This document shows, in pieces, positions 1 to 64,000 of a stretch of DNA of 64,000 nucleotides. Numbering within the stretch: the stretch's first letter is position 1; the number at the start of each line of letters is the position of its first letter. Source of the DNA: Mobula hypostoma. Lineage: Eukaryota. The stretch lies in the NCBI RefSeq assembly GCF_963921235.1, contig NC_086108.1, forward strand, positions 26,474,001 to 26,538,000, given 5' to 3'. The notes beneath the pieces are model-generated. The model saw only the letters and a list, made by a program, of their open reading frames with translations. It made no database searches and was not told the origin of the DNA. A program made the position numbers and the translations under genes.

Positions 1-581
1 AGTGGCTCCCTGATGCCCGCAAATTATATACAATATCACGGAAATCAATTTTTTTGAGAGCGAGCGAGAGAAAAGCAAGAGAGAGCGCACGCGCGAGAGG
101 GCGCGAGCGAGAGAGAGCGAGCAAGAAAGCGAGAGCGAAAGCAAGCGAAAGAGGGATAGAGGGCGAGCGAGAGAGCGTGCAAGCGAGAGCGCTTGAGAGC
201 GCACAAGCGACCACGAGAGAGCGAGAGAGAGCGCGAGTGAGAGCGCGCCATTGCAGTGTGTTCCAAAAAAAACGTACGTCACCCCAGACTGCACTGAAGT
301 GTACCCCTGCCTAATAGGGGTCAAAAATAATGACAGTGTTGCTCGCTGCACTGTTTGCAACAGTGACTTTTCTATTGCCCATGGTGGGTTAAGACTGTAA
401 AAGACATGGTGAGGTAAGTTTAACAGGTGTCATTTGTTCATTAGCATAGCTAACATTATTTAAACTAGCTGGCTAGCTGCTAAGGAGCTACTCTATTGCA
501 GACATCCCATCTCTCCCGGAAGTCTCCCACAAATTGATGCTACCTCTCTGAAATGAGTTTTTGCAGGATGGGATGTCCGCA
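1..581 (+). mobile_element. Non-autonomous hAT-like DNA transposon remnant (left end outside window) with a BED-type zinc-finger relic
   Basis: 272-413 reads TYVTPDCTEVYPCLIGVKNNDSVARCTVCNSDFSIAHGGL/(frameshift)DCKRHGE, followed by GTAAGT. An inverted repeat pairs 497-511 with 567-581. Confidence 0.6.
56..248. repeat. Degenerate (GA/GAGC)n low-complexity tract
   Basis: gagagcgagcgagag... run; explains ORFs 45..266 and 54..314. Confidence 0.9.
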
Positions 582-1099
582 GAGGTAATAAAAAATGGTA
601 CATCCTCCTCATTACCGGGCTGCCCTAGTGATAGAAGTCACACTTTTGGAAGATATTATGTACTCATGCTGCTCTGTGAATAATATTGCACTGTGACTCC
701 AACCTGAGTCTTATATAGTGCAAAGGCAGTGGGGAGTCAGGAGGAGAATTGCTACAAAACGCCTGTATTTTTGTGTGATTGTATTTATAGGTGGCTATAT
801 ATATAAATTTCTGAGGGGCTTTAATGAGTAGTAAATGTTTCATGGATTCATTTCAGTAGCAGAAGAGATGAGTACAGGCAGGAGAAGCAGTAATGGTGCC
901 CAGCCCCTGGTAGTGAACTTTTGTATTTTCTATGGTGTCTTTGCAATATCCACAGTAACAAATGTGTCTGCTGTAGTAATGCTGCTGTGTCTTTAACAGT
1001 GAATGCTTGCACCTTCTGTAAACCTGTTCAGCGAGTGCATGCAGAGACCACAACAAGTAACTCAAGAAGTCCTGTCAGACAGGGTACATTGATGACTTA

Positions 1100-1545
1100 A
1101 AGATTCAAGATTGCTTAATTGCATTTCCAGTACACAAGTGTACAGGAGAACGAAGGAATTGGTATCTGATGCAGCTCAAAACAAAACCACAACAGGATAA
1201 AGAACACAAAAGTTTTAAAAAAACACAATAAATATGAATTCTTTAGATAGCTTATATACATAGATTGACCGTGTGTCCATAAAGTGGATGCTAGGCACAT
1301 GTGGGTCTATCCATAATGAGACTCTGACAGGAATGGTGGTTGGGAGTGTGGAAGGGCGGGATTGTAGGTGGAGGTGTTGATCAGCTTTACTGCTTGGGGA
1401 ATGGAACCGTTTTTTTGCGTCTTGTAGTCTTGCCATGGATGCTACGTAGCCTCCTGCCTGATGAGAGTGGAACAAACAGTCCATGAGCAGGGTGGATGGG
1501 ATCCTACATGATGCTACTGGCCTTTCTCTGGCACCTTTCTGAATA
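1100..1545 (-). mobile_element. Rex1/Babar-type LINE 3' fragment
   Basis: Minus strand encodes a decayed C-terminus (..DPIHPAHGLFVPLSSGRRLRSI..) followed by a 3' UTR with a (TTGAATC)-like tail. Confidence 0.75.
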
Positions 1546-2417
1546 TATGTGTATAACCGTGGAATTTGTAGAAAAATCCAGAAAACAGAATTGGCTAGAT
1601 TGATAATATCAAAGGTGCTGGGCCAAGAACGCATCCTCAATCTGCGCTACACTTTCACAACCTCAGACATGCAGGCAGACTGTGGACGGGTTCAGCAATC
1701 ACGCTCCTGAATATGTATGCTCCAACCAATTAATGTTTCGTTGTGGTGGTATGCAACTCCCTTCCTCTTGTTCCAGTCTTGTCAAGACTTTACCAAGAGC
1801 AGAATAACAGCAATGCTCCCTGTTTACCATTGTCCTGGTTCTGGGAAAGAAGAATACGATTTAGACATGTTGTTTAGTATTAAGCTACTACTGCTGAGCC
1901 ACGGTATCAGCGTTAGATTTAGTGTGAAAGTTCTAGTTAATGGCTCTGTTGGCCTGGCGTTTATTGTTTTTCCTTAGTTCTGCACAGTTCCTATTAAAGT
2001 TAATGAACTGGTCATCTGCTTCAGTGTCTATCCCTCTGTATTTGGGTCGCATAGTTGTGTCAACACTATTTGATAGCTCTAATATCCCTTCCTTCTATTC
2101 ATGTACCACCGCAAAAATGGAACAATGTTCCTGATAATGAGTGTGTGGTGTGTGGTATCATTCTGTGTATACATATACAAAACGTTCCTATATCCCCTCT
2201 ACTGAATGTATTCACTACTCCTGGTGAATACCTGTAAGGGATGCAGGAATGTTTTGTATAACAATATCTCACACATACAGGTAATCTGGTAATCTTCATT
2301 TATGGTGAATGTGTGCAGGAGAGGGAGTAAAATGGCTCAGTCTCCTTCATAGTGAGTGCATGTAGGACGTGTACTGTGATTCATAAACTCTGAGTGGATG
2401 TCTGTGGAGGTTGCTTT

Positions 2418-2796
2418 AATGGTGTTCATTTCATTCGTTATGTGCCATGTCATATGACATGGGCGATCATAGTTTTTTCATCACCATGATTACTCTTGGG
2501 AGAAGTGGTTTGCCATCGCTTTCTTCTGGGCAGTGTCTTTAGAAGACGGGTGACCCCTGCCATTATCAATACTCTTCAGAGATTGCCTGCCTGGTGTCAG
2601 TGGTCGCATAACCAGGAGTTGTGATATGCACCAGCTAGTCATATGACCATCTACCACTGGCTCCCATAGCTTCACATGACCCTGATCAGGGGGCTAAGCA
2701 GGTGCTACACCTTGCCCATGGGTGACCTGCGAGCTTGCGGAGAGAAGGAACCCTTTGCACTTCCTTTGGTAGGGATGTATCTTCACCCTGCCACCC
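2418..2796. mobile_element. RTE-related SINE/non-autonomous element
   Basis: Contains AGAAGTGGTTTGCCATCGCTTTCTTC and CCTTGCCCATGGGTGACC motifs resembling BovB/Sauria-type RTE-associated SINEs (recognised from memory). Confidence 0.5.
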
Positions 2797-4279
2797 TTTA
2801 ATGGTGTAGAGATTTTTATTATGTGCATTGTGATTGTACGTGAGAGTCTGCAGTAGATGCAGTACTGATACATTGTCCCGTATGTAAAATATATGTAGAC
2901 CCTCCAATAACAACGTGCAACGGTGTGTGGTGGGGCTACAACAAAGAAGAATCATTCCTCACACTGATTGCCTGCAGGGACTGCAGCAATGGTGAAGTAA
3001 CTGTTTGTAATCAATATTTGTTGGATTTGCAGTGGCATCCACTAGTGAATGCACACAGCTGTGAAGGAACATAAGTACAGCCATTTGTCTGGTCCAATGC
3101 TCCTTAATGAATGTGTGTAGAGGACAGACTAATGATACAACATCCATCACAATAAGTGTGTACAGAAGCCACAACACGTGGTTAAGGTCAGGAGTTACAT
3201 TGCCAAATGTAATGGAGCATCTAAATTTAGCAACAGAAAGTTGAATAAATAAATAATTGACAAAAAAATGTTTAATGATCATGGGGAAAGAGCAGAAACA
3301 TGAGACCAAAGTGATTTTTATTTCCAATGATCGGTCACAGTCTGGTCTCCTTCAGTGCAATAAATCTTCTATTGATTACTGGTGGGTGGGCAGTAATGCT
3401 CACCTTACTAATGATGCTCACAATCTAAAGAAAGGAAATCTGCAACATAGATCTCATACCCAATTTTTAATTGCTGCCACCCAATGCCACTAAAATGAAG
3501 GTATTTCCAGGTGTCACATTCATAGGGATAATTCAGGATCCTGTCCCATAGGGCAGAAGAACCGTCTTGTTTGCTTATCAAATAACAACTGTGTCCCTAC
3601 TCCAGTGCCAATGAAATTATTGTGGGGTGATGATGTAGGCAATTAATGCAAATTCAAGTCCAAGAGCAACTATGAGTCCAATTGCAACTACTAATTCTGC
3701 ACTTTATTACTCCATAAGAGAAATTTGGGTAAGTACATGGATGGGAAGAATATGGAGGTTTATGGTTTAGGTGCATATCAATGGGACTAGATGGACCATA
3801 AGGCCTGGTTCTGTGCTGTAGTGCTCTATCTATGATTCTAATAGAGCAAAGTACCTCCACAGGAAATATGATGAACAGCTGTAGTAGTAGTTCAGTGAAT
3901 GGGTTGAGGCTGTGATAAAGGAGCAATGGCTCTGATTAATTTGTTTGGTGTTGGTAGTAATGATGAGGAAGAGACTTGATTCTGTCACTAATGGTACAGT
4001 GTCAAAAACTTTATTATTGTTATCAGCATTGTCCATTTTTTATCATGTGGAAGATGTGCAGAATTGGGTGCAGAACTATCAATCCAATGCTTGGGATTAT
4101 TTGAAGGAACCATTGGTATGGTTGCTTGGAAGGTGTACTTGGAACTGTACAGTTGCAGTTTAGTTGAAGAGTTGGTACCACTGCATCAACATTGCTGGGA
4201 CTCAGTTTCGATCCTGAACGTGGGTGAACCTTGCATCTTCTCTCTGTGACTGCACAGGTTTCCAATGTTGGTCAGATAG

Positions 4280-5660
4280 TTAGAATCTAGAATTAAAATT
4301 AGCATTGAATTTCTTGCATCTATCTCACAACATGAAGGAGTAAAAATGTGGGAGGATTATACACTAATTGTTTTGTTTGCATGTGTGTACAGTCAGATAC
4401 AATATACAGTCAGATTTGCAATCGGCTAAAGGTGTACTGATAATTCTTATGGCCCACTGAAAGAAGCTGTCCCGTAGCCTGCTAGTCCTGCCCTTAACAT
4501 TTGCCATATGGAGGTAGATGAAACAATTTGTGGCTGGGTGGTTGGAGTCCCTGATGATCCTTCTAACGCACCTGCTGCTGTACATATCCTGAATAGAGGG
4601 AAGTTCACATCTACAGATGTGCTGGGCTGTCTGCACCACTCTCTGCAGTGCCCTGCAGCTGAGGGTAGTAAATTTCCATACCGGGTGATGACACAGTCAG
4701 TCACGATGCTCACGGTGGTGCACCTGTAGAAGTCCTGAGAACTTAGAGACTCATGCCAAACTTCTTCAGCCGTCTGAGGTGAAAGAGGCGCTGTTGTGCT
4801 TTTTCACTGCAAAGCCGATATGTACAGTCCAGGTGAGATCCTTGATGATGTGTACACTGAGGAATTTGAAACTGCTCACCCTCTGAACTACAGTCTCATT
4901 GACATTAATAGGTGCTAGCTTGCCTCCATTCCACCTATCTACGATCTACGATCAACTCCTTCAGTTTTTCGACACTGATGGAGAGGTTGTTTTCTTGGCA
5001 CCACTGTGTCAGGGCATTGCCTTCTCCTCTGCAGGCTGTCTCATCTTTGTTGGAAATAAGGCCTATCAATGTCGTGTCAATTGGAAGTTTGATCAGCAGA
5101 TTGGAGCTATGCATAGCAACATGGTTGTGGATGTATATGGAGCAGGGTTGAGGGTCAGAGGGCAGTGGTGAGGGTACCCATCCTTTCCATCTGCCAGTGA
5201 TCCGACAAGAAGTCCAAGTTCCAGCTGCACAACACGGGGTGCAGACCAAGGTCTCTGAGCTTCTTGTTAAGCCTGTGGGGATTTATGGTGTTGAATGCTG
5301 AACTGTAGTTCAAGAACAGCAATCTATCATAAGCAACCCTCCTCTCCAGGTGAGTGAGGACGGTGTGTAGCGTTGTGGTTATGGAACCATCTGTCGATCG
5401 GTTGTGTCGGTAGGAAAATTGTAGGGGATCCATGCTGCAGATGTAGTCCTTGTCCAGCCTCTCAAAGCATTTGCTTATGGTTGAGGTGAGTGCGACAAGA
5501 CACCAATCATTCAGACATGCTACCTTGATTTTCTTCAGTACAGGGACAATGGTGGATGTTTTGAAACAGGAGGGCACTTTACAGTGGGAGAGGGAAAGAT
5601 TAAAAATGTCCATAAACACACCAGCCAGCTGTGTTGCGTACCCTTTGAGAACTTGCCCTG
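4280..5660 (-). mobile_element. 5'-truncated, frameshifted Rex1/Babar LINE (RT region)
   Basis: ORFs 5155..5742, 4935..5249 and 4364..4639 carry DIFNLSL..PSCFKTSTIVPV, DPLQFSYR.NRST, LFLNYSSAFNTI, WCQENNLSI and RIIRDSNHP. Confidence 0.9.
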
Positions 5661-6329
5661 TTGAGTTAAATACACTCTGTAATTTTGCTGGAAGCTTATT
5701 TGGAAACTGGATATCGACACCCTTGGTATGCACTAATAACAAAATGAATCAAAGAGGAGTTGATTAAGTTGCAGGCACACAGAAGAAGGAAAGAGGAAAT
5801 AGAATATGGAATAGAAGTGGGGATTGCTCTACTGGGAGCTGGTACAAAGCTGATGGGCTGACTGATCTGAACACTCACAATGTTAAAATAGGATAAAAAG
5901 ATCAAAGAGTTGTCATCTCTCCAAAATATCTTATTCATCCGTAGTTGTTATTGTATTTAGAGCCTTTTTGGTTTTATCTTGATTTCAATCGACAACCCCT
6001 GCAATTTAGCTGAATTTGTTATTTTTGGGCTGTTGGTTTGGCCTTCTAACTGCTTTCATGTAGCAGGTGGATATATATTTAGTAATGTATTGTTTCATTA
6101 ATGCTATATAGATCGTATAGACTGTTAACAACATGAAGTATCTTGAAAACGAGGTGATGTAAGAGCAACTGAATGCCAACAAGTTCTTTCTTGGGTACTA
6201 GGCAGGATGCAAAAAGACATTGAAGTGTCAAGTGAGAAGCAGACAGCACAGGAGGAAGAAGATATCAAGGAGACAAGTAGACAGGTGCAAGGTGGATGGA
6301 CAGAAGGAGGAGCAGTGGTTAGTCGAAGT

Positions 6330-6750
6330 GAAGTTAACTGCCACATGCACAAGTATACATATGCACAGGTGTGATGAAAAAACTTACTTACAGCCTCATC
6401 ACTGGCACATAACATCAGAGACACAACTTTTACAATAAATTAAACATAATGAATACAAAATTATGGAAGAAAGAATAAAATTAGAACAATTTAAGAAAGT
6501 CCAACTTAGTGCAAAGTTATCAAGGTGGTTAGTGTTGCTATACTAGCCTAGTGATTATGGTTTTGCAGGCCAGTTCAAGAACTGAATGGTTGAAGGGGAG
6601 TGCCTGTTCTTGAACCTGGTGTTGTGGAGCTTCAGTCCTTGTACCTCCCGCAAGAAGATGACATGGCCTAGATGGTGGGGTCTTTGATAATAGATGTTGC
6701 CTTCTTGAAGCAGTGTCTCATATAGGTACTTTTAATGGTGGGGAGAAATG
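6330..6750 (-). mobile_element. Old Rex1-type LINE 3' fragment
   Basis: GTTCAAGAACTGAATGGTTGAAGGG...TTCTTGAACCTGGT...GGTGGGGTCTTTGAT matches the other Rex1 3' ends in the window. Confidence 0.65.
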
Positions 6751-7758
6751 GGCCTCAAAGTACAGAGAAACAAATAGGACTGATGGGCTGCTCTGCTGAG
6801 AGAAGTTCTGGACCTGTATATAATGTTGTTGATGGGAGCTTCACCTTGCTTATTATCAGGTTGTTAATCATCCTTAGGATTCATTAGCTGGGCTGTTGAT
6901 CGAACACTTGACTTTGGTAAAATGGAGAAGTCAATGGTGAAGGTTGAACATCTGGAAGAAGAAAATACAAGAAAACCAATTTAGGATCAGTTAAATGAGA
7001 GAAAAGCTGTGAATAGGTTAACGGCAGACAAATTTGGAGGCTAGTGAAGGACACATCACTGGAGAATCCAGCAGGCTATCAAGTATCATGAAGAGAATTG
7101 CATTGATTTTAAAGGACAGAGATTCAGTAGAGGTTATCGCTTGCCCTTGAGTAAATTAGTTGCACAAAGTATTGATTGGACCTAAAATAAGATTCAGGAA
7201 CACCTGCAGCTGAGCTTATTGATGTGTGTTTAGGTGTAATTACAATTTACTCTGTATATTGCATAGCTGCTTCTGACATGCACACCTTGCTGGTGTCAGT
7301 AGTAAATGAAAGTCGCATTGTATTTGTGGTTAGATTTTTACCGAAGTATTTTCTCTTCTGAGGTTATCTCCCATTAAAGCCAAATTGTTGCTTGTACTTT
7401 GATGTGTGCATTGTATAGCACATAACAGCACTCCTGACAGGTCACTTGTTACAGGCCAGAAATGGAAATTTTGATTCCACCAAGTCAGTGCTGCTTAAGG
7501 TTACGTACTTGTCCAAAATGTAGGTCATGAACACTTTTCTGGAGCGTCAGGGAATTGGGACAGATTAATCCTGGACTCACTTTGTTGTCCATTCGCAGTT
7601 CATCAGGGCACCTACTTCACCTACAACACTGCCTTAATGTCAAAGCTTTCCTGGTCTGAAATGTCTTCAGTTTTTCTACAGATTTTACACTTTGCATTTT
7701 CCTATGAAGCAACAACATGTGCAGGCGGAGTTCTCAAATAATCCAATCTGGAATTAAA

Positions 7759-7794
7759 AGTCCTGACGAAGGGTCTCGGCCTGAAACGTCGACT
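7759..7794 (+). ncRNA. Minimal type I hammerhead ribozyme (Penelope-type)
   Basis: AGUC/GACU helix I, CUGACGA core, helix II GGGU-CUCG-GCCU, GAAA, palindromic ACGU helix III. Predicted GUC cleavage after 7790. Confidence 0.8.
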
Positions 7795-7859
7795 GCACCT
7801 CTTCCTATAGATGCTGCTTGGCCTGCTGCGTTCACCAGCAACTTTGATGTATGTTGCTT
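7760..7859 (+). mobile_element. 100-bp Penelope-tail mini-insertion consisting of a hammerhead plus tail
   Basis: Near-identical to the end of the Penelope copy at 43369-43466; flanked by the 9-bp duplication GAATTAAAA (7751-7759 / 7860-7868). Confidence 0.85.
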
Positions 7860-8760
7860 GAATTAAAACATTTGTTTCTTCCTGAGATGATGTGCTGTTA
7901 TCCATTGGTGTTAGATTGGGAGGAGACAGTATGCCAAAACCCCACTCTCCCGCTACCTCAGGAGAGATTGGGAGATGGGAAAGGGGTTCATGGCTACACC
8001 AGGCTGCAGAGGTTGGGTGGCTCTGCTACTGAGTCAGAGCGGAGGGAGGTGGAGAACAACCAGAGGTGGTGGGGCAGGAGAGGAGAGGAGCAACCTCACT
8101 CTAAGGACCAATAACCAAAAATGACTGGAGAGAAGGGCTGCAGGGAAAGTTGGAGACATGGAGTGAGGGTAGGGTGGGATAGTAATGGAACCGGAAAGAG
8201 AGAGAGCAAACCAGCAGAAGATATGGGGTTGTCGGAATAGTTTTGGGAATTTAGAACTGGGAAAATATAAAGGTGAAAACCTGTTCAGGACTAAAAACAT
8301 TCGACTGTCATGCTATGTTAGCACTGGTCCTGCATGTACACATACATGTACACAAAAGAACACAGATATTACACTAAAATGCCTCTTTCTAAATCTTCTG
8401 CAGCTTTGCATTCACACGGTTGCCACATGACTTCATTGGGATTGTACTTATTATCTGCAATAAATGCTGAAAACAACTTAATTACCTCATAATTGATCGC
8501 ATTATTAGTGTAATTAATCAATGAAACCTGGGAGAACACAGGTAAGCATTGCAGGTTGATGGGAATAGAACAGGAAAATGCTGTAATAGTGTAACATAAG
8601 GTGGGTCTTGAGAAGGCTAAGATCGATCGTTTATGGTCCTGACATAGAAATGTCCATTCTGTATTGCACTAGCATTGCTTTCAGCTATGACAAGAAAGTT
8701 GAAGGTATTTTCTTTCCATAATTGCTTCTAGACCTTTTCCTATACACCTAAACATCAGCT

Positions 8761-9064
8761 GGGGTGCCACGGTAGCAGAGTCGTTAGTGTGATCCCATTA
8801 TAGGTCAGGTGACGGAGTTCAGAGTTCATTACTGCTTCCTCTGTAAGGAGTCCCCTTGGAATACATGGGTTTTCTCTGGGTCCTCCGATTTCCTCCCACA
8901 ATCTAAAGACATGCCATGTAGATTAATTGGTCATTGTAAATTGTCCCGTCATTAGATGAGGGTTAAATTGGGGTTGTCAGGGGTTGCTGGGCAGTGTGGC
9001 ACAAAGGGCCAGAAGGGCCTATTCCATGCTGTATCTCCAAATAAAAATAAATAAAATAAAATAA
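8761..9064 (+). mobile_element. tRNA-derived HE1/V-SINE-like SINE
   Basis: tRNA-like head, V-domain-like TGGGTTTTCTCTGGGTCCTCCGATTTCCTCCCACAATCTAAAGAC, CR1-like tail GGGCCAGAAGGGCCTATTCCATGCTGTATCT and an (AAATA)n end. A partial second copy follows at about 9075-9250. Confidence 0.8.
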
Positions 9065-9270
9065 CTCTCTTGTGCCTGTGGTGTAGTTAATTGAGATGCT
9101 CTCTGACATTACCAAAGACCTAGGATCATCCTGAGTGGAGCCTACATGTTCTCCCAACTATGACATTGGTTTCCTCCAAGTGCTCTGGTTTCCTCACACA
9201 TCCCAAGAGTGCACAGATTGTCCCCAGTGAGTAGGTGAATGGTAGAATATAGGAGATGTTTATAAGAATG

Positions 9271-9900
9271 TTCAAAGTTCAAAGTAAATTAATTATCAAA
9301 GCAACACTTTCAGTACGCTGGATGAACTCAGCAGGTCGGGCAACATCAGTCAGAAACGATGAGTCGACGTTTTGGGCCGGAACGCTTTGTTCGTTTGATC
9401 TTTTACAGCATCTGCAGACTGTTTTGTATTTAAAATTAATTATCAAAGTATGTATGTTACCTTACACTAACTTGAGATTCATTTTATTGCAGGCATTTAT
9501 AGGATAAAAAGGAAATAGAATAGAATTTCATGAAAAACTATATATAAACAGGCAAAGAATAACTAACAATTAATAAGCAAAAGAAGACGAACTGTGTAAA
9601 TAAAAAAATAATACTGAGAACAAGAGTTATAAAGAGTCCTTGAACATAAGTCTGTATGTTTGAGTAGTGGTGATTGAAGTTATCCAAGCCTGTTCAGTAG
9701 CCTGATGACTGTAGGGTAATAACTCTTCTAGAACCTGATAGTATGGAACCTCAGACTTCGGTATCTCCTGCCCGGTGGTAGTAGTGTGAAGAGGGCATGG
9801 TCTAGATGGTGGGGCTCTTTGATGATGGTTGTTGCTTTCTTGTGACAGTTAAATAAATTCTGGGGAGGGCTTTGGCTATGACAGGCTGGTCTGCATCTAC
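9271..9900 (-). mobile_element. Rex1-type LINE 3' fragment interrupted by a Penelope-tail mini-element (9302-9432)
   Basis: TTCAAAG tail and Rex1 3' UTR. The insert is bounded by the 16-bp duplication AAATTAATTATCAAAG (9286-9301 / 9433-9448). Confidence 0.75.
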
Positions 9901-10299
9901 CCCTTGTATGAAGAATAAAACATGGGGATTAATGTTGTGTTAGTATAAATAGTTGGTATAGCATGATAGCGGAAGATATGACTGAATAGGCAATGCCCAG
10001 CATTCAACGAAGTAAGACAGTTTACAAAAGATAAGTAGTCCTTTATAGGGATCAGAAACAAATAGGTAAAATGGTTCATCTGTGGTCTCTATGAGGAGGA
10101 AGTAAAGATTGATTTAATCCAAGGAAGAGGTTCATAAATTTGCTTGGAAGGGCGGTAAACCAGAGATTCTTGGAGTTCAGTAGAAGAGACCCTAGCAATA
10201 AAGTATGAGGTAAACAGAAGAAAAACACAAAAATGAACTATAATAGACATGTAACATGGAAAAGATTACTCATAAATTACTCTAATCCTATTTACAGAT

Positions 10300-10720
10300 A
10301 TTAGGATCACACCCTTCTGTGCCTGGCCTCTTTTACATGTCTGTCTAAATGTCTCTTAATTTTAGTGATTGTATCTAATTCCACCACCTCCTCTGGTAGT
10401 ACTTTCCAAATATCAACCACCTTCTATAATTAGAAGACTAACCCACAGGTCCCCTTCGAAGCTCCTTCCATTCACCTTCAGCCTGTGCCCTTCTTGATTT
10501 GGATACCACAACTAATGGGGAAAAAGATTCTATTAAAACCTTCCATAATCTTTCATGCTTCTATCAGCACTCCACTATCCAGGGAAAATAATCTCAGCTG
10601 ATCCAATCTCCCTCCAGAATTAGGAAGCATCCTGGAGAATCTCCTTTGCTCTACTTCTAGTTCAATCACATCCTTCTTATAAGTGTGATGACCAGAACTG
10701 CACACAGTACTCCAAATTAT
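10300..10720 (-). mobile_element. Old CR1 LINE 3' fragment
   Basis: GACCAGAACTGCACACAGTACTCCAA (LEYCVQFW on minus) and CR1 3' motifs. Confidence 0.65.
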
Positions 10721-12084
10721 GTTTAAAAATTGGCATATTATAGCTGCAGTTTAAAAAAATGATGGGCAGCGAGAGGCTTAAAGCATTATCGAGTGGAAGG
10801 AAAATTAATCGAGGTTTATGTTCTTTGGTAATGATTTCATATTGTCAGTTGCTTTTGCCAAATATTTGCTTGAAAAGCTTAAGTGACTGAAAAAAAATCA
10901 GCATGTGCTTGCTTTATTATTTGCACAGTGCACAGGATGAATACTGGTAAACTGAAGTAAAAGCGGACAGATGAATGCTAAACTGAAGATTTCAATCCAG
11001 TCCTGCAGCATAAAAGGGAACATGTTCAAATTAAGTGAGCAAATTAGAAGCTACTCCACATCAGTGTGCTTGAAAAGCTAGGCATTGCATGCTGATAAGA
11101 GCATTACCCTTGCTTTAGTCTGGCACAGTTAGTGCTTCCCGTCGAAATCAAATTAAATTAATAGGAAATAAAACAACTTTACCAGGTCTAGAGAGGTTGG
11201 AGTCACATCAACTAAAAAGAAACAAAATTCATAGTAACTAAAAAGCAACAAATATTTAAGCAGCTTCTGTCCCTCAGGATTATTGGACTTCCAAGACAAA
11301 GTTGTTGTTGCCAATGTTTTGCTCCACGAGTGCATTCATTACAGTGGCAGTTCACAGCAGGTACCTGATATAAGATGATTATATGTTCACAATTAAATGA
11401 AACAAAAATGGCTGCAGATTAAGGGCTGTTCAGTAACACAGGAGTCAGAGATCCTCAGCTTTCCTTTGAAGGCTATTTACTGTATTCAAACACCAGCTCA
11501 GTGATGGTGGCACTGCCTTAGGTTCTGAGTCAGAAAGCTCTGACTACAAGACCTGTATCTGAATATCAGTGTATAATCCAGTGGCGTGCAGATAAAGGTG
11601 TCCTGTGTTTTACTTATTTACTAGATTGGGCTGAATGCTTCTGTCAAAGGAAAAAAACTAAACAAAAAAAAATGAGGAAGACTAATAGATCTCACTTAAC
11701 AAAGACTTGAGACTCGTGGGATGAATAGACTTCTCACTGAAATGTTTATCATCCTTGTAATTACACAATCGAAACATTTGGGTCCAGAAGTTTCTGTTGT
11801 GGCTTCGGTACAAGGAATGTCAAGGTCATTTTGTAAGCAAGCCAACTGGAATTCTATATTTCCAGGTAGAAACTATTCTTTGGTTTTTGACTTTTTTAAC
11901 ATAATCTCATCACTGCTATAACCACCCCATTTCTATTATATCTCCATTTGTTCTGTCACTCTTCCTCTCTCTCAGTCAAAATAGGACACCCACAGAATTG
12001 GGAAGCTTGTGGCTTTGTGCCAGGAAATCATTCTTAAGGTGGTTGATTCAGTGAGTAGATTAAAAGCACTTTAAAACACAAGAA

Positions 12085-12335
12085 CAGAAAACAAAAATGG
12101 TGGAAAAACTCAGCAGGCCAGTGAACATTTGTGGAAAGGGAAACGGTTTCATCAAAGAATCTGCTGGAAGAACTCAATGGGTCAAGCTGCATCTGTGGAA
12201 GGAAAGGAATGTCAAGATTTCGACCCAAATCATCAACAATTCCTTTTGTTGCAGAGATGCTGCCTAACCTGAGGAGTTCACCCAGAATCGTGTTTGTTGC
12301 TCCAGTTCCAAAATCTTCAGTCTGTTGCCTCTTCA
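12085..12335. mobile_element. Decayed Penelope-tail fragments in inverted arrangement
   Basis: GGAAGAACTCA...GCATCTGTGGA... followed by CAGAGATGCTGCCTAACCTGAGGAGTT...TGTTTGTTGCTCCAG, resembling the younger palindromic copies. Confidence 0.55.
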
Positions 12336-12635
12336 GTTAACATTACATCTATGGAACTATTAAACAATTTCTATCATTATCAGTTTTTATTTCAGATTTA
12401 TGACATCTGCAATTTGCTAGTCTTGTTCCCGATTCTAGTGCTTTAAGCAAGCTATTGAATATCTTCTTGGTCTGCTCCTGGTCGTCATTTTGACAACTAA
12501 TTTCTGTGACAATTTTGTTGGATATTTGTCTTGTCATTTAAATTTGTCCCTTGCCTTCTTTTCACCTTCATCATTCTTCTTGTTATGTTTCTTCTACCTA
12601 ATTTTCATTTGTCAATCTTCCTCATCTTCCTATTT

Positions 12636-13299
12636 ATTAGATTAGATTAGATTATGAGGACACGCAGTCCTCTTTTATTGTCATTTAGTAATGCATGCAT
12701 TAAGAAATGATACAATGTTCCTCCAGTGTGATATCACAGAAGCACAAGACAGACCAAGACTGAAAAAACTGACAAAAACCACATAATTATAACATATAGT
12801 TACAACAGTGCAAGCAATACCATAATTTGATAGAAGAACAGACCATGGGCACGGTAAAAAACATCTCAGAGTCTCTCGAAAGTCCCAACATCTCACATAG
12901 ATGGTAGAAGGAAGAAAACTCTCCCTGCCATGAGCTTCCAGCACCGCAAACTTGCTGATGCAGCATCCTGGAAGCACCCGACCACAGTCCAACTCTCAGT
13001 CCATCTGAAAACTTCGAGCCTCTGACCAGCCCTCCGACACCGAGCACCGAGCACCATCTCTGCCAAGCGCTTCGACCCCAACCCCGGCTGCCAGCAACAG
13101 GCAAAGCCGAGGATTTGGGGCCTTCCCCTCTGGAGATTCTTGATCGCACAGTAGCAGCGGCAGCAAACCAGGCATTTCAGAAGTTTCTCCAGATGTTCCT
13201 CCATGCTTCTCATGTCTGTCACCATCAAATCAGGATTGTGCATGCCCCCTATTTAACAAATACGATATAATTTCACCGGAGAGGCCGCGCGTGCTGCGT
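12636..13299 (-). mobile_element. Non-coding bipartite retroposon with a Rex1-like 3' tail and (CTAAT)n end; copy 1
   Basis: Aligns along its length with 35397-36088; ATTAG repeats at the left end; no coherent ORF. Confidence 0.75.
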
Positions 13300-13624
13300 T
13301 CTTCCCGGATACTTATCCTCGGCTTTGGTGTCCTCCTTCTCATCCACAGCCTTGGCCAATCCAGGCACTTTCTCTTCTTTTTCATTTGTTCAAATATTGA
13401 TCATCCTCTACCATAATAACCTTCTATGTCTCAGACATTACTCATTCCATTCATTACCCTCATCTGCCATTGTCCTTTGGTTACTTACCATTAGTTACCA
13501 GTTTATCACCACGTTCTTATTGCCACTGACTTCATCATTGTCCATAACCAAGGGTAGAGGTAAGCAGGACAAGGCAGACTGATGAGAGAAAATATGAGTA
13601 AAAACTTTCTTGTTGAAACCTAGC

Positions 13625-13955
13625 AAATACAGTGGATGTGGAGAGGATGTTTCTCTTCAAAGGAGAGCCTCAGATCCGAGGCTGCAGCTTCAGAATAAAG
13701 GAATTCCCCCTTTAAAACTGAGATTAGCAAGAATTCCTTTAACTAGAGGGTGGTAAATCTGCAGAATTTTTTGTCACAGAGCGCTGTGGAGGCTAATTCA
13801 TTGGGTATAGTTGAGGCAGTGATTGATGGGTTCTTGATTAGTAAGGGGGTTAAAGGTTATAGGGCAAAGTGAAGAGAATGGCTTTGGAAAAAAATCGGTG
13901 GAGTAGTCTTGATAGGCTGAATGGCATTATTCTGCTCCTTTACCTTCTAATCTTA
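13625..13955 (+). mobile_element. Old CR1 LINE 3' fragment
   Basis: GTGGATGTGGAGAGGATGTTT...GAGGGTGGTAAATCTG...GGCTGAATGGC...TCTGCTCCT CR1 end. Confidence 0.7.
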
Positions 13956-14119
13956 TGCTGATACTTGAATGAATGTTTGTAATTATACTTTGCAGAAAGG
14001 AAGGTGGTTGTTTGAAATCAATCATCCCTACTCCCAAAAATGATTACAGAGTAGGACTGTCTTCATCTTCATTAATGACTATCTCTCCATCAAAAAGTCA
14101 CAATTATACACTGTTCATT

Positions 14120-14820
14120 TCCATCAGCAATTTCTCAGCAAATGAAATATTCCATGCCTGCATGCAGCAAGACCTAGACAACACTCAGGCACGGACTGAT
14201 AAGTGGCAGGAAACATTCATGCATAAAAGTGCTAATAAGTATTCATATCCAACAAGAGAGAGTCTAATCATCTGCACTTGACATTCAGTAGCATTACCAT
14301 TGCCAAGTTTCAACTCCATCAATATTCTGGATGTCACCGTTGACCTGAAACCCAACTGCACCAGTTTGATAAATACTGTAGCTACAAGACTAGATCCGAC
14401 AATGCATCTTCCAGACACCCAAAAGAGGCTTCATCATCCATAATTCATCCAATTACTAGCATCTATACTTTAGTACTGAGGCTGCAGTATATTCCATCTA
14501 CAAAATGCATTGCTGTTACTCAGTGAGACTGTTCCAACAGCATCTCTAAAACTCAACCTCCACCACCAAGAATGATGAGGGCAGCAGGTAGACTATTGCA
14601 GGTCCCCCTCCAAGTCTCACACTATCCCAGGTTGAAAATATGTCAACATTATTTCTTTATTACTTGGAGGAAGTCCTAGAATTCCCTCCCGTGAGATACA
14701 TTGGAACTACCTTCACCAGAAAGACTACAGTCATTCAAGAAGAAGCTGACCAGCACCTTTTCTAAGACAACTGCAGATGAACTATTGACGCTGGGCTCAC
14801 CACTGACTCTTGCATCCTAG
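14120..14820 (+). mobile_element. Ancient CR1/L2-like LINE 3' fragment
   Basis: ORF 13973..14281 ends with MQQDLDNTQARTDKWQETF, the post-RT motif. Confidence 0.6.
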
Positions 14821-17164
14821 AAAGTAAAATAAAATATTTCGATCTGAAGTTCCTACTTACTTTGATATTTTACCAGGAAGCTAAGTAATCTTTGGCTCCC
14901 TGCAAGAGTCGACATCATGTTGAGTGGGGTGTTCACAAAGGAACCAATTCAGGAGCTGGGCCTGTTCTTTTCATCCTCTCTCAATGTGTGGTAAAGCTGT
15001 AAAACACTCCATTTATCAGGTCTATTATGAACGTGTGACACTGCCACTGACAGCAAGTGCATAAACAAGCTGTGTTTTGCTCTATCATTTAAATAGGGTT
15101 TAGTCTTCAACTTGGGGCTGTGCTGACATTTAAGGTGCAATGCCAGGAAGAAAGGATTTAAACTCTGGTGCGACAGTGACAAAACTATTAGCTCTGCCTT
15201 TGTGAGTGCCCTAGTTTTATACATTTGTAAATATATAGTGTCAAGAACGGGATATTAATAATAGGTTCCATCTGTATAACCTTTAAAATTTGAAGCCTCA
15301 AGGTGGCAGCAAAATAAGATAAGTCATTACAGTGTTACCCTTGATATTTATCAAGACCTTGCATTTCTGATGATGATCCCATCAAGGATATTTTGTCCAT
15401 CACGATATTGCCATCTCATGTGGACAGATAGCAAGTACTTTGGGCTGCAAAGTGAAATGAAGAATCAGGCCTTGGAAGTAATTGTTAGGCCTTTGAGTCC
15501 ATGTCACAAATATATGCTTGAATTAGTATTTGTACATGTATAAAAGGTACAGTGCAAAGCTTTGCTTTTGCGTTCCATCCAGATAGATTATTCCAAACAT
15601 GGAGTAGTACAAACAGAAAGACAAATACATACAGAATGTAGAATTACGGTTACGGAAAAAGTGTTGTGTAGGTAACGTGCAAGGGTCAAGGGTCATAGCA
15701 AACTAGATTAAGAGATCATCCTTATCGTACATGAGATCCATTCAAGTGTCTCATAATAGTGGATAGAAGCCTGGTGGTATATGTTAATGAGGCATAACAT
15801 TAACCATCGCCTCTCATAGATTATATGTAATATTACCACCTTAAATCAAAATCAACAATCATTGAAAGGGCCCCCTCTCACTGTTGATAGAATTGGTTTA
15901 TGTAAGTACTGTGTCTCGGTTAAGTTCCTATGATTTGTCCTTGGCATTTCCTTTAGTTGTTCCATGTGGTACTCTGTGCATTAATTACACAACATAGCAA
16001 TGCCATTGTTCTTTCGAAGTACATAGGATTCTTTATCATTAATCTTTCGATATATTCTCGGAATGTGGGGGCCACCAGAACAGATAGGAAAAATCCATGT
16101 GGTCACAGGGAAAATGTGGAGACTCCACAGATACAGCTGTGACTGTGACTTCAAATACATCTTGACCTTTATGGAGGGTTAATTTATGCATTGTCGAGAA
16201 GAAGAAGAATGGACAGTATAATTTGGTGGGGGATAATTGGGTTTCCTCACTTAGTATGGGTCATGGACCAAGAAGGAATAATACTCTTATGTATGGTTCT
16301 GAATTCTTTTAATTTTTGAGCATTTCCTTTAATTTGTTAAATGGAAAACCTTCCATTCAGTATTTGCAGGGAAATAGATTTAATTTATTTCATGGGGGGA
16401 GGGGGGTGCGATGTGAGCACAGCAGTTAATGATGTTGCTTCATAGCCCCAGGCACCCAGGTTCAAACTTGGAGTCTGGTGCTGTCTTAGAGTGTGCATGT
16501 TCTCCCTGTAACTATGTGGGTTTTTCTTGAAAGTTCTGGTTTCCTCCCATGGCAAAAAAAAATGCAAAGGTAAGTTAATAGTCTCCTATAAATGATCCCA
16601 ATGGGCTCTTTTCAATTGCCTCTTAGTGAGGATCTGTCCAGGACCAGCACATAAGCACCATTACAAAGAAAGCATGGCAGCACCTCTACTTTCTTCGAAG
16701 TTTGTAAAGATTCAGCAAATCATCTAAGTCTTTCACGCACTTCTATAGATGCACAGTGGAGAATATCTTGACTGGTTGCATCACAGATTAGTATGGAAAC
16801 ACCAATAGCCAGCAATGAAAAAGTCTACAAAGACTAGTGGATACAGCCCCAGTCCATCACAGGAAACGCCCTCCTCATTGAACACAACTACAAGGACAAG
16901 GACAACTACAAAAAAGCAGCATCCATCATCAAGGACCCCCACCATCTTGGCCATGTTCTCTTTTCACTGCTGCTATTGGGAAGAAGATATTCGAGCCTCA
17001 AGAATAACACCACCGGGTTCAGGAACAGTTATTACCCTTCAACCATCAAGTTCTTGAACCAGCATGGATAACTTCACTCACCTCAACACTGAACTGATTC
17101 CACAACCTATGGGGACTTTCCTTCAAGGACTCTATAACACATGTTCTCAGTATTATTGATTTAC

Positions 17165-17167
<3 letters not shown>

Positions 17168-17196
<29 letters not shown>

Positions 17197-17199
17197 GTT
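17168..17199. repeat. (TTA)n microsatellite
   Basis: ttattattattattattattattattgtta. Confidence 0.9.
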
Positions 17200-17923
17200 A
17201 TGTTTGTATTTTTTTCTCAGCTCAAGCTGGTAAAACTTGAGGTATGGGCATTGCCATGCACCCTCATTTCTCCATTGCTAGGAACTTTTAGACTATTTTA
17301 GTGGGGTTTAGTATTGTGCCTTTCCAGAGATTTAAATAAATATTGCTGTGTGGGCCTAATTGTTTAATGCTGTTGTGTAGTGTCTTTGGGATGATACCAG
17401 ATGTAGATATTACTATTGAGACAATGTCATCCCTGTTCATGTTCCATAGTCTTTCAATTTCCTCTCTTAATTCAGTATATTTCTTGTGTTTCTCACTTAT
17501 TGATTTTGTATGTTACGTGTGTTTGGAATGGTTATGTCTATTAAGTAAGTTGTTCTTCCTTGTTTAACCTGTAATATGATGTCCAGGTGGTTATTTTGGA
17601 TTGTACTATCTGTAATAATAGATCAGTCATGATATAATTTGTAGGACTCTGACCCTAACACTGGATCAGTCTTGTAGTTATAGTAAAGGTAGGGTGTCTT
17701 TTAATGAGTGTATTTCAAAGGAAGATTTTGGTGAATTGTGTTTACTACTTGAGTGCCTGTGTAAGTCATCAAACTGCTGCATGATCCTATAATGTGTTGG
17801 ATTGTTTCTGGTCTCTCCTGGCATTTTTTGCATTTGTTGTTTTGAATTTGTTGGTCTTTTATTATTTATTTTTGATCATTTGTTTATGTTAACCACCTGG
17901 CCCTGTATTGCCACAAGGAACCC
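17200..17923 (-). mobile_element. Dong/R4-clade (restriction-like endonuclease) non-LTR retrotransposon 3' fragment
   Basis: Minus strand gives GFLVAIQGQV, the CCHC knuckle CKKCQERPETIQHIIGSC (17779-17832), degenerate RLE NNHLDIIL..YLIDITIP, and EKHKKYTELREEIERLWNM..IVISTSGIIPK. Abuts a (TAA)n tract. Confidence 0.8.
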
Positions 17924-18644
17924 CTCTATTATTATTTTTTTTTTTGTTTTTGGCACAGTTTGTCTTCTTTTGCACATTGCTTGTTTGTCGGTATTTGTGT
18001 ACAGGTTTTAATTTATTCTATTGTATTCTTCGTTGTACTGTGAATGCCTAAAAGAAAGAGAATGTCAGTGCAGAATATGGTGACATCCTATACAGTAGAT
18101 GTACTTTGTACTTTGATAATAAATTTCCTTTGAACTTTGAATAAGGCTGCAAATTACATTTTTTAAACATGAGGACCAATTATTAGTGAAGTTAGGAAGC
18201 AGAATATGTGAGGAATCAGGGCAGGAGTTGGCCAATTGGACCTTTAAATCTGCTGCAGCATCCATCAAGATGACAGCTGAACTTTTAACTCAATGCCATT
18301 TCCCTGTACTATTTCTTATCTCTTGATTCCCTTAATATACAGAAATGTTCCTACTTTTCTTTTGAATGATATACCCCATTACCTTAACCATAATTCCAAA
18401 GACTCACCAGTCTCTGTGTGAAGGAATTTCTCCATGTCTCAGTCCTGAAGAGCCTGCCCCTTATCTTGAGATTGTAGCCCCTGGTTCTGGACGACTCAGC
18501 CCAGGGTAATAGCTTTGAAATACTTCTCTGCTTAAGCCCTGTAAAATTTTTCTAAGTATTGATGGGATGTCCTCCCATTCTTCTGATCTCTAGTGCTATT
18601 ATGTATTCTTAAGAGCTTAATGTATGAGTGGTGTTTGATTTCTC

Positions 18645-20129
18645 TGGGCCTGACAGACATTTTCAACATCTCCCTTAGTCAAGCCATTGTTCCCGGATGC
18701 TTCAAAACCTCCACAATCATCCCTGTAGCAATGAAATCAGCGGTAGCCTGTCTGAATGATTACCATCCCGTTGCCCTGACCCCCATAGTGATGAAATGTT
18801 TTGAACAGCTTGTCAAGCCTCATATCACAGCCAGCCTCCCCTCATCGCTGGGTCCTCTACAGTTTGCTTATTGTCCAAATCGCTCTACGGAGGATGCAAT
18901 ATCCACCACACTGCACACAGTTCTCTCTCACTTGGACAACAAAGACACTTATGCCAAAATCCTGTACATTGATTTCAGTTCAGAGTTCAATACCATCATC
19001 CTGCAGAAACTAGTGGAGAAACTGTTGCTGCTTAGCCTTAGCACTGCCATGTGTCGCTGGATTCTGGATTTCTTGACAGAGAGACCACAGTCAGTCCGTG
19101 TTGGAGGGAACATCTCTGATTCCATCACACTGAGCACTGGATCCCCACAAGGCTGTGTGCTTAGCCCATTGCTGTTTACACTGCTAACATATGACTGTGC
19201 GGCCAGATTCAAGGAGAACCTGATCATTAAATTTGCTGATGATACCACAGTGGTGGGACTCATCAGCAAAAATGATGAAACAATGTACAGGGAGGAGGTC
19301 AAACACCTAGAGAGCTGGTACAGTGATAACAACTTGATGCTTAATGTCACCAAAACCAAGGAGATGATCGTTGATTTCAGACGGTCTCAGCCTGAGCAAC
19401 ACCCCTCAGTATCAGTGGAGAGAGTGGAAAACATCAAGTTCCTTGGGGTGCAGATCTCAGACAATCTCACCTGGTCCAGGAACACAACTGGGATTGTGAA
19501 ATGGGCCCAGCAGAGATTGCACTTTCTGAGGAAGCTTAAACAAGCATCACTCCCCAGTGACATCTTAACTACATTCTACAGAGGCGTGGTTGAGAGTGTG
19601 CTGACCTTCTGCATCACAACCTGGTACTCCAGCTGCAGTGCTGTTGACAAAAAAGCCTTGCAGAGGGTGGTTAGGGGAGCAGAGAAGGTTATTGGGGTCT
19701 CCCTACCTTCTGTCCAAGAACTCTTTCAGAGTCGATGCCTCCAAAAGACACGGTACATCATTAAAGAGCCCTCACACCCTCTCCATGAACTGTTTGTTCT
19801 TCTGCCATCAGGCAAACGTTACAGGAGCATCAAAACTAAAACCACAAGGCTACTAAACAGCTTCCTCCCACAGGCAGTCAGACTGCTAAATAGCTGCTCC
19901 ACCTGACTCTGCTTTGGACACTTTTAACTTGTACTGGACACTTATAACTTGATTTTAACTGACATGTGGCTGTTGTGTTTTACTATTTATTGTTATGTTT
20001 ATTATTTAGTGTTGCATTTGTTATGTTATGATTGCACTGCTCCTGGGAAACGTTGTCTCATTCTGCCCTGCAGAGCTGAATGTACGGTTAGAATGTCAAT
20101 AATGTTTTTTGAATCTTTGAATCTTGAAT
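18645..20129 (+). mobile_element. Young 5'-truncated Rex1/Babar LINE with an open RT frame (ORF 18593..19906)
   Basis: About 420 uninterrupted codons: [57 protein letters not shown]. (TTGAATC)n tail at 20109-20129. Confidence 0.92.
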
Positions 20130-20313
20130 GAATCTGTACTCAATGGAGTTCAGAAATATGTGTAAGTATCTCAATGAAACTTAGCAGATACTGAAAGGCC
20201 TGTACAGAGTGGCATGGAACGGATGTTTTCATTTGTAAGAGAGTCTATGATATGAGGTCACAGCACTATCATAAAAGGATGAGAAGTGGAATTTTTTCAG
20301 CAGAGAATGGTGA

Positions 20314-23300
20314 CCTGACAAGGGACGCCCACGGTGACCGGGTCTCTGGCACTGAGCCTGGCGCTGTTGTGCAGGAGGGAAGGAGAGAGAAGAGAAATGC
20401 GGTCGTCATGGGGGATTCGATAGTCAGAGGAACAGATAGGAGATTCTGTGAGCCTGATAGAGATACCCGCATGGTGTTTTGCCTCCCAGGTGCCAGGGTA
20501 CGGGATGTCTCGGATCGGGTCCAGAATCTTCTGAAGGGAGAGGGTGAGCAGCCAGTTGCCTTGGTGCATGTTGGTACCAATGACATAAATAGGAGAAGGG
20601 AGGAGGTCCTGAAGAGAGATTTCTGGGAGTTAGGAAGGAAGCTGAAAAGTAGGACCTCCAGGGTAGTAATCTCGGGATTGCTACCTGTGCCACGTGCTAG
20701 TGAGGGCAAGAATAGTAGGATCAGGCAGATGAATGCGTGGCTCAGAAACTGGTGCAGGGGGCAGAGCTTCAGATTCTTGGATCACTGGGATCTCTTCTGG
20801 GGGAAGTACGACCTGTTCAAAGGGACAGGTTACACCTGAACCCGAAGGGGACCAATATCCTGGCGGGAAGGTTTAATAAAACTGTTAGGGAGGGTTTAAA
20901 CTAATTTGGCAGGGGGATAAGAACCAGAATGATAGAGCAGAGGAAGGGGAAAACAGAAATAAATCTAAGGTAGTGAGCAGTAAAGATGTCAGGAAAGACA
21001 GGCTGGTGATGGGGCAAATTTGTAGCCATTGGGATGAGTTGCAGTGCAATAAAATTTCAGTGAAATCAAAGCAAAAAGTACCAAATACTGGTCTTAAGGT
21101 TTTATACTTAAATGCACCCAGCATAAGGAATACGGTGGATGATCTTGTCGTTCAGCTACAGATTGGCAGGTATGATATTGTGGCTATCACTGAGACGTGG
21201 CTAAAGGATGCATGTCTCTGGGAGCTGAATGTCCAAGGGTACACGGTGTATTGGAAGGATAGGAAGGTAGGCAGAGGGGATAGCGTGGCTTTATTGGTAA
21301 GAAATGATATCAAGTCATTAGAAAGACGTGACATAGGATCGAAGGTGCAGAATCTTTATGCGTTGAGCTAAGAAATCGCAGGGGTAAAAGGACCCTGATG
21401 GCAGTTATATACAGGCCTCCAAACTGCTGCAGTGATGTGGACTACAAATTACAACAGGAAATAGAAAAGGCTTGTCAGAAGGGCAGTATTATGATAATTG
21501 TGGGGAATTCTAACATGTGAGTGGATTGGGAAAATCAGGTCGGCACTGGATCTGACACTAGCACTGGCACTGGAGAATTTGTAGAATGTCTGCGAGATGG
21601 CTTTTTAGAACAGCTTGTTGTTGAGCCCACTAGGGGATCGGCTGTACTGGATTGGGTATTGTGTAATGAACCGGAGGTGATTAGAGAGATTGAAGTGAAG
21701 GAACCCTTAGGAGGCAGTGATCATAACATGACTGAGTTCATTGTGAAATTTGAAAAAGAGAAGTCGAAATCCGACGTGTCGGTAATTCAGTGGAGTAAAG
21801 GAAATTATAGTGGCATGAGAGAGGAACTCGCCAAAGTTGACTGGAAAGGGACACTGACAGGAAGGACGGCAAAGCAGCAGTGACTGCAGTTCATGCGAGA
21901 AGTGAGAAAGGTGCAAGACAGGTATATTCCTAAAAAGAAGAAATTTTCGAATGGAGAAAGGATGCAACCGTGGCTGACAAGAGAAGTCAAAGCCAAAGTT
22001 AAAGCAAAGGAGAGGACATACAAGGAAGCAAAAATTAGTGGGAAGACAGAGGATTGGGAAGTTTTTAAAAGCTTACAGAAGGAAACTAAGAAGGTCATTA
22101 AGAGGGAAAAGATGAACTATGAAAGGAAGCTAGCAAATAATATCAAAGAGGATACTAAAAGCTTTTTCAAGTATATAAAGAGTAAGAGACAGGTGAGAGT
22201 AGATATAGGACCGATAGAAAATGATGCTGGAGAAATTGTAATGGGAGATAAGGAGATGGAAGAGGAAATGAATGAGTATTTTGCATCAGTCTTCACTGAG
22301 GAAGACATCAGCAGTGTACCGGACAGTCAAGGGTGGCAGGGAGGAGAAGTGTGCATAGTCACAATTACGACAGAGAAAGTACTCAGGAAGCTGAATAGTC
22401 TAAGGGTAGATAAATCTCCCGGACCAGATGGAATGCACCCTCGTGTTCTGAAGGAAGTAGCTGGGAGAATGCGAAGGCATTAGCGATGATCTTTCAAAAG
22501 TCAATAGATTCTGGCATGGTTCCGGAGAACTGGAAGATTGCAAATGTCACTCCGCTATTTAAGAAAGGGGCAAGGAAGCAAAACGGAAATTATAGACCTG
22601 TTAGCTTGACATCGGTGTTTGGGAAGTTGTTGGAGTCGTTTGTCAAGGATGACGTTACGGAGTACCTGGAGGCATATGACAAGATAGGCAGAACTCAGCA
22701 TGGATTCCTTAAAGGAAAATCCTGCCTGACAAACCTATCACAATTTTCTGAGGAAATTACAAATAGGTTAGACAAGGGAGATGCTGTGGATGTTTTATAT
22801 TTGGATTTTCAGAAGGCCTTTGCAAAGGTGCCACACATGAGGCTACTTAACAAGATAAGAGCCCATGGAATTATGGGAAAGTTACATACATGGATAGGGT
22901 GTTGGCTGATTGGCAGGAAACAGAGAGTGGGAATAAAGGGATCCTATTCTGGTTGGTGTTCCACAGGGGTCCGTGTTGGGGCCCCTTCTTTTTACGTTGT
23001 CCATCAACGATTTGGATTATGGAATAGATGGCTTCTACCTACGTTTGCTGATGATACGAAGATAGGCGGAGGGGCCAGTAGTGCTGAGGAAACTGAGAGT
23101 CTGCAGAGAGACTTGGATAGATTGGAAGAATGGGCAAAGAAATGGCAAATGAAATACAATGTTGGAAAGTATATGGTTATGCACTTTGGCAGAAGAAGTA
23201 AACCGGCAGACTATTATTTAAATGGGGAGAGAATTTAAAGTTCTGGGATGCAACGGGACTTGGGAGTCCTCATGCAGGATACCCTTAAGGTTAACCTCCA

Positions 23301-23972
23301 GGTTGAGTCAGTGGTGAAGAAGGCGCATGTAATGTTGGCATTCATTTCTAGAGGAATAGAGTATAAGAGCAGGGATGTGATGTTGAGGCTCTATAAGGCA
23401 CTGATGAGACCTCACTTGGAGTACTGTGGGCAGTTTTGGTCTCCTTATTTAAGAAAGGATGTGCTGACATTGGAGAGGGTACAGAGAAGATTCACTGGAA
23501 CGATTCCGCGAATGAAAGGGTTAATATATGAGGAACGTTTGTCCGCTCTTGGACTGTATTCCTTGGAGTTTAGAAGAATGAGGGGGGACCTCATAGAAAC
23601 ATTTCGAATGTTGAAAGGCATGGACAAAGTGGATGTGGCAAAGTTGTTTCCCATGATGGGGGAGTCTAGTACGAGAGGGCATGACTTAAGGATTGAAGGG
23701 CGCCCACTGAGATGCGAAGAAATTTTTTTAGCCAGAGGGTGGTGAAACAATGGAATTTTTTGCCACAGGCGGCAGTGGAGGCCAAGTCATTGGGTGTATT
23801 TAAGGCAGAGATTGATAGGTATCTGAGTAGCCAGGGCATCAAAGGTTATGTTGAGAAGGCGGGGGAGTGGTACTAAATGGGAGAATGGATCAGTTCGTGA
23901 TAAAATGGCGGAGCAGACTCAATGGGCCGAATGGCCGACTTCTGCTCCTTTGTCTTATGGTCTAATGGCCTT
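20314..23972 (+). mobile_element. Near full-length CR1 LINE (ORF1 SGNH esterase; ORF2 AP endonuclease + RT), with stops and frameshifts, nested in an older CR1 3' fragment
   Basis: ORF1: VVMGDSIVRG, LPGARVRDV, VHVGTND, DRLHLN (after a frameshift; stop 20902-20904). ORF2: VLYLNAPSIRN, IVAITETWL, GGSDHN, KSPGPDGMHPRVLKE, YRPVSLTS, YLDFQKAF, FADD, LEYCGQFWSP. TCTTATGG tail. The host CR1 resumes after 23972. Confidence 0.95.
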
Positions 23973-24009
23973 ATGGAATTTATTGCCAGAGGGCTGTTGA
24001 TAAATTCTG

Positions 24010-24220
24010 AAACACAAGATATTCTGCAGATGCTGGACATCCAAAGCAACACACGCTAAATGCTGGAGGAACTCAGCAGGTCAGGCACCATCAATGGAAA
24101 TGAACAAACAATGAATGTTTCAGGCCGAGACCCTTCATCAGGATTGGAAAGGAAGGGAAAGGCACCAGAATAAATAGGTAGGAGGGGAAGAAGGTTAGCT
24201 GGAAGGTGATAGGTGAAGAC
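24010..24220 (-). mobile_element. Older Penelope tail fragment with a degenerate hammerhead
   Basis: Minus strand reads CTGATGAAGGGTCTCGGCCTGAAACAT (about 24113-24145), followed by the tail. Confidence 0.75.
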
Positions 24221-25180
24221 TCATATCAGTAAAGTGCTAGGTTCTTGATTTGTAAAGGGTTTAAAGGTTATGATGAAAAGGCAGGAGAATGGGGGTTGGA
24301 AAATAAGAATCAGCCATGACTGAATGGTGGAGCTGATTCAATGGGCTAAATAGATCATTCCACTCCTATATCATATGGTCTTAGATAGGCCTGGTCTAGT
24401 CAACCTCACCTCATACTGCAAACTTACCACCTCAAACATGAGAATGATGAATTCCCTATGGTAACTATAGTTTAATGTGGACAGAATTGTGCATGAAGTG
24501 CTGTCTATATATTGCCTTCTGAACTACTTTACGCATGTTAGCATTCAGTGACCGTGTAGAAGGACACTTAGGTTCCTTTAAAGATCATGAACATCATTCA
24601 ATCTCTGACAATTTTAACAAATAGTCTTGTGTTTCTATTCCATGCATCAAAGCAAATAACAATATTTCACCACATTATATTGCTGCTGTTGTATTCCTGC
24701 CCACTCACTCCATTTGTCCAAATCTACTTGAAGCCTTTTTAGTGAAATGTTATCATATTCGGAAAATCCCTTTTCTGGAAGAATTTTTTGCTTGCAAACC
24801 CCTGGTACATATTTTATCTCTCTTCTCTTTAGCATGGTCTACAAATAACAAATGCTCCTCTTAAGTAAAAATGAATGACTGTAATATTGTAGTATAACAT
24901 TACCGAAGTTATTTTAAAACATGTCAAAGTCAACCCCACTACAACATCTCTGGACGGGAATAAATGCATCATGTAGATTACTACTGGACAAGTAATGACC
25001 AGAACTGAACTAGTATTGTACATCTAATCTAGCATTGTAGAGAGATCAAAGTTCAATTCTCGCTGTGGCATCTGTGGAAGTAAAATTCACTCAATAAATA
25101 GTAATTAAGGTAAATAACAATTATTCTTTGTACTGATTACCACAAAGAACATTGTATTGTCATACAATAAACATTGTGTG

Positions 25181-25243
<63 letters not shown>
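25181..25243. repeat. (TA)n(CA)n compound microsatellite
   Basis: Directly visible. Confidence 0.97.
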
Positions 25244-25245
<2 letters not shown>

Positions 25246-26581
25246 TTCACTAGCATCCTTGAGGAGTGGAAATACTCCAATCCCAGCCCATGTGATTGGT
25301 GATTGCCTCAATGAAAATCGAAGAATTATAAATGCTGAAAACCTGAAATAAAAGCAAAATTATGTAAGCAGGTTTAATATCTTCAGCATATGCTGTGAAA
25401 TTTGTTGATTTTGCATCAGCAGTACAATGCAATACATAATAATAGAAAACAACAGAATTACACTAAATATATATTATATAGTTACCTTAAGTAAATAGTG
25501 CAAAAATAGAAATTAGAAAGTAGTGAGACAGTGTTCATGGGTTCAGAAAACAGATGGCAGTGGGAAAAAGCTGTTCCTGAATCATGTATGGATAAATCAA
25601 CAGGGCTCATGTTTCAGTTTGATAACTCTTTATCAGAATGTGTTATCTACCTAACGTTGACTTTGTCCTTATTTCCACAGATCGTACTGGCTAAGCAAAC
25701 CATTCAGTTAGTTATAAGTGGCTAATCACCACCTTCGCAATAGACTGAGGATGGGTACTAATTCTGCCAGCTGTACCTAATCCTGATAAACTACATATCT
25801 TTTTGAAAACCAAAGTACTTTAAAATCCTGCAACAGTTATTATCACTGAAAGTCGAAGGGCACATCTCTCAATGACCAATAAACACAATTGATTGTCACT
25901 GCTGAGTTCACTTCACTCCAATATTAGGCTCCCCATGGATTCCACCAATGTGACACAACCATCCTGCACCGAAACTGGGATCGACCTGATGTGGGTTCAG
26001 CAATGCCATTATCTTCAAAAGGGAGAACTGGTTGCTAGTGTGAGAAGCAAGTTTCAGGAGATTTAAATTGTGTGACTTGCTTAATCTAAGCATATTTTAT
26101 CAAGTGCTTCCAGTTGTATTTATATTCTTTTAATCTGATTTTAATTGTATGCTTACAATGTAATAGTTTTTGAATGTTTGCAAATGTTGATAGCATTCAC
26201 AAGTTTCCAGCAGCATTGATTGATATTTCGGAAATAGTTGGCTTCCATTTCCTTTGTACGGGAGTAATGGTTGGTAGCCCATTGTTCTGAGTAGCCTTGT
26301 TGACCGAGGTTCATCAAGAAAGTTTCTGTTGTACAACCTGTTGGAGGTAGAGGAAGGTTTACTGAGTCAGTGAGTATTGGTAATACACTGCTCCCAGGAA
26401 ATTTCAGACCATTAACATTCTTTCACCTTTGAGCCAGTTTGTGCTTAATCATAACATCATTCAGATGTAGAGAGACGATTCTTCTTAGCTTACTTTGGCC
26501 CACGTGTTTTGCCACCTAAGTTAATTAGGAGATTTTAATCTATTTGTAGGTTTATGTGTTGCATCATGTCCTTTGCAAATA

Positions 26582-27157
26582 CAGGTTGAATACTCCTTAT
26601 CCAAAATTCTAAAATCCGAAATCCTCCTAAATTTGGGTGCTGACATGGTGTCCCCAATGGAAAGTCCCACAAGGCACTGAAAAACCTCCCAGGTGACACA
26701 CAGGTCTCTGCATCACAGACAATTCTGGGAAGTTACCTGACGTATGAAAATCATTGTTGATGAAAATCTAACACCAGATCAAATCTACAATGTGGATTGT
26801 TTTTAAACCTTATATCAACCCCTCAAGAAATTAAAATACAAATACAGTGTACTGTAACCTTTTAATTTAAACAGGGCATTGTAGGTGGAAACTGAAAGCC
26901 TGCCTTTATTTGTTGTTGTTCAGTAATGATTCAGGTGTTCTCTCGATACTGCTGTGCTGCTTTTGTTATCCTGTGCACATTATATTTTCATTATGTTGAT
27001 GTTATGTAATAATTTTTACCAATAACACAAAGACTGCTTACCGGTAGCGCTTAAATTCAGAGTTGGAAATGATGGTAATCCCAATCTATCTCATTGCATA
27101 TTCTGAAATCCAAAACACTTCAGCCCCAAGCATTTTGGATAAGGGGTACTCAATCTG
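26582..27157 (+). mobile_element. pogo/Tigger-type (Tigger4/MER46-like) non-autonomous DNA transposon
   Basis: TIR CAGGTTGAATACTCCTTATCCAAAAT versus reverse complement of the right end CAGATTGAGTACCCCTTATCCAAAAT; TA on both sides. Internal transposase relic KIIVDENLTPDQIYNVD (26747-26797). Confidence 0.85.
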
Positions 27158-27332
27158 TACTGCTCTTTCAGGATCACTGATACAGATATAGTACTATCAT
27201 TGATCAAATATATTGAGTTCACATTTTCATAGTAATCTACTTCTTATATCATGCTGAGTTGCAAGTCCCTTAACAGAGTGTTAAGAGATAGCAAGCAATA
27301 TGGGCTTGATGTCATCCTATAAAAATGAGAAG

Positions 27333-27412
27333 CAGGGCTTCCCAAACTGGGGTCCATGGAAGTCTCGGTTAATGGTGGAGGTCCATGGCATAAAAAAGGT
27401 TGGGAACTCCTG
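27333..27412. mobile_element. 80-bp hAT-Charlie-like MITE
   Basis: Imperfect TIRs CAGGGCTTCCCAAACT / AGGTTGGGAACTCCTG; no clear 8-bp TSD. Confidence 0.6.
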
Positions 27413-27559
27413 CTACAGAAAGAGGGCTTTGTATTGATAGCAATAATTAGTCATTATATTTTATTGTAAGATTTATCTCAATTATCATAATGAAGATGCA
27501 TGGCATGCCTTACAGCTCTTCAGTATCTTCATCTTCTCTTCAAGGTCTTCAAGGATAGG

Positions 27560-27950
27560 TACAAAGTTCAAAGTAAGTTTATGATCAAAGTATATCAAAG
27601 TATATCATATACAGCATATACTACTGAGAGATTTATTTTCTTGTAGAAAAGAGGAATACAATAGAATGGATGAAAAACTACATACAAGACTGACAAACTG
27701 CAAAAGAAGCTAAACTGCAAATTAAAAATAAATAAATAAATAAATAAATCATGCCACAAACTTGAGTTGTACAGCCTTTGAAAGTGAGTCCATAGGTCTC
27801 ATAATTGTGGAATTAGTTCAGAGTTGAGGTGAGGTGAGTTAAGTTATCTACACTGGTTCAGGCACCTGATGCTTTCTTGTGACAGCACACCGTATAAATG
27901 TCCTCAATTGTAGGGAGGGCTTTGCTTGTGATGGACTGGACTGTTCCAAC
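27560..27950 (-). mobile_element. Rex1-type LINE 3' fragment
   Basis: CAAAGTTCAAAGTAAGTTTATG tail; similar to 9271-9900. Confidence 0.65.
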
Positions 27951-28097
27951 ATTTCGAGTCAAAATCCCAGATCAGCACTGAGGAGTGACCTGACGTGTTG
28001 TGTCCTTACCAAGGAGAAAAAAAAGATTCTGACTATTAAGTTATCTTAGCTTCTCATAATTGTATATACCTCTGTCTGGTCATCCATCAGTCCTGAT

Positions 28098-28560
28098 AAC
28101 ACACATCAAAGTTGCTGGTGAATGCAGCAGGCCAGGCAGCATCTCTAGGAAGAGGTACAGTCGACGTTTCAGGCCGAGGCCCTTCGTCAGTACTAACTGA
28201 AAGAAGAGCTAATAAGAGAATTGAAAGTGGGAGGGGGAGGGGGAGGGGGAGATCCAAAATGATAGGAGAAGACAGGAGGGGGAGGGATGGAGCCAAGAGC
28301 TGGACAGGTGATTGGCAAAAGGGATATGAGAGGATCATGGGACAGGAGGCCTAGGGAGAAAGAAAAGGGGAAGGGAGGAAACCCAGAGGATGAGCAAGGG
28401 GTATAGTGAGAGGGACAGAGGGAGAAAAAGGAGAGAGAGAAAAAGAATGTGTATATATAAATAAATAACGGATGGGGTACGAGGGGTACGAGGGGGAGGT
28501 GGGGCATTAGCGGAAGTTTGAGAAGTCAATGTTCATGCCATCAGGTTGGAGGCTACCCAT
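28098..28560 (-). mobile_element. Young Penelope 3' fragment (EN C-terminus + 3' UTR + hammerhead tail)
   Basis: Minus strand encodes GSLQPDGMNIDFSNFR*, then a pyrimidine-rich UTR and a hammerhead at 28159-28194 with a helix I mismatch. Confidence 0.9.
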
Positions 28561-28849
28561 ACAAGGTTTCAACTCAAAACATCAGCATTTTTTTCCTCCC
28601 ACAGATGCTGCTTGATCTGATGAGTTTCTCTAGCTCTGTTGCTTCACATTCCAGCATCTATAGTCTCTTGTGGAACTAAATTGCAGGATGCCTGGAATGT
28701 GATGCAGGATCTGCTCTTCACTGAGATGAAGAAGAGCGAGTGGAACATCTGCTGCGCTGCTCTTTATCAGCTCACTAGAATTTAGGAATACAATTTTTTT
28801 TTGAAACAACACGTTTATTTATTTATTTATTGGTAGATTTATTGATTGA

Positions 28850-29110
28850 ATAATTTATTAATTTATTGAGATCCAGCAAAGAACAGACCTTTTCAGGTCT
28901 TCAAGTCACACCATCCAGCAAACCCCCCAAATTAACCCTAGCCTACTCACGGGAGAACTTACAATGAACAATTAACCTACACACGGAAGAATTTACAATG
29001 AACAATTAACCTACCAACCGGTAAGTCCGTGGGAGGAAACCAGAGCATCCAGAGTAAAATCATGCAATGATGGGGAGAACGTACAAACTCCTTACAGGCA
29101 GTTTCAAGAA
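28850..29110 (-). mobile_element. HE1/V-SINE-like SINE
   Basis: GTGGGAGGAAACCAGAGCATCCAG V-domain on the reverse strand; internal tandem duplication of about 34 bp at 28948-29014. Confidence 0.7.
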
Positions 29111-29116
29111 TTAAAT

Positions 29117-29345
29117 GGGGGCTGCAAAGAAAGAGCCATTAGGAACATCACAGAGGCTGCAGAACAAGCCTTCAGTTGGCTATGGATCAAGGGGTGTGAT
29201 CCCTGGTCCAGTGCTGCTGGGACACAAACTAGGGCCTGATCAACCCTGGCTGGCTCACCTGGGTGAGGGTGTTTGATGTTGAAAGACCCTAAACACTCAA
29301 AGACCTCCAGGTTACATCGCTAATGATGTGTCCTCGGATGTATCT
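29117..29345 (+). mobile_element. Hero-type (RLE) non-LTR retrotransposon 3' end
   Basis: 29132-29239 reads RAIRNITEAAEQAFSWLWIKGCDPWSSAAGTQTRA*, the EAAE.AS.WLW C-terminal motif of Hero elements, followed by a 3' UTR. Confidence 0.7.
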
Positions 29346-31779
29346 CAACATCATGCTGTGCTTCCAAAATGCATCCAAGAGAGTGAGGATGTAGCAGTGG
29401 GCAATATTAGCGCTCTCAATATCGACACTGATGTGTCATGAAGAGTAGGATTCAAACAAGGACACAATAGGTAGGGAATGAGTAAGAGATAGCATATTCA
29501 TAAACTTCAGAAAATAAAATAGAATTGGAGAAGGTCTACTTATTTTGAAGGGAAGAACACAGTAACTGAAAAGATGAGACAATTGACAATAGACTGAGAT
29601 AGCCAACGTAAGAAGTACTTTACACAAATAAAACAATCAAAATGGAAAACATGAGGCAGGCATCTCAAATGCAAATGATAAATATGCAAAAGTAAAATGT
29701 GTCTTAAGGAGAGAATTTCAGGCTTTCCCCCAAACTCCAAAATGTCACAAGGGCTAGGTTAGTTGAAGCACCTATTTCAATTACTATGGTGAATCCCCTT
29801 GAGTGTGAATGACTATTTTAATGTGTTAAGAGAGTGAAATGGGACTATCTGGAGAAAGTAAAGAAGGAAAATAGTGCCTGGATGACTGAACACTAGGATC
29901 TCAAGAAAGATGGCAGGAATATAATAACTGAACAAATGTCTAGCAATAATTGAATGACAAATGGAACTCACTGCTGTGAATCTCTTGCACTTCTTTTTGT
30001 ATGAATCAGAGATACTGTTATATAGTTATATCTGACAGGGAATATTTTCAAGTTGACTAATGATAGTGGAAAAAGTCAGTGTGAGTTGAAAGTGGAAAGT
30101 GAATAATTTCTGAGCAGACATCATAGAGTAGAAAAAGATGATAAAGTACCTCCTGGAATTGGGAGAAACTTCTCTTTAGGTTAATCTTTGCTAATCTTTG
30201 TCAGGGGCAAAATATGGCAACTCTTTCAATTCTGCATTTGTCCACTGAATGGAGTATTCATTTGTACTTCTAATAAGTTTGTTTAAATCTCCCTACATCC
30301 TACTTTACTCAGAAATATTTTTGTTCAAGTTCTGAATTATTTGTGGGATATTATTAAATGATGATATTGAAATCTAGGAAACTCTACTTTAGGAGTATTC
30401 CTTAAATAAGGACTCTTCAGTGTAACAAACGTTTCAAAAATTAAGTTACCTTTCTCTATATTTCCAAGGACGATCTGGACCAGCCATTAGACACATAGCA
30501 AAGTTCAATATTTCCTTTCTCTCTCCTTCAGATCCACCCAGGTCCACTTGGACATCTTCATCATCTCACTTCCTTCCTCCCAGCCCTTTCATTCCCCTCT
30601 CTCACTAGGCTCCATCTGCCATTAGCCCCTTTTCACCTGCCTCTGTCAATTGATTGCCAGCTCTGGTTTCTCCTCTTTGTCATGGTCATCTCCTCTTTAT
30701 GTTCTCAGTCCCAAAACAGAGTCCGGACCTGAAATGTAGACCCCATCTTTGCTTCCACAGGTGCTGCCTGACTCCTTCAACAGTTCACTCCAGTATCTGC
30801 ACTCTCTTGCGTTTCTGCAACATCCATTCTCCCCTTTCTCCCAAAGGTGGATTACTCAAACATAAAACAAATTCTCAAGTTGTACAGAACGATTAAGCAT
30901 GCCTCCCAAACCCATAATTACAATAACTTTCATATCTGCCTGCTAAAGCTCAGCTATTCAGAGGCTGCTTGTTATCTGTAAGTTTATCTTGCTCTATAAT
31001 AATTTATTGGGTTAAGGGCATGAACTCATTTAATGGATTTATTCATGGGCCATTTCAAAAGAGGTTTCAGTCGTGACCATACAGCCTTTTGCAGCATGTT
31101 GCCAATTTAATATTTTATTAATGTAATATAACAACCCTTTTGCACAGCACTCAGTACTCTCTGCTCCGCTTGACAGTAGAAGGAAAGCAATCGCAAGCTT
31201 TGCATCACCGGGCTAAGTGCAGTAGAATGCACAGTGGGTTGGTGTTGAGTCCATGCTTAGCATCTCATTATTTCTGTGAACTTGTGTGATGATTGTTGCA
31301 TGCATTTTCCTTTGTCTACAAGCTGCAGTAAAAATCCATCTGTTCATACTGAGACCCTTGGGGATGCTTTTTATTACTCTGGCACACTTATTATGTAAAA
31401 TACTGTGTCTTCTTCCATTCAGTTAGTGCCATAAGAAGTGCACTATTATCTTCAACTACTCACCGTCCGGTCAAAATCAGTAATGGGAAGTGGAAACCGT
31501 CCATTGCAGATCCTGTACCTCGGACAGTTTCTCTTCTTGTGTTTATTCCTCAAAGCCCCCTTTATTTTTGAGGACGTTTTCATGTGATGAGTGGAAGAAA
31601 CAGCAATCGAATGGTTTGAGTGGAAATGCTCAGTCAAAAGTATTGAAGAATGAAATGTGGAGAGGAATAGGCTGAAATATTTTTGTCAGTAAGAAAGCTA
31701 GTGATCGGTTCGTAAGAACCACAAATTGCATACTAACCAGTCTTAGAGATGGCTCAAATGTGAAGATGTCTCCTACGGT

Positions 31780-32100
31780 GGAGAGCTCCATCATGGAAAC
31801 AGGACTTCTAGCTCATTAAGTCTATGGTTACTATCAACTACCAACATTAATTTAATTTTCAATCTCCCTACATTCCAATAAATCCCAAATTCTCCCAATT
31901 ACCCATACACGATGAACAATTTGCAGAAGCTAATTAACCTATCAATTTACCCATCTTTGGGTGGTGGTGAACATTAGAGCACCCAGACGAAGTCCACATG
32001 GTTATAGGGAAATTCTGTACAGACAGGACTTAAGGTGAGGATAAACCCCAAATACCTGGAGCCGTGAGCCAGTGCCTGTAATGGTTGTGCCACTGTTACC
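31780..32100 (-). mobile_element. Decayed HE1/V-SINE-like SINE
   Basis: CATGGAAACAGGACTTC tail and AGAGCACCCAGACGAAGTCCACATGG V-domain relic. Confidence 0.55.
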
Positions 32101-32874
32101 ATGGTTTACACAGTGTGTTTGGACTTTATGGATTTATTTAAGTTGGACAAGGATTGTTTTTGAGACAGGATGTCTGCCACGTAATCTGCTCAAGTTACAA
32201 TCTCTTGTTGTTTGCCTCCACCCAGTTTTCAAGTGGTTATGAAGCTGAGATGAATTTTGGTTTAATTAGAGAGAAGTTAAAATGTTTTAATTGCAATGAA
32301 GTGCATAATTTCTCAATGGTTTTGATCAGCCACACCAGTTAGTGGTACTTTTCTCTTGTGATGTGGTGAGGTACACCTCTGAGGTACGCTTTGCTTGCAA
32401 AAGCTCATTTCTAAGTATGTACCTAACAATTATCTCACTGTAACCAAGTCTTTACTGTACTTAGAAGTAATTTTGCACCGTGCAATCAAAGGCTGTTAAG
32501 AACTGTGAATGTTGCCAGACAGACTAAACCTTTTGCTAAGGCATTTTTACATAGCACTGCATTTTACACTGAAATGTAGGGAAGAATATTTAAGTAAATA
32601 GTTAATAATGCATTTCCTTTCAATTGGGAGAACATTGTCAATCCTATTATGGGTGAAACTATGTTCCTAATTTAATCTGCTTTTCTCTGTCTTAATATGG
32701 AAACCTCCATGTCACTCAAGCCAGACTTCTTTCTGTAGAACACTGCATGACTCAACCAACCTCTACCACAAATCTATTTGACACAATACTTGCGATCAAT
32801 CCTCAAAGTAGAAACAATATGACAAAAAGGCAGTGGTGGGGATTAAGGGTAACCATTTCTTGCTGGATTCAAAT

Positions 32875-33715
32875 ATATAAGTTTAAAGATCTAAGTAAAT
32901 TTATTATCAAAGTATGTATATCACATACAACCTTGAGATTCATCTTCTTGCAGGCAGCCACAAAACAAACACAAGAGAATCCACAAGAAAACCCATGTAA
33001 CAAAGACTGACAAATATCCAATGTGCGAAAAAGAACAAGTTGTGCAAACAAGAATAAAAAGTAAACAAATAACACATACAACACGAACCGCAGAATCCAC
33101 GGAGCCAATTGAGCATGCCTGAAGGCTACAGGCCACAGCTGCGGAGTCCATTCAACGCTGAGGCGAGTGAAACCGGACCAAGAGCCCAACGGCTGCAGGG
33201 CAACAATTACTTCTGATCCTGGTGTCATGGACCCAAGACTCCTGCAACACCCATCCAGTAGTAGTCGTGAGAAGAGAAGGGTATGGGTCAAACCCAGGCA
33301 GATGGAACAGACTCAGATGGGGAATCTTGGTTTGACACAGAGAAGTGAGCTGAACACCATTTTGACCTTTGCCCTTGGCCTCAACACCATAAGTTTTTAA
33401 TCAGGCTTACTGCTTAAACTGGCTAAACATTGATTTGTTTTTTTCTGTTAGGCCTCAATGCTTCAATCCGTCCTGAAGACTGCAGCAGCTATGGCCACTG
33501 TGACAATGGCTGTGCCTGTATTCACAACAGTCCAGTTTGCCGAATCCCTCAGCATACTGCAAAAATGCCAGATCATTCAGACAGTTCAAAAGCACACCTC
33601 CCAAAGAGAAATTACAGACTGTGGATTGTAGTGATCGTAGTCCAGAAGAAGTATTGTTTTGTGAACTGTCCGAGAATCGTCGCTGTATATCACCAGTGCC
33701 ACTTCAGACATAAAG
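32875..33715 (-). mobile_element. Non-coding retroposon with a Rex1-like 3' tail
   Basis: AGTAAATTTATTATCAAAGTATGTAT...CCTTGAGATTCATCTTCTTGCAGGC tail is shared with the Rex1 3' UTRs; non-coding body. Confidence 0.55.
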
Positions 33716-34599
33716 TTAAAGGTTCGAGATGAGCCTTATCAGAGTGACTCACATAAGTTGATGAAAATCTGGATCTCTTCAAAGCCTGAATGCACTCAAG
33801 AACTCTATTTTCCAGCTTTGTGAAAGTATGGATTCTTTGCCTGGGTTCCAACTACTAAAGAATGCATGCACAAAATTCTGACAGGATAGAAGATTGTTTT
33901 CATGCCTTGGCTGGGATGTTGGGAACCAATGACATACTCTCAAGATAATGGGTAAGGCATTTCAGACTGAGATAAGGAAAAATGTCTTCACTACAGCAGC
34001 AAATTTATGGAATTATTTACCTGAGGAGGTTGCATAGATCAGGTTGATGAATATATGAGAAAGAAGTAGGTTCACTTTTAGGCACAAGAAGCATCAACAG
34101 TTCATGGAGTCACAGATGAATACCACATGGAAGCAAGCCCTTCAGCACAACTCACCCATGCAGACTGATGCCCATTGAGGCTAGCCCCATTTGCCCTTTG
34201 TTTCACCTGTATCCCTCTAAACCTTTCTTATCCACGTAAGGGGGAAGAATGGGAACATGGTTTTGAGATAGGAAGTCAGCCAGGATAGGATGCAGAGGAC
34301 AGCTGAAGCCTGTCCATGCTCCTATTTTTCTCTGTTTCTATGAAGGGGGTTGGGGGTCACAAGGCAGCCATGATATAGCTGAATGACTGAACAGGATTGA
34401 CTCATCCCATTCCCATGTTCTTGGATTAAACTAGGGAGTGTTCTGTAAATTCACATAGATGGTGAGCCATTGACTTCAAATTCATGGGACAGACTTTGAC
34501 ACCAGCATCAGCAATGAATCATTGGCAAAAGGTGAAAAGCAATGCATCACCAAATTGCTGTCAATTAATTCTAAATGAGCAAACAACTTTGACCATGAA

Positions 34600-36180
34600 A
34601 AGTGTTAGAGAGGGATGTCAGCAAGACCAAGCAGCTGATTATTGACTACAAGAGGAGGAAACCAGAGTTCCATGAGCCAGTCCTCATGGGGGAACAGAGA
34701 TGGAGAGAGGGTAAACAGCTTTAAAATACTTGGTGTTATCATGTCAGAGGATTTGTCCTGGGCCCAAGCACATTAAATGCCACTACAAAGAAAGCACAAC
34801 AATGCATTTACTTCCTTAGAGGTTTGAGAAGATTTGGCATGACATCTAAGAGTTTGACAAACTTCTATGGATGTGTGGTGTGATTAACTGGTTGCATCAC
34901 AGCCTGGTGTGAAAAGACCAATGCCTTTAAATGGAAAATCCTGCAAAAGGTAACGGCTACAGTCAAGTCCATCACTGGTAAAGCCGTCCCCACCACTGAG
35001 CAATTCTACAGGGAGCACTTTTGCAAGAAAGTAGCAGCCATTATCAAGGACCCCTACCACCAGGCAATGCTCCCCTCTCATCGCTTACATCAGGAAGAAG
35101 GTAGAGAAGCTTCAGGACTCAGACTGCCAGGTTCAGGAAAAGCTATTATGCCTCAACCATCAGGGCCGTGATCCAGAGGGGGGAATTTTACTCATTTTCA
35201 CTTTCTCCATCTATGAACTGGTCCCACAACATATGGACTCACTTTTAAGGACCCTTCATCTCATGTTCTCAATATTTATTATGTATTTATTTATTTTTTC
35301 TCTCTTTCATATTTGCAGTTTGTTCCCATTTGCACATTGGTTCTTTGTTCATCCTGTTGGGTGCGGTCTTTCATTAATCTATCCTGTTTCTTGGATTTAG
35401 ATTAGATTAGATTAGATTACGAGGACACTCAGTCCTCATTTATTGTCATTTAGAAATGCAGGCATGCATTAAGAAATGATACAATGTTCCTCCAGAGTGA
35501 TATCACAAAAAAAACTAGACAAACCGAAGACTAACACTGACAAGACGAGATAATTATAACATATAGTTACAGCAGTGCAAAGCAATACCATAATTTAATA
35601 AAAAGCAGACCATGGGAACGGTTAAAAAAAAGTCTCAAAGTTCCAATTGACTCCTGATAGTCCCTGATAACAGGCAGCAGAAGGGAGAAACTCTCTCTGC
35701 CATAAATCTCCAGGCACTGACAACTGTCGATGCATTGGAAGCACCCGACCACAGCCTTCTCTGAATCCATCCGAAAACTTTGAGCCTCCGACCAGCCCTT
35801 CAACACCAAACACCGAGCACCATCTCTGCCGAGCGCTTCGACCCCATCCCGGCCGCCGAGCAACAAGCAAAGCCGAGGATGCGAGGCCTTCCCCTCCGGA
35901 GATTCTGGATCACACAGTAACAGCGGCAGCGAAAAAGGCATTTCAGAAGTTTCTCCAGATGTTCCTCCGTTCTCTCACGTCTGTCTCCATAGATCAGGAT
36001 TGTACATGGCACCCTACTTGACAGATTACAGATATCATTCACCGGAGGGGCAGAGCAAGCTGCGTCACGCCGCCACCTTTTCCTCCTCCCCTAAATGCCT
36101 GTAAGAAAACTAATCTCAGGTTGTAAATGGTTACATATACAGTATGTAATTTGATAATAAATTTACTTTGTACTTTGTGT
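34600..36180 (+). mobile_element. Rex1-type LINE 3' fragment split by the bipartite retroposon copy 2
   Basis: Decayed KTKQLIIDY..LTGCITAW..AAIIKDPYH; the UTR resumes at about 36093 and ends in TTTACTTTGTACTTTG. Confidence 0.75.
35397..36088 (-). mobile_element. Non-coding bipartite retroposon, copy 2 (apparently full length)
   Basis: Homologous to 12636-13299; 5' end GGAGGAGGAAAAGGTGGCGGCG; (CTAAT)n tail. Confidence 0.75.
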
Positions 36181-36545
36181 TCCAGGACTGAGTGAAGAGT
36201 CTGCTTTTGACTTGCTGTGACAATAGGTAAATTACACCAGATTCAGGTCACTCCTCAGGAAGGAACTGATATGGTTCATGAGTAACCTCTCAAAGCATTT
36301 CATCATAAAGGATATAAGTGCTATTGTACAACAGTCACAGTTGCAGGTTGCATGTTCTTTCTTGAGAACTGGTATGACTAATGCTTGTTTGAAGTAGGTG
36401 GGTACCTCAGACTACCAAAGCGAGAGGCTAAGGATGTCAGTAAACACTCCAGCTAGTTGATTAGCACAAGTCTCCAGTACTTAGCCAGGTACACCATCTG
36501 AACCAAATGCTTTCTGTGGGTTCACCCTCCTTCAGGATTATCTCA

Positions 36546-37441
36546 TAGAAACCATAGAAACCATAGAAAAACTACAGTACAGAAATAGGCCTTTTGGCCC
36601 CTCTTGACTGTGCCGAACCATTTTCTGCCTCGTCCCACTGGCCTGCACATGGACCATATCCCTGCATACACCTCCCATCCATGTATCTATCCAATTTATT
36701 CTTAAATGTTAAAAAAGAACCCGCATTTACCATCTCGTCTGGCAGCTCATTCCATACTCCCACCACTCTCTGTGTGAAGAAGACCCCCTAATGTTCCCTT
36801 TAAACTTTTCCCCCTTCACCCTTAACCCATGTCCTCTGGTTTTTTTCTCCCCTTGCCTCAGTGGAAAAAGCCTGCTTGCATTCACTCTATCTATACCCAT
36901 CATAATTTTATATACCTCTAACAAACCTCCCCTCATTCTTCTATGCTCCAGGAAATAAAGTCCTAACCTATTCAACCTTTCTCTATAACTGAGTTTCTCA
37001 AGTCCCGGCACATCCTTGTAAACCTTCTCTGCACTCTTTCAACCTTATTTATATCCTTCCTGTAATTTGGTGACCAAAACTGAACACAATACTCCAGATT
37101 CGGCCTCACCAATGCCTTATACAACCTCATCATAACATTCCAGCTTTTATACTCAATACTTCGATTAATAAAGGCCAATGTACCAAAAGCTCTCTTTATG
37201 ACCCTATCTACCTGTGACACCACTTTTAGGGAATTTTGTATCTGTATTCCCAGATCCCTCTGTTCTACTGCACTCCTCAGTGCCTTACCATTAACCCTGT
37301 ATGTTCTACCTTGGTTTGTCCTTCCAACGTGCAATACCTCACACTTGTCTATATTAAACTCCATCTGCCATTTTTCAGCCCATTTTTCCAGCTGGTCCAA
37401 GTCCCTCTGCAGGCTCTGAAAACCTTCCACACTGTCTACTT
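36546..37441 (-). mobile_element. Young 5'-truncated CR1 LINE
   Basis: ORFs 36972..37430 (LQRDLDQLEKWAEKWQMEFN..LEYCVQFWSP) and 36727..37011 (TRGHGLRV); (TCTATGGTT)n tail at 36546-36568. Confidence 0.92.
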
Positions 37442-37453
37442 TCTCACATTGAC

Positions 37454-37627
37454 AAACAAAAGAAAATCTGCAGATGCTGGAAATGCAAACAGCACACTCA
37501 CTGGAAAAAAGTACTCAGCTTTTTCTCTCCAGTCCTGCCGAAGGGTTTTGGCCCAAAACGTCGACTGTGCCTTTTTCCATAGATGCCGCCTGGCCTGCTG
37601 AGTTCCTACAGCATTTTGTGTGTGTTG
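37454..37627. mobile_element. Older Penelope-tail mini-element (inverted tail piece + degenerate hammerhead tail)
   Basis: AGTCCTGCCGAAGGGTTTTGGCCCAAAACGTCGACT at 37531-37566; TSD TCTCACA(T/A)TGAC at 37442-37453 / 37628-37639. Confidence 0.8.
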
Positions 37628-39009
37628 TCTCACAATGACCTCAGAGACTGAAATCATGGAGTTGTCAGGGGCTGTGGGAGTTCATGAAGGTGCTGCCATA
37701 GTGAGCATAAAAGGCACTGAGCTCATCTGGGAGCATAATCTTATTTCCATGTTGTGTGGTTTTGCTTTGTAGAAGGTGATATAATTCAACCTTGCCACAG
37801 CCTTTGACAATTTCTCTATGATTCAAATTTAGTTCAGAATTGCCACTTTCCAAATAAAATTACCATCTGAAGGTCATACCTGGACCTCTTGTACTTTTGC
37901 AGATCACCAGTCCTAAGTTCCACTCATCCAGCTCTTCTGATTGGGGTGGACCAAATGATTTTGTGGGGACATACTTGTCCATGTGTGAATTACAAATTAC
38001 AAATGAGGCATTTCCCTTTGATACAGCAATTTCCCTCCAATATAGGAAGGTTGTAACTCTAAGGACCGTTAGATGATTGGTATGTAATATGAATTGATCT
38101 CCAATTTGTTGATTATGCATTTCTATCCAGCATTTCCATAACAAAGCTTAAGATTCAAAGCCACGTGGAATATTATGGAGGATCAAATACCCAAACGGTC
38201 TACCTGTAATTTATTAGTCAGGTTACAGTTGGGGTGAGGGGTGGGGGGTGGAACTGAGTGATTCAGACCATAATCATTATCATTTGCAATGTTTTTTCAC
38301 AGGACCACTTTCCAATTTAAGAAAGGAATCTAAGAAATAAATTGCAAATTTTATCTTTCATCTTCTCTACATGATGAAATCCATTAAATATTGCATGAAA
38401 ATATCTTTGATAATTACTTTGAATTCCCTGTTTTCCATTGCCTAGCAATCTGACCATGTCTATTGGAATCCATGTTGAATTGAAAACCAGTGCCTTGGTA
38501 TCGATCATACCTGTGTTTCCCTGTGGTGCTAAAATGAGCGTTGACATCACTCTGCAGGGAATGCTGTTTTCTATTTCTCACACTTCCAGCACAGACCCCT
38601 CCCAATTCACTTCTAATTATAGTTGTTATTTGTTTTCTATTTCAGAGCCGTCAACCCCATTTCAAGCTCATCCTTCTTTTATATTGACATTGCCAGCTCC
38701 ATTCTCCTCTACAAACATTTTCTTGTCTGTTATAAAGGTTTCCATCTCTATACAGAATTAAAGTGACGTTCTTCTCCTTCAACGAGCAACTCCATTCTCA
38801 TCTTTCTTATTTGTAGGCAGACTCATGCTCTTCTCTTTGAGACCTTATCAGCTTCAATCTTATTGTAGATTGCAGATTTAATACAACTGTAGATTTATAA
38901 ATTCCATAACGCCACACAAAAAATAAAAATTACCTGCTAACACTGAAGCTGCAGAACCATTCTGATCTCAAACGTATTGTGTGCTCTGTTTTATCATATG
39001 ATTAAAATC

Positions 39010-39225
39010 TGCTGCTATCTGTAAGGAACTTGTCCATTTTCATTCAGACCCCGTGGGTTTCCTCTGGGAGCTCCGGTTTCCTCTCACAGTCCAAATACAT
39101 GCCTGTTGGTAGGTTAATTAGTTGTTGTATATTGTCCAGTGATTAGGCTAGGGTTAAATCAGAGGTAGCTAGACGACAGGGCTCAAAGGGCTGGAAAGGC
39201 CCATTCTCTTATAAATAAACAAGTA
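39010..39225 (+). mobile_element. HE1/V-SINE-like SINE (5'-truncated)
   Basis: GTGGGTTTCCTCTGGGAGCTCCGGTTTCCTCTCACAGTCCAAA V-domain and GGGCTGGAAAGGCCC tail. Confidence 0.75.
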
Positions 39226-40449
39226 AATGAAAAAGTAACATCAAACCAGAAAAAAATACTTAAATTACAAAAAGTGGTCATGAGTGAATTCTTTAACAGT
39301 ACAACTAGAGGAACCTTGCAGCTTGATTCATATTTGGTTTATAGTATGGGCTAGGTTTGGAAGTTTTAAGCCATGAGCATACCATTCAGTTGGTCTTCAA
39401 GGGAAAACAGATATAGCAGTACAACAAAAAATACTGTGAATGGTAGAGGTACAAAATATTCAGCAGCGCAGGTGGAATCTGCAGAGAGAGGAACACTGAG
39501 CAAGTGGGATTATGCTTGATCCACATTCACCCATCATTGTCACCATTCTTGCAGGGCTCTGAGGCTCCCATCAACCTCAAGGCGTGGATTGACTACATGT
39601 TCCGCAATTTCTGAGTGTGTCTCTGGATGTCACATCCTAAGATCTCTCCTTAACTTCGCCAATATGATTTGGACAGACACTATTGCCAACGTTTCAACTT
39701 AAAATTAATTTGTTTTCACTTTCTTATGGTTCTGACAAAGAAGTATCAACCTGTAAAATTATTCGGTGTTCCCCAGATTCCCCATTGTCCTGTGCATATC
39801 TGTAAGGCTGGATATGATCAATCAGAATCTTGCAGAATTTAACTGGGCCACAAAATTTGGTCAAAACAATCCTCGCCTACAAAACTGCAGAGAAAGCCTT
39901 TGACAGATAGCAAAGCCACTGTCCCCAGCTTTGCCATCTGTCAAAGTTAAGCTTCCCAATGTTGCTGACACATAAAAGGTTTTTAAAACTGAGTGAACAA
40001 TTCATTAAAAGAGAACAAATCTTTACAAAATAAAAAACAACTAAAATGTTTGGTTATATTTAAATATTAAAAGAAATGCACAAATACCTAAAAGCAAAGC
40101 AATATACCTTATACTTACCCTTCGGTCTAACAGTAGCATCTCCATCGAAAGATAAGAACTCAAAAATCGTGCAGCAGATTCCCCACCATACTGGTGCTGT
40201 GGAATCTCATTCAATTTATGCCTCAGAGCCCAAGAGCGGAACACTTGTCAACCAATAAACCAGTTCAGCAAATTCAAGGCTTTGATGTCCATGTACAACA
40301 ATCCCAAGCTTTTTTTCATGTACAATGATATCAGCAAGATCCAGTCCACTAACTCTGTCTCCGCAGATTCCATCTGACTGTTGGATATTTTCAGCATTTT
40401 CTGTAACATGCTATAATAATGGAAAAACATGCTCAGAGAAATTACAATG

Positions 40450-41240
40450 GCATAAGGATGCAAAAGAAAATTGGAGCAGGAGTATGCCATAATGCTCCTC
40501 AAGCCTGCTTTGCTATTAATCTGATCAGCCCTAGGTCTCAACTCCCCCTCTACGGCAGCTCCACATAGTCCTCAATTTCCCTATCTTTCATAAAATGTAT
40601 CTACCTCCACTTTAAATTTTTAAATACCCCCAGTGATACACCTTCCACAATCCTTCAAGGCAGGGAATTTGAGAGACTCACCATCCTCTGTGAGATTCTT
40701 TCAAACAATCAGTTTTGAATGACTATTCCATGCACTTTAAACTCCCCCTGTCTTGGAAATATACTGACCTCTACCCTATTATGCCTCTTTTACCATCTTA
40801 TATATTTCACTAAGACATCCCTCAATTTTTTAAAATTCCAATGAATACACACCTAACTTTTTCATCCAAACAACAGGAATTCTGCAGATCCTGGAAATTC
40901 AAGCAACACACATCAAAGTTGCTGGTGAACGCAGCAGGCCAGGCAGCATCTCTAGGAAGAGGTGCAGTCGACGTTTCAGGCCGAGACCCTTCGTCAGGGT
41001 CTCGGCCTGAAACGTCGACTGCACCGCTTCCTACAGATGCTGCCTGGCCTGCTGCGTTCACCAGCAACTTTGATGTGTGTAACTTTTTCATCCACTTGGG
41101 ATACAGGAACCTTTGCCAATCTGGAATTAGCCTCCTGAATCTTTCCCTGACCTGCTCCCATGTGCAGAGTTATGTCTGATCTGCCCAGCATACAATATAT
41201 TGCTACTCCTTGGTCATATTGTGTAAGGAAAGTACATCTC
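40450..41240 (-). mobile_element. Old CR1 3' fragment hosting the palindromic Penelope mini-element
   Basis: GGAGCAGGAGTATGCCAT...CTCAAGCCTGCT CR1 tail; sequence is continuous across the insert. Confidence 0.65.
40869..41079. mobile_element. Palindromic Penelope-tail mini-element (85-bp arms, 5-nt loop)
   Basis: 40906-40990 is the reverse complement of 40996-41080 (83/85); TSD TAACTTTTTCATCCA at 40854-40868 / 41080-41094. Confidence 0.9.
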
Positions 41241-41391
41241 CCAACTATGGTGTTTCTCAATGTGCAGATCTACTGATTCAACTTCCCACAATGGAAGTTT
41301 TATGTTGAGCATTGCATTATTTGGAGATGATCTGTCCTTTCCATCATGGATTTACTTTATTTACTTTTATGATGTGCTTTTCTGTTGGCAG

Positions 41392-41582
41392 AGAGTTTGG
41401 TCGATGGAAGGTAAATAATTTAGCAGTGGAAAGAAGAGACTTTTTGGGCTCAGATTTGCCTCTAGCTCCAGAGTTCATCAGAAATATCCGCTTGTTAGGA
41501 CGGAGACCAAGTCCACAACAGATAATCGATAATTTGATCAAGAAGTATGGCACACATTTCTTAATATCTGGAACACTTGGAG
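41392..41582 (+). CDS. BRINP3: Internal coding exon of a BRINP-family (BMP/retinoic acid-inducible neural-specific, MACPF domain) gene; BRINP3/BRINP2-like
   Basis: Translates (R)EFGRWKVNNLAVERRDFLGSDLPLAPEFIRNIRLLGRRPSPQQIIDNLIKKYGTHFLISGTLG(G), including the MACPF YGTH...LGG signature. Pyrimidine-rich acceptor ending CAG at 41389-41391 and GTAAAG donor at 41583. 191 bp, phase 2 to phase 1. Family call is firm; paralogue assignment is tentative. Confidence 0.93.
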
Positions 41583-42193
41583 GTAAAGTACACCAATTCT
41601 GATTTCAGAGCATTCGTAATGTTGCAGTTATGAATGAACAGCTGAGTGTGTTGTCTTGTCATCTTTATAGTGAATGCTTTTTGGGGTGGGTGCATTCCAT
41701 TTTGTGCATAATACTTTTGGATATTGTTTTCCTCTTAACTCCCTGACTCATATGGGCCAGGTGAGGAGAAAAGATATGATCGTATTCTAGATGTTGGTAC
41801 CAAGACCTCAGTCCTCAGCTGATTTAGTTGAGAACTCCAGCACTGACTGCCTTTGACAGGAATCAGAGTTGTAAAGGATTTTTATAGATGTCAAATGTAA
41901 CCCAAAACCCATACAATTCAGGGAACTCTTAAACCCCTTACCATCACTCTCAGCCTTAAATACACAAAACGACTTGGCCTCCAGAGCTTTCAGTGGCAAC
42001 AAGTTCCATTGATTCACCAGCTGAACAAATTCCTCCTCATTTCAATTTTAAAGGAATATCCTTTTATTCTGAGGCGCAGCCCTTGGTACCTAGACGTTCT
42101 TACAAATGGAAACATCCTCTCTATGCCAATTTTATTGAGGCCTTTCAGTTTCCATTAGATTTTAGTTTCAAATTAAAGTCAAATGATAATCTC

Positions 42194-43464
42194 TCTGACT
42201 CTCACAGCTATCTGGACTATTCCTCTTCTCACCCTGTCTCTTGCAAAAACGCCATCCCCTTCTCGCAATTCCTCCGTCTCCGCCGCATCTGCTCTCAGGA
42301 TGAGGCTTTTCATTCTAGGATGAGGGAGATGTCTTCCTTTTTTAAAGAAAGGGGCTTCCCTTCCTCCACTATCAACTCTGCTCTTAAACGCATCTCCCCC
42401 ATTTCACGTACATCTGCTCTCACTCCATCCTCCCACCACCCCACTAGGAATAGGGTTCCCCTGGTCCTCACCTACCACCCCACCAGCCTCTGGGTCCAAC
42501 ATATTATTCTCCGTAACTTCCGCCACCTCCAACGGGATCCCACCACTAAGCACATCTTTCCCTCCCCCCCTCTCTCTGCATTCCGCAGGGATCGCTCCCT
42601 ACAGAACTCCCTTGTCCATTCGTCCCCCCCATCCCTCCCCACTGATCTCCCTCCTGGCACTTATCCGTGTAAGCAGAACAAGTGCTACACATGCCCTTAC
42701 ACTTCCTCCCTTACCACCATTCAGGGCCCCAAACAGTCCTTCCAGGTGAGGCATCACTTCACCTGTGAGTCGACTGGGGTGATATACTGCGTCCGGTACT
42801 CCCGATGTGGCCTTTTATATATTGGCGAGACCCGACGCAGACTGGGAGACGGCTTTGCTGAACATCTACGCTCTGTCCGCCAGAGAAAGCAGGATCTCCC
42901 AGTGGCCACACATTTTAATTCCACATCCCATTCCCATTCTGACATGTCTATCCACGGCCTCCTCTACTGTAAAGATGAAGCCACACTCAGGTTGGAGGAA
43001 CAACACCTTACATTCCATCTGGGTAGCCCCCAACCTGATGGCATGAACATCGACTTCTCTAACTTCCGCTAAGGCCCCACCTCCCCCTCGTACCCCATCT
43101 GTTACTCATTTTTATGCACACATTCTTTCTCTCACTCTCCTTTTTCTCCCTCTGTCCCTCTGAGTATACCTCTTGCCCATCCTCTGGGTCAACCCCCCCC
43201 CCCGTCTTTCTTCCCGGACCTCCTGTCCCATGATCCTCTCGTATCCCCTTTTGCCTATCACCTGTCCAGCTCTCGGCTCTATCCCTCCCCCTCCTGTCTT
43301 CTCCTATCATTTTGGATCTCCCCCTCCCCCTCCAACTTTCAAATCCCTTACTCACTCTTCCTTCAGTTAGTCCTGACGAAGGGTCTCGGCCTGAAACGTC
43401 GACTGCACCTCTTCCTACAGATGCTGCTTGGCCTGCTGCGTTCACCAGCAACTTTGATGTATGT
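42194..43464 (+). mobile_element. Young 5'-truncated Penelope-like element (RT thumb + GIY-YIG endonuclease, frame open to 43072)
   Basis: DSHSYLDYSSSHP..SQFLRLRRICS..CxxxxCxxC..VIYC..LLYIGET..AEH..VATHFN; TSD TGATAATCTC at 42184-42193 / 43465-43474. Confidence 0.95.
43369..43404 (+). ncRNA. Minimal type I hammerhead ribozyme (intact), in the intron between the two BRINP exons
   Basis: AGTC CTGACGA A GGGTCTCGGCCT GAAA CGTC^GACT; predicted cleavage after 43400. Confidence 0.8.
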
Positions 43465-44009
43465 TGATAATCTCAAGTGTAAGCTCTCTTAAACACTCTT
43501 TTCCTCACAGCTGCATTAGCTTCCAAGATTATGTAGAACTTTTGTAACCATACTTAGAGTGAAGTGTCCTGTTTCCTGGAAGCTCTGGTTAGCACCAATT
43601 TATTTATTATGAAAGTGGTCAAATCGACTGAAATTATAGTAACTTCAAAAAGCTTAATTATTTAATCAAAGACATCATTAGACTGGAAAGAATGCAAAGA
43701 GGATTAACAAGGACTGAAGGTCTTGAGATTTCGGCAGAGGTTGGGCAGGCTTGGAATTATTGTTGGAACATGGGAGATTTCTCTGAGAAAAGGAATTAAA
43801 AAATAGAGGACATAGGTTTAAAATGAAGGATGAAAGAATTGGTATTGTTGAGGCAATTACAATAGCAGCATTTAAAAGCCATGTGGAAAAGTGCATCAAC
43901 AGGAAGGTTTTGCAGGGATGTCAACATGAATGAATTGGGCTGAAGGGCTTGTTTCCATGCTATATTGCTTAATAGCTATGACGCTTTAATCAACATGCAT
44001 TTGCATCTT

Positions 44010-44310
44010 AGAAATCATGATGTTATACAACATTGAAACAGGCCCTTTGGCCTATCAGATCCGCGTTGATCCTCAAGCACCAATTTACGATAACCCTCCA
44101 CTACCCCCATTTTATTTCCTTCAATTACACCATTTTTTCTTCATATTAGGGTCAACTTATAGTGGAAAATTCACTTGCGTCCTTGAGATATGGGAGAAAA
44201 CTGTCAGAAACCCATGTCATAGGGAGAACATGCAAACAGCTAACAGATAGCAACTGAGATCAGGATTTAACTCAGATCACTGGAACTGTGAAAGAATACC
44301 TCCATCAAAT
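44010..44310 (-). mobile_element. Decayed HE1/V-SINE-like SINE
   Basis: GAAACAGGCCCTTTGGCC tail; GAAACCCATGTCATAGGGAGAACATGCAAAC. Confidence 0.6.
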
Positions 44311-45607
44311 GCATCAGAGTAAAGGTCCTCTATATGCTATTATAATGGCAACTAGCAAATAATCATCCTATTGTAATTGCAGACAGCAATTCTGCAACTG
44401 AGTCAGAGCACTATGCCATTGTACTATTTGTTTCTGAACTTTGTTTGGGATCATTTTAATTCTACAAAAATGGTGAATTTTCATTAAGTGAGAGGCAAAG
44501 ATGTTAAAAGTTTCAAACAGGACCAGAACCACCCACTCCTGATGTTAATAGTCATTGGGCAAAATGTTGGATGGGTCAGCAATTTGCCCTCAAGAAGCAG
44601 GCCAATCATTGGAATCTTTTATTTCATTGTCCTCTAGGAGTGGAAGGTAAAACAAGGAGAGAAGGACTGAATTTTCCAGCTACATGCTGTCTTTGCAGCA
44701 TTTTTTAATGAGCAGGAAAGGTCAGGGGTAATTTCTCCTGAGCCAACAAACTGACTAAGTGAAACAGTGCTCAAAACTCAATCTGATCCATCACTGACAC
44801 CTCCTGAACTTCATTCCCTCCCAAATCAAGTCAGCCCAATAAAAATTAAGTAGCAGCCCTACAGCATTGTTGAGGGGTTGCTACATTTGCCGTGAAGGGA
44901 GAGATCAGATGGTGCTTGTGAGACTTGAGTGAGTGGTTCTGCCCGATGGTGCTATGACTGAGGAGAAAAATGGAAATGGTGATATCAAATTGGGAGATGT
45001 TAAGAATGTTCTATACAGGCTTATCAGAACTGAAAAAGAAAAATTAAAAAAATGATTGGATGTTTGGCTGGATGAATAGAACTAAAATTTTCTGCTAATA
45101 TTTCTGAAATTTGGTAACTAATTCCTCTCATTTTCTGTTTTTTCCAAAGCTCAGCCTATGGTTTCTGGTGTTAAATCTCAGAAGTAACAGAAAGCAAATG
45201 TAGATCTTGTACTTCCAAACAATAGAACCAGCCATGGGAAGAGAAGGTTTTATTTTAGGTTGAACAGAAATTAGACGTTTGAACATTTTAAGAGAATATT
45301 TGTACTCATGAAAATCTGGAGAGAGAAGTGGAGAGGGAGAGGCGTAGAGAGGGAAGGGAAGCAAACAGAAACAGGAGTAGTAGAAGATGAATAGAGGACT
45401 GGCATAGGGAGGATGAGATAAAAAAGGAGAACACTCCCCAATTTTTTACTGATAGAATTATTTTCCTTTTTTGCTTTGGAGCAAATTTAGTTTAGATTCC
45501 AGAGATAAAATGTCAATGTGCTCTACTCTTGTGTATGTAACTCACCCACTTGTCAAGTTGCACTAGTAAGGTACTCGCTAACTGCTAATTATTTTGTTAA
45601 TACACAG

Positions 45608-45786
45608 GGGAAGAATCACTGACTATATTTGTGGACAAACAGAAGTTGAATAAGAACACTGAACTCAATAACAATTCTGCCATCAGTTTGGACACCCTTC
45701 ACCAGTTGGCTGCTTCCTATTTCATTGACCGAGAGACGACGTTACGCAAACTCCATGAAATCCAGATTGCATCTTCAGCGATCAAG
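45608..45786 (+). CDS. BRINP3: Next coding exon of the same BRINP-family gene
   Basis: Acceptor TACACAG ends at 45607; donor GTGAG at 45787. The phase-1 start completes Gly (G|GG) from the previous exon, giving (G)EESLTIFVDKQKLNKNTELNNNSAISLDTLHQLAASYFIDRETTLRKLHEIQIASSAIK, collinear with BRINP proteins. 179 bp. Confidence 0.93.
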
Positions 45787-47239
45787 GTGAGCATTTCTAG
45801 TTTTATCACATGTGTGCAGCATTTTCCCCTTAGCACTCTCACTCTCTTTACAGGTCAGTCTGCTGTCCCCCTTTGAGAGTGGCTTTCCTTGACTGTGTGA
45901 CTTTCCGTCAACCTTTGACCTACACACTGATGAGAACATCTTCTTGTTTGCCATTATTGCCACCTCCTGCATTGAACCAATTATTATCCAACTTCTTGGC
46001 AGTTACAAGATACTCCACACAAAAAAAATCATGGTCTCCTCCACTGAAAAATAAAATAATCACAAATGCTTAAAATCTGAATATAAACACTCTATCATCT
46101 ATGGAAAGAGAATCAGTTGAAGTTTTAGAGCCAGGAGCCATATTTGGACCTGGGAAAAAGGGAAATTAGTAAACTAGTAAATTGGTAAATTTGTTTATTA
46201 TTGTCACTCATACTGAAGTACCATGAAAAGCTCTGTTTAGCATAGCATTTCATACAGATCATTTCATTACATCTTGTCATAGAAGAGACTGTTCAATGCC
46301 TTTAAAACAGTGGGATAGAAGCTGTTCTTGAGCCTAAGGATATGTGCTTGTCTATCTTCTGCCTAAATTGGTCTAGGTAGAAGAGAAAGTGGAGAGTTTG
46401 GGTCAATGTGGAGGGATAGAACTCATAACAGGTTGAGACTGGAAGATCTACAGGAAGTGCGGTAATAAGGGACATTTGAAAACAGATTAAGCTTTTATGT
46501 GCTTGCATAATTTGTTTCCAGTACAGGAGACGACAAGCAGAAGGTTCAAAATAGGAATAGGAGGGTGAATTCAAGTGGAAGGCATCTGGAAGCTCTTCTC
46601 CTTCAGACTCTTCCATTCACACCATGGCCCTCCTCAAGAAGACAGTCAACAGTCAAATGCTTTTGTTCCTTCTACCCTCTATACCGCTCATTTCGAATGC
46701 TCCTGAAGTTGCTTGTCACACCAGGCTGTCACATCACCTCTCCACATATTTTTTTTTAAATTCAATGATATCGGTTTTGCTTTTCTTGGAGTTAGTCCCA
46801 GAAAATTTACATTGAATTAAATAAGGATATTTTAGTGCCAAGAGGTCTGAATAAGTGACTAAGGAGCAGATTTAGGTAATTTGTTCCCTCAGACCAGCTT
46901 ATCAGTACTGGATAATGAGTTATCTCATTGCAAATTAACTCTGGTAATCTTTCCCTACATTGGTTTTCAAGAGTATCTCTGTTTTTTGGCCTTGAACTGT
47001 ATTCAAAATGTCTGCTGCCACTGGGCTTTTGAGGAAAATATGTTCAAAGACTCTCCGCTGAAAGAAGATTTTTGTTTCCCTGTGCAAAGCCCTCCCCCCA
47101 GCTCACCACCCTTATTTTCAAACATTGCACCTATTTCTCAATGCTCCCACAGGAACAAGTGTCTGCCATCTTGAGGTCCCTTGGAATCCTCGTGTTCTTT
47201 TTTCTGTTTAATAATACCTGCAGTGATTAGATTAGCTTC

Positions 47240-47790
47240 AATCAGAATCAGAATTAGAATCAAGTTTATTATTATTGACACATGGTGTGAATTTCATTGT
47301 TTTGTGGCAGCTGTACAACGTAATATGTAAAAAATCCTATAAGTTACTAAAATAAATATGTTTAAAAATAAATAGTGTGAAAAGAGAGTAAAATAGTAAG
47401 GTATTGTTCATGGGTTTGTGGACTGTTCAGAAATCTGATAGTGGAGGGGAAAAAGCTTTTTCTAAAATACTGAGTGTGCACCTCCTCCCTGATGGTGGTA
47501 ATGAGAAGATGGCATGTATTAGATGATGAAGCTCCTTCAAGACTGATGCTGCCTTCTTGAGGAAGCCTTTTGAAAGTATCCTTGATGATGGGGAGGCTGG
47601 TGCCATGGTGGGGTTTTGCTGAGTTGACACGTCTCTGCAGCTTTTTTTCAGTCCCGTGCCTTGGTACTTCCATACCCAGAGGTGGCACAACCAATCAGAA
47701 TGCTCCCCATGGTGCACCTGTAGAAATTTGCTGGAATCGTTGGTGACTTCCCAAACCTCCTCAAACTCTTAATGCAGTTACTGGTGTGCC
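47240..47790 (-). mobile_element. Rex1-type LINE 3' fragment
   Basis: (ATCAGA)n tail; ORF 47427..47717 contains KKAASVLKELHH..FSLPPSGRR. Confidence 0.75.
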
Positions 47791-48669
47791 TTTTATAAAA
47801 TAGTGGCTTCATTCCAATGGACTCCAAAAGGATTCAACACGAAAGCTTGATCATTTTGAGAGAATGAACACTTACTTTAATATCAGTAATTGTCCCAGGG
47901 CTTTAGTCACAGGAAACTAGATGTTAACTTACTTTTTACAGCCAACTATAATCAACCAGCTTGTATCAAATTGCTGAACAATGCATCATGCACAGGGATA
48001 ACAGTGTGACACTCCAGTGTCCAAAAGTCCACTTGAAGATTAAAGATTAAAGCACTTACTGTTCAGTAAGCAGAGGTCCTGGGTCTAATCAGTCTATATA
48101 TTCAGGGCATGAACAAGGTTAAAACTGAATGAACACCTTGCTCTCTGAAATCTGGCGACACTTGCTGACCACCACTTGAACTCAACAGCTGACCATTTAA
48201 AGCAGATCAGTACATTTAAATATGGCTTTGGTGAAATTTTGTAGAACTGGAATCAATCTGAATTAATCAGAAGATCTGTTCAGCAGAAAACCAATAAAGC
48301 GTCTCATCATTGACTTGACAGAATAACAGACATTGAATTGATGCTCCATTCATGAAGTTGGCATTTGTGCAGATCTGATTTTGTAGTTGGTTAATTTTCC
48401 TTCTATCTAGCCACAATTATAAGTCTAAGGGTTGGTTTAAGGTTGGTTAGCTAATCAAGTAATCTTCAGGAAAGGAAATGTATCTCTCAAACATCACCAC
48501 TAAATTTTGTAAAGAGAGCACAGAGTTTTAATTTACCTCAAAGCATAACCTGAGTTATTGCAATCCTGTGCTGAACCACCCACTGTGTATCAATAACTAC
48601 AGTGACCATACCTGGCTTGGATCCAATTAAGAAACTGTTTTATAGGTCAAAAATGGTGGGGGACTTGAT

Positions 48670-49529
48670 TGTCACAATCTATTCTTTGTAATATGTATAA
48701 ATGATCTGGATGGAACTGTAGGTAGAGCGATTAACAAGTTTGCAGAAGACACAAAACTTGTGGTGCTGTGGATGGCCACGAAGGTTATTATGGCAGAGAT
48801 AAATCAGCTACAAAATTATGTGAGAAATGGCTGATTACTGTGAGGTGAAGCATTTTGGATGTCAAATGCAAGGGGAAAATATACAGTAAATGCAGCACCA
48901 CTGGGTGAATTGACCTATGGATATATCTTGGGAAGCAAATCCTTAACTTTCTAAAAGGGCAACACAAACGGATAGGGTGATAAAGAAGGCATACAGCCTA
49001 CTTGCATTTATTGTTCAAGGCATTAAGAAATTTAGGAAGCAATGTTTTTATTTATTGGGATGCAGTGCTGAATAAGCCTTTCTTGCCCCTCCAGTCATGC
49101 TGTCCAAATAATACCATAGCCTAATCAAGGGACTACTTACAATGACCAAGTAACCTATCAACCGGTACATCTTTAGACTGTGGGAAGAAAATGGAGCACC
49201 TGGAGGAAACCCATGCAGTCACGGGGAGAATGTACAGACTCCTTACAGACAATGGCAGGAAGCTGTATAAAACTTTGTTTAGGCCACATTTGGAATATGA
49301 TTGCACACTATAATAATATTGAAGTGGCTTTGGTAGGGATGCAGATAAGGATCACCAAGATGTTTTCACTGGGTTGTTTTCATGCAGCATCAGAAACTGC
49401 AGGTCAAACTGAAGGAAGTGTTTCAATTTATGAGAGGCAGGGTTAGAATAGATTGTGAGAACTTCTCTCCCACGTGGAAATGTTAAATACTTGAGGGCAT
49501 AAGTTTAAAGTGAGAGAGTGCAAGTTTAA
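48670..49529 (+). mobile_element. Old CR1 RT/3' fragment (continues at 51124-51240), with a SINE at about 49040-49260
   Basis: TTCTTTGTAATATGTATAAATGATCTGGAT..AAGTTTGCAGAAGACACAAAA (FAEDTK), and GAGGGCATAAGTTTAAAGTGAGA split by Penelope copy 2. Confidence 0.7.
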
Positions 49530-51109
49530 GTTCACCCGTATGGGTCCTAGCTATGCCTGCCACCCGTATGGGTCCGAGCTATGCCTGCCTTTTTGTTGGG
49601 TTTGTGGAACAATCTATGTTCCGTGCCTATTCTGGTATCTGTCCCCCACTTTTCCTTCGCTACATCGACGACTGCATTGGCGCTGCTTCCTGCACGCATG
49701 CAGAACTCGTTGACTTTATTAACTTTGCCTCCAACTTTTACCTTGCCCTCAAGTTTACCTGGTCCATTTCCGACACCTCCCTCCCCTCACTAGATCTTTC
49801 TGTCTCTGTCTCTGGAGACAGTTTATCCACTGATGTCTACTATAAGCCTACTGACTCTCACAGCTATCTGGACTATTCCTCTTCTCACCCTGTCTCTTGC
49901 AAAAACGTCATCCCCTTCTCGCAATTCCTCCGTCTCCGCCGCATCTGCTCTCAGGATGAGGCTTTTCATTCTAGGACGAGGGAGATGTCTTCCTTTTTTA
50001 AAGAAAGGGGCTTCCCTTCCTCCACTATCAACTCTGCTCTTAAACGCATCTCCCCCATTTCACGTACATCTGCTCTCACTCCATCCTCCCAGCACTCCAC
50101 TAGGAATAGGGTTCCCCTGGTCCTCACCTACCACCCCACCAGCCTCCGGGTCCAACATATTATTCTCCGTAACTTCTGCCACCTCCAACGGGATCCCACC
50201 ACTAAGCACATCTTTCCCTCCCCCCCCTCTCTGCATTCCGCAGGGATCGCTCCCTACACAACTCCCTTATCCATTCGTCGCCCCCATCCCTCCCCACTGA
50301 TCTCCCTCCTGGCATTTATCCGTGTAAGTGGAACAAGTGCTACACATGCCCTTACACTTCCTCCCTTACCACCATTCAGGGCCCCAAACAGTCCTTCCAG
50401 GTGAGGCAACACTTCACCTGTGAGTCGGCTGGGTGATATACTGCGTCCGGTGCTCCCGATGTGGCCTTTTATATATTGGCGAGACCCGACGCAGACTGGG
50501 AGACGGCTTTGCTGAACATCTACGCTCTGTCCGCCAGAGAAAGCAGGATCTCCCAGTGGCCACATATTTTAATTCCACATCCCATTCCCATTCTGACATG
50601 TCTATCCACGGCCTCCTCTACTGTAAAGATGAAGCCACACTCAGGTTGGAGGAACAACACCTTATATTCCGTCTGGGTAGCCTCCAACCTGATGGCATGA
50701 ACATCGACTTCTCTAACTTCCGCTAAGGCCCCACCTCCCCCTCGTACCCCATTTTTTTATGCACACTTTCTTTCTCTCACTCTCCTTTTTCTCCCTCTGT
50801 CCCTCTGAATATACCTCTTGCCCATCCTCTGGGTCCCCCTCCCACTTGTCTTTCTTCCCGGACCTCCTGTCCCATGATCCTCTCGTATCCCCTTTTGCCT
50901 ATCACCTGTCCAGCTCTCGGCTCTATCCCTCCCCCTCCTGTCTTCTCCTATCATTTTGGATCTCCCCCTCCCCCTTTAACTTTCAAATCCCTTACTCACT
51001 CTTCCTTCAGTTAGTCCTGACGAAGGGTCTCGGCCTGAAACGTCAACTGAACCTCTTCCTACAGATGCTGCTTGGCCTGCTGCGTTCACCAGCAACTTTG
51101 ATGTGTGTT
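49530..51109 (+). mobile_element. Young 5'-truncated Penelope-like element, copy 2 (RT with YIDD + GIY-YIG; two frameshifts)
   Basis: ORFs 49553..50404 (MGPSYA..LFLRYIDDCIG) and 50433..50726. Near-identical to 42194-43464. TSD GAGTGCAAGTTTAA at 49516-49529 / 51110-51123. 28-bp tandem duplication at the 5' junction. Confidence 0.95.
51013..51048 (+). ncRNA. Hammerhead ribozyme copy with one helix I mismatch
   Basis: AGTCCTGACGAAGGGTCTCGGCCTGAAACGTC^AACT. Confidence 0.65.
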
Positions 51110-51772
51110 GAGTGCAAGTTTAAAGGAGATTTGCAAGGCAGTTACTTACTTTACACAGATAATGGTATACGTCTGTAACATGCTGCCAGGGACCTAGTGG
51201 AATCAGATATGACAGCATGTTTTAGAGGTACTTAAACAATCAGGTGATCCATATCAGATGGATTGTGAGAGTGCAGCTGATTGATCGTGCAGTGATTCAG
51301 TTGAGCATCCTATGCATGGAGGACTTCTCTTTTCTCACAGGCTTTCGAATGAGCATGTTTTCATCTTGGTGGGTTCAGTTCGTAGGTCCTGCACTGTAAA
51401 TTGCCCAGCGTGTACAGCTACTAGTGTAACTCAGTAAAAATATTTAATCGCATTACTCTGTTGTTCTTGCTCCACATGCCCACAACAGCCAGGAACAGAG
51501 GGATATAGACCATTTGCAAACAGATCAGATCAGTTAGATTGGAATCATGTTGGGCTGAAAGACCCTATTATTGCGCTGTACTGTTCTATGTTCTATATTT
51601 AGAGATAGGCATTTATTTCTGGTGATGATTTCGCTATGCTTTCCTCCAAGCTGGTGGGCTGTCATATCTAGCAAGGGTTTGTATGTGCCTTTACTGAGGC
51701 TGCTGGGAGACCAAGCAGTAGAATATCAAGTTTTTTATCTCAATGGCTGGGGAGATCTGGGCTGTTATTCAA

Positions 51773-52140
51773 TATTTTTTTTTAATTTCAAAAATAAACT
51801 TTATTTAGAATAAAAAGTACATACAAAAGAATAAATATAGTGCAGAAGTTTTACATTTACTTAGTGTTAACTTAATTTTAGAAACATAGCACAATTGCTG
51901 CTCATGTGGCCACCCGGGTTAATACACTCTTTTGTTGTTTGACGTACTTCCCACCCGACTGAGCCCCTCCACATTCTGTAGCAGAAGAGGTCTAAACTGT
52001 GGTCATTCCCCTTCTGAACCTTTGCTTTGTCCACACCAAGCTTTGGTGCATTCCTCAGCACATGCTTTTGCAGTTGACAACATTCCCTCGCTGTGCTTCC
52101 AGCAGACCAAACAGCACCTTTCACTCAGCTGATGATTGCC
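51773..52140 (-). mobile_element. Tx1/L1-clade LINE 3' fragment
   Basis: Minus strand reads VKGAVWSA..ECCQL..HVLRNAPKLG (Tx1-like C-terminus); AATAAA and an A-tail appear as the T-run at 51773-51783. Confidence 0.6.
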
Positions 52141-52189
52141 AGTGAGTTAGCTGGAATCCAGAAGGAGCCAGTGAGTTTGTTTACACTGG

Positions 52190-52412
52190 TTGGCATGATA
52201 GCGCAGTGGTTAGTGCAACACTATTGCAGCGCCAGCTAGTCCATTGCTGTCTGTAAGAGGTTTGCATGTTCTCCCCATTGCTGCATGGGTTTCTTCCCAA
52301 TTTCCAAACACAAAAGTTAGTAAGTCACTTGATTGCTTGGGTGTATTAGGGTGATGTGGGCTCATTGGGCTGGAAGGGCCTGTTACGATGCTGTATCTCT
52401 AAAAGAAATAAA
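52190..52412 (+). mobile_element. HE1/V-SINE-like SINE
   Basis: GGCATGATAGCGCAGTGGTTAG A-box head; GGGCTGGAAGGGCCTGTTACGATGCTGTATCTCTAAAA tail. Confidence 0.7.
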
Positions 52413-52579
52413 ATGTTCAAGGTTCTATTGGTAGGACTCATTGTTGACATTAAATGGAGGGCTGTACAATCACTGTTAAACTTGGTTATTGTTGTCATGG
52501 CTGGATAACAGGGAATCTTGCAAATGGACTTGATGGAAGTTCTGTAGGGGCCGTCTCTACGTACTGCACAAGGCATAGT

Positions 52580-52990
52580 TTGTAAGCTTTTAGATGTCAC
52601 TAAAATTGGAGGTGTCATGACAGTGAAGATGGTTATCAGGAATTACAGGGGAATTTTGATCAGGTGGGTAAGTTGGCTATGGAACCTCAAGTGGAGTTTA
52701 ATTCAGAGATACTGTTGGAACTTGAGGGTCTAAGTTATGGAGAGAGGTTGAGCAGACTGAAACTTTACTAATTGGAGTGTGGGAGAATGATGAAAAATAT
52801 TATAGATGTTAATGAATTCATGAGGGCTATAGAAAGGGTGAAAATACAAACAGGTTAGAGTATTGAAAACCAAGGACATAGCTTTAGGATGTGAGAGGAG
52901 ACATTTAACAAGGACATGAAGGGCAACTTTTTCAACCAGAAAATAATCAGTATATGCTATGAGTTTCTAGAGTAAAAATTGAGACAGGCA
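52580..52990 (+). mobile_element. Old CR1 fragment
   Basis: ACTAAAATTGGAGGTGTC..AGTTATGGAGAGAGGTTGAG..GGCAACTTTTTCAACCAG. Confidence 0.6.
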
Positions 52991-54079
52991 CTGATATATG
53001 GTCTTGACCTAACCTACACATTTGGCCTCCACCAATACTGCTTCGCCCACCAAGTTTTTCCACCATTCTGTTTCTCACTCTGTCATAGGTAACCAGGCTG
53101 AATTTTCACCTCACTAACCTAGGAAGACTGATGTAACTGCAGCAGCAACCAAGTGAAGATCAGTTGAGCCAGCACACACCGGGGACTGAAAGTGCAAACG
53201 TCTTGGCATATGTTCTGTACAGCACACTGATCAGTGCCAAGAACCTGGAGATGTTGTTTTTATAGCCCATGAAGTGCTAGAAAAATAGTTTGCTGAGTGG
53301 CACCACTGCTGATGATCTGAGAGGGTGATTTGCTTCAATTAGATGTGGAGGATATTCTGCTTCCAGCTTTGTCAAAATCCATTAGTCCTGTGACTTATAA
53401 AACGTTCCTACAGTGCTTAACTTCTCTGCTAAAGCTCTCCAAATCAGTTAAATGATTGCAGATTTTGGCATTGTTCATTGACTCATGTGCACAAGAAGAA
53501 AAATTCCTGGCACACAAAGGGATGCTATTTAACAAACGCTGACTAAAACACGTATAACTAATTGGACTATTCCCAACTTCCACCTCCTACTGTAGCCCTA
53601 TAGATTATGAAACAGCAAATGCAATTTTTTAAACATGATGAGTGTTTATGCTGCCACCACCATTTTGTGTAGAAAATTCCTGACTCATGTTATAATGGTG
53701 AAAACAATATCTCAACTCCCCTTTCATTGTTTTGTCTGTTTCATGAAATATAGTTATCTCTGCTGAGAGAAGTTGGTCCTTTTTAATTGCCCAATCCAAG
53801 CTTCATATATATCTCCATTAAATCCTCACTGCATCTCCCTATTGCTCCAAAGGGAAAGCCCCAACAAGGTCATTCAATCACACTTGTGAAGAAAGTGATG
53901 CATAAAATATGAAAGAACATTAGAAGATGATTGAAACACTCATCCGCTTAGGCAGATCAACAGAGAGGTCGACTGAACCTACATTTCAGACCAATAATCT
54001 TCCGGTGTTTTGGCCATTTTAAAAATTGTTTTTTATCACTAAGCTTCTCCAACCCTACTTATGTACTTGCAAGATCTCC

Positions 54080-56001
54080 TCTTACTTACCCCTGGAACAG
54101 GACCCCACCGAAAAACATCAAACCATTGTCTCCCGTACCATCACTGCCCTTATCAACTCCAGAGACCTTCCATCCTCAGCCACTAAACTCATAATTCCCA
54201 CATCCCGTACTGCTCGGTTTTACCTCCTCCCCAAGATCCACAAGCCTGACTGTCCCAGCAGACCCATAGTTTCTGCCTGCTCCTGTCCCACCGAACTTGT
54301 ATCTGCCTACCTGGACTCCATTTTGTCACTCATAGTTCAGTCTCTCCCCACCTACATCCGGGATACATCCCATGCCCTCCACCTCTTCAATAACTTCCAG
54401 TTCCCCGGTCCCAGCCGCTACATTTTCACTATGGATGTCCAATCCCTATACACCTCCATTCCCCATGAAGAAGGCCTCAAAGCCCTCTACTACTTTCTGG
54501 ATAATAGACCTCACCAGTTCCCCACCACCACTACCCTCCTCCGGTTGGCGGAACTGGTTCTCACACTCAATAACTTCTCTTTTGGCTTTTCCCACTTCCT
54601 TCAGACCAATGGTGTAGCTATGGGAACTCGCATGGGCCCTAGCTATGCCCGCCTCTTCGCTGGTTATGTGGAACAATCTGTGCTCCAAACCTATTCTGGT
54701 ACTGCTCCCCAACTTTTCCTTTGGTACATTGATGACTACATTGCTGCTGCTTCCTGCACCCATGCTGAGCTCGTCAATTTCATCGACTTTACTTCTAACT
54801 TCCACCCAGCCCTCAAATTCACTTGGTCTGTCTCGGACACTTCTCTCCCCTTTCTCGATCTCTCGGTCTCCATCTCTGGAGACAGACTGTCCACTGACAT
54901 CTCCTGCAAGCCCACTGACTCTCATAACTACCTCAACTATACCTCTTCCCACCTGCCACATGCAAAAATGCCATTCCCTATTCCCAATTCCTCCGTCTCC
55001 GCCGCATCTGCTCCGAGGATGAGGTTTTCCATTCCAGGACATCTCAAATGTCCTCCTTCTTTAAGAATCGTGGTTTCCCTTCTGCTGTCATTAATGATGC
55101 CCTCACCCACATCTCCTCCATTTCCTGCACTTCGGCTCTCACCCCATCCTCCCGCCACCACAACAGGGATAGAGTTCCCCTTGTCCTCACCTACCACCCC
55201 ACTAGCATCCGGATCCAACACATTATCCTTCGCAACTTCCGCCACCTTCAACAGGACCCCACCACTAAGCACATCTTTCCTTCTCCACCCCCTCCGCCTT
55301 CCGCAGGGATCGGTCCCTCCGCGACTCCCTGGTCCACACGTCCCTCCCCACGGATCACCCACCTGGCACTTATCCCTGTAAGTGCAAGTGCTACACCTGT
55401 CCCTACACCTCCTCTCTTGCCACCATTCAGGGCCCCAAACAGAACTTCCAAGTGAGGCAACACTTCACTTGTGAGTCTGTTGGGGTCATCTATTGCATCC
55501 GGTGCTCCCAGTGTGGCCTCCTCTACATTGGTGAAACCCAACGCAGATTGGGGGACCGCTTCGTCGAGCACCTCTGCTCCGTCCGCCAAAACAGACAGGA
55601 TCTCCCGGTAGCCACCCACTTCAACTCTACTTCCCATTCCCATTCAGATATGTCCATACATGGCCTATCCCTATGTAACTCTGTCCCCTCCCCCAGCTGC
55701 CTACCTCCTCCCTCTTGGTTCCACCTCCTTCTACTACCCATTGTGTTTTCCCCTATTCTTTCTTCACCTTTCCTGCCTATCACCTCCCTGCCTCCCTTCC
55801 CCCACCCCTTTATCTTTCCCCTTACTGGTTTTTCTCCTGAAACCTACCAGCCTTCTCCTTCCCACCCTCCCCCCACCTTCTTTATAGGGCCTCTGCCCCT
55901 TCCCCCTGCAGTCCTGACAAAGGGTTCCGGCCCAAAACCTCGACAGATCTTTTCCACGGATGCTGCCCGACCTGCTGAGCTCCTCCAGCGTGTTGTGAGT
56001 G
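54080..56001 (+). mobile_element. Penelope-like element copy 3 (different subfamily; longest RT; frameshifts; EN C-terminus deleted)
   Basis: FYLLPKIHKP..RPIVSAC..TMDVQSLYTSIP..QTNGVAMGTRMGPSYA..WYIDD; VIYCIRC..LLYIGETQRRLGDRFVEH. TSD TTGCAAGATCTCC at 54067-54079 / 56002-56014. Decayed hammerhead at 55910-55945. Confidence 0.95.
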
Positions 56002-56379
56002 TTGCAAGATCTCCCTGCATCTTTGGCTGATAACATTGTTCAATGTCACTGCAGCACAGAAGCATGACGATTATATATGTTGCCTTGGAGCTCTAGGGCT
56101 CCAGTGGCAGGGCAGGGTTAATCCTCTCTTTCGATGCTGTCTATACAGAGTATGCACATTCCCCACCCATATTCTGAATGTTTGCAGATTGGTAGGATCG
56201 ATCACCCCTGCTGTGTAAGTGAGTGGTAGAATCTAGATAGAGGGGTGGGGGGAGGGAGGTTGAAGGAATGTTGGGAAATGCAACTATTATTGTGTTAGTA
56301 TAAAATGGGTGACTAATCCTCGGTGTAGACTCAATGGATTGAAAAATTTGACACAATTTCAAAGAAGGCATGCTGGTGA

Positions 56380-56845
56380 CTATACTTCATTAGGGGTTTG
56401 AAGAGGTTTGGTATATTACCAAAGACTAGCAATTTTCAACAAATGTATGTGGGAAATATTGACTGGTTGCATCAGAGTATTGAAAGAGGCTCCAGAGTGG
56501 TGTAGGCTGGGTCAGCTCCTTCGTGGGTACAACCCTCCCCACTGTCGAGGACATCTTCAAGATCCTGTGCTCAAGAACATGTCTTGCATCATTAAAGACA
56601 TCTATCATCCGTGACATACCATTTATTATCATCAGCGAAGAGGTAAAGTAGCTTGAAGGTCCACATTCAGTGTTTTAGGAGCATCTTCTTTCCTTGTGCC
56701 ATCAGGTTTCTGAATGGTCCCTGAACACTTATTTATTTAGTGCAACTTATAGCAATTATTTTTATATCTAGCACTGTACTGCTGTCACAAAACAGCAAAT
56801 TTCTTAACATATGTCAATGATAGTTAACCTGAGACTAATTCTCAT
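56380..56845 (+). mobile_element. Old Rex1-type 3' fragment
   Basis: ORF 56408..56614 contains ILTGCI..CIIKDIYHP. Confidence 0.65.
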
Positions 56846-57349
56846 TCTATGACTATATAACATCCGCTTTGATGTGGCGTTCCACTCTGTTGGTGTTGCT
56901 TAATACTGTTTAAGTATTAAGTCCCTGTACTCAAACTGTTTGCACTCACAACAGAGGGATAATCTTTCTGAATCTCTCTACCCATCCTGCTATCTTCAGG
57001 GATCTGAACACGGAAGAAGTCAAAACAAGTGTGCATATTTCTATGTCAGGACATTCCAGAGCACTTTGCAACTTTGTAATGACAACTTTTTAAATAAAAC
57101 CAAGAGAGCTCTCCTGCTCCACTTCAAAATGGGAGCTTGAGTGGGCAGGTCTGTCTTGATGCTAACAAGCCATGGTGGTCTTTATCCATGCCTTGAATAC
57201 ATACGCCACACAATTCCTGCTGAGGCATTCATCTTTTGAAGCCCTGCTAGCCCAATTGAGGTTGTGGTCTCCTGTGGTACCCATCCTTGCAAATGGGCAA
57301 ACTACGAATAGCGATTAGCCCTCAAGTGGTAGATCTTGGGGACAATTCT

Positions 57350-58300
57350 GCAGAGTACCGTTTCACTCATAAAAACTTATGGTGTGGGAGGTGAGCTATT
57401 GTGTGAAGAGAAGATTAACTGGCTAACCATAAACGAAAACAATTAGGTCTTTTTTTCTGGTTGACAAGACATAATAAGTGGTGTGCAATTGTGATGATGC
57501 TAGGGCCTTAACTTTTTACAATGTATAATGACCTGGATAAAGGGAGAAAGAGTATGATTACTGATGACACAAAGATGGCCAGAAAAATAAGTTACGCTGT
57601 GACATAAGGTAGCCATGGTCTGATATAGATAGGTTAAGTGAGTGAGCAAAAATCTAGCAAATGAGATACGATGTAGCAGAATATGAAATTGCCCATTTTG
57701 GCAAGACAAAATAGAATATTATCTAAATAGTAAGGGATTGTAGAGCTCTGGGAATAAGTTCTGATTTACAAAAGGTTTGTATGTAGGCACAGCAAGGAAT
57801 TATGAAAGATAATTGTTTATTACTAGGTGAATTACATAAAGCTAGGAAGATTATACATTGGTTATATAAATCAATGACGAGATTACGTCTGGTGTAATAT
57901 GCACAATTTTAATTGTCCTATTAAAGGTAGAATATTAATGTGGGTAAAGCAGTTCAGATAAGATTTACTAGACTAATATTGGGATGTCTTATGAAGAAAG
58001 CTCTTATAAGATAGTCTTGTAGCACCAGAATTTAGAAGATTAGGATGGTGATTTGCTTGCAATATTTAACATTCTGAGGGGTCTTGCAGAATGGTTGCAG
58101 AAATAGGTTATTTCCTCATGGGAGAATCGAGAAGTAGGGTGTCATTGTTTAAAAAAATTGAGTCGCCCATTGAAGGCAATGAGGCAAAATCCTCTCTTTC
58201 AAAAGGTTGTGAGAGTTTGGAACTCTCATACTTGAAAAGCAGTGACAACAATGTCTTTGAATATTTTTAAGGCTGAGTTGATGTCAAAGCAAGAGGGTGA
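57350..58300 (+). mobile_element. Old CR1 RT/3' fragment
   Basis: TTTACAATGTATAATGACCTGGAT..CTGATGACACAAAGAT..GTTCAGATAAGATTTACTAGACTAAT..GAATATTTTTAAGGCTGAG. Confidence 0.65.
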
Positions 58301-58309
58301 AAGATTGAT

Positions 58310-59462
58310 ATCTTGACTCTACCTCTTCCCACTCTATCTCTTGTAAAAATGGTATTCCCTTTTTTAGTTCCTTCACCTTCACTGCATCTGTTCACAGGAT
58401 GTGGCTTTCCATTCCAGGTCATCAGGGATGACCTCCTTCTTCAAAGAATGGGCTTTCCCTCCCTCCACTATTAATGCTGCCCTCACCTGCATCTCCTCCA
58501 TTTCTTTAAGAACCTCGCTGATCCCATCTTCCTGCTACCTTAGCAGTGATAGAGTTCCTCTTGTCCTTACCTACTACTCCATGAGCTTCTACATCCAACT
58601 CGTCACCCTCCGCAACTTCTGCCATCTCCAAAAGGATCCTACCACTAAACATATCTTCACCTCCCCTCTCCTGCTTTCTGCAGGGTTCATTCACTCTGGG
58701 AATCCCTCATCTATTCATCCTTCCTGGCACTTAACCCTACAGCCCGCCTAAATGCTACACCTGCTCATACACCTCTGCACTCACCTCCATCCAGGGCTGT
58801 AAATAGCCCTTCCGGGTGATGCAACACTTCACCTGCTGGGGTTGTCTATCATGTCTGGTGCTCTTGTTGCGCCTCCTCATTGTAAATTGGGGGGGGGTCG
58901 CTTTGTTGATTACCTCTGCATCATCCACCAAATGCAGAACTTCCTGGTGGCTAACATTTTAATTCCAATTTTCATTCCTGTTATGACATGTCAGTGCAAA
59001 GATGAGGCCATCCTCAGGGTGGAAGAGCAACACCTTATACTCTCTCTGGGTAGTCTCCATCTTGATGGCATGAAAATAAATTTCTCCTTCCAATGAAAAA
59101 AAAAAATCCCTCCCCTTCCCCTCTTCCTCTATTCCCCACTCTTCTCACCTGCCTATCACTTCCCCCCGGGTCCCCTCCTCCTTCATTTTCTTCTGTGGTC
59201 TAATCTCCTTTCCTATCAGATTCTTTCTTCTCCAGCCCTTTACCTGTCTCATCCATCCAGCTTCATCTATCACCTTCCACTCGCTCTAACTCTCCCTTTT
59301 TATTCTGGCATTTCCTCCTTCCTTTTTGGTCCTGAAGAAGGGTCTCAGCCTGAAACATCGACGGTTTATTGACTTCCATAGATGTTGGTGACCTGCTGAG
59401 TTCCTCCAGCATTTTGTATATGTTGCTTTGGATTTACAGCATCTGTAGAACTTCTCATGTTC
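58310..59462 (+). mobile_element. Old Penelope-like element copy 4 (decayed)
   Basis: ORFs 58401..58751 and 58842..59096 are homologous to copies 1-3; hammerhead relic GGTCCTGAAGAAGGGTCTCAGCCTGAAACATCGACG at 59328-59363. Confidence 0.85.
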
Positions 59463-60260
59463 GTATTTCAGCCTAATGGTACAACTGGAAGTTAGTCCTT
59501 CCAACAGAGTTGCATGAGCCAATGCTACCACCTATACATTGAAGGTACTATCAGAGAGGAAGAGATACTAAAGCTTTCTTTTGCAACTTGTGCATTCGCT
59601 TTTATCTTTATGCTACTTCATCCATGAGCTCAGTGGATGCAATGATTAACAACTTTCACAGAACTTAATGGCTACCATTGGTTTATGTTACTAGAAAGGC
59701 TCCTAAAGTTACTCCTAATGTGGAAATCTCATGGTTAATATCATTAATAAAAATTGTAAGGGAAAAGGAATATACTATTTGAGCTTAACTAAGTTCACAA
59801 GAGGAAAAGCGTACAAAATTATCTGTAATAGTTTTGAATGAAAATGGATATGGTCTATAAAAATATATGCACTAACAATTGGATTACTGAGATGAATAAG
59901 AATTTTGTCTCATATTACTCAACTATCGTTCCTTTGAAGTTAATTAGTGGAAAATCAACTCCCTTGTTGACTTACTTGCTTTGTGCTTGTGTTCTGTATT
60001 TACCCGCCTACAGAGAATCATAATGGAGATCAAATCCTGAACAATGCAGATTGATGTTTTAATCCTCCATGTTGTGGCACTGATTTATGATCCACTGTGA
60101 TGCTGGCATCCCCTGCTGTGAAGCAGGTAGAATCCAGCATGGCTGAGCAATGCAGTATATGTGATGCAACTGGTCTACTGTGGAATAATCGCATGATGCA
60201 ATATCCACTCTAAAGAAAGCTGTTTACTACCTTATTAATTCTAATATGCATTCATTCTTT

Positions 60261-60980
60261 ATAAGACCATAAGACACTGGAGCAGAATTAGGCCATTTGA
60301 CATATCCAGCCGGCTTCACTATTCCATCATGGCTGATTTATTATCCCTCTCAATCCATTATTCTGCCTTCTCCCTGTAACCTTTGATGCCAGAATTAATC
60401 AAGAACCTATCAACCTTTGCCTTAAATACACCCACTGACGTAGCCTGCACAGCCACCTGTGGCAATGAATTCCACTGATTCACCACTTCTGGCTAAATAA
60501 ACTTTTCCTCATCTCTGTTCTAAATGGGCATGCCTCAATTCTGAGGCCAAGCCCTCTGGTCCTAGACTCCCCTACTGTAGGAAACATCCTCTCCACATCC
60601 ACTCTATCTAGGCTTTTCAATATTCAATAGCTTTCCATGAGATCAAACCCACCCCCATTCTTCTAAACTCCAGTGAGTTCAGACCCAGAACCATCAAACA
60701 CTCCTAATATACTAACCTGTTCATTCCTGGGATCATTTTTTTGAATGTCCTCTGGACTCTTTCCAGTGCCAGCACAACTTTTCTCAGATGAGTGACCCAA
60801 AACTGCTCACAATACTCTAAGTATGGTCTGAAAAATGCTTTATGAAGACTCAGCATTCCATCCTTGCTTTTGTATTCTAGTCCTCTCAAAATGAATGCTA
60901 ATATTGTATTTCCCTTTCTCACCACCAATTCAACCTGCAAGTTAACCTTTAGTGAATCCCACACCAGGACTCCCAGGTCT
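60261..60980 (-). mobile_element. CR1 LINE 3' fragment
   Basis: ORF 60704..60964 LKVNLQVE..LEYCEQFW; (TCTTATGG)n tail. Confidence 0.88.
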
Positions 60981-61407
60981 CTTTATGAACTCAAGTTACC
61001 CACGATAAAGGGATCAATTTATGGGATCAATGTTATGCTCTTTAAGTTCTCTTCAACTAGCTAGCAGAAAACAGATTGTCATTACCATGTTAAGCAGACC
61101 AAGGTTATTCTGTGACAGAAATATAAGCTCAGAAGTTGTTGCAGGTGATTATTGTGGATGGATCTGTAAGAGCTCAACTAAAATAGTAGACAAAAGAATG
61201 TTAACACTCAGTGTTAAATATTAATGGGCTAACATGACCAATAGTAATTTGTAGGAATTTAAAGCAACCAGGTTCTACAGAGGCAGAGCCAACTGTGGGA
61301 ACAATCAGCAAACAACAGGAATTCTGCAGATGCTGGAAATTCAAGCAACACACATCAAAGTTGCTGGTGAACGCAGCAGGCCAAGCAGCATCTATAGGAA
61401 GAGGCGC

Positions 61408-61443
61408 AGTCGACGTTTCAGGCCGAGACCCTTCGTCAGGACT
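61408..61443 (-). ncRNA. Minimal type I hammerhead ribozyme (intact, minus strand)
   Basis: Reverse complement is AGTCCTGACGAAGGGTCTCGGCCTGAAACGTCGACT. Confidence 0.78.
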
Positions 61444-61490
61444 AACCCCTCCTCCAGCTTTCAAATCCCTTACTCACTCTTCCTTCAGTT

Positions 61491-61526
61491 AGTCCTGACG
61501 AAGGGTCTCGGCCTGAAACGTCGACT
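61491..61526 (+). ncRNA. Minimal type I hammerhead ribozyme (intact, plus strand)
   Basis: AGTCCTGACGAAGGGTCTCGGCCTGAAACGTC^GACT; predicted cleavage after 61522. Confidence 0.78.
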
Positions 61527-62774
61527 GCGCCTCTTCCTATAGATGCTGCTTGGCCTGCTGCGTTCACCAGCAACTTTGATGTGTGTTGCAACAATCAGCA
61601 AGTCAGGATCAATAGCGCCTGAAAATGCCCCCTTTTGAAAAATGATTTTTCCCCTTGAATTGCCACTGTGTCTTCTGCATATTGCCAAATGTAATATTAT
61701 ACAGTGGCACAAGGTTCTGAAATGCAAGTTTAGAAAAAAAAATTATTAGCATATTTAAGAGTGGTGATATTTGATTAATGAAACTGATAATGGATTAACA
61801 TTAAGCAGTTAGCATTTCAAGTCAGTGTAAATCTTTATGAAATCACAGTGTAAATTTAAGCTACTGAGATTTACTTAAAATAGCAAAGAGATATTTGCAA
61901 TTTAGATTTGGGTACAGTACCTGATTCCAAAAATAAAAGTTCTCAAAATAATATTTTCAATGTTAGTTTGCTGCTCACTCCTGCATTAGGAAGGTTGTCT
62001 GGGCTCCATACAAAGGAAAGAACAAGTACACAGAGGCAGGTAGAGCATACAGGGACATTTCTCTTCATTCTAGACTCCCCAAAGTGCAGGCATTCAGAAA
62101 TGGTTCCCCTGTCCTCACAGAGATCTCCCTTGTAGCACTGGAAGATGTTACTGGCCCCTGTAAGCAAACAATATGCCGTCCGAGGGTACTGATTTTCACC
62201 ACCCTGTCATGGTTTATCTGACCCTCTCTGATCATACCATCATCCCCTCCGTCATCAATGTAACATCTAGAAGCAACACTTCTCTTTTGCCTCTTTCTGA
62301 GGTTGGCCTTAAAGTGCTGCCTTTCATAAATCATACCTGCTACAACAGGCCAAAGGTCAAAAAGGAGCACCGCAACGTGAGTGATAGAATACAACTTTAA
62401 CAAAAAGTGATGACCTGCAGTGCTGTTCCAACACCAAAAGTAATGCGTGATTTTACCAGGCCCTTTGCATTTTACATGCAAACCAAAACTCCCAATTCAT
62501 TGGTTTTGCATTGCCCCATTACTTTCTATTTTGGGTGGTTGCTAATCAAAATAAGGCAGATAAGTGTCAGCTTCTATTAAGAATGATTTTCTTCATGTTT
62601 CACATTTGAAGTAATAAGCTGACATTGTCTCACTGATCAGCTGAATATTTATTCAGTGCAAACTTAATTAGAAGGACACATACACCAAAACTAATTTCTT
62701 TACTTAGTGACTGTATTTGCTGCCCAGATGAGGGATCTGGCCGAATAGTAAAGACCTGTGCTGATCAGCTTGCA

Positions 62775-64000
62775 GGAGCGAGCACTGATATCCTCAACTT
62801 CTCGCTTTGGCAGTCTGAGGTACCCACCTGCTTCAAGCGGGCTTCAAATATACCAGTGCCTAAGAAGAAAATGGCAATCTGTCTCAGTAACTGGAGTCCA
62901 GTAGCACTGACATCAGCTGTGATGAAGTGCTTTGGGAACATGATGATGAAACATATCAACTCCTGCCTGTGAAGTGACTTGGATCCACTCCAATTTGCCT
63001 ACTGGCATAACAGGTCCACAGCAGATGCCATTTCATTGGCTCTTCACTCAACACTGGAACCTCTGAACAGCAAAGGTGCCTACGTCAGGATGCTCTTCAT
63101 TGACTACAGCTCAGCATTCAACATTATCATTAGTCAAAACTAATAAATAAACTTCAAGACCTTGACGTCAATACCCCCGTGCAATTGGATCCTTGATTTC
63201 CTCATTTGCAAACCTCGGTCAGTTCTTATTGGCAAAAACATCTTCACAATCTCCATCAGTATAGGTGTACCATAAAGCTGTGTGTTTAGCCTCCAGCTCT
63301 ACTTACTTTATACTTATGACTGTGAGGCTAAGTACAGCTTCAATGCTATTTTTCAGTTTGCTGATGACGCCACTGTCATTGGCCTCATCAAAGGTGGTAA
63401 CGAATTAGCTGAAAACCTATCTGAGTGATGCCACAAGATCAACCTCTCACTTGATATCAGTAAGACCAAGGAGTTGATTATTGACTTCAGGAGGAGGAAA
63501 TCTGAGGGCCAGGAGCCAGTCCTCATCAGGGGATGAGCAACTTTAAGTTCCTTGGTGTTACCATTTCAGAGAATCTGTCTTGGGTCCATTATGAAGAAAG
63601 CATGGCAGTGTCTCTACATCCTTAGAAGTTTGTGAAGATTTGGCATGACATCTAAAACTTGTATAGATGTATGGTGGAGAGTATATTGACTGGTTGTATC
63701 AGGGCCTGGTATGGAAACACCAATGTCCTTGAATGGAAAATCCTACAAAAAGTAGTGAATACAATCCAGTCCATTATGGGTAAAACCCTCCCTACCATTG
63801 AACACATCTACATGGAGAACTGTCACAGGAAAGTAGTATCCATCATCAAGAACCCCCACCATCCAGGCTATGCTGTCTTGTTGCTGCTGCCATCAGGAAG
63901 AAGGTAGGGAGCTCAGGACCCACATCACCAGGTTCAGGAACAGTTATTAACCCTCAACCATCAGGCTCCTTGTACCAGAGTAGATAACATCACTCATCTT
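62775..64000 (+). mobile_element. Decayed Rex1/Babar LINE (RT region), running off the window
   Basis: [27 protein letters not shown] 63659..63907 YRCMVESILTGCI..LLPSGRR. Confidence 0.88.

Follow-up and report, generated by a model that had tools for sequence, protein, structure and literature searches.

Within 64,000 nt of the Mobula hypostoma genome (NC_086108.1, positions 26,474,001 to 26,538,000 of the forward strand; hereafter the window), a 36-nt motif resembling a minimal hammerhead ribozyme is scattered over both strands. This raises the question which kind of element carries the motif and whether it is likely to act as a ribozyme. Our analysis makes it very probable that the motifs represent the minimal type I hammerhead of an abundant Penelope-like element (PLE), which is predicted to self-cleave as a dimer, likely with the assistance of a protein encoded by the element. 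The kind is already described, as minimal hammerheads of PLEs have been reported since 2014, and the sequences presented here constitute at most a new member of this family. Lunse, Weinberg and Breaker reportedly also work on minimal hammerheads of the PLE type.

A search of the window with the 28-nt core of the motif yielded matches without any mismatch at 7763, 43373, 51017 and 61495 on the forward strand and at 40970 and 61412 on the reverse strand, as well as one match with a single mismatch (28163, reverse) and two with three mismatches (24114, reverse; 59332, forward). In total these are nine matches compared to none in 100 shuffles, and looser matching brings in 37534 and 55914 (both forward), so that all 11 sites listed in an earlier note on this DNA do carry the motif. 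The note had regarded the copies at 7759, 43369 and 61491 (forward) and at 61408 (reverse) as intact. Exactly these four window copies pass a strict minimal-hammerhead descriptor, which comprises the core, zero or one bulged nucleotide, a helix II of at least 4 bp, a palindromic helix III and a helix I of at least 4 bp. Such a descriptor search had been suggested in the note as a check; it returned eight matches in 464 kb (the four in the window and another four in 400 kb sampled elsewhere in the genome) versus none in the reversed-sequence control. The variants at 51013, 37531 and 55910 (forward) and at 28159 and 40966 (reverse) and their loops were likewise described accurately: in the 40966 copy the 5′ half of helix I is missing, the copies at 37531 and 55910 combine C11.1 with A12, and the helix II loops among the copies read CUCG, UUUG, UCCG or CUCA (for further substitutions see Table 1). 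A profile search revealed 18 relics of the PLE tail module in the window. Absent from the earlier note were the partial forward arm at 40996-41080, which together with the 40966 copy makes up a palindrome, and older relics at 9303-9390 (reverse), 12093-12299, 28564-28640 (forward) and 30704-30772 (forward).

Table 1. Features of the window, given in window coordinates.
Feature	Position	Strand	Remarks
Intact minimal hammerhead motif	7759..7794	+	Predicted cut after C at 7790; within short PLE tail copy (~7757-7864)
Old relic of PLE tail module	9303..9390	-	5′ part of hammerhead missing
Three overlapping, strongly decayed tail relics, inverted arrangement	12093..12299	both	
Decayed hammerhead, older PLE subfamily	24110..24145	-	Helix III ACAU; helix I broken; long tail; relic ~24010-24149
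5′-truncated PLE copy, 86% identical to young family	28097..28559	-	Hammerhead 28159-28194; C2.1 to A, U10.4 to C
Older-subfamily relic	37527..37627	+	Hammerhead 37531-37566 dead (A6 to C, G12 to A); C11.1 retained
Head-to-head inverted pair of PLE tails joined inside hammerhead	40904..41080	both	Reverse arm 40904-41001, forward arm 40996-41080; near-perfect hairpin of ~85 bp on either strand (-177.7 kcal/mol, z -23.6)
MACPF-domain exon of BRINP3-like gene in open frame	41309..41599	+	Context; PLE copies around exon
5′-truncated PLE copy, 97% identical to longer copies	42186..43467	+	ORF end with GIY-YIG-like motifs, stop near 43070; ~300-nt spacer; intact hammerhead 43369-43404, cut predicted after 43400; short tail, end 65 nt past predicted cut
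5′-truncated PLE copy, RT C-terminal part (YIDD) and GIY-YIG domain	49561..51110	+	Hammerhead 51013-51048, G1.1 to A
Older PLE copy, ORF ~78% identical	54076..56004	+	RVT_1 and GIY-YIG matches; spacer unalignable to young family; hammerhead 55910-55945 dead (G8 to A, G12 to A)
Older-subfamily relic	59323..59425	+	Hammerhead 59328-59363; N7 = A, loop CUCA, helix III ACAU
Head-to-head inverted pair	61309..61588	both	Reverse arm 61309-61446, long tail, intact hammerhead 61408-61443; forward arm 61447-61588, intact hammerhead 61491-61526, predicted cut after 61522

The copies in the window are 3′ ends of PLE insertions. That the motif resides in Penelope tails, as the earlier note had claimed, is borne out by an upstream open reading frame (ORF) with similarity to reverse transcriptase (RT) and GIY-YIG domains, by truncated copies and by a direct hammerhead further upstream. 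Pfam matches were obtained for RVT_1 (E 6.6e-5, 4e-5 and 2e-7) and GIY-YIG (E 0.0016 and 0.00081), with the element's own matches (RVT_1 at 6.6e-5 and both GIY-YIG matches) being below the curated cut-offs. A homology search gave 1313 matches to the element; the 120 best listed have E-values down to 7e-244, and most of these 120 contain PF00078 and some also PF01541. A PDB sequence search with a long PLE ORF gave no match. In the window copies, roughly 300 nt of spacer separate the end of the ORF with its GIY-YIG domain from the 36-nt hammerhead, behind which the tail follows. Insertions are either 5′-truncated at variable points or arranged as head-to-head inverted pairs, of which the window contains two and which also occur in L041 and L044. 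Downstream of the predicted cut, the copies extend for about 65 or about 102 nt before their 3′ end. This gap of 37 nt fits the optional tail of 30-40 nt and the two RT start sites known from PLEs (Frangieh 2024, PMC11167929). Full-length copies elsewhere in the genome exhibit a second, direct hammerhead 3515 nt upstream, which sets the unit at 3515 nt. This upstream hammerhead is present in six of the eight copies reaching the 5′ region, and three of the eight run at least 445 nt further into a preceding unit, as in a tandem. The family hence displays the terminal direct repeats or tandem layout with a hammerhead in each, the optional tail, the 5′ truncation and the inverted copies typical of PLEs.

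All core letters of the hammerhead (C3, U4, G5, A6, N7, G8, A9, G12, A13, A14, A15.1, U16.1 and C17) are present in type I order, together with a helix I of 4-5 bp, a helix II of 4 bp and a helix III of 1 bp inside the palindromic ACGU, which occurs in every copy accepted by the descriptor. The type I assignment with a palindromic helix III put forward in the earlier note thus holds. Among 49 full-length copies of the genome sample the core is intact in 21, and the unpaired nucleotide between A9 and 10.1 is an A in all 49. The extra A before helix II, also suggested by the note, agrees with the pairing, as 92.1% of the helix II cells are paired in this register versus 74.8% in the alternative one (A12-U24), which was therefore ruled out; an unpaired nucleotide of this kind is listed among the hallmarks of PLE hammerheads in the accessible part of PMC4209133. 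Across subfamilies, conservation within the terminal region peaks in the hammerhead block, with a mean majority frequency of 0.887 (0.928 without CpG sites) compared to 0.45 for the 6 nt upstream and 0.75-0.78 for the tail. At core positions outside CpG steps, on average a fraction of 0.935 of the 48 copies shows the majority letter. All of these figures are biased by ascertainment, as only copies with an aligned hammerhead were retained. A search with Rfam-type hammerhead models, likewise advised in the earlier note, matched no hammerhead family, be it at gathering score, at E ≤10 over the window or for a 91-nt stretch. These models presuppose a real helix III. The only strong Rfam matches were to mir-3926, for a palindrome and under the threshold of that model, and to mir-297, for a GT/AT repeat.

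The reduction of helix III to A15.1-U16.1 inside a palindrome implies that the hammerhead would act as a dimer. The palindromic ACGU segments would pair between two units or two RNAs and build helix III. With the strands of helix I exchanged between the two copies, two active sites would result, each cutting after C17. According to nearest-neighbour energies, the hammerhead fold should be less stable than inactive alternatives: the minimum free energy structure of the monomer (-11.7 kcal/mol) pairs G5-G8 with C15.2-C17, compared to -6.8 for the hammerhead, and the active swapped dimer reaches -12.9 versus -31.7 for an extended duplex. As no copy begins at the cut site, inserted copies would mostly derive from uncut RNA. 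A 5′ end at this site was found neither in 40 3′-anchored copies, 29 of which share 86% identity or more with the young element without running into a locus edge, nor in the five resolvable copies of the eight that reach the 5′ region. For other PLEs, the accessible part of PMC4209133 describes a low in vitro activity of the hammerheads, and in Frangieh 2024 (PMC11167929) hammerhead mutants were without effect on insertion and RNA-seq reads ending at the cut site were absent.

These observations could also mean that the 36-mer is mainly a structured RNA, namely a hairpin, a protein-binding or a reverse-transcription signal of the PLE terminal module, whose core is inherited with little or no catalysis. 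The inactive rod being more stable than the hammerhead fold, the large stability advantage of the extended duplex over the active dimer, the start of inserted copies away from the cut site, the conservation of the adjoining tail block and the indifference of in vitro insertion to hammerhead mutants (Frangieh 2024, PMC11167929) would all fit. However, a hairpin alone has no need of the unpaired CUGANGA and GAAA letters, whose non-CpG positions are kept across several subfamilies with differing loops, and for hammerheads of other PLEs cleavage has been observed in vitro, either of dimers or in the presence of protein (PMC4209133, in its accessible part; PMC11167929). We consider a mainly structural role rather unlikely and favor a hammerhead that is predicted to cleave.

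The earlier note had further reported covariation in helix II, which our counts contradict. They cover 48 copies (41 distinct) of the 49 full-length ones, with the junction copy L032:4259-4294 left out. Among the 41 distinct copies no helix II pair was changed on both sides, and in the whole structure this applied to one of 328 cells, which is under the shuffled mean; the covariation score was 0.126 compared to 0.139 in shuffles, with 435 of 500 shuffles scoring as high. The reported covariation is ordinary CpG decay. The closing pair 10.1/11.1 is G.U in 20, G-C in 17 and different in four of the distinct copies, and the cases read as a change from G.U to G-C (37531, 55910) represent the ancestral CpG C11.1-G12, whose G12 was lost by CpG decay to CA on the other strand. 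The change from U.G to C-G is found in one copy (28159, reverse), in which helix I is also broken. The window copies would be dead insertions. Their decay would chiefly affect the five CpG steps that the ancestral motif contained, among them the two with the essential G8 and G12, and the young master element would carry U11.1, and with it a G.U closing pair, instead of the older C11.1. The young and most abundant family closes helix II by G.U, with 53,764 genomic occurrences of a 23-mer in its TG form versus 10,887 in the CG form. Massive amplification is hence compatible with a G.U closing pair, and caution is advised, as CpG decay in a methylated genome can give transposon copies the semblance of covariation.

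The recent activity proposed in the earlier note is well founded, the family being both young and huge. In the 3.48-Gb genome, 32,886 exact occurrences of the 36-mer (16,386 + 16,500) were counted, compared to none in the reversed control, and copies of the element, which share the 3′ end and vary at the 5′ end, are 96.5-98.9% identical. The profile search found 90 relics in the 464 kb sampled, which by rough scaling corresponds to several hundred thousand relics genome-wide. The PLE family occupies a visible share of the 3.5-Gb genome, with its relics being invisible in gene annotation. In contigs of four of 22 Logan contig runs (their kind being guessed), position 11.1 of the copy at 43369 (43392) is T or C; these contigs continue into the long tail and include joints between opposite strands close to the hammerhead. 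In these four runs no sites at which molecules start or stop were seen and the unique flank past 43475 is without cover, neither of which has a bearing on expression or cleavage.

How the RNA of this family is copied is a related matter. Cleavage at both hammerheads and ligation to an RNA circle of 3515 nt serving as a template for round-and-round copying, with the G.U swap dropping one of two core-killing CpG steps before the expansion to >50,000 copies, appears unlikely to us. Such a circular route was proposed by Cervera and De la Pena 2014 (PMC4209133, in its accessible part), and the lack of insertions starting at the cut site together with some running past a full unit fits a copied circle. 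Its rival is copying from linear, uncut RNA. If the circular route were true, the genome would constitute a natural experiment on the use of PLE hammerheads. Its tens of thousands of young copies offer statistical power to distinguish between cleavage, circularisation and copying without a cut as the fate of PLE RNA.

It is very unlikely that the short copies (~100-140 nt, from shortly ahead of the hammerhead to the tail end) form a separate non-autonomous, SINE- or retrozyme-like family using the PLE machinery. Many 5′ ends do lie inside or within ~75 nt upstream of the hammerhead, and a 2026 preprint (10.64898/2026.07.22.740005, in its accessible part) derives animal retrozymes from pLTRs of PLEs. 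Yet, the 5′ ends are continuous from -1523 to +8 with no single favored start, and long and short copies are alike in sequence (96-100% identity). A retrozyme-like tandem array was ruled out for the window, where the closest same-strand 28-mer cores (up to three mismatches) are 7.6 kb apart. Finally, a chance resemblance inside a repeat, for which the unmatched Rfam models and the absent covariation might speak, was rejected as extremely improbable, given that core, bulged nucleotide, palindromic helix III and terminal-repeat location fit the published descriptor (accessible part of PMC4209133) and that the eight descriptor matches face none in the control.

The putatively self-cleaving PLE hammerhead favored here can be placed among known systems. 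Minimal hammerheads in the pseudo-LTRs (pLTRs) of metazoan PLEs were described by Cervera and De la Pena 2014 (PMC4209133), and as far as the accessible part of that report goes, the Mobula family shares with them the type I order, the full core, a nucleotide left unpaired between A9 and 10.1, a short helix I (4-5 bp), a helix III consisting only of A15.1-U16.1 with palindromic 15.2-16.2, the location in both terminal repeats of an element with RT and GIY-YIG domains, and copies that are mostly solitary and truncated or paired on opposite strands. In contrast to this part of the report, helix II has 4 bp instead of the 7-8 bp of Schistosoma families, the young family closes it by G.U instead of the canonical G-C, and the copy number is far over the ~4,000-9,000 reported for coelacanth and Xenopus. 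Our literature search found no paper naming the family or a PLE hammerhead of cartilaginous fish; the supplements of PMC4209133 (species, accessions) may name one. Similar to PAc, a Poseidon-type PLE of Anolis carolinensis (PMC11167929), the family has a hammerhead at the junction of pLTR and unit, tandem copies, 3′ ends at two alternative sites set apart by a tail of 30-40 nt, and no evident use of cut RNA as inserted template. Whereas the ORF of PAc starts inside the hammerhead, the frame opened after the cut in the Mobula family stops after 16 codons, and unlike in PAc its RT start region is GT-rich on the sense strand. With non-LTR retrozymes and other tandem type I hammerhead repeats of animals it has in common the type I order, the weak helix III, the requirement of two copies and the kinship to PLE pLTRs (PMC7229834 and 10.64898/2026.07.22.740005, each in its accessible part); according to the same parts, these repeats form short tandem arrays giving circular RNAs, while the Mobula copies lie scattered, either singly or as inverted pairs, and are part of an autonomous element.

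The earlier note had also placed the motifs inside a neural gene. Indeed, an exon of a BRINP3-like ("neural-specific") gene is located in the window: the open frame at 41309-41599 matches the MACPF domain with 31.1 bits (cut-off 21.5), and its best matches are BRINP3-like proteins of sharks with 86-89% identity.

Read as RNA, the 36-nt motif has the form AGUC / CUGACGA / A / GGGU-CUCG-GCCU / GAAA / CGUC^ / GACU and holds the complete set of type I hammerhead core letters. Its helix I comprises 4 bp (5 counting a U.G pair), helix II consists of 4 bp preceded by a single unpaired A, and helix III is limited to A15.1-U16.1 inside a palindromic ACGU. Judged from the sequence, it is correct to regard the motif copies as tails of Penelope-like elements (PLEs) carrying a dimer-type minimal hammerhead, with cleavage being predicted. 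PLE minimal hammerheads are a kind already described. Cervera and De la Pena (PMC4209133) list an extra nucleotide that separates positions 9 and 10.1, a palindromic 15.2-16.2 stretch and a short helix I, and report the hammerheads in both terminal repeats (pLTRs), in solitary truncated copies and in opposite-strand pairs. The extra A proposed in the earlier note was present between 9 and 10.1 in 49 of 49 copies and is, as this trait is listed there, a known hallmark of PLE hammerheads. No paper naming this PLE family or any PLE hammerhead of a cartilaginous fish was found in the literature searches; the M. hypostoma family is a further PLE hammerhead of the described kind.

All eleven sites originally claimed are present in the window, detected by matching of a 28-nt core or by looser matching, with 100 shuffles of the window yielding zero core matches. 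A profile made from 11 window copies, reaching from -40 to +66 relative to the predicted cut (after C17), found 18 relics in the window (11 on the + strand, 7 on the - strand) and 90 in the 464 kb sampled (the window plus two further 200-kb stretches, one upstream of it on the same contig and one on a different contig). The exact 36-mer has 16,386 + 16,500 occurrences in the 3.48-Gb genome and, read backwards, 0. A strict hammerhead descriptor was passed by 8 copies in the 464 kb, including the same four window copies that had been called intact, and by none in reversed controls. The Rfam hammerhead models gave no match, even when a 91-nt stretch was searched with E values up to 10 allowed.

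Hammerhead motif copies, inverted tail pairs and other open frames in the window
Feature	Position	Strand	Basis
Exact 28-nt core	7763, 43373, 51017, 61495	+	sequence match
Exact 28-nt core	40970, 61412	-	sequence match
28-nt core, 1 mismatch	28163	-	sequence match
28-nt core, 3 mismatches	24114	-	sequence match
28-nt core, 3 mismatches	59332	+	sequence match
Further hammerhead sites	37534, 55914	+	looser matching
Inverted tail pairs, head-to-head	40904-41080, 61309-61588	- then +
MACPF exon in open frame	41309-41599	+
Non-PLE retroelement ORFs	18587-19903, 22414-23235, 20195-20836	+
Non-PLE retroelement ORF	5158-5748	-	weak RVT_1

The suggested covariation of helix II did not hold. In an alignment of 48 of the 49 sample copies with a full-length motif, from which a single junction copy had been removed, 88.4% of cells were paired in the proposed structure, no helix II pair was altered on both sides, and the covariation score of 0.126 lay below the 0.139 of shuffles, 435 of 500 of which scored as high. 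Helix II cells were paired in 92.1% with the bulge register versus 74.8% without the bulge. Positions 11.1-12 read TG in 28, CG in 11, CA in 10 and TA in 0 of 49 copies, which indicates C11.1-G12 as the older state; genome-wide 23-mer counts were 53,764 for the TG form versus 10,887 for the CG form. The variation among the copies is CpG decay. The copies at 37531 and 55910, cited as a change from G.U to G-C, read CA, have lost the essential G12 and carry further lethal changes, and the change from U.G to C-G at 28159 is a single copy in which helix I is broken too. As the ancestral motif contains five CpG steps, two of them including G8 and G12, the core is kept in only 21 of 49 copies and the descriptor passed by only 8.

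In the mixed set of subfamilies, conservation within the terminal region is highest in the 36-mer, with a mean majority frequency of 0.887 (0.928 leaving out CpG columns) compared with 0.45 for the six upstream bases, 0.75 for +5 to +22 and 0.76-0.78 for the remaining tail, figures which are biased as copies were kept only if their motif aligned. In older window copies of the PLE, the ORF can be aligned to the young, abundant family (~78%) and alignment resumes at the first helix I base, but the spacer in between does not align, a pattern that speaks for constraint on master elements. A tail block, AGATGCTGCC(T/C)G(G/A)CCTGCTG...CAGCA (43405-43467), is conserved in all subfamilies despite unalignable spacers and could form a 5-6-bp stem (TGCTG/CAGCA). 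It is likely a protein-binding or reverse-transcription start module. The PLE 3′ ends fall directly after a GT-rich run.

The Penelope assignment is supported by the element upstream of the motif, by common 3′ ends and by a pLTR/tandem layout. The copies at 43373 and 51017 terminate 1.28- and 1.55-kb stretches, which share 96-97% identity with each other and with longer copies elsewhere, and whose reading frame, including a YIDD box and GIY-YIG-like motifs, stops ~300 nt before the motif. Pfam matches, most of them below Pfam's cut-offs, were obtained for GIY-YIG in this frame (E 0.0016 and 0.00081) and for RVT_1 in longer genome copies (E 6.6e-5 and 4e-5) and an older window copy (E 2e-7). 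A homology search with the protein yielded 1313 homologues; the best 120 reach down to E 7e-244, the majority with PF00078 and some additionally with PF01541, and the best named homologue among the matches listed is a shark protein (73% identity). A sequence search against solved structures gave no match to the PLE ORF. Five longer copies (98.4-98.9% identity) share a common 3′ end and are 5′-truncated at differing points, two of them with a head-to-head inverted arm. The first 3′ end site lies ~65 nt past the predicted cut, ending GATGTGTGTTG, and the second 37 nt beyond (copies 40970-, 61412-, 24114- and 59332+), which fits an Anolis PLE in which a 30-40-nt 'tail' is optional and reverse transcription has two internal start sites (PMC11167929).

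Eight genome copies reaching the element's 5′ region were examined. Six contain a second hammerhead in direct orientation, whose cut site lies 127 nt before the body, giving a unit of 3515 nt, and three extend at least 445 nt more into a preceding unit; this is the pLTR/tandem layout of PLEs. Relative to the upstream cut site, two near-full-length copies, L051 and L052 (from G000:C9 and C5), start at -8, within the hammerhead, and ~+55, and L045 starts at +128, so that full-length 5′ ends are scattered round the upstream hammerhead and not fixed at the cut site.

Nearest-neighbour folding predicts for the monomer an inactive rod pairing G5-G8 with C15.2-C17 (-11.7 kcal/mol versus -6.8 for the hammerhead fold) and for the dimer an extended duplex (-31.7 versus -12.9 for the strand-swapped active form). 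None of 40 3′-anchored copies starts at the predicted cut site, nor does any of five resolvable long copies. As 29 of the 40 show at least 86% identity to the young element and are clear of a locus edge, their 5′ ends are readable; the closest starts are at -3 and +8. In published work, PLE minimal hammerheads show poor cleavage in vitro, and that as dimers only (PMC4209133), and the Anolis hammerhead needs the element's protein to cleave, can be spared in insertion in vitro and shows no RNA-seq ends at its cut site (PMC11167929). The predicted inactive folds and the lack of starts at the cut site agree with this behaviour.

In the inverted pairs, the order is always - then +, with the joint inside or just before the hammerhead, and at least eight close pairs occur among the first 100 genome matches listed. 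Such pairs would be compatible with priming that uses each of the two DNA strands, which has been reported for the Anolis PLE. The 40904-41080 pair forms a near-perfect hairpin of ~85 bp (-177.7 kcal/mol, z -23.6), ~300 nt upstream of a BRINP3-like exon and on the gene's sense strand, and hairpins of this kind could feed small-RNA pathways. A mir-3926-like Rfam match of this hairpin (53.6 bits) was rejected, being under the threshold of 82. As the MACPF exon frame has shark BRINP3-like proteins as best matches (86-89% identity), the statement that the motif family lies in a neural gene holds.

A mir-297-like Rfam candidate at 25175-25239 (44.7 bits versus a threshold of 90) consists of simple (GT)n/(AT)n repeats and is a low-complexity artefact. 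The non-PLE retroelement ORFs include RVT_1 matches at E 1e-28, together with ALKBH8_N, and at E 9e-19, as well as a GDSL-lipase/OSK-like ORF of a kind known in some LINE ORF1 proteins.

Follow-up and report, generated by a model that had tools for sequence, protein, structure and literature searches.

Head-to-head Penelope-like element 3′ ends with one minimal hammerhead motif per strand in a 278-bp insertion of Mobula hypostoma

Insertions of endonuclease-bearing Penelope-like elements (EN+ PLEs) have a characteristic architecture. According to PMC8557442, an inverted, 5′-truncated partner and a tail of 30–40 bp at one end are typical of PLEs, and the origin of these inverted repeats and tails is called unresolved in that source. 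A rotifer example described in PMC3846280 comprises an inverted copy, a 31-bp tail, and a 9-bp duplication. Biochemical data come from PAc, a Poseidon-clade element: as reported in PMC11167929, the purified PLE protein cuts both strands and extends them, two internal reverse transcription (RT) start sites bound the tail, the protein is a predicted dimer, and ribozyme cleavage is dispensable. Hammerhead ribozymes of the minimal metazoan PLE type were described by Cervera and De la Pena (PMC4209133), who report no cleavage by single motifs and low cleavage by dimers, together with opposite-strand hammerhead pairs lying 100–700 bp apart in Schistosoma. Two further systems yield products with related features. 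In L1 twin priming, as described in PMC12016303, two opposite cDNAs are primed from both target strands within one target-site duplication (TSD) and represent adjacent pieces of one RNA; where these overlap, the median is 12 bp. The non-LTR retrozymes (PMC7229834; bioRxiv 10.64898/2026.07.22.740005) are small, non-coding elements with type I hammerheads and a proposed origin from PLE ends; they are described there as direct tandem repeats with at least two same-strand ribozymes, from which circular RNAs are released.

The locus described here lies in a 64,000-nt stretch of contig NC_086108.1 of Mobula hypostoma, referred to throughout as the window (Table 1). A 278-bp insert at 61312–61589 is flanked by two exact copies of a 12-mer (61300–61311 and 61590–61601) that occurs just twice across the 64-kb window. 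The arms of the insert, 61345–61446 and 61488–61589, are 102 nt each, 100% complementary, and separated by 41 nt, and the hairpin that they form has a calculated energy of −227 kcal/mol (z = −27), with 0 of 100 shuffles folding equally well. The 278-bp insertion, 12-bp TSD, and perfect inverted arms of the initial annotation are thereby confirmed, the arms being complementary at 102 of 102 positions and the TSD exact. Its description of a perfect palindrome applies to the 102-bp arms but not to the insert as a whole, which is asymmetric: 33 nt outside the arms (61312–61344) belong to the left piece only, and the spacer between the arms is 41 nt of extra upstream element sequence carried by the right piece only. 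Both pieces, ~135 nt (left, inverted) and 143 nt (right, direct) in length, are element 3′ ends pointing outwards. Neither a coding frame nor poly(A) was found in 61312–61589.

The ends of the insert coincide with recurrent ends of the family. At the tail end, 136 contigs (at 61308) and 99 contigs (at 61310) of run X2 pass into unrelated flanks, and in run X7 99 contigs depart to unrelated flanks at 61343; the two fixed termini in the contigs, 61308–61310 versus 61343–61344, are thus ~33–35 nt apart. The match of the left end to the 40.9k copy extends out to 61309, and the agreement of the last bases of the left TSD copy with the outer end of the element (Table 1) possibly represents priming microhomology. 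On the opposite side, the 43k, 51k, 28k, and 37k copies and the right-hand 40k copy stop within a few bases of the end point of the right arm. At the center, the true join may lie somewhere in 61446–61451, judging by the bases up to 61450, which deviate from the longer copies; loose contig ends near the junction fall at 61448 and 61451.

Table 1. Features of the insertion and of related copies in the window (positions are those of the window; +, −, strand;., no strand assigned)
Feature	Position	Strand	Remarks
Target-site duplication, left copy, 12 bp	61300..61311	.	Last 2–3 bases also equal the element's outer end
PLE tail, 33 nt past the element's inner 3′ end	61312..61344	−	One side only
Left arm, inverted 5′-truncated PLE 3′ end	61345..61446	−	
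Minimal type I hammerhead motif, mirror copy	61407..61444	−	Pattern scan; predicted cut 61412/61411
Head-to-head junction, 1 nt microhomology	61446..61447	.	
41-nt spacer from the pyrimidine-rich 3′ UTR of this PLE, running on into the right arm	61447..61487	+	
Right arm, direct 5′-truncated copy up to the element's inner 3′ end	61488..61589	+	
Minimal type I hammerhead motif	61490..61527	+	Predicted cut 61522/61523
Target-site duplication, right copy, 12 bp	61590..61601	.	
Head-to-head pair, older subfamily	9286..9448	.	Tail on one side; 16-bp duplication
Direct piece attached to an inverted tail and a few further bases, older subfamily	37442..37639	.	12-bp duplication with one mismatch
Palindromic insertion, same young family	40854..41094	.	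15-bp duplication; tail on inverted arm; junction inside ribozyme; 3-nt microhomology
Longer 5′-truncated copy of the parent PLE	42184..43474	+	End of RT-EN frame, 3′ UTR, hammerhead; 10-bp duplication; no inverted partner
Second long 5′-truncated copy of the parent PLE	49516..51123	+	14-bp duplication; no inverted partner

The sequence of the insert can be traced to longer elements in the same window. Positions 61448–61588 are 96% identical to 43326–43466, the last 141 nt of the 42.2–43.5k copy; for the right arm plus spacer, identity to the 49.5–51.1k copy is 94%. The translation of 41960–43072 contains a CX4CxxC linker, and the long copies also carry a YIGET motif; a CX2–5CxxC linker before the GIY-YIG domain marks the Neptune and Nematis clades, per PMC8557442. 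An older relative, the copy at 54–56k, which is 78% identical to the 43k copy, matches Pfam RVT_1 (E 2e-7) and GIY-YIG (E 8e-4, under the curated cut-off). The two young long copies have no Pfam match; the young copies align at 59% to a protein matched by the RT frame. Among the relatives of this RT frame, the best and four of the first five are ray and shark proteins of 64–76% identity. From the frame motifs, the RVT_1 and GIY-YIG matches, and these cartilaginous-fish relatives, the parent is predicted to be an EN-bearing PLE of cartilaginous fish with a Neptune/Nematis-type linker. The insert thus combines an origin from an element with RT and GIY-YIG domains, an inverted 5′-truncated partner, a one-sided tail of 30–40 bp, and a short TSD, the set of features that identifies an EN+ PLE insertion.

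The family is very abundant. Summed contig depth, which is not a copy number, reaches 1–6 million over the arms versus 7.3 over the flanks, and bounds derived from site 61529 place the number of copies at roughly 5,000 to 170,000. Against Pfam, no host gene was matched in 40 of the 74 frames of at least 45 aa in 56100–64000, and one of the 40 scanned frames gave weak matches to an RT fragment and a lysis-protein model, both at E ~0.05. At the 5′ junction of the 51k copy (49530–49585), an imperfect direct duplication of ~30 nt of element sequence is observed, possibly due to RT slippage or a template re-start. Other retroelement remains in the window are found at 5155–5748, 18587–19906, 20195–23745, and 36972–37430, with Pfam RVT_1 matches at 18587–19906 (plus ALKBH8_N) and 22414–23238. 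The 20.2–23.7k stretch resembles an almost complete LINE of the CR1 type, the first frame of which is esterase-like.

Structural comparison with the described systems places the insert closest to the EN+ PLE insertions of PMC3846280 and PMC8557442, with which it shares direct and inverted 5′-truncated copies arranged head to head and a short TSD. Its one-sided tail measures 33 nt, compared with 31 bp in the rotifer PLE (PMC3846280). The main differences are that the pieces here are so short (135 and 143 nt) that the palindrome alone remains, and that the family is very large and its host a cartilaginous fish. The shared features with PAc (PMC11167929) are two RT starts bounding the tail, cleavage and extension of both strands, and a ribozyme whose cleavage is unneeded; PAc belongs to another clade, however, and its ribozyme overlaps the start of an ORF, whereas the insert is without a coding frame. 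L1 twin priming likewise gives two opposite cDNAs, primed from both target strands, within one TSD (PMC12016303), but the L1 pieces lie next to each other on their RNA and, where they overlap, share a median of 12 bp in that source, as opposed to 102 nt in the insert. In addition, the first L1 piece is primed at poly(A), whereas the insert has two fixed start sites and no poly(A). On account of the 102-nt overlap and the absent poly(A), L1-type twin priming proper was rejected. The initial annotation had offered a twin-priming by-product of Penelope insertion as one of two origins; a by-product primed from both strands fits best, and the proposed route resembles L1 twin priming in its working without being an instance of it, given an overlap of 102 nt versus the L1 median of 12 bp.

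The insert is very likely a one-off product of PLE insertion. It consists of two short PLE 3′ ends placed head to head, probably after both DNA ends of a staggered cut had primed reverse transcription, and a route with two priming events is judged rather probable. The PLE endonuclease would nick the two target strands 12 bp apart. One 3′ end would prime at the outer start site, the tail end, and yield ~135 nt of cDNA before stopping where the hammerhead begins on its 5′ side. The other would start from the inner site, which lies 33 nt upstream, and copy 143 nt. The two cDNA ends would then be joined via 1 nt of microhomology and the gaps filled in. Two properties of the arms bear on this order of events. 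Neither arm contains the other, the left having 33 nt more and the right 41 nt more, which rules out a simple fold-back of target-primed cDNA; and with an overlap of 102 nt, either the same RNA served as template two times or there were two RNA templates. Against this route, the element of PMC11167929 belongs to the Poseidon clade and is not reported to form a head-to-head product, whereas the parent of the insert has the Neptune/Nematis-type linker. Transcriptional read-through from either side would produce the antisense first and leave the ribozyme buried in a 102-bp helix. With one dimer-only ribozyme per strand and its antisense made first, the insertion product is likely a dead end.

The hammerhead motifs of the insert adopt the minimal form. 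In a pattern scan, the core, defined by CUGANGA and GAAA, occurs once on each strand of the insert and six more times in the window, including one chance match. The plus-strand motif is composed of a 5-bp helix I (61490–61494 with 61523–61527), a core at 61495–61501 followed by one extra base, a 4-bp helix II (61503–61514), GAAA at 61515–61518, and a loop-less, palindromic helix III. Helix III comprises four self-complementary bases, and its pairing needs two copies (−3.1 kcal/mol). Similar to the hammerheads of PMC4209133, these motifs lack loop 3 and have palindromic helix III positions, a 5-bp helix I, an extra base before helix II, and a G-C (or G-U closed) helix II; helix II has 4 bp in the insert, as compared with 7–8 bp in the Schistosoma families of that source. 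A search of the 64 kb with Rfam gave no match at the gathering level, the hammerhead being unseen at any threshold tried; five matches appeared at E up to 10, all below the gathering score, and the best of these, a microRNA hairpin model on the palindrome, was rejected as a generic hairpin match. Because isolated 52-nt hammerhead windows fold no better than shuffles (z > −1 in four of five), folding energy provides no evidence for a ribozyme. A hammerhead had been assigned to each strand, and this assignment stands at the level of the core motif, found by pattern once per strand, in a loop-less minimal form that Rfam missed in this sequence.

The location of these motifs within the hairpin is unfavorable for their folding. 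On the two strands, the hammerhead starts at nt 179 and nt 146 of 278, downstream of its own antisense, and forcing the ribozyme helices carries a calculated cost of 72 and 70 kcal/mol, respectively. The earlier suggestion that the long hairpin competes with ribozyme folding is therefore in agreement with calculation, at ~70 kcal/mol. By analogy with the single motifs of PMC4209133, cleavage by one minimal hammerhead per strand is not expected, and the motifs are predicted to be inactive. A template end made by the ribozyme cut was considered and rejected, none of the 30 listed joint ends (see below) lying within 3 nt of the cut site.

Eleven loci of the PLE family are present in the 64-kb window, and four of these are head-to-head pairs, at 9.3k (TSD of 16 bp), 37k (11 of 12 bp), 40.9k (15 bp), and 61k (12 bp). 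In each pair the tail is on one side only, and no two junctions are alike. Among all copies other than that at 61k, exact TSDs of 9–16 bp are found at five and one of 11/12 at one more; with the 55k copy left out, no convincing TSD was seen at the 24k, 28k, and 59k copies. A wider view of the junctions is provided by public contigs from 4 of 24 runs on 61000–61900, which contain 471 joints. The best 15 of the 471 are all distinct, and all begin in the left arm and lead to the right arm or to the spacer just before it; one listed joint, 61441 to 61555, lands deeper in the right arm. Joints of this kind are the form in which other palindromic copies appear on this reference. The sample is biased in that the listed joints are the best supported, older subfamilies are similar to the reference only from ~61491, left pieces extending beyond 61446 never register as skips, and contigs matching the reference's own 61446/61447 junction are omitted from the joints. 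Scans for exact patterns gave 0 loci for the junction in metagenome contigs and 0 for the arm in metagenome and viral contigs; this host is evidently not represented in those collections, which makes the negatives uninformative.

There is a pronounced clustering of the joint ends. Of the 30 listed, 23 fall in an 11-nt window, 61488–61498, which is the 5′ edge of the hammerhead, and with such a hotspot of 5′ ends identical junctions recur without propagation. The depth of the listed DNA joints ranges from 2 to 248 (up to 153 in X2 and up to 248 in X7, with a single copy at 7.3). Since some of these depths lie well above single copy, some other junctions are recurrent or form small propagating sets. 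The junction of 61366 to 61492 in X2 has a summed depth of 153 in five contigs, ~20 times single copy, and is present in X7 and X10; with one end off the hotspot, it is the best candidate for a multiplied junction.

This clustering of the 5′ ends of short copies, at the 5′ edge of helix I, concerns 61470–61497 and the equivalent positions 37515–37535 and 55895–55915. A pyrimidine tract followed by AG, resembling a splice acceptor, is observed at the helix I edge in several subfamilies, and PMC4209133 describes an intron end at the same place in Drosophila virilis Penelope. Splicing of the template would be a possible cause of the 5′ hotspot, but the 3′ UTR showed no canonical donor and the joints carry no constant inserted letters; the idea is kept as a lead. 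Two observations come from the run guessed to be RNA. In X10, a contig of depth 1125 joins 21 nt of inverted tail (61332) to the hammerhead core (61495), a joint with zero depth in the other three runs that may represent an insertion within a highly expressed transcript. In addition, a 162-letter contig of the guessed-RNA run covers the unique left flank at 60996–61157 at a depth of 4.5. Its source may be an intronic RNA or carried-over DNA; a host exon was not found near 60996–61157.

A different origin of the palindrome is self-priming, in which the antisense strand folds back and copies itself, and the endonuclease trims one arm at the inner site before or during integration. Self-priming has been suggested for PLE inverted repeats from palindromes at their junctions (PMC3846280), and resolution by the endonuclease has been put forward as the source of the tail (PMC8557442). 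It would account directly for the identity of the arms at 102 of 102 positions. The clearest case in its favor is the 40.9k palindrome (40869–41079), the junction of which forms a perfect fold-back stem of 3 bp with a 5-nt loop and fits the self-priming model well. At 61k, however, self-priming would need 1 bp of priming across a 41-nt loop. Moreover, the spacer lies on the tail-less arm, where it is unobtainable from tail-primed cDNA, and this holds for three of the four pairs (9.3k, 37k, and 61k). Even at 40.9k, the arms differ at the site equal to 61540, each with an allele found in other copies, a weak hint of two templates. Taken together, self-priming is an unlikely origin for the 61k insert.

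Under priming from both ends of the cut, the preferred reading, a single RNA could have been copied two times or two RNAs could have been copied once each, and arm-to-arm differences bear on this choice. In the 40.9k palindrome, 2 of 85 sites are unlike between the arms. One of these corresponds to 61540, where the left arm agrees with the 28k copy and the right arm with the 43k and 51k copies; as a single case, this split is a weak hint of two different RNA templates. In the 61k insert, both arms have G at 61529, and A is found in six of the eight close copies of the window, namely the other six. In the same-species DNA run, A accounts for 69% of the summed depth at 61529 and for 65% at its mirror position, as compared with 99% in organism B and 96–97% in organism E. 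Non-A depth in the same-species run is 381,000 versus a single-copy depth of 7.3, although reference bias may inflate the non-A share. G at 61529 is a marker of a subfamily that has expanded in this species, from which it follows that the insertion is young, and its youth in turn accounts for the 102/102 identity of the arms; the other close copies show one to six pairwise differences per 85 sites. The variant had been regarded as private to the locus, which is at odds with about one-third of the depth in this species not being A. It had also been read as a sign that both arms were probably copied from one template, but a marker carried by a large subfamily does not distinguish one template from two, and the shared G is thus no proof of a single template.

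The second origin proposed in the initial annotation was a self-propagating, non-autonomous palindromic unit, retrozyme- or MITE-like, mobilized in trans by PLE protein. Sequences of the pLTR can suffice for mobilization in trans (PMC3846280), animal retrozymes are argued to come from PLE ends (bioRxiv 10.64898/2026.07.22.740005), and some junctions recur over contigs and runs, such as 61366 to 61492 at a depth of 153 in X2. Such recurrence is expected in any case, with 23 of the 30 listed ends in one 11-nt window. The junctions speak against the proposal, being distinct in four of four window pairs and in the best 15 of 471 contig joints (copies with the 61446/61447 junction not counted). The insert also has no tandem pair of same-strand ribozymes for monomer release, its ends are not inverted repeats, the tail being outside the arm, and it is hard to see why a daughter made from read-through RNA should stop at the inner start site. 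A MITE-like family consists of many copies with identical internal structure, terminal inverted repeats, and a TSD of fixed length. MITE-like termini were not found here, given the tail beyond the left arm and family TSDs of 9–16 bp. Since its two pieces are inverted and each strand has a single minimal motif, the insert was rejected as a non-LTR retrozyme too, even though it shares with retrozymes its small size, lack of coding sequence, type I hammerhead, and origin from a PLE end. Self-propagation is accordingly improbable. A variant of it, a retro-MITE whose two strands each hold a silenced ribozyme, is no less doubtful: some stumps, perhaps that at 61k, would be transcribed from either side and copy themselves as palindromes. 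It is equally hard to credit that PLE protein binds the start site at each end of such stumps and that reinsertion keeps the junction. Candidates for such units are the junctions at ~20 times single-copy depth (61366 to 61492 in X2).

The two weakest alternatives concern older arms and the assembly itself. Palindromes can be homogenized by gene conversion, and the family is dense (11 loci per 64 kb), but two independent insertions at the same spot, or later gene conversion equalizing two older arms, are highly improbable in view of the one exact 12-bp TSD around both pieces with none inside, both 3′ ends pointing outwards at two known termini, and a geometry seen four times in the window. As for the assembly, contigs of X2, a DNA run carrying this species label, connect the inverted tail with the left flank (61000–61332) and the direct end with the right flank (61568–61900) with 0 differences, at depths of 7.2–7.4 and in opposite orientations as expected. 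These contigs enter the element by 21–22 letters only, relative to a bridge standard of 31 letters, and none of the listed contig pieces from the four runs on 61000–61900 spans the central junction. In organism E, an orthologous contig (61005–61288, 13 differences) ends 11 letters short of the target site, and in organism B the flanks are nearly without cover; the four runs thus revealed no empty site. An artefact from a chimeric fold-back read would explain the unspanned junction and the short reach of the flank contigs, and X2 is possibly the sample behind the window itself; such an artefact is nonetheless most improbable in light of the TSD, the asymmetric tail, the recovery of both opposite-orientation flank joins with 0 differences at single-copy depth, and the same geometry in older, diverged insertions. 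The palindromic structure is very probably real.

In the literature consulted, no paper was found on this PLE family or on such stumps in cartilaginous fish. Each structural feature of the insert is already in print for PLEs, and the locus alone is an ordinary, tidy example of a known PLE insertion product. The wider interest lies in the genome around it, where young head-to-head junctions number at least in the hundreds and both arms bear subfamily markers. Arm-to-arm comparison over many stumps can tell fold-back from double copying of one RNA and from the use of two RNAs by a dimeric enzyme. If located within host transcripts, perfect hairpins of 100 bp would be substrates for RNA editing and small-RNA pathways.
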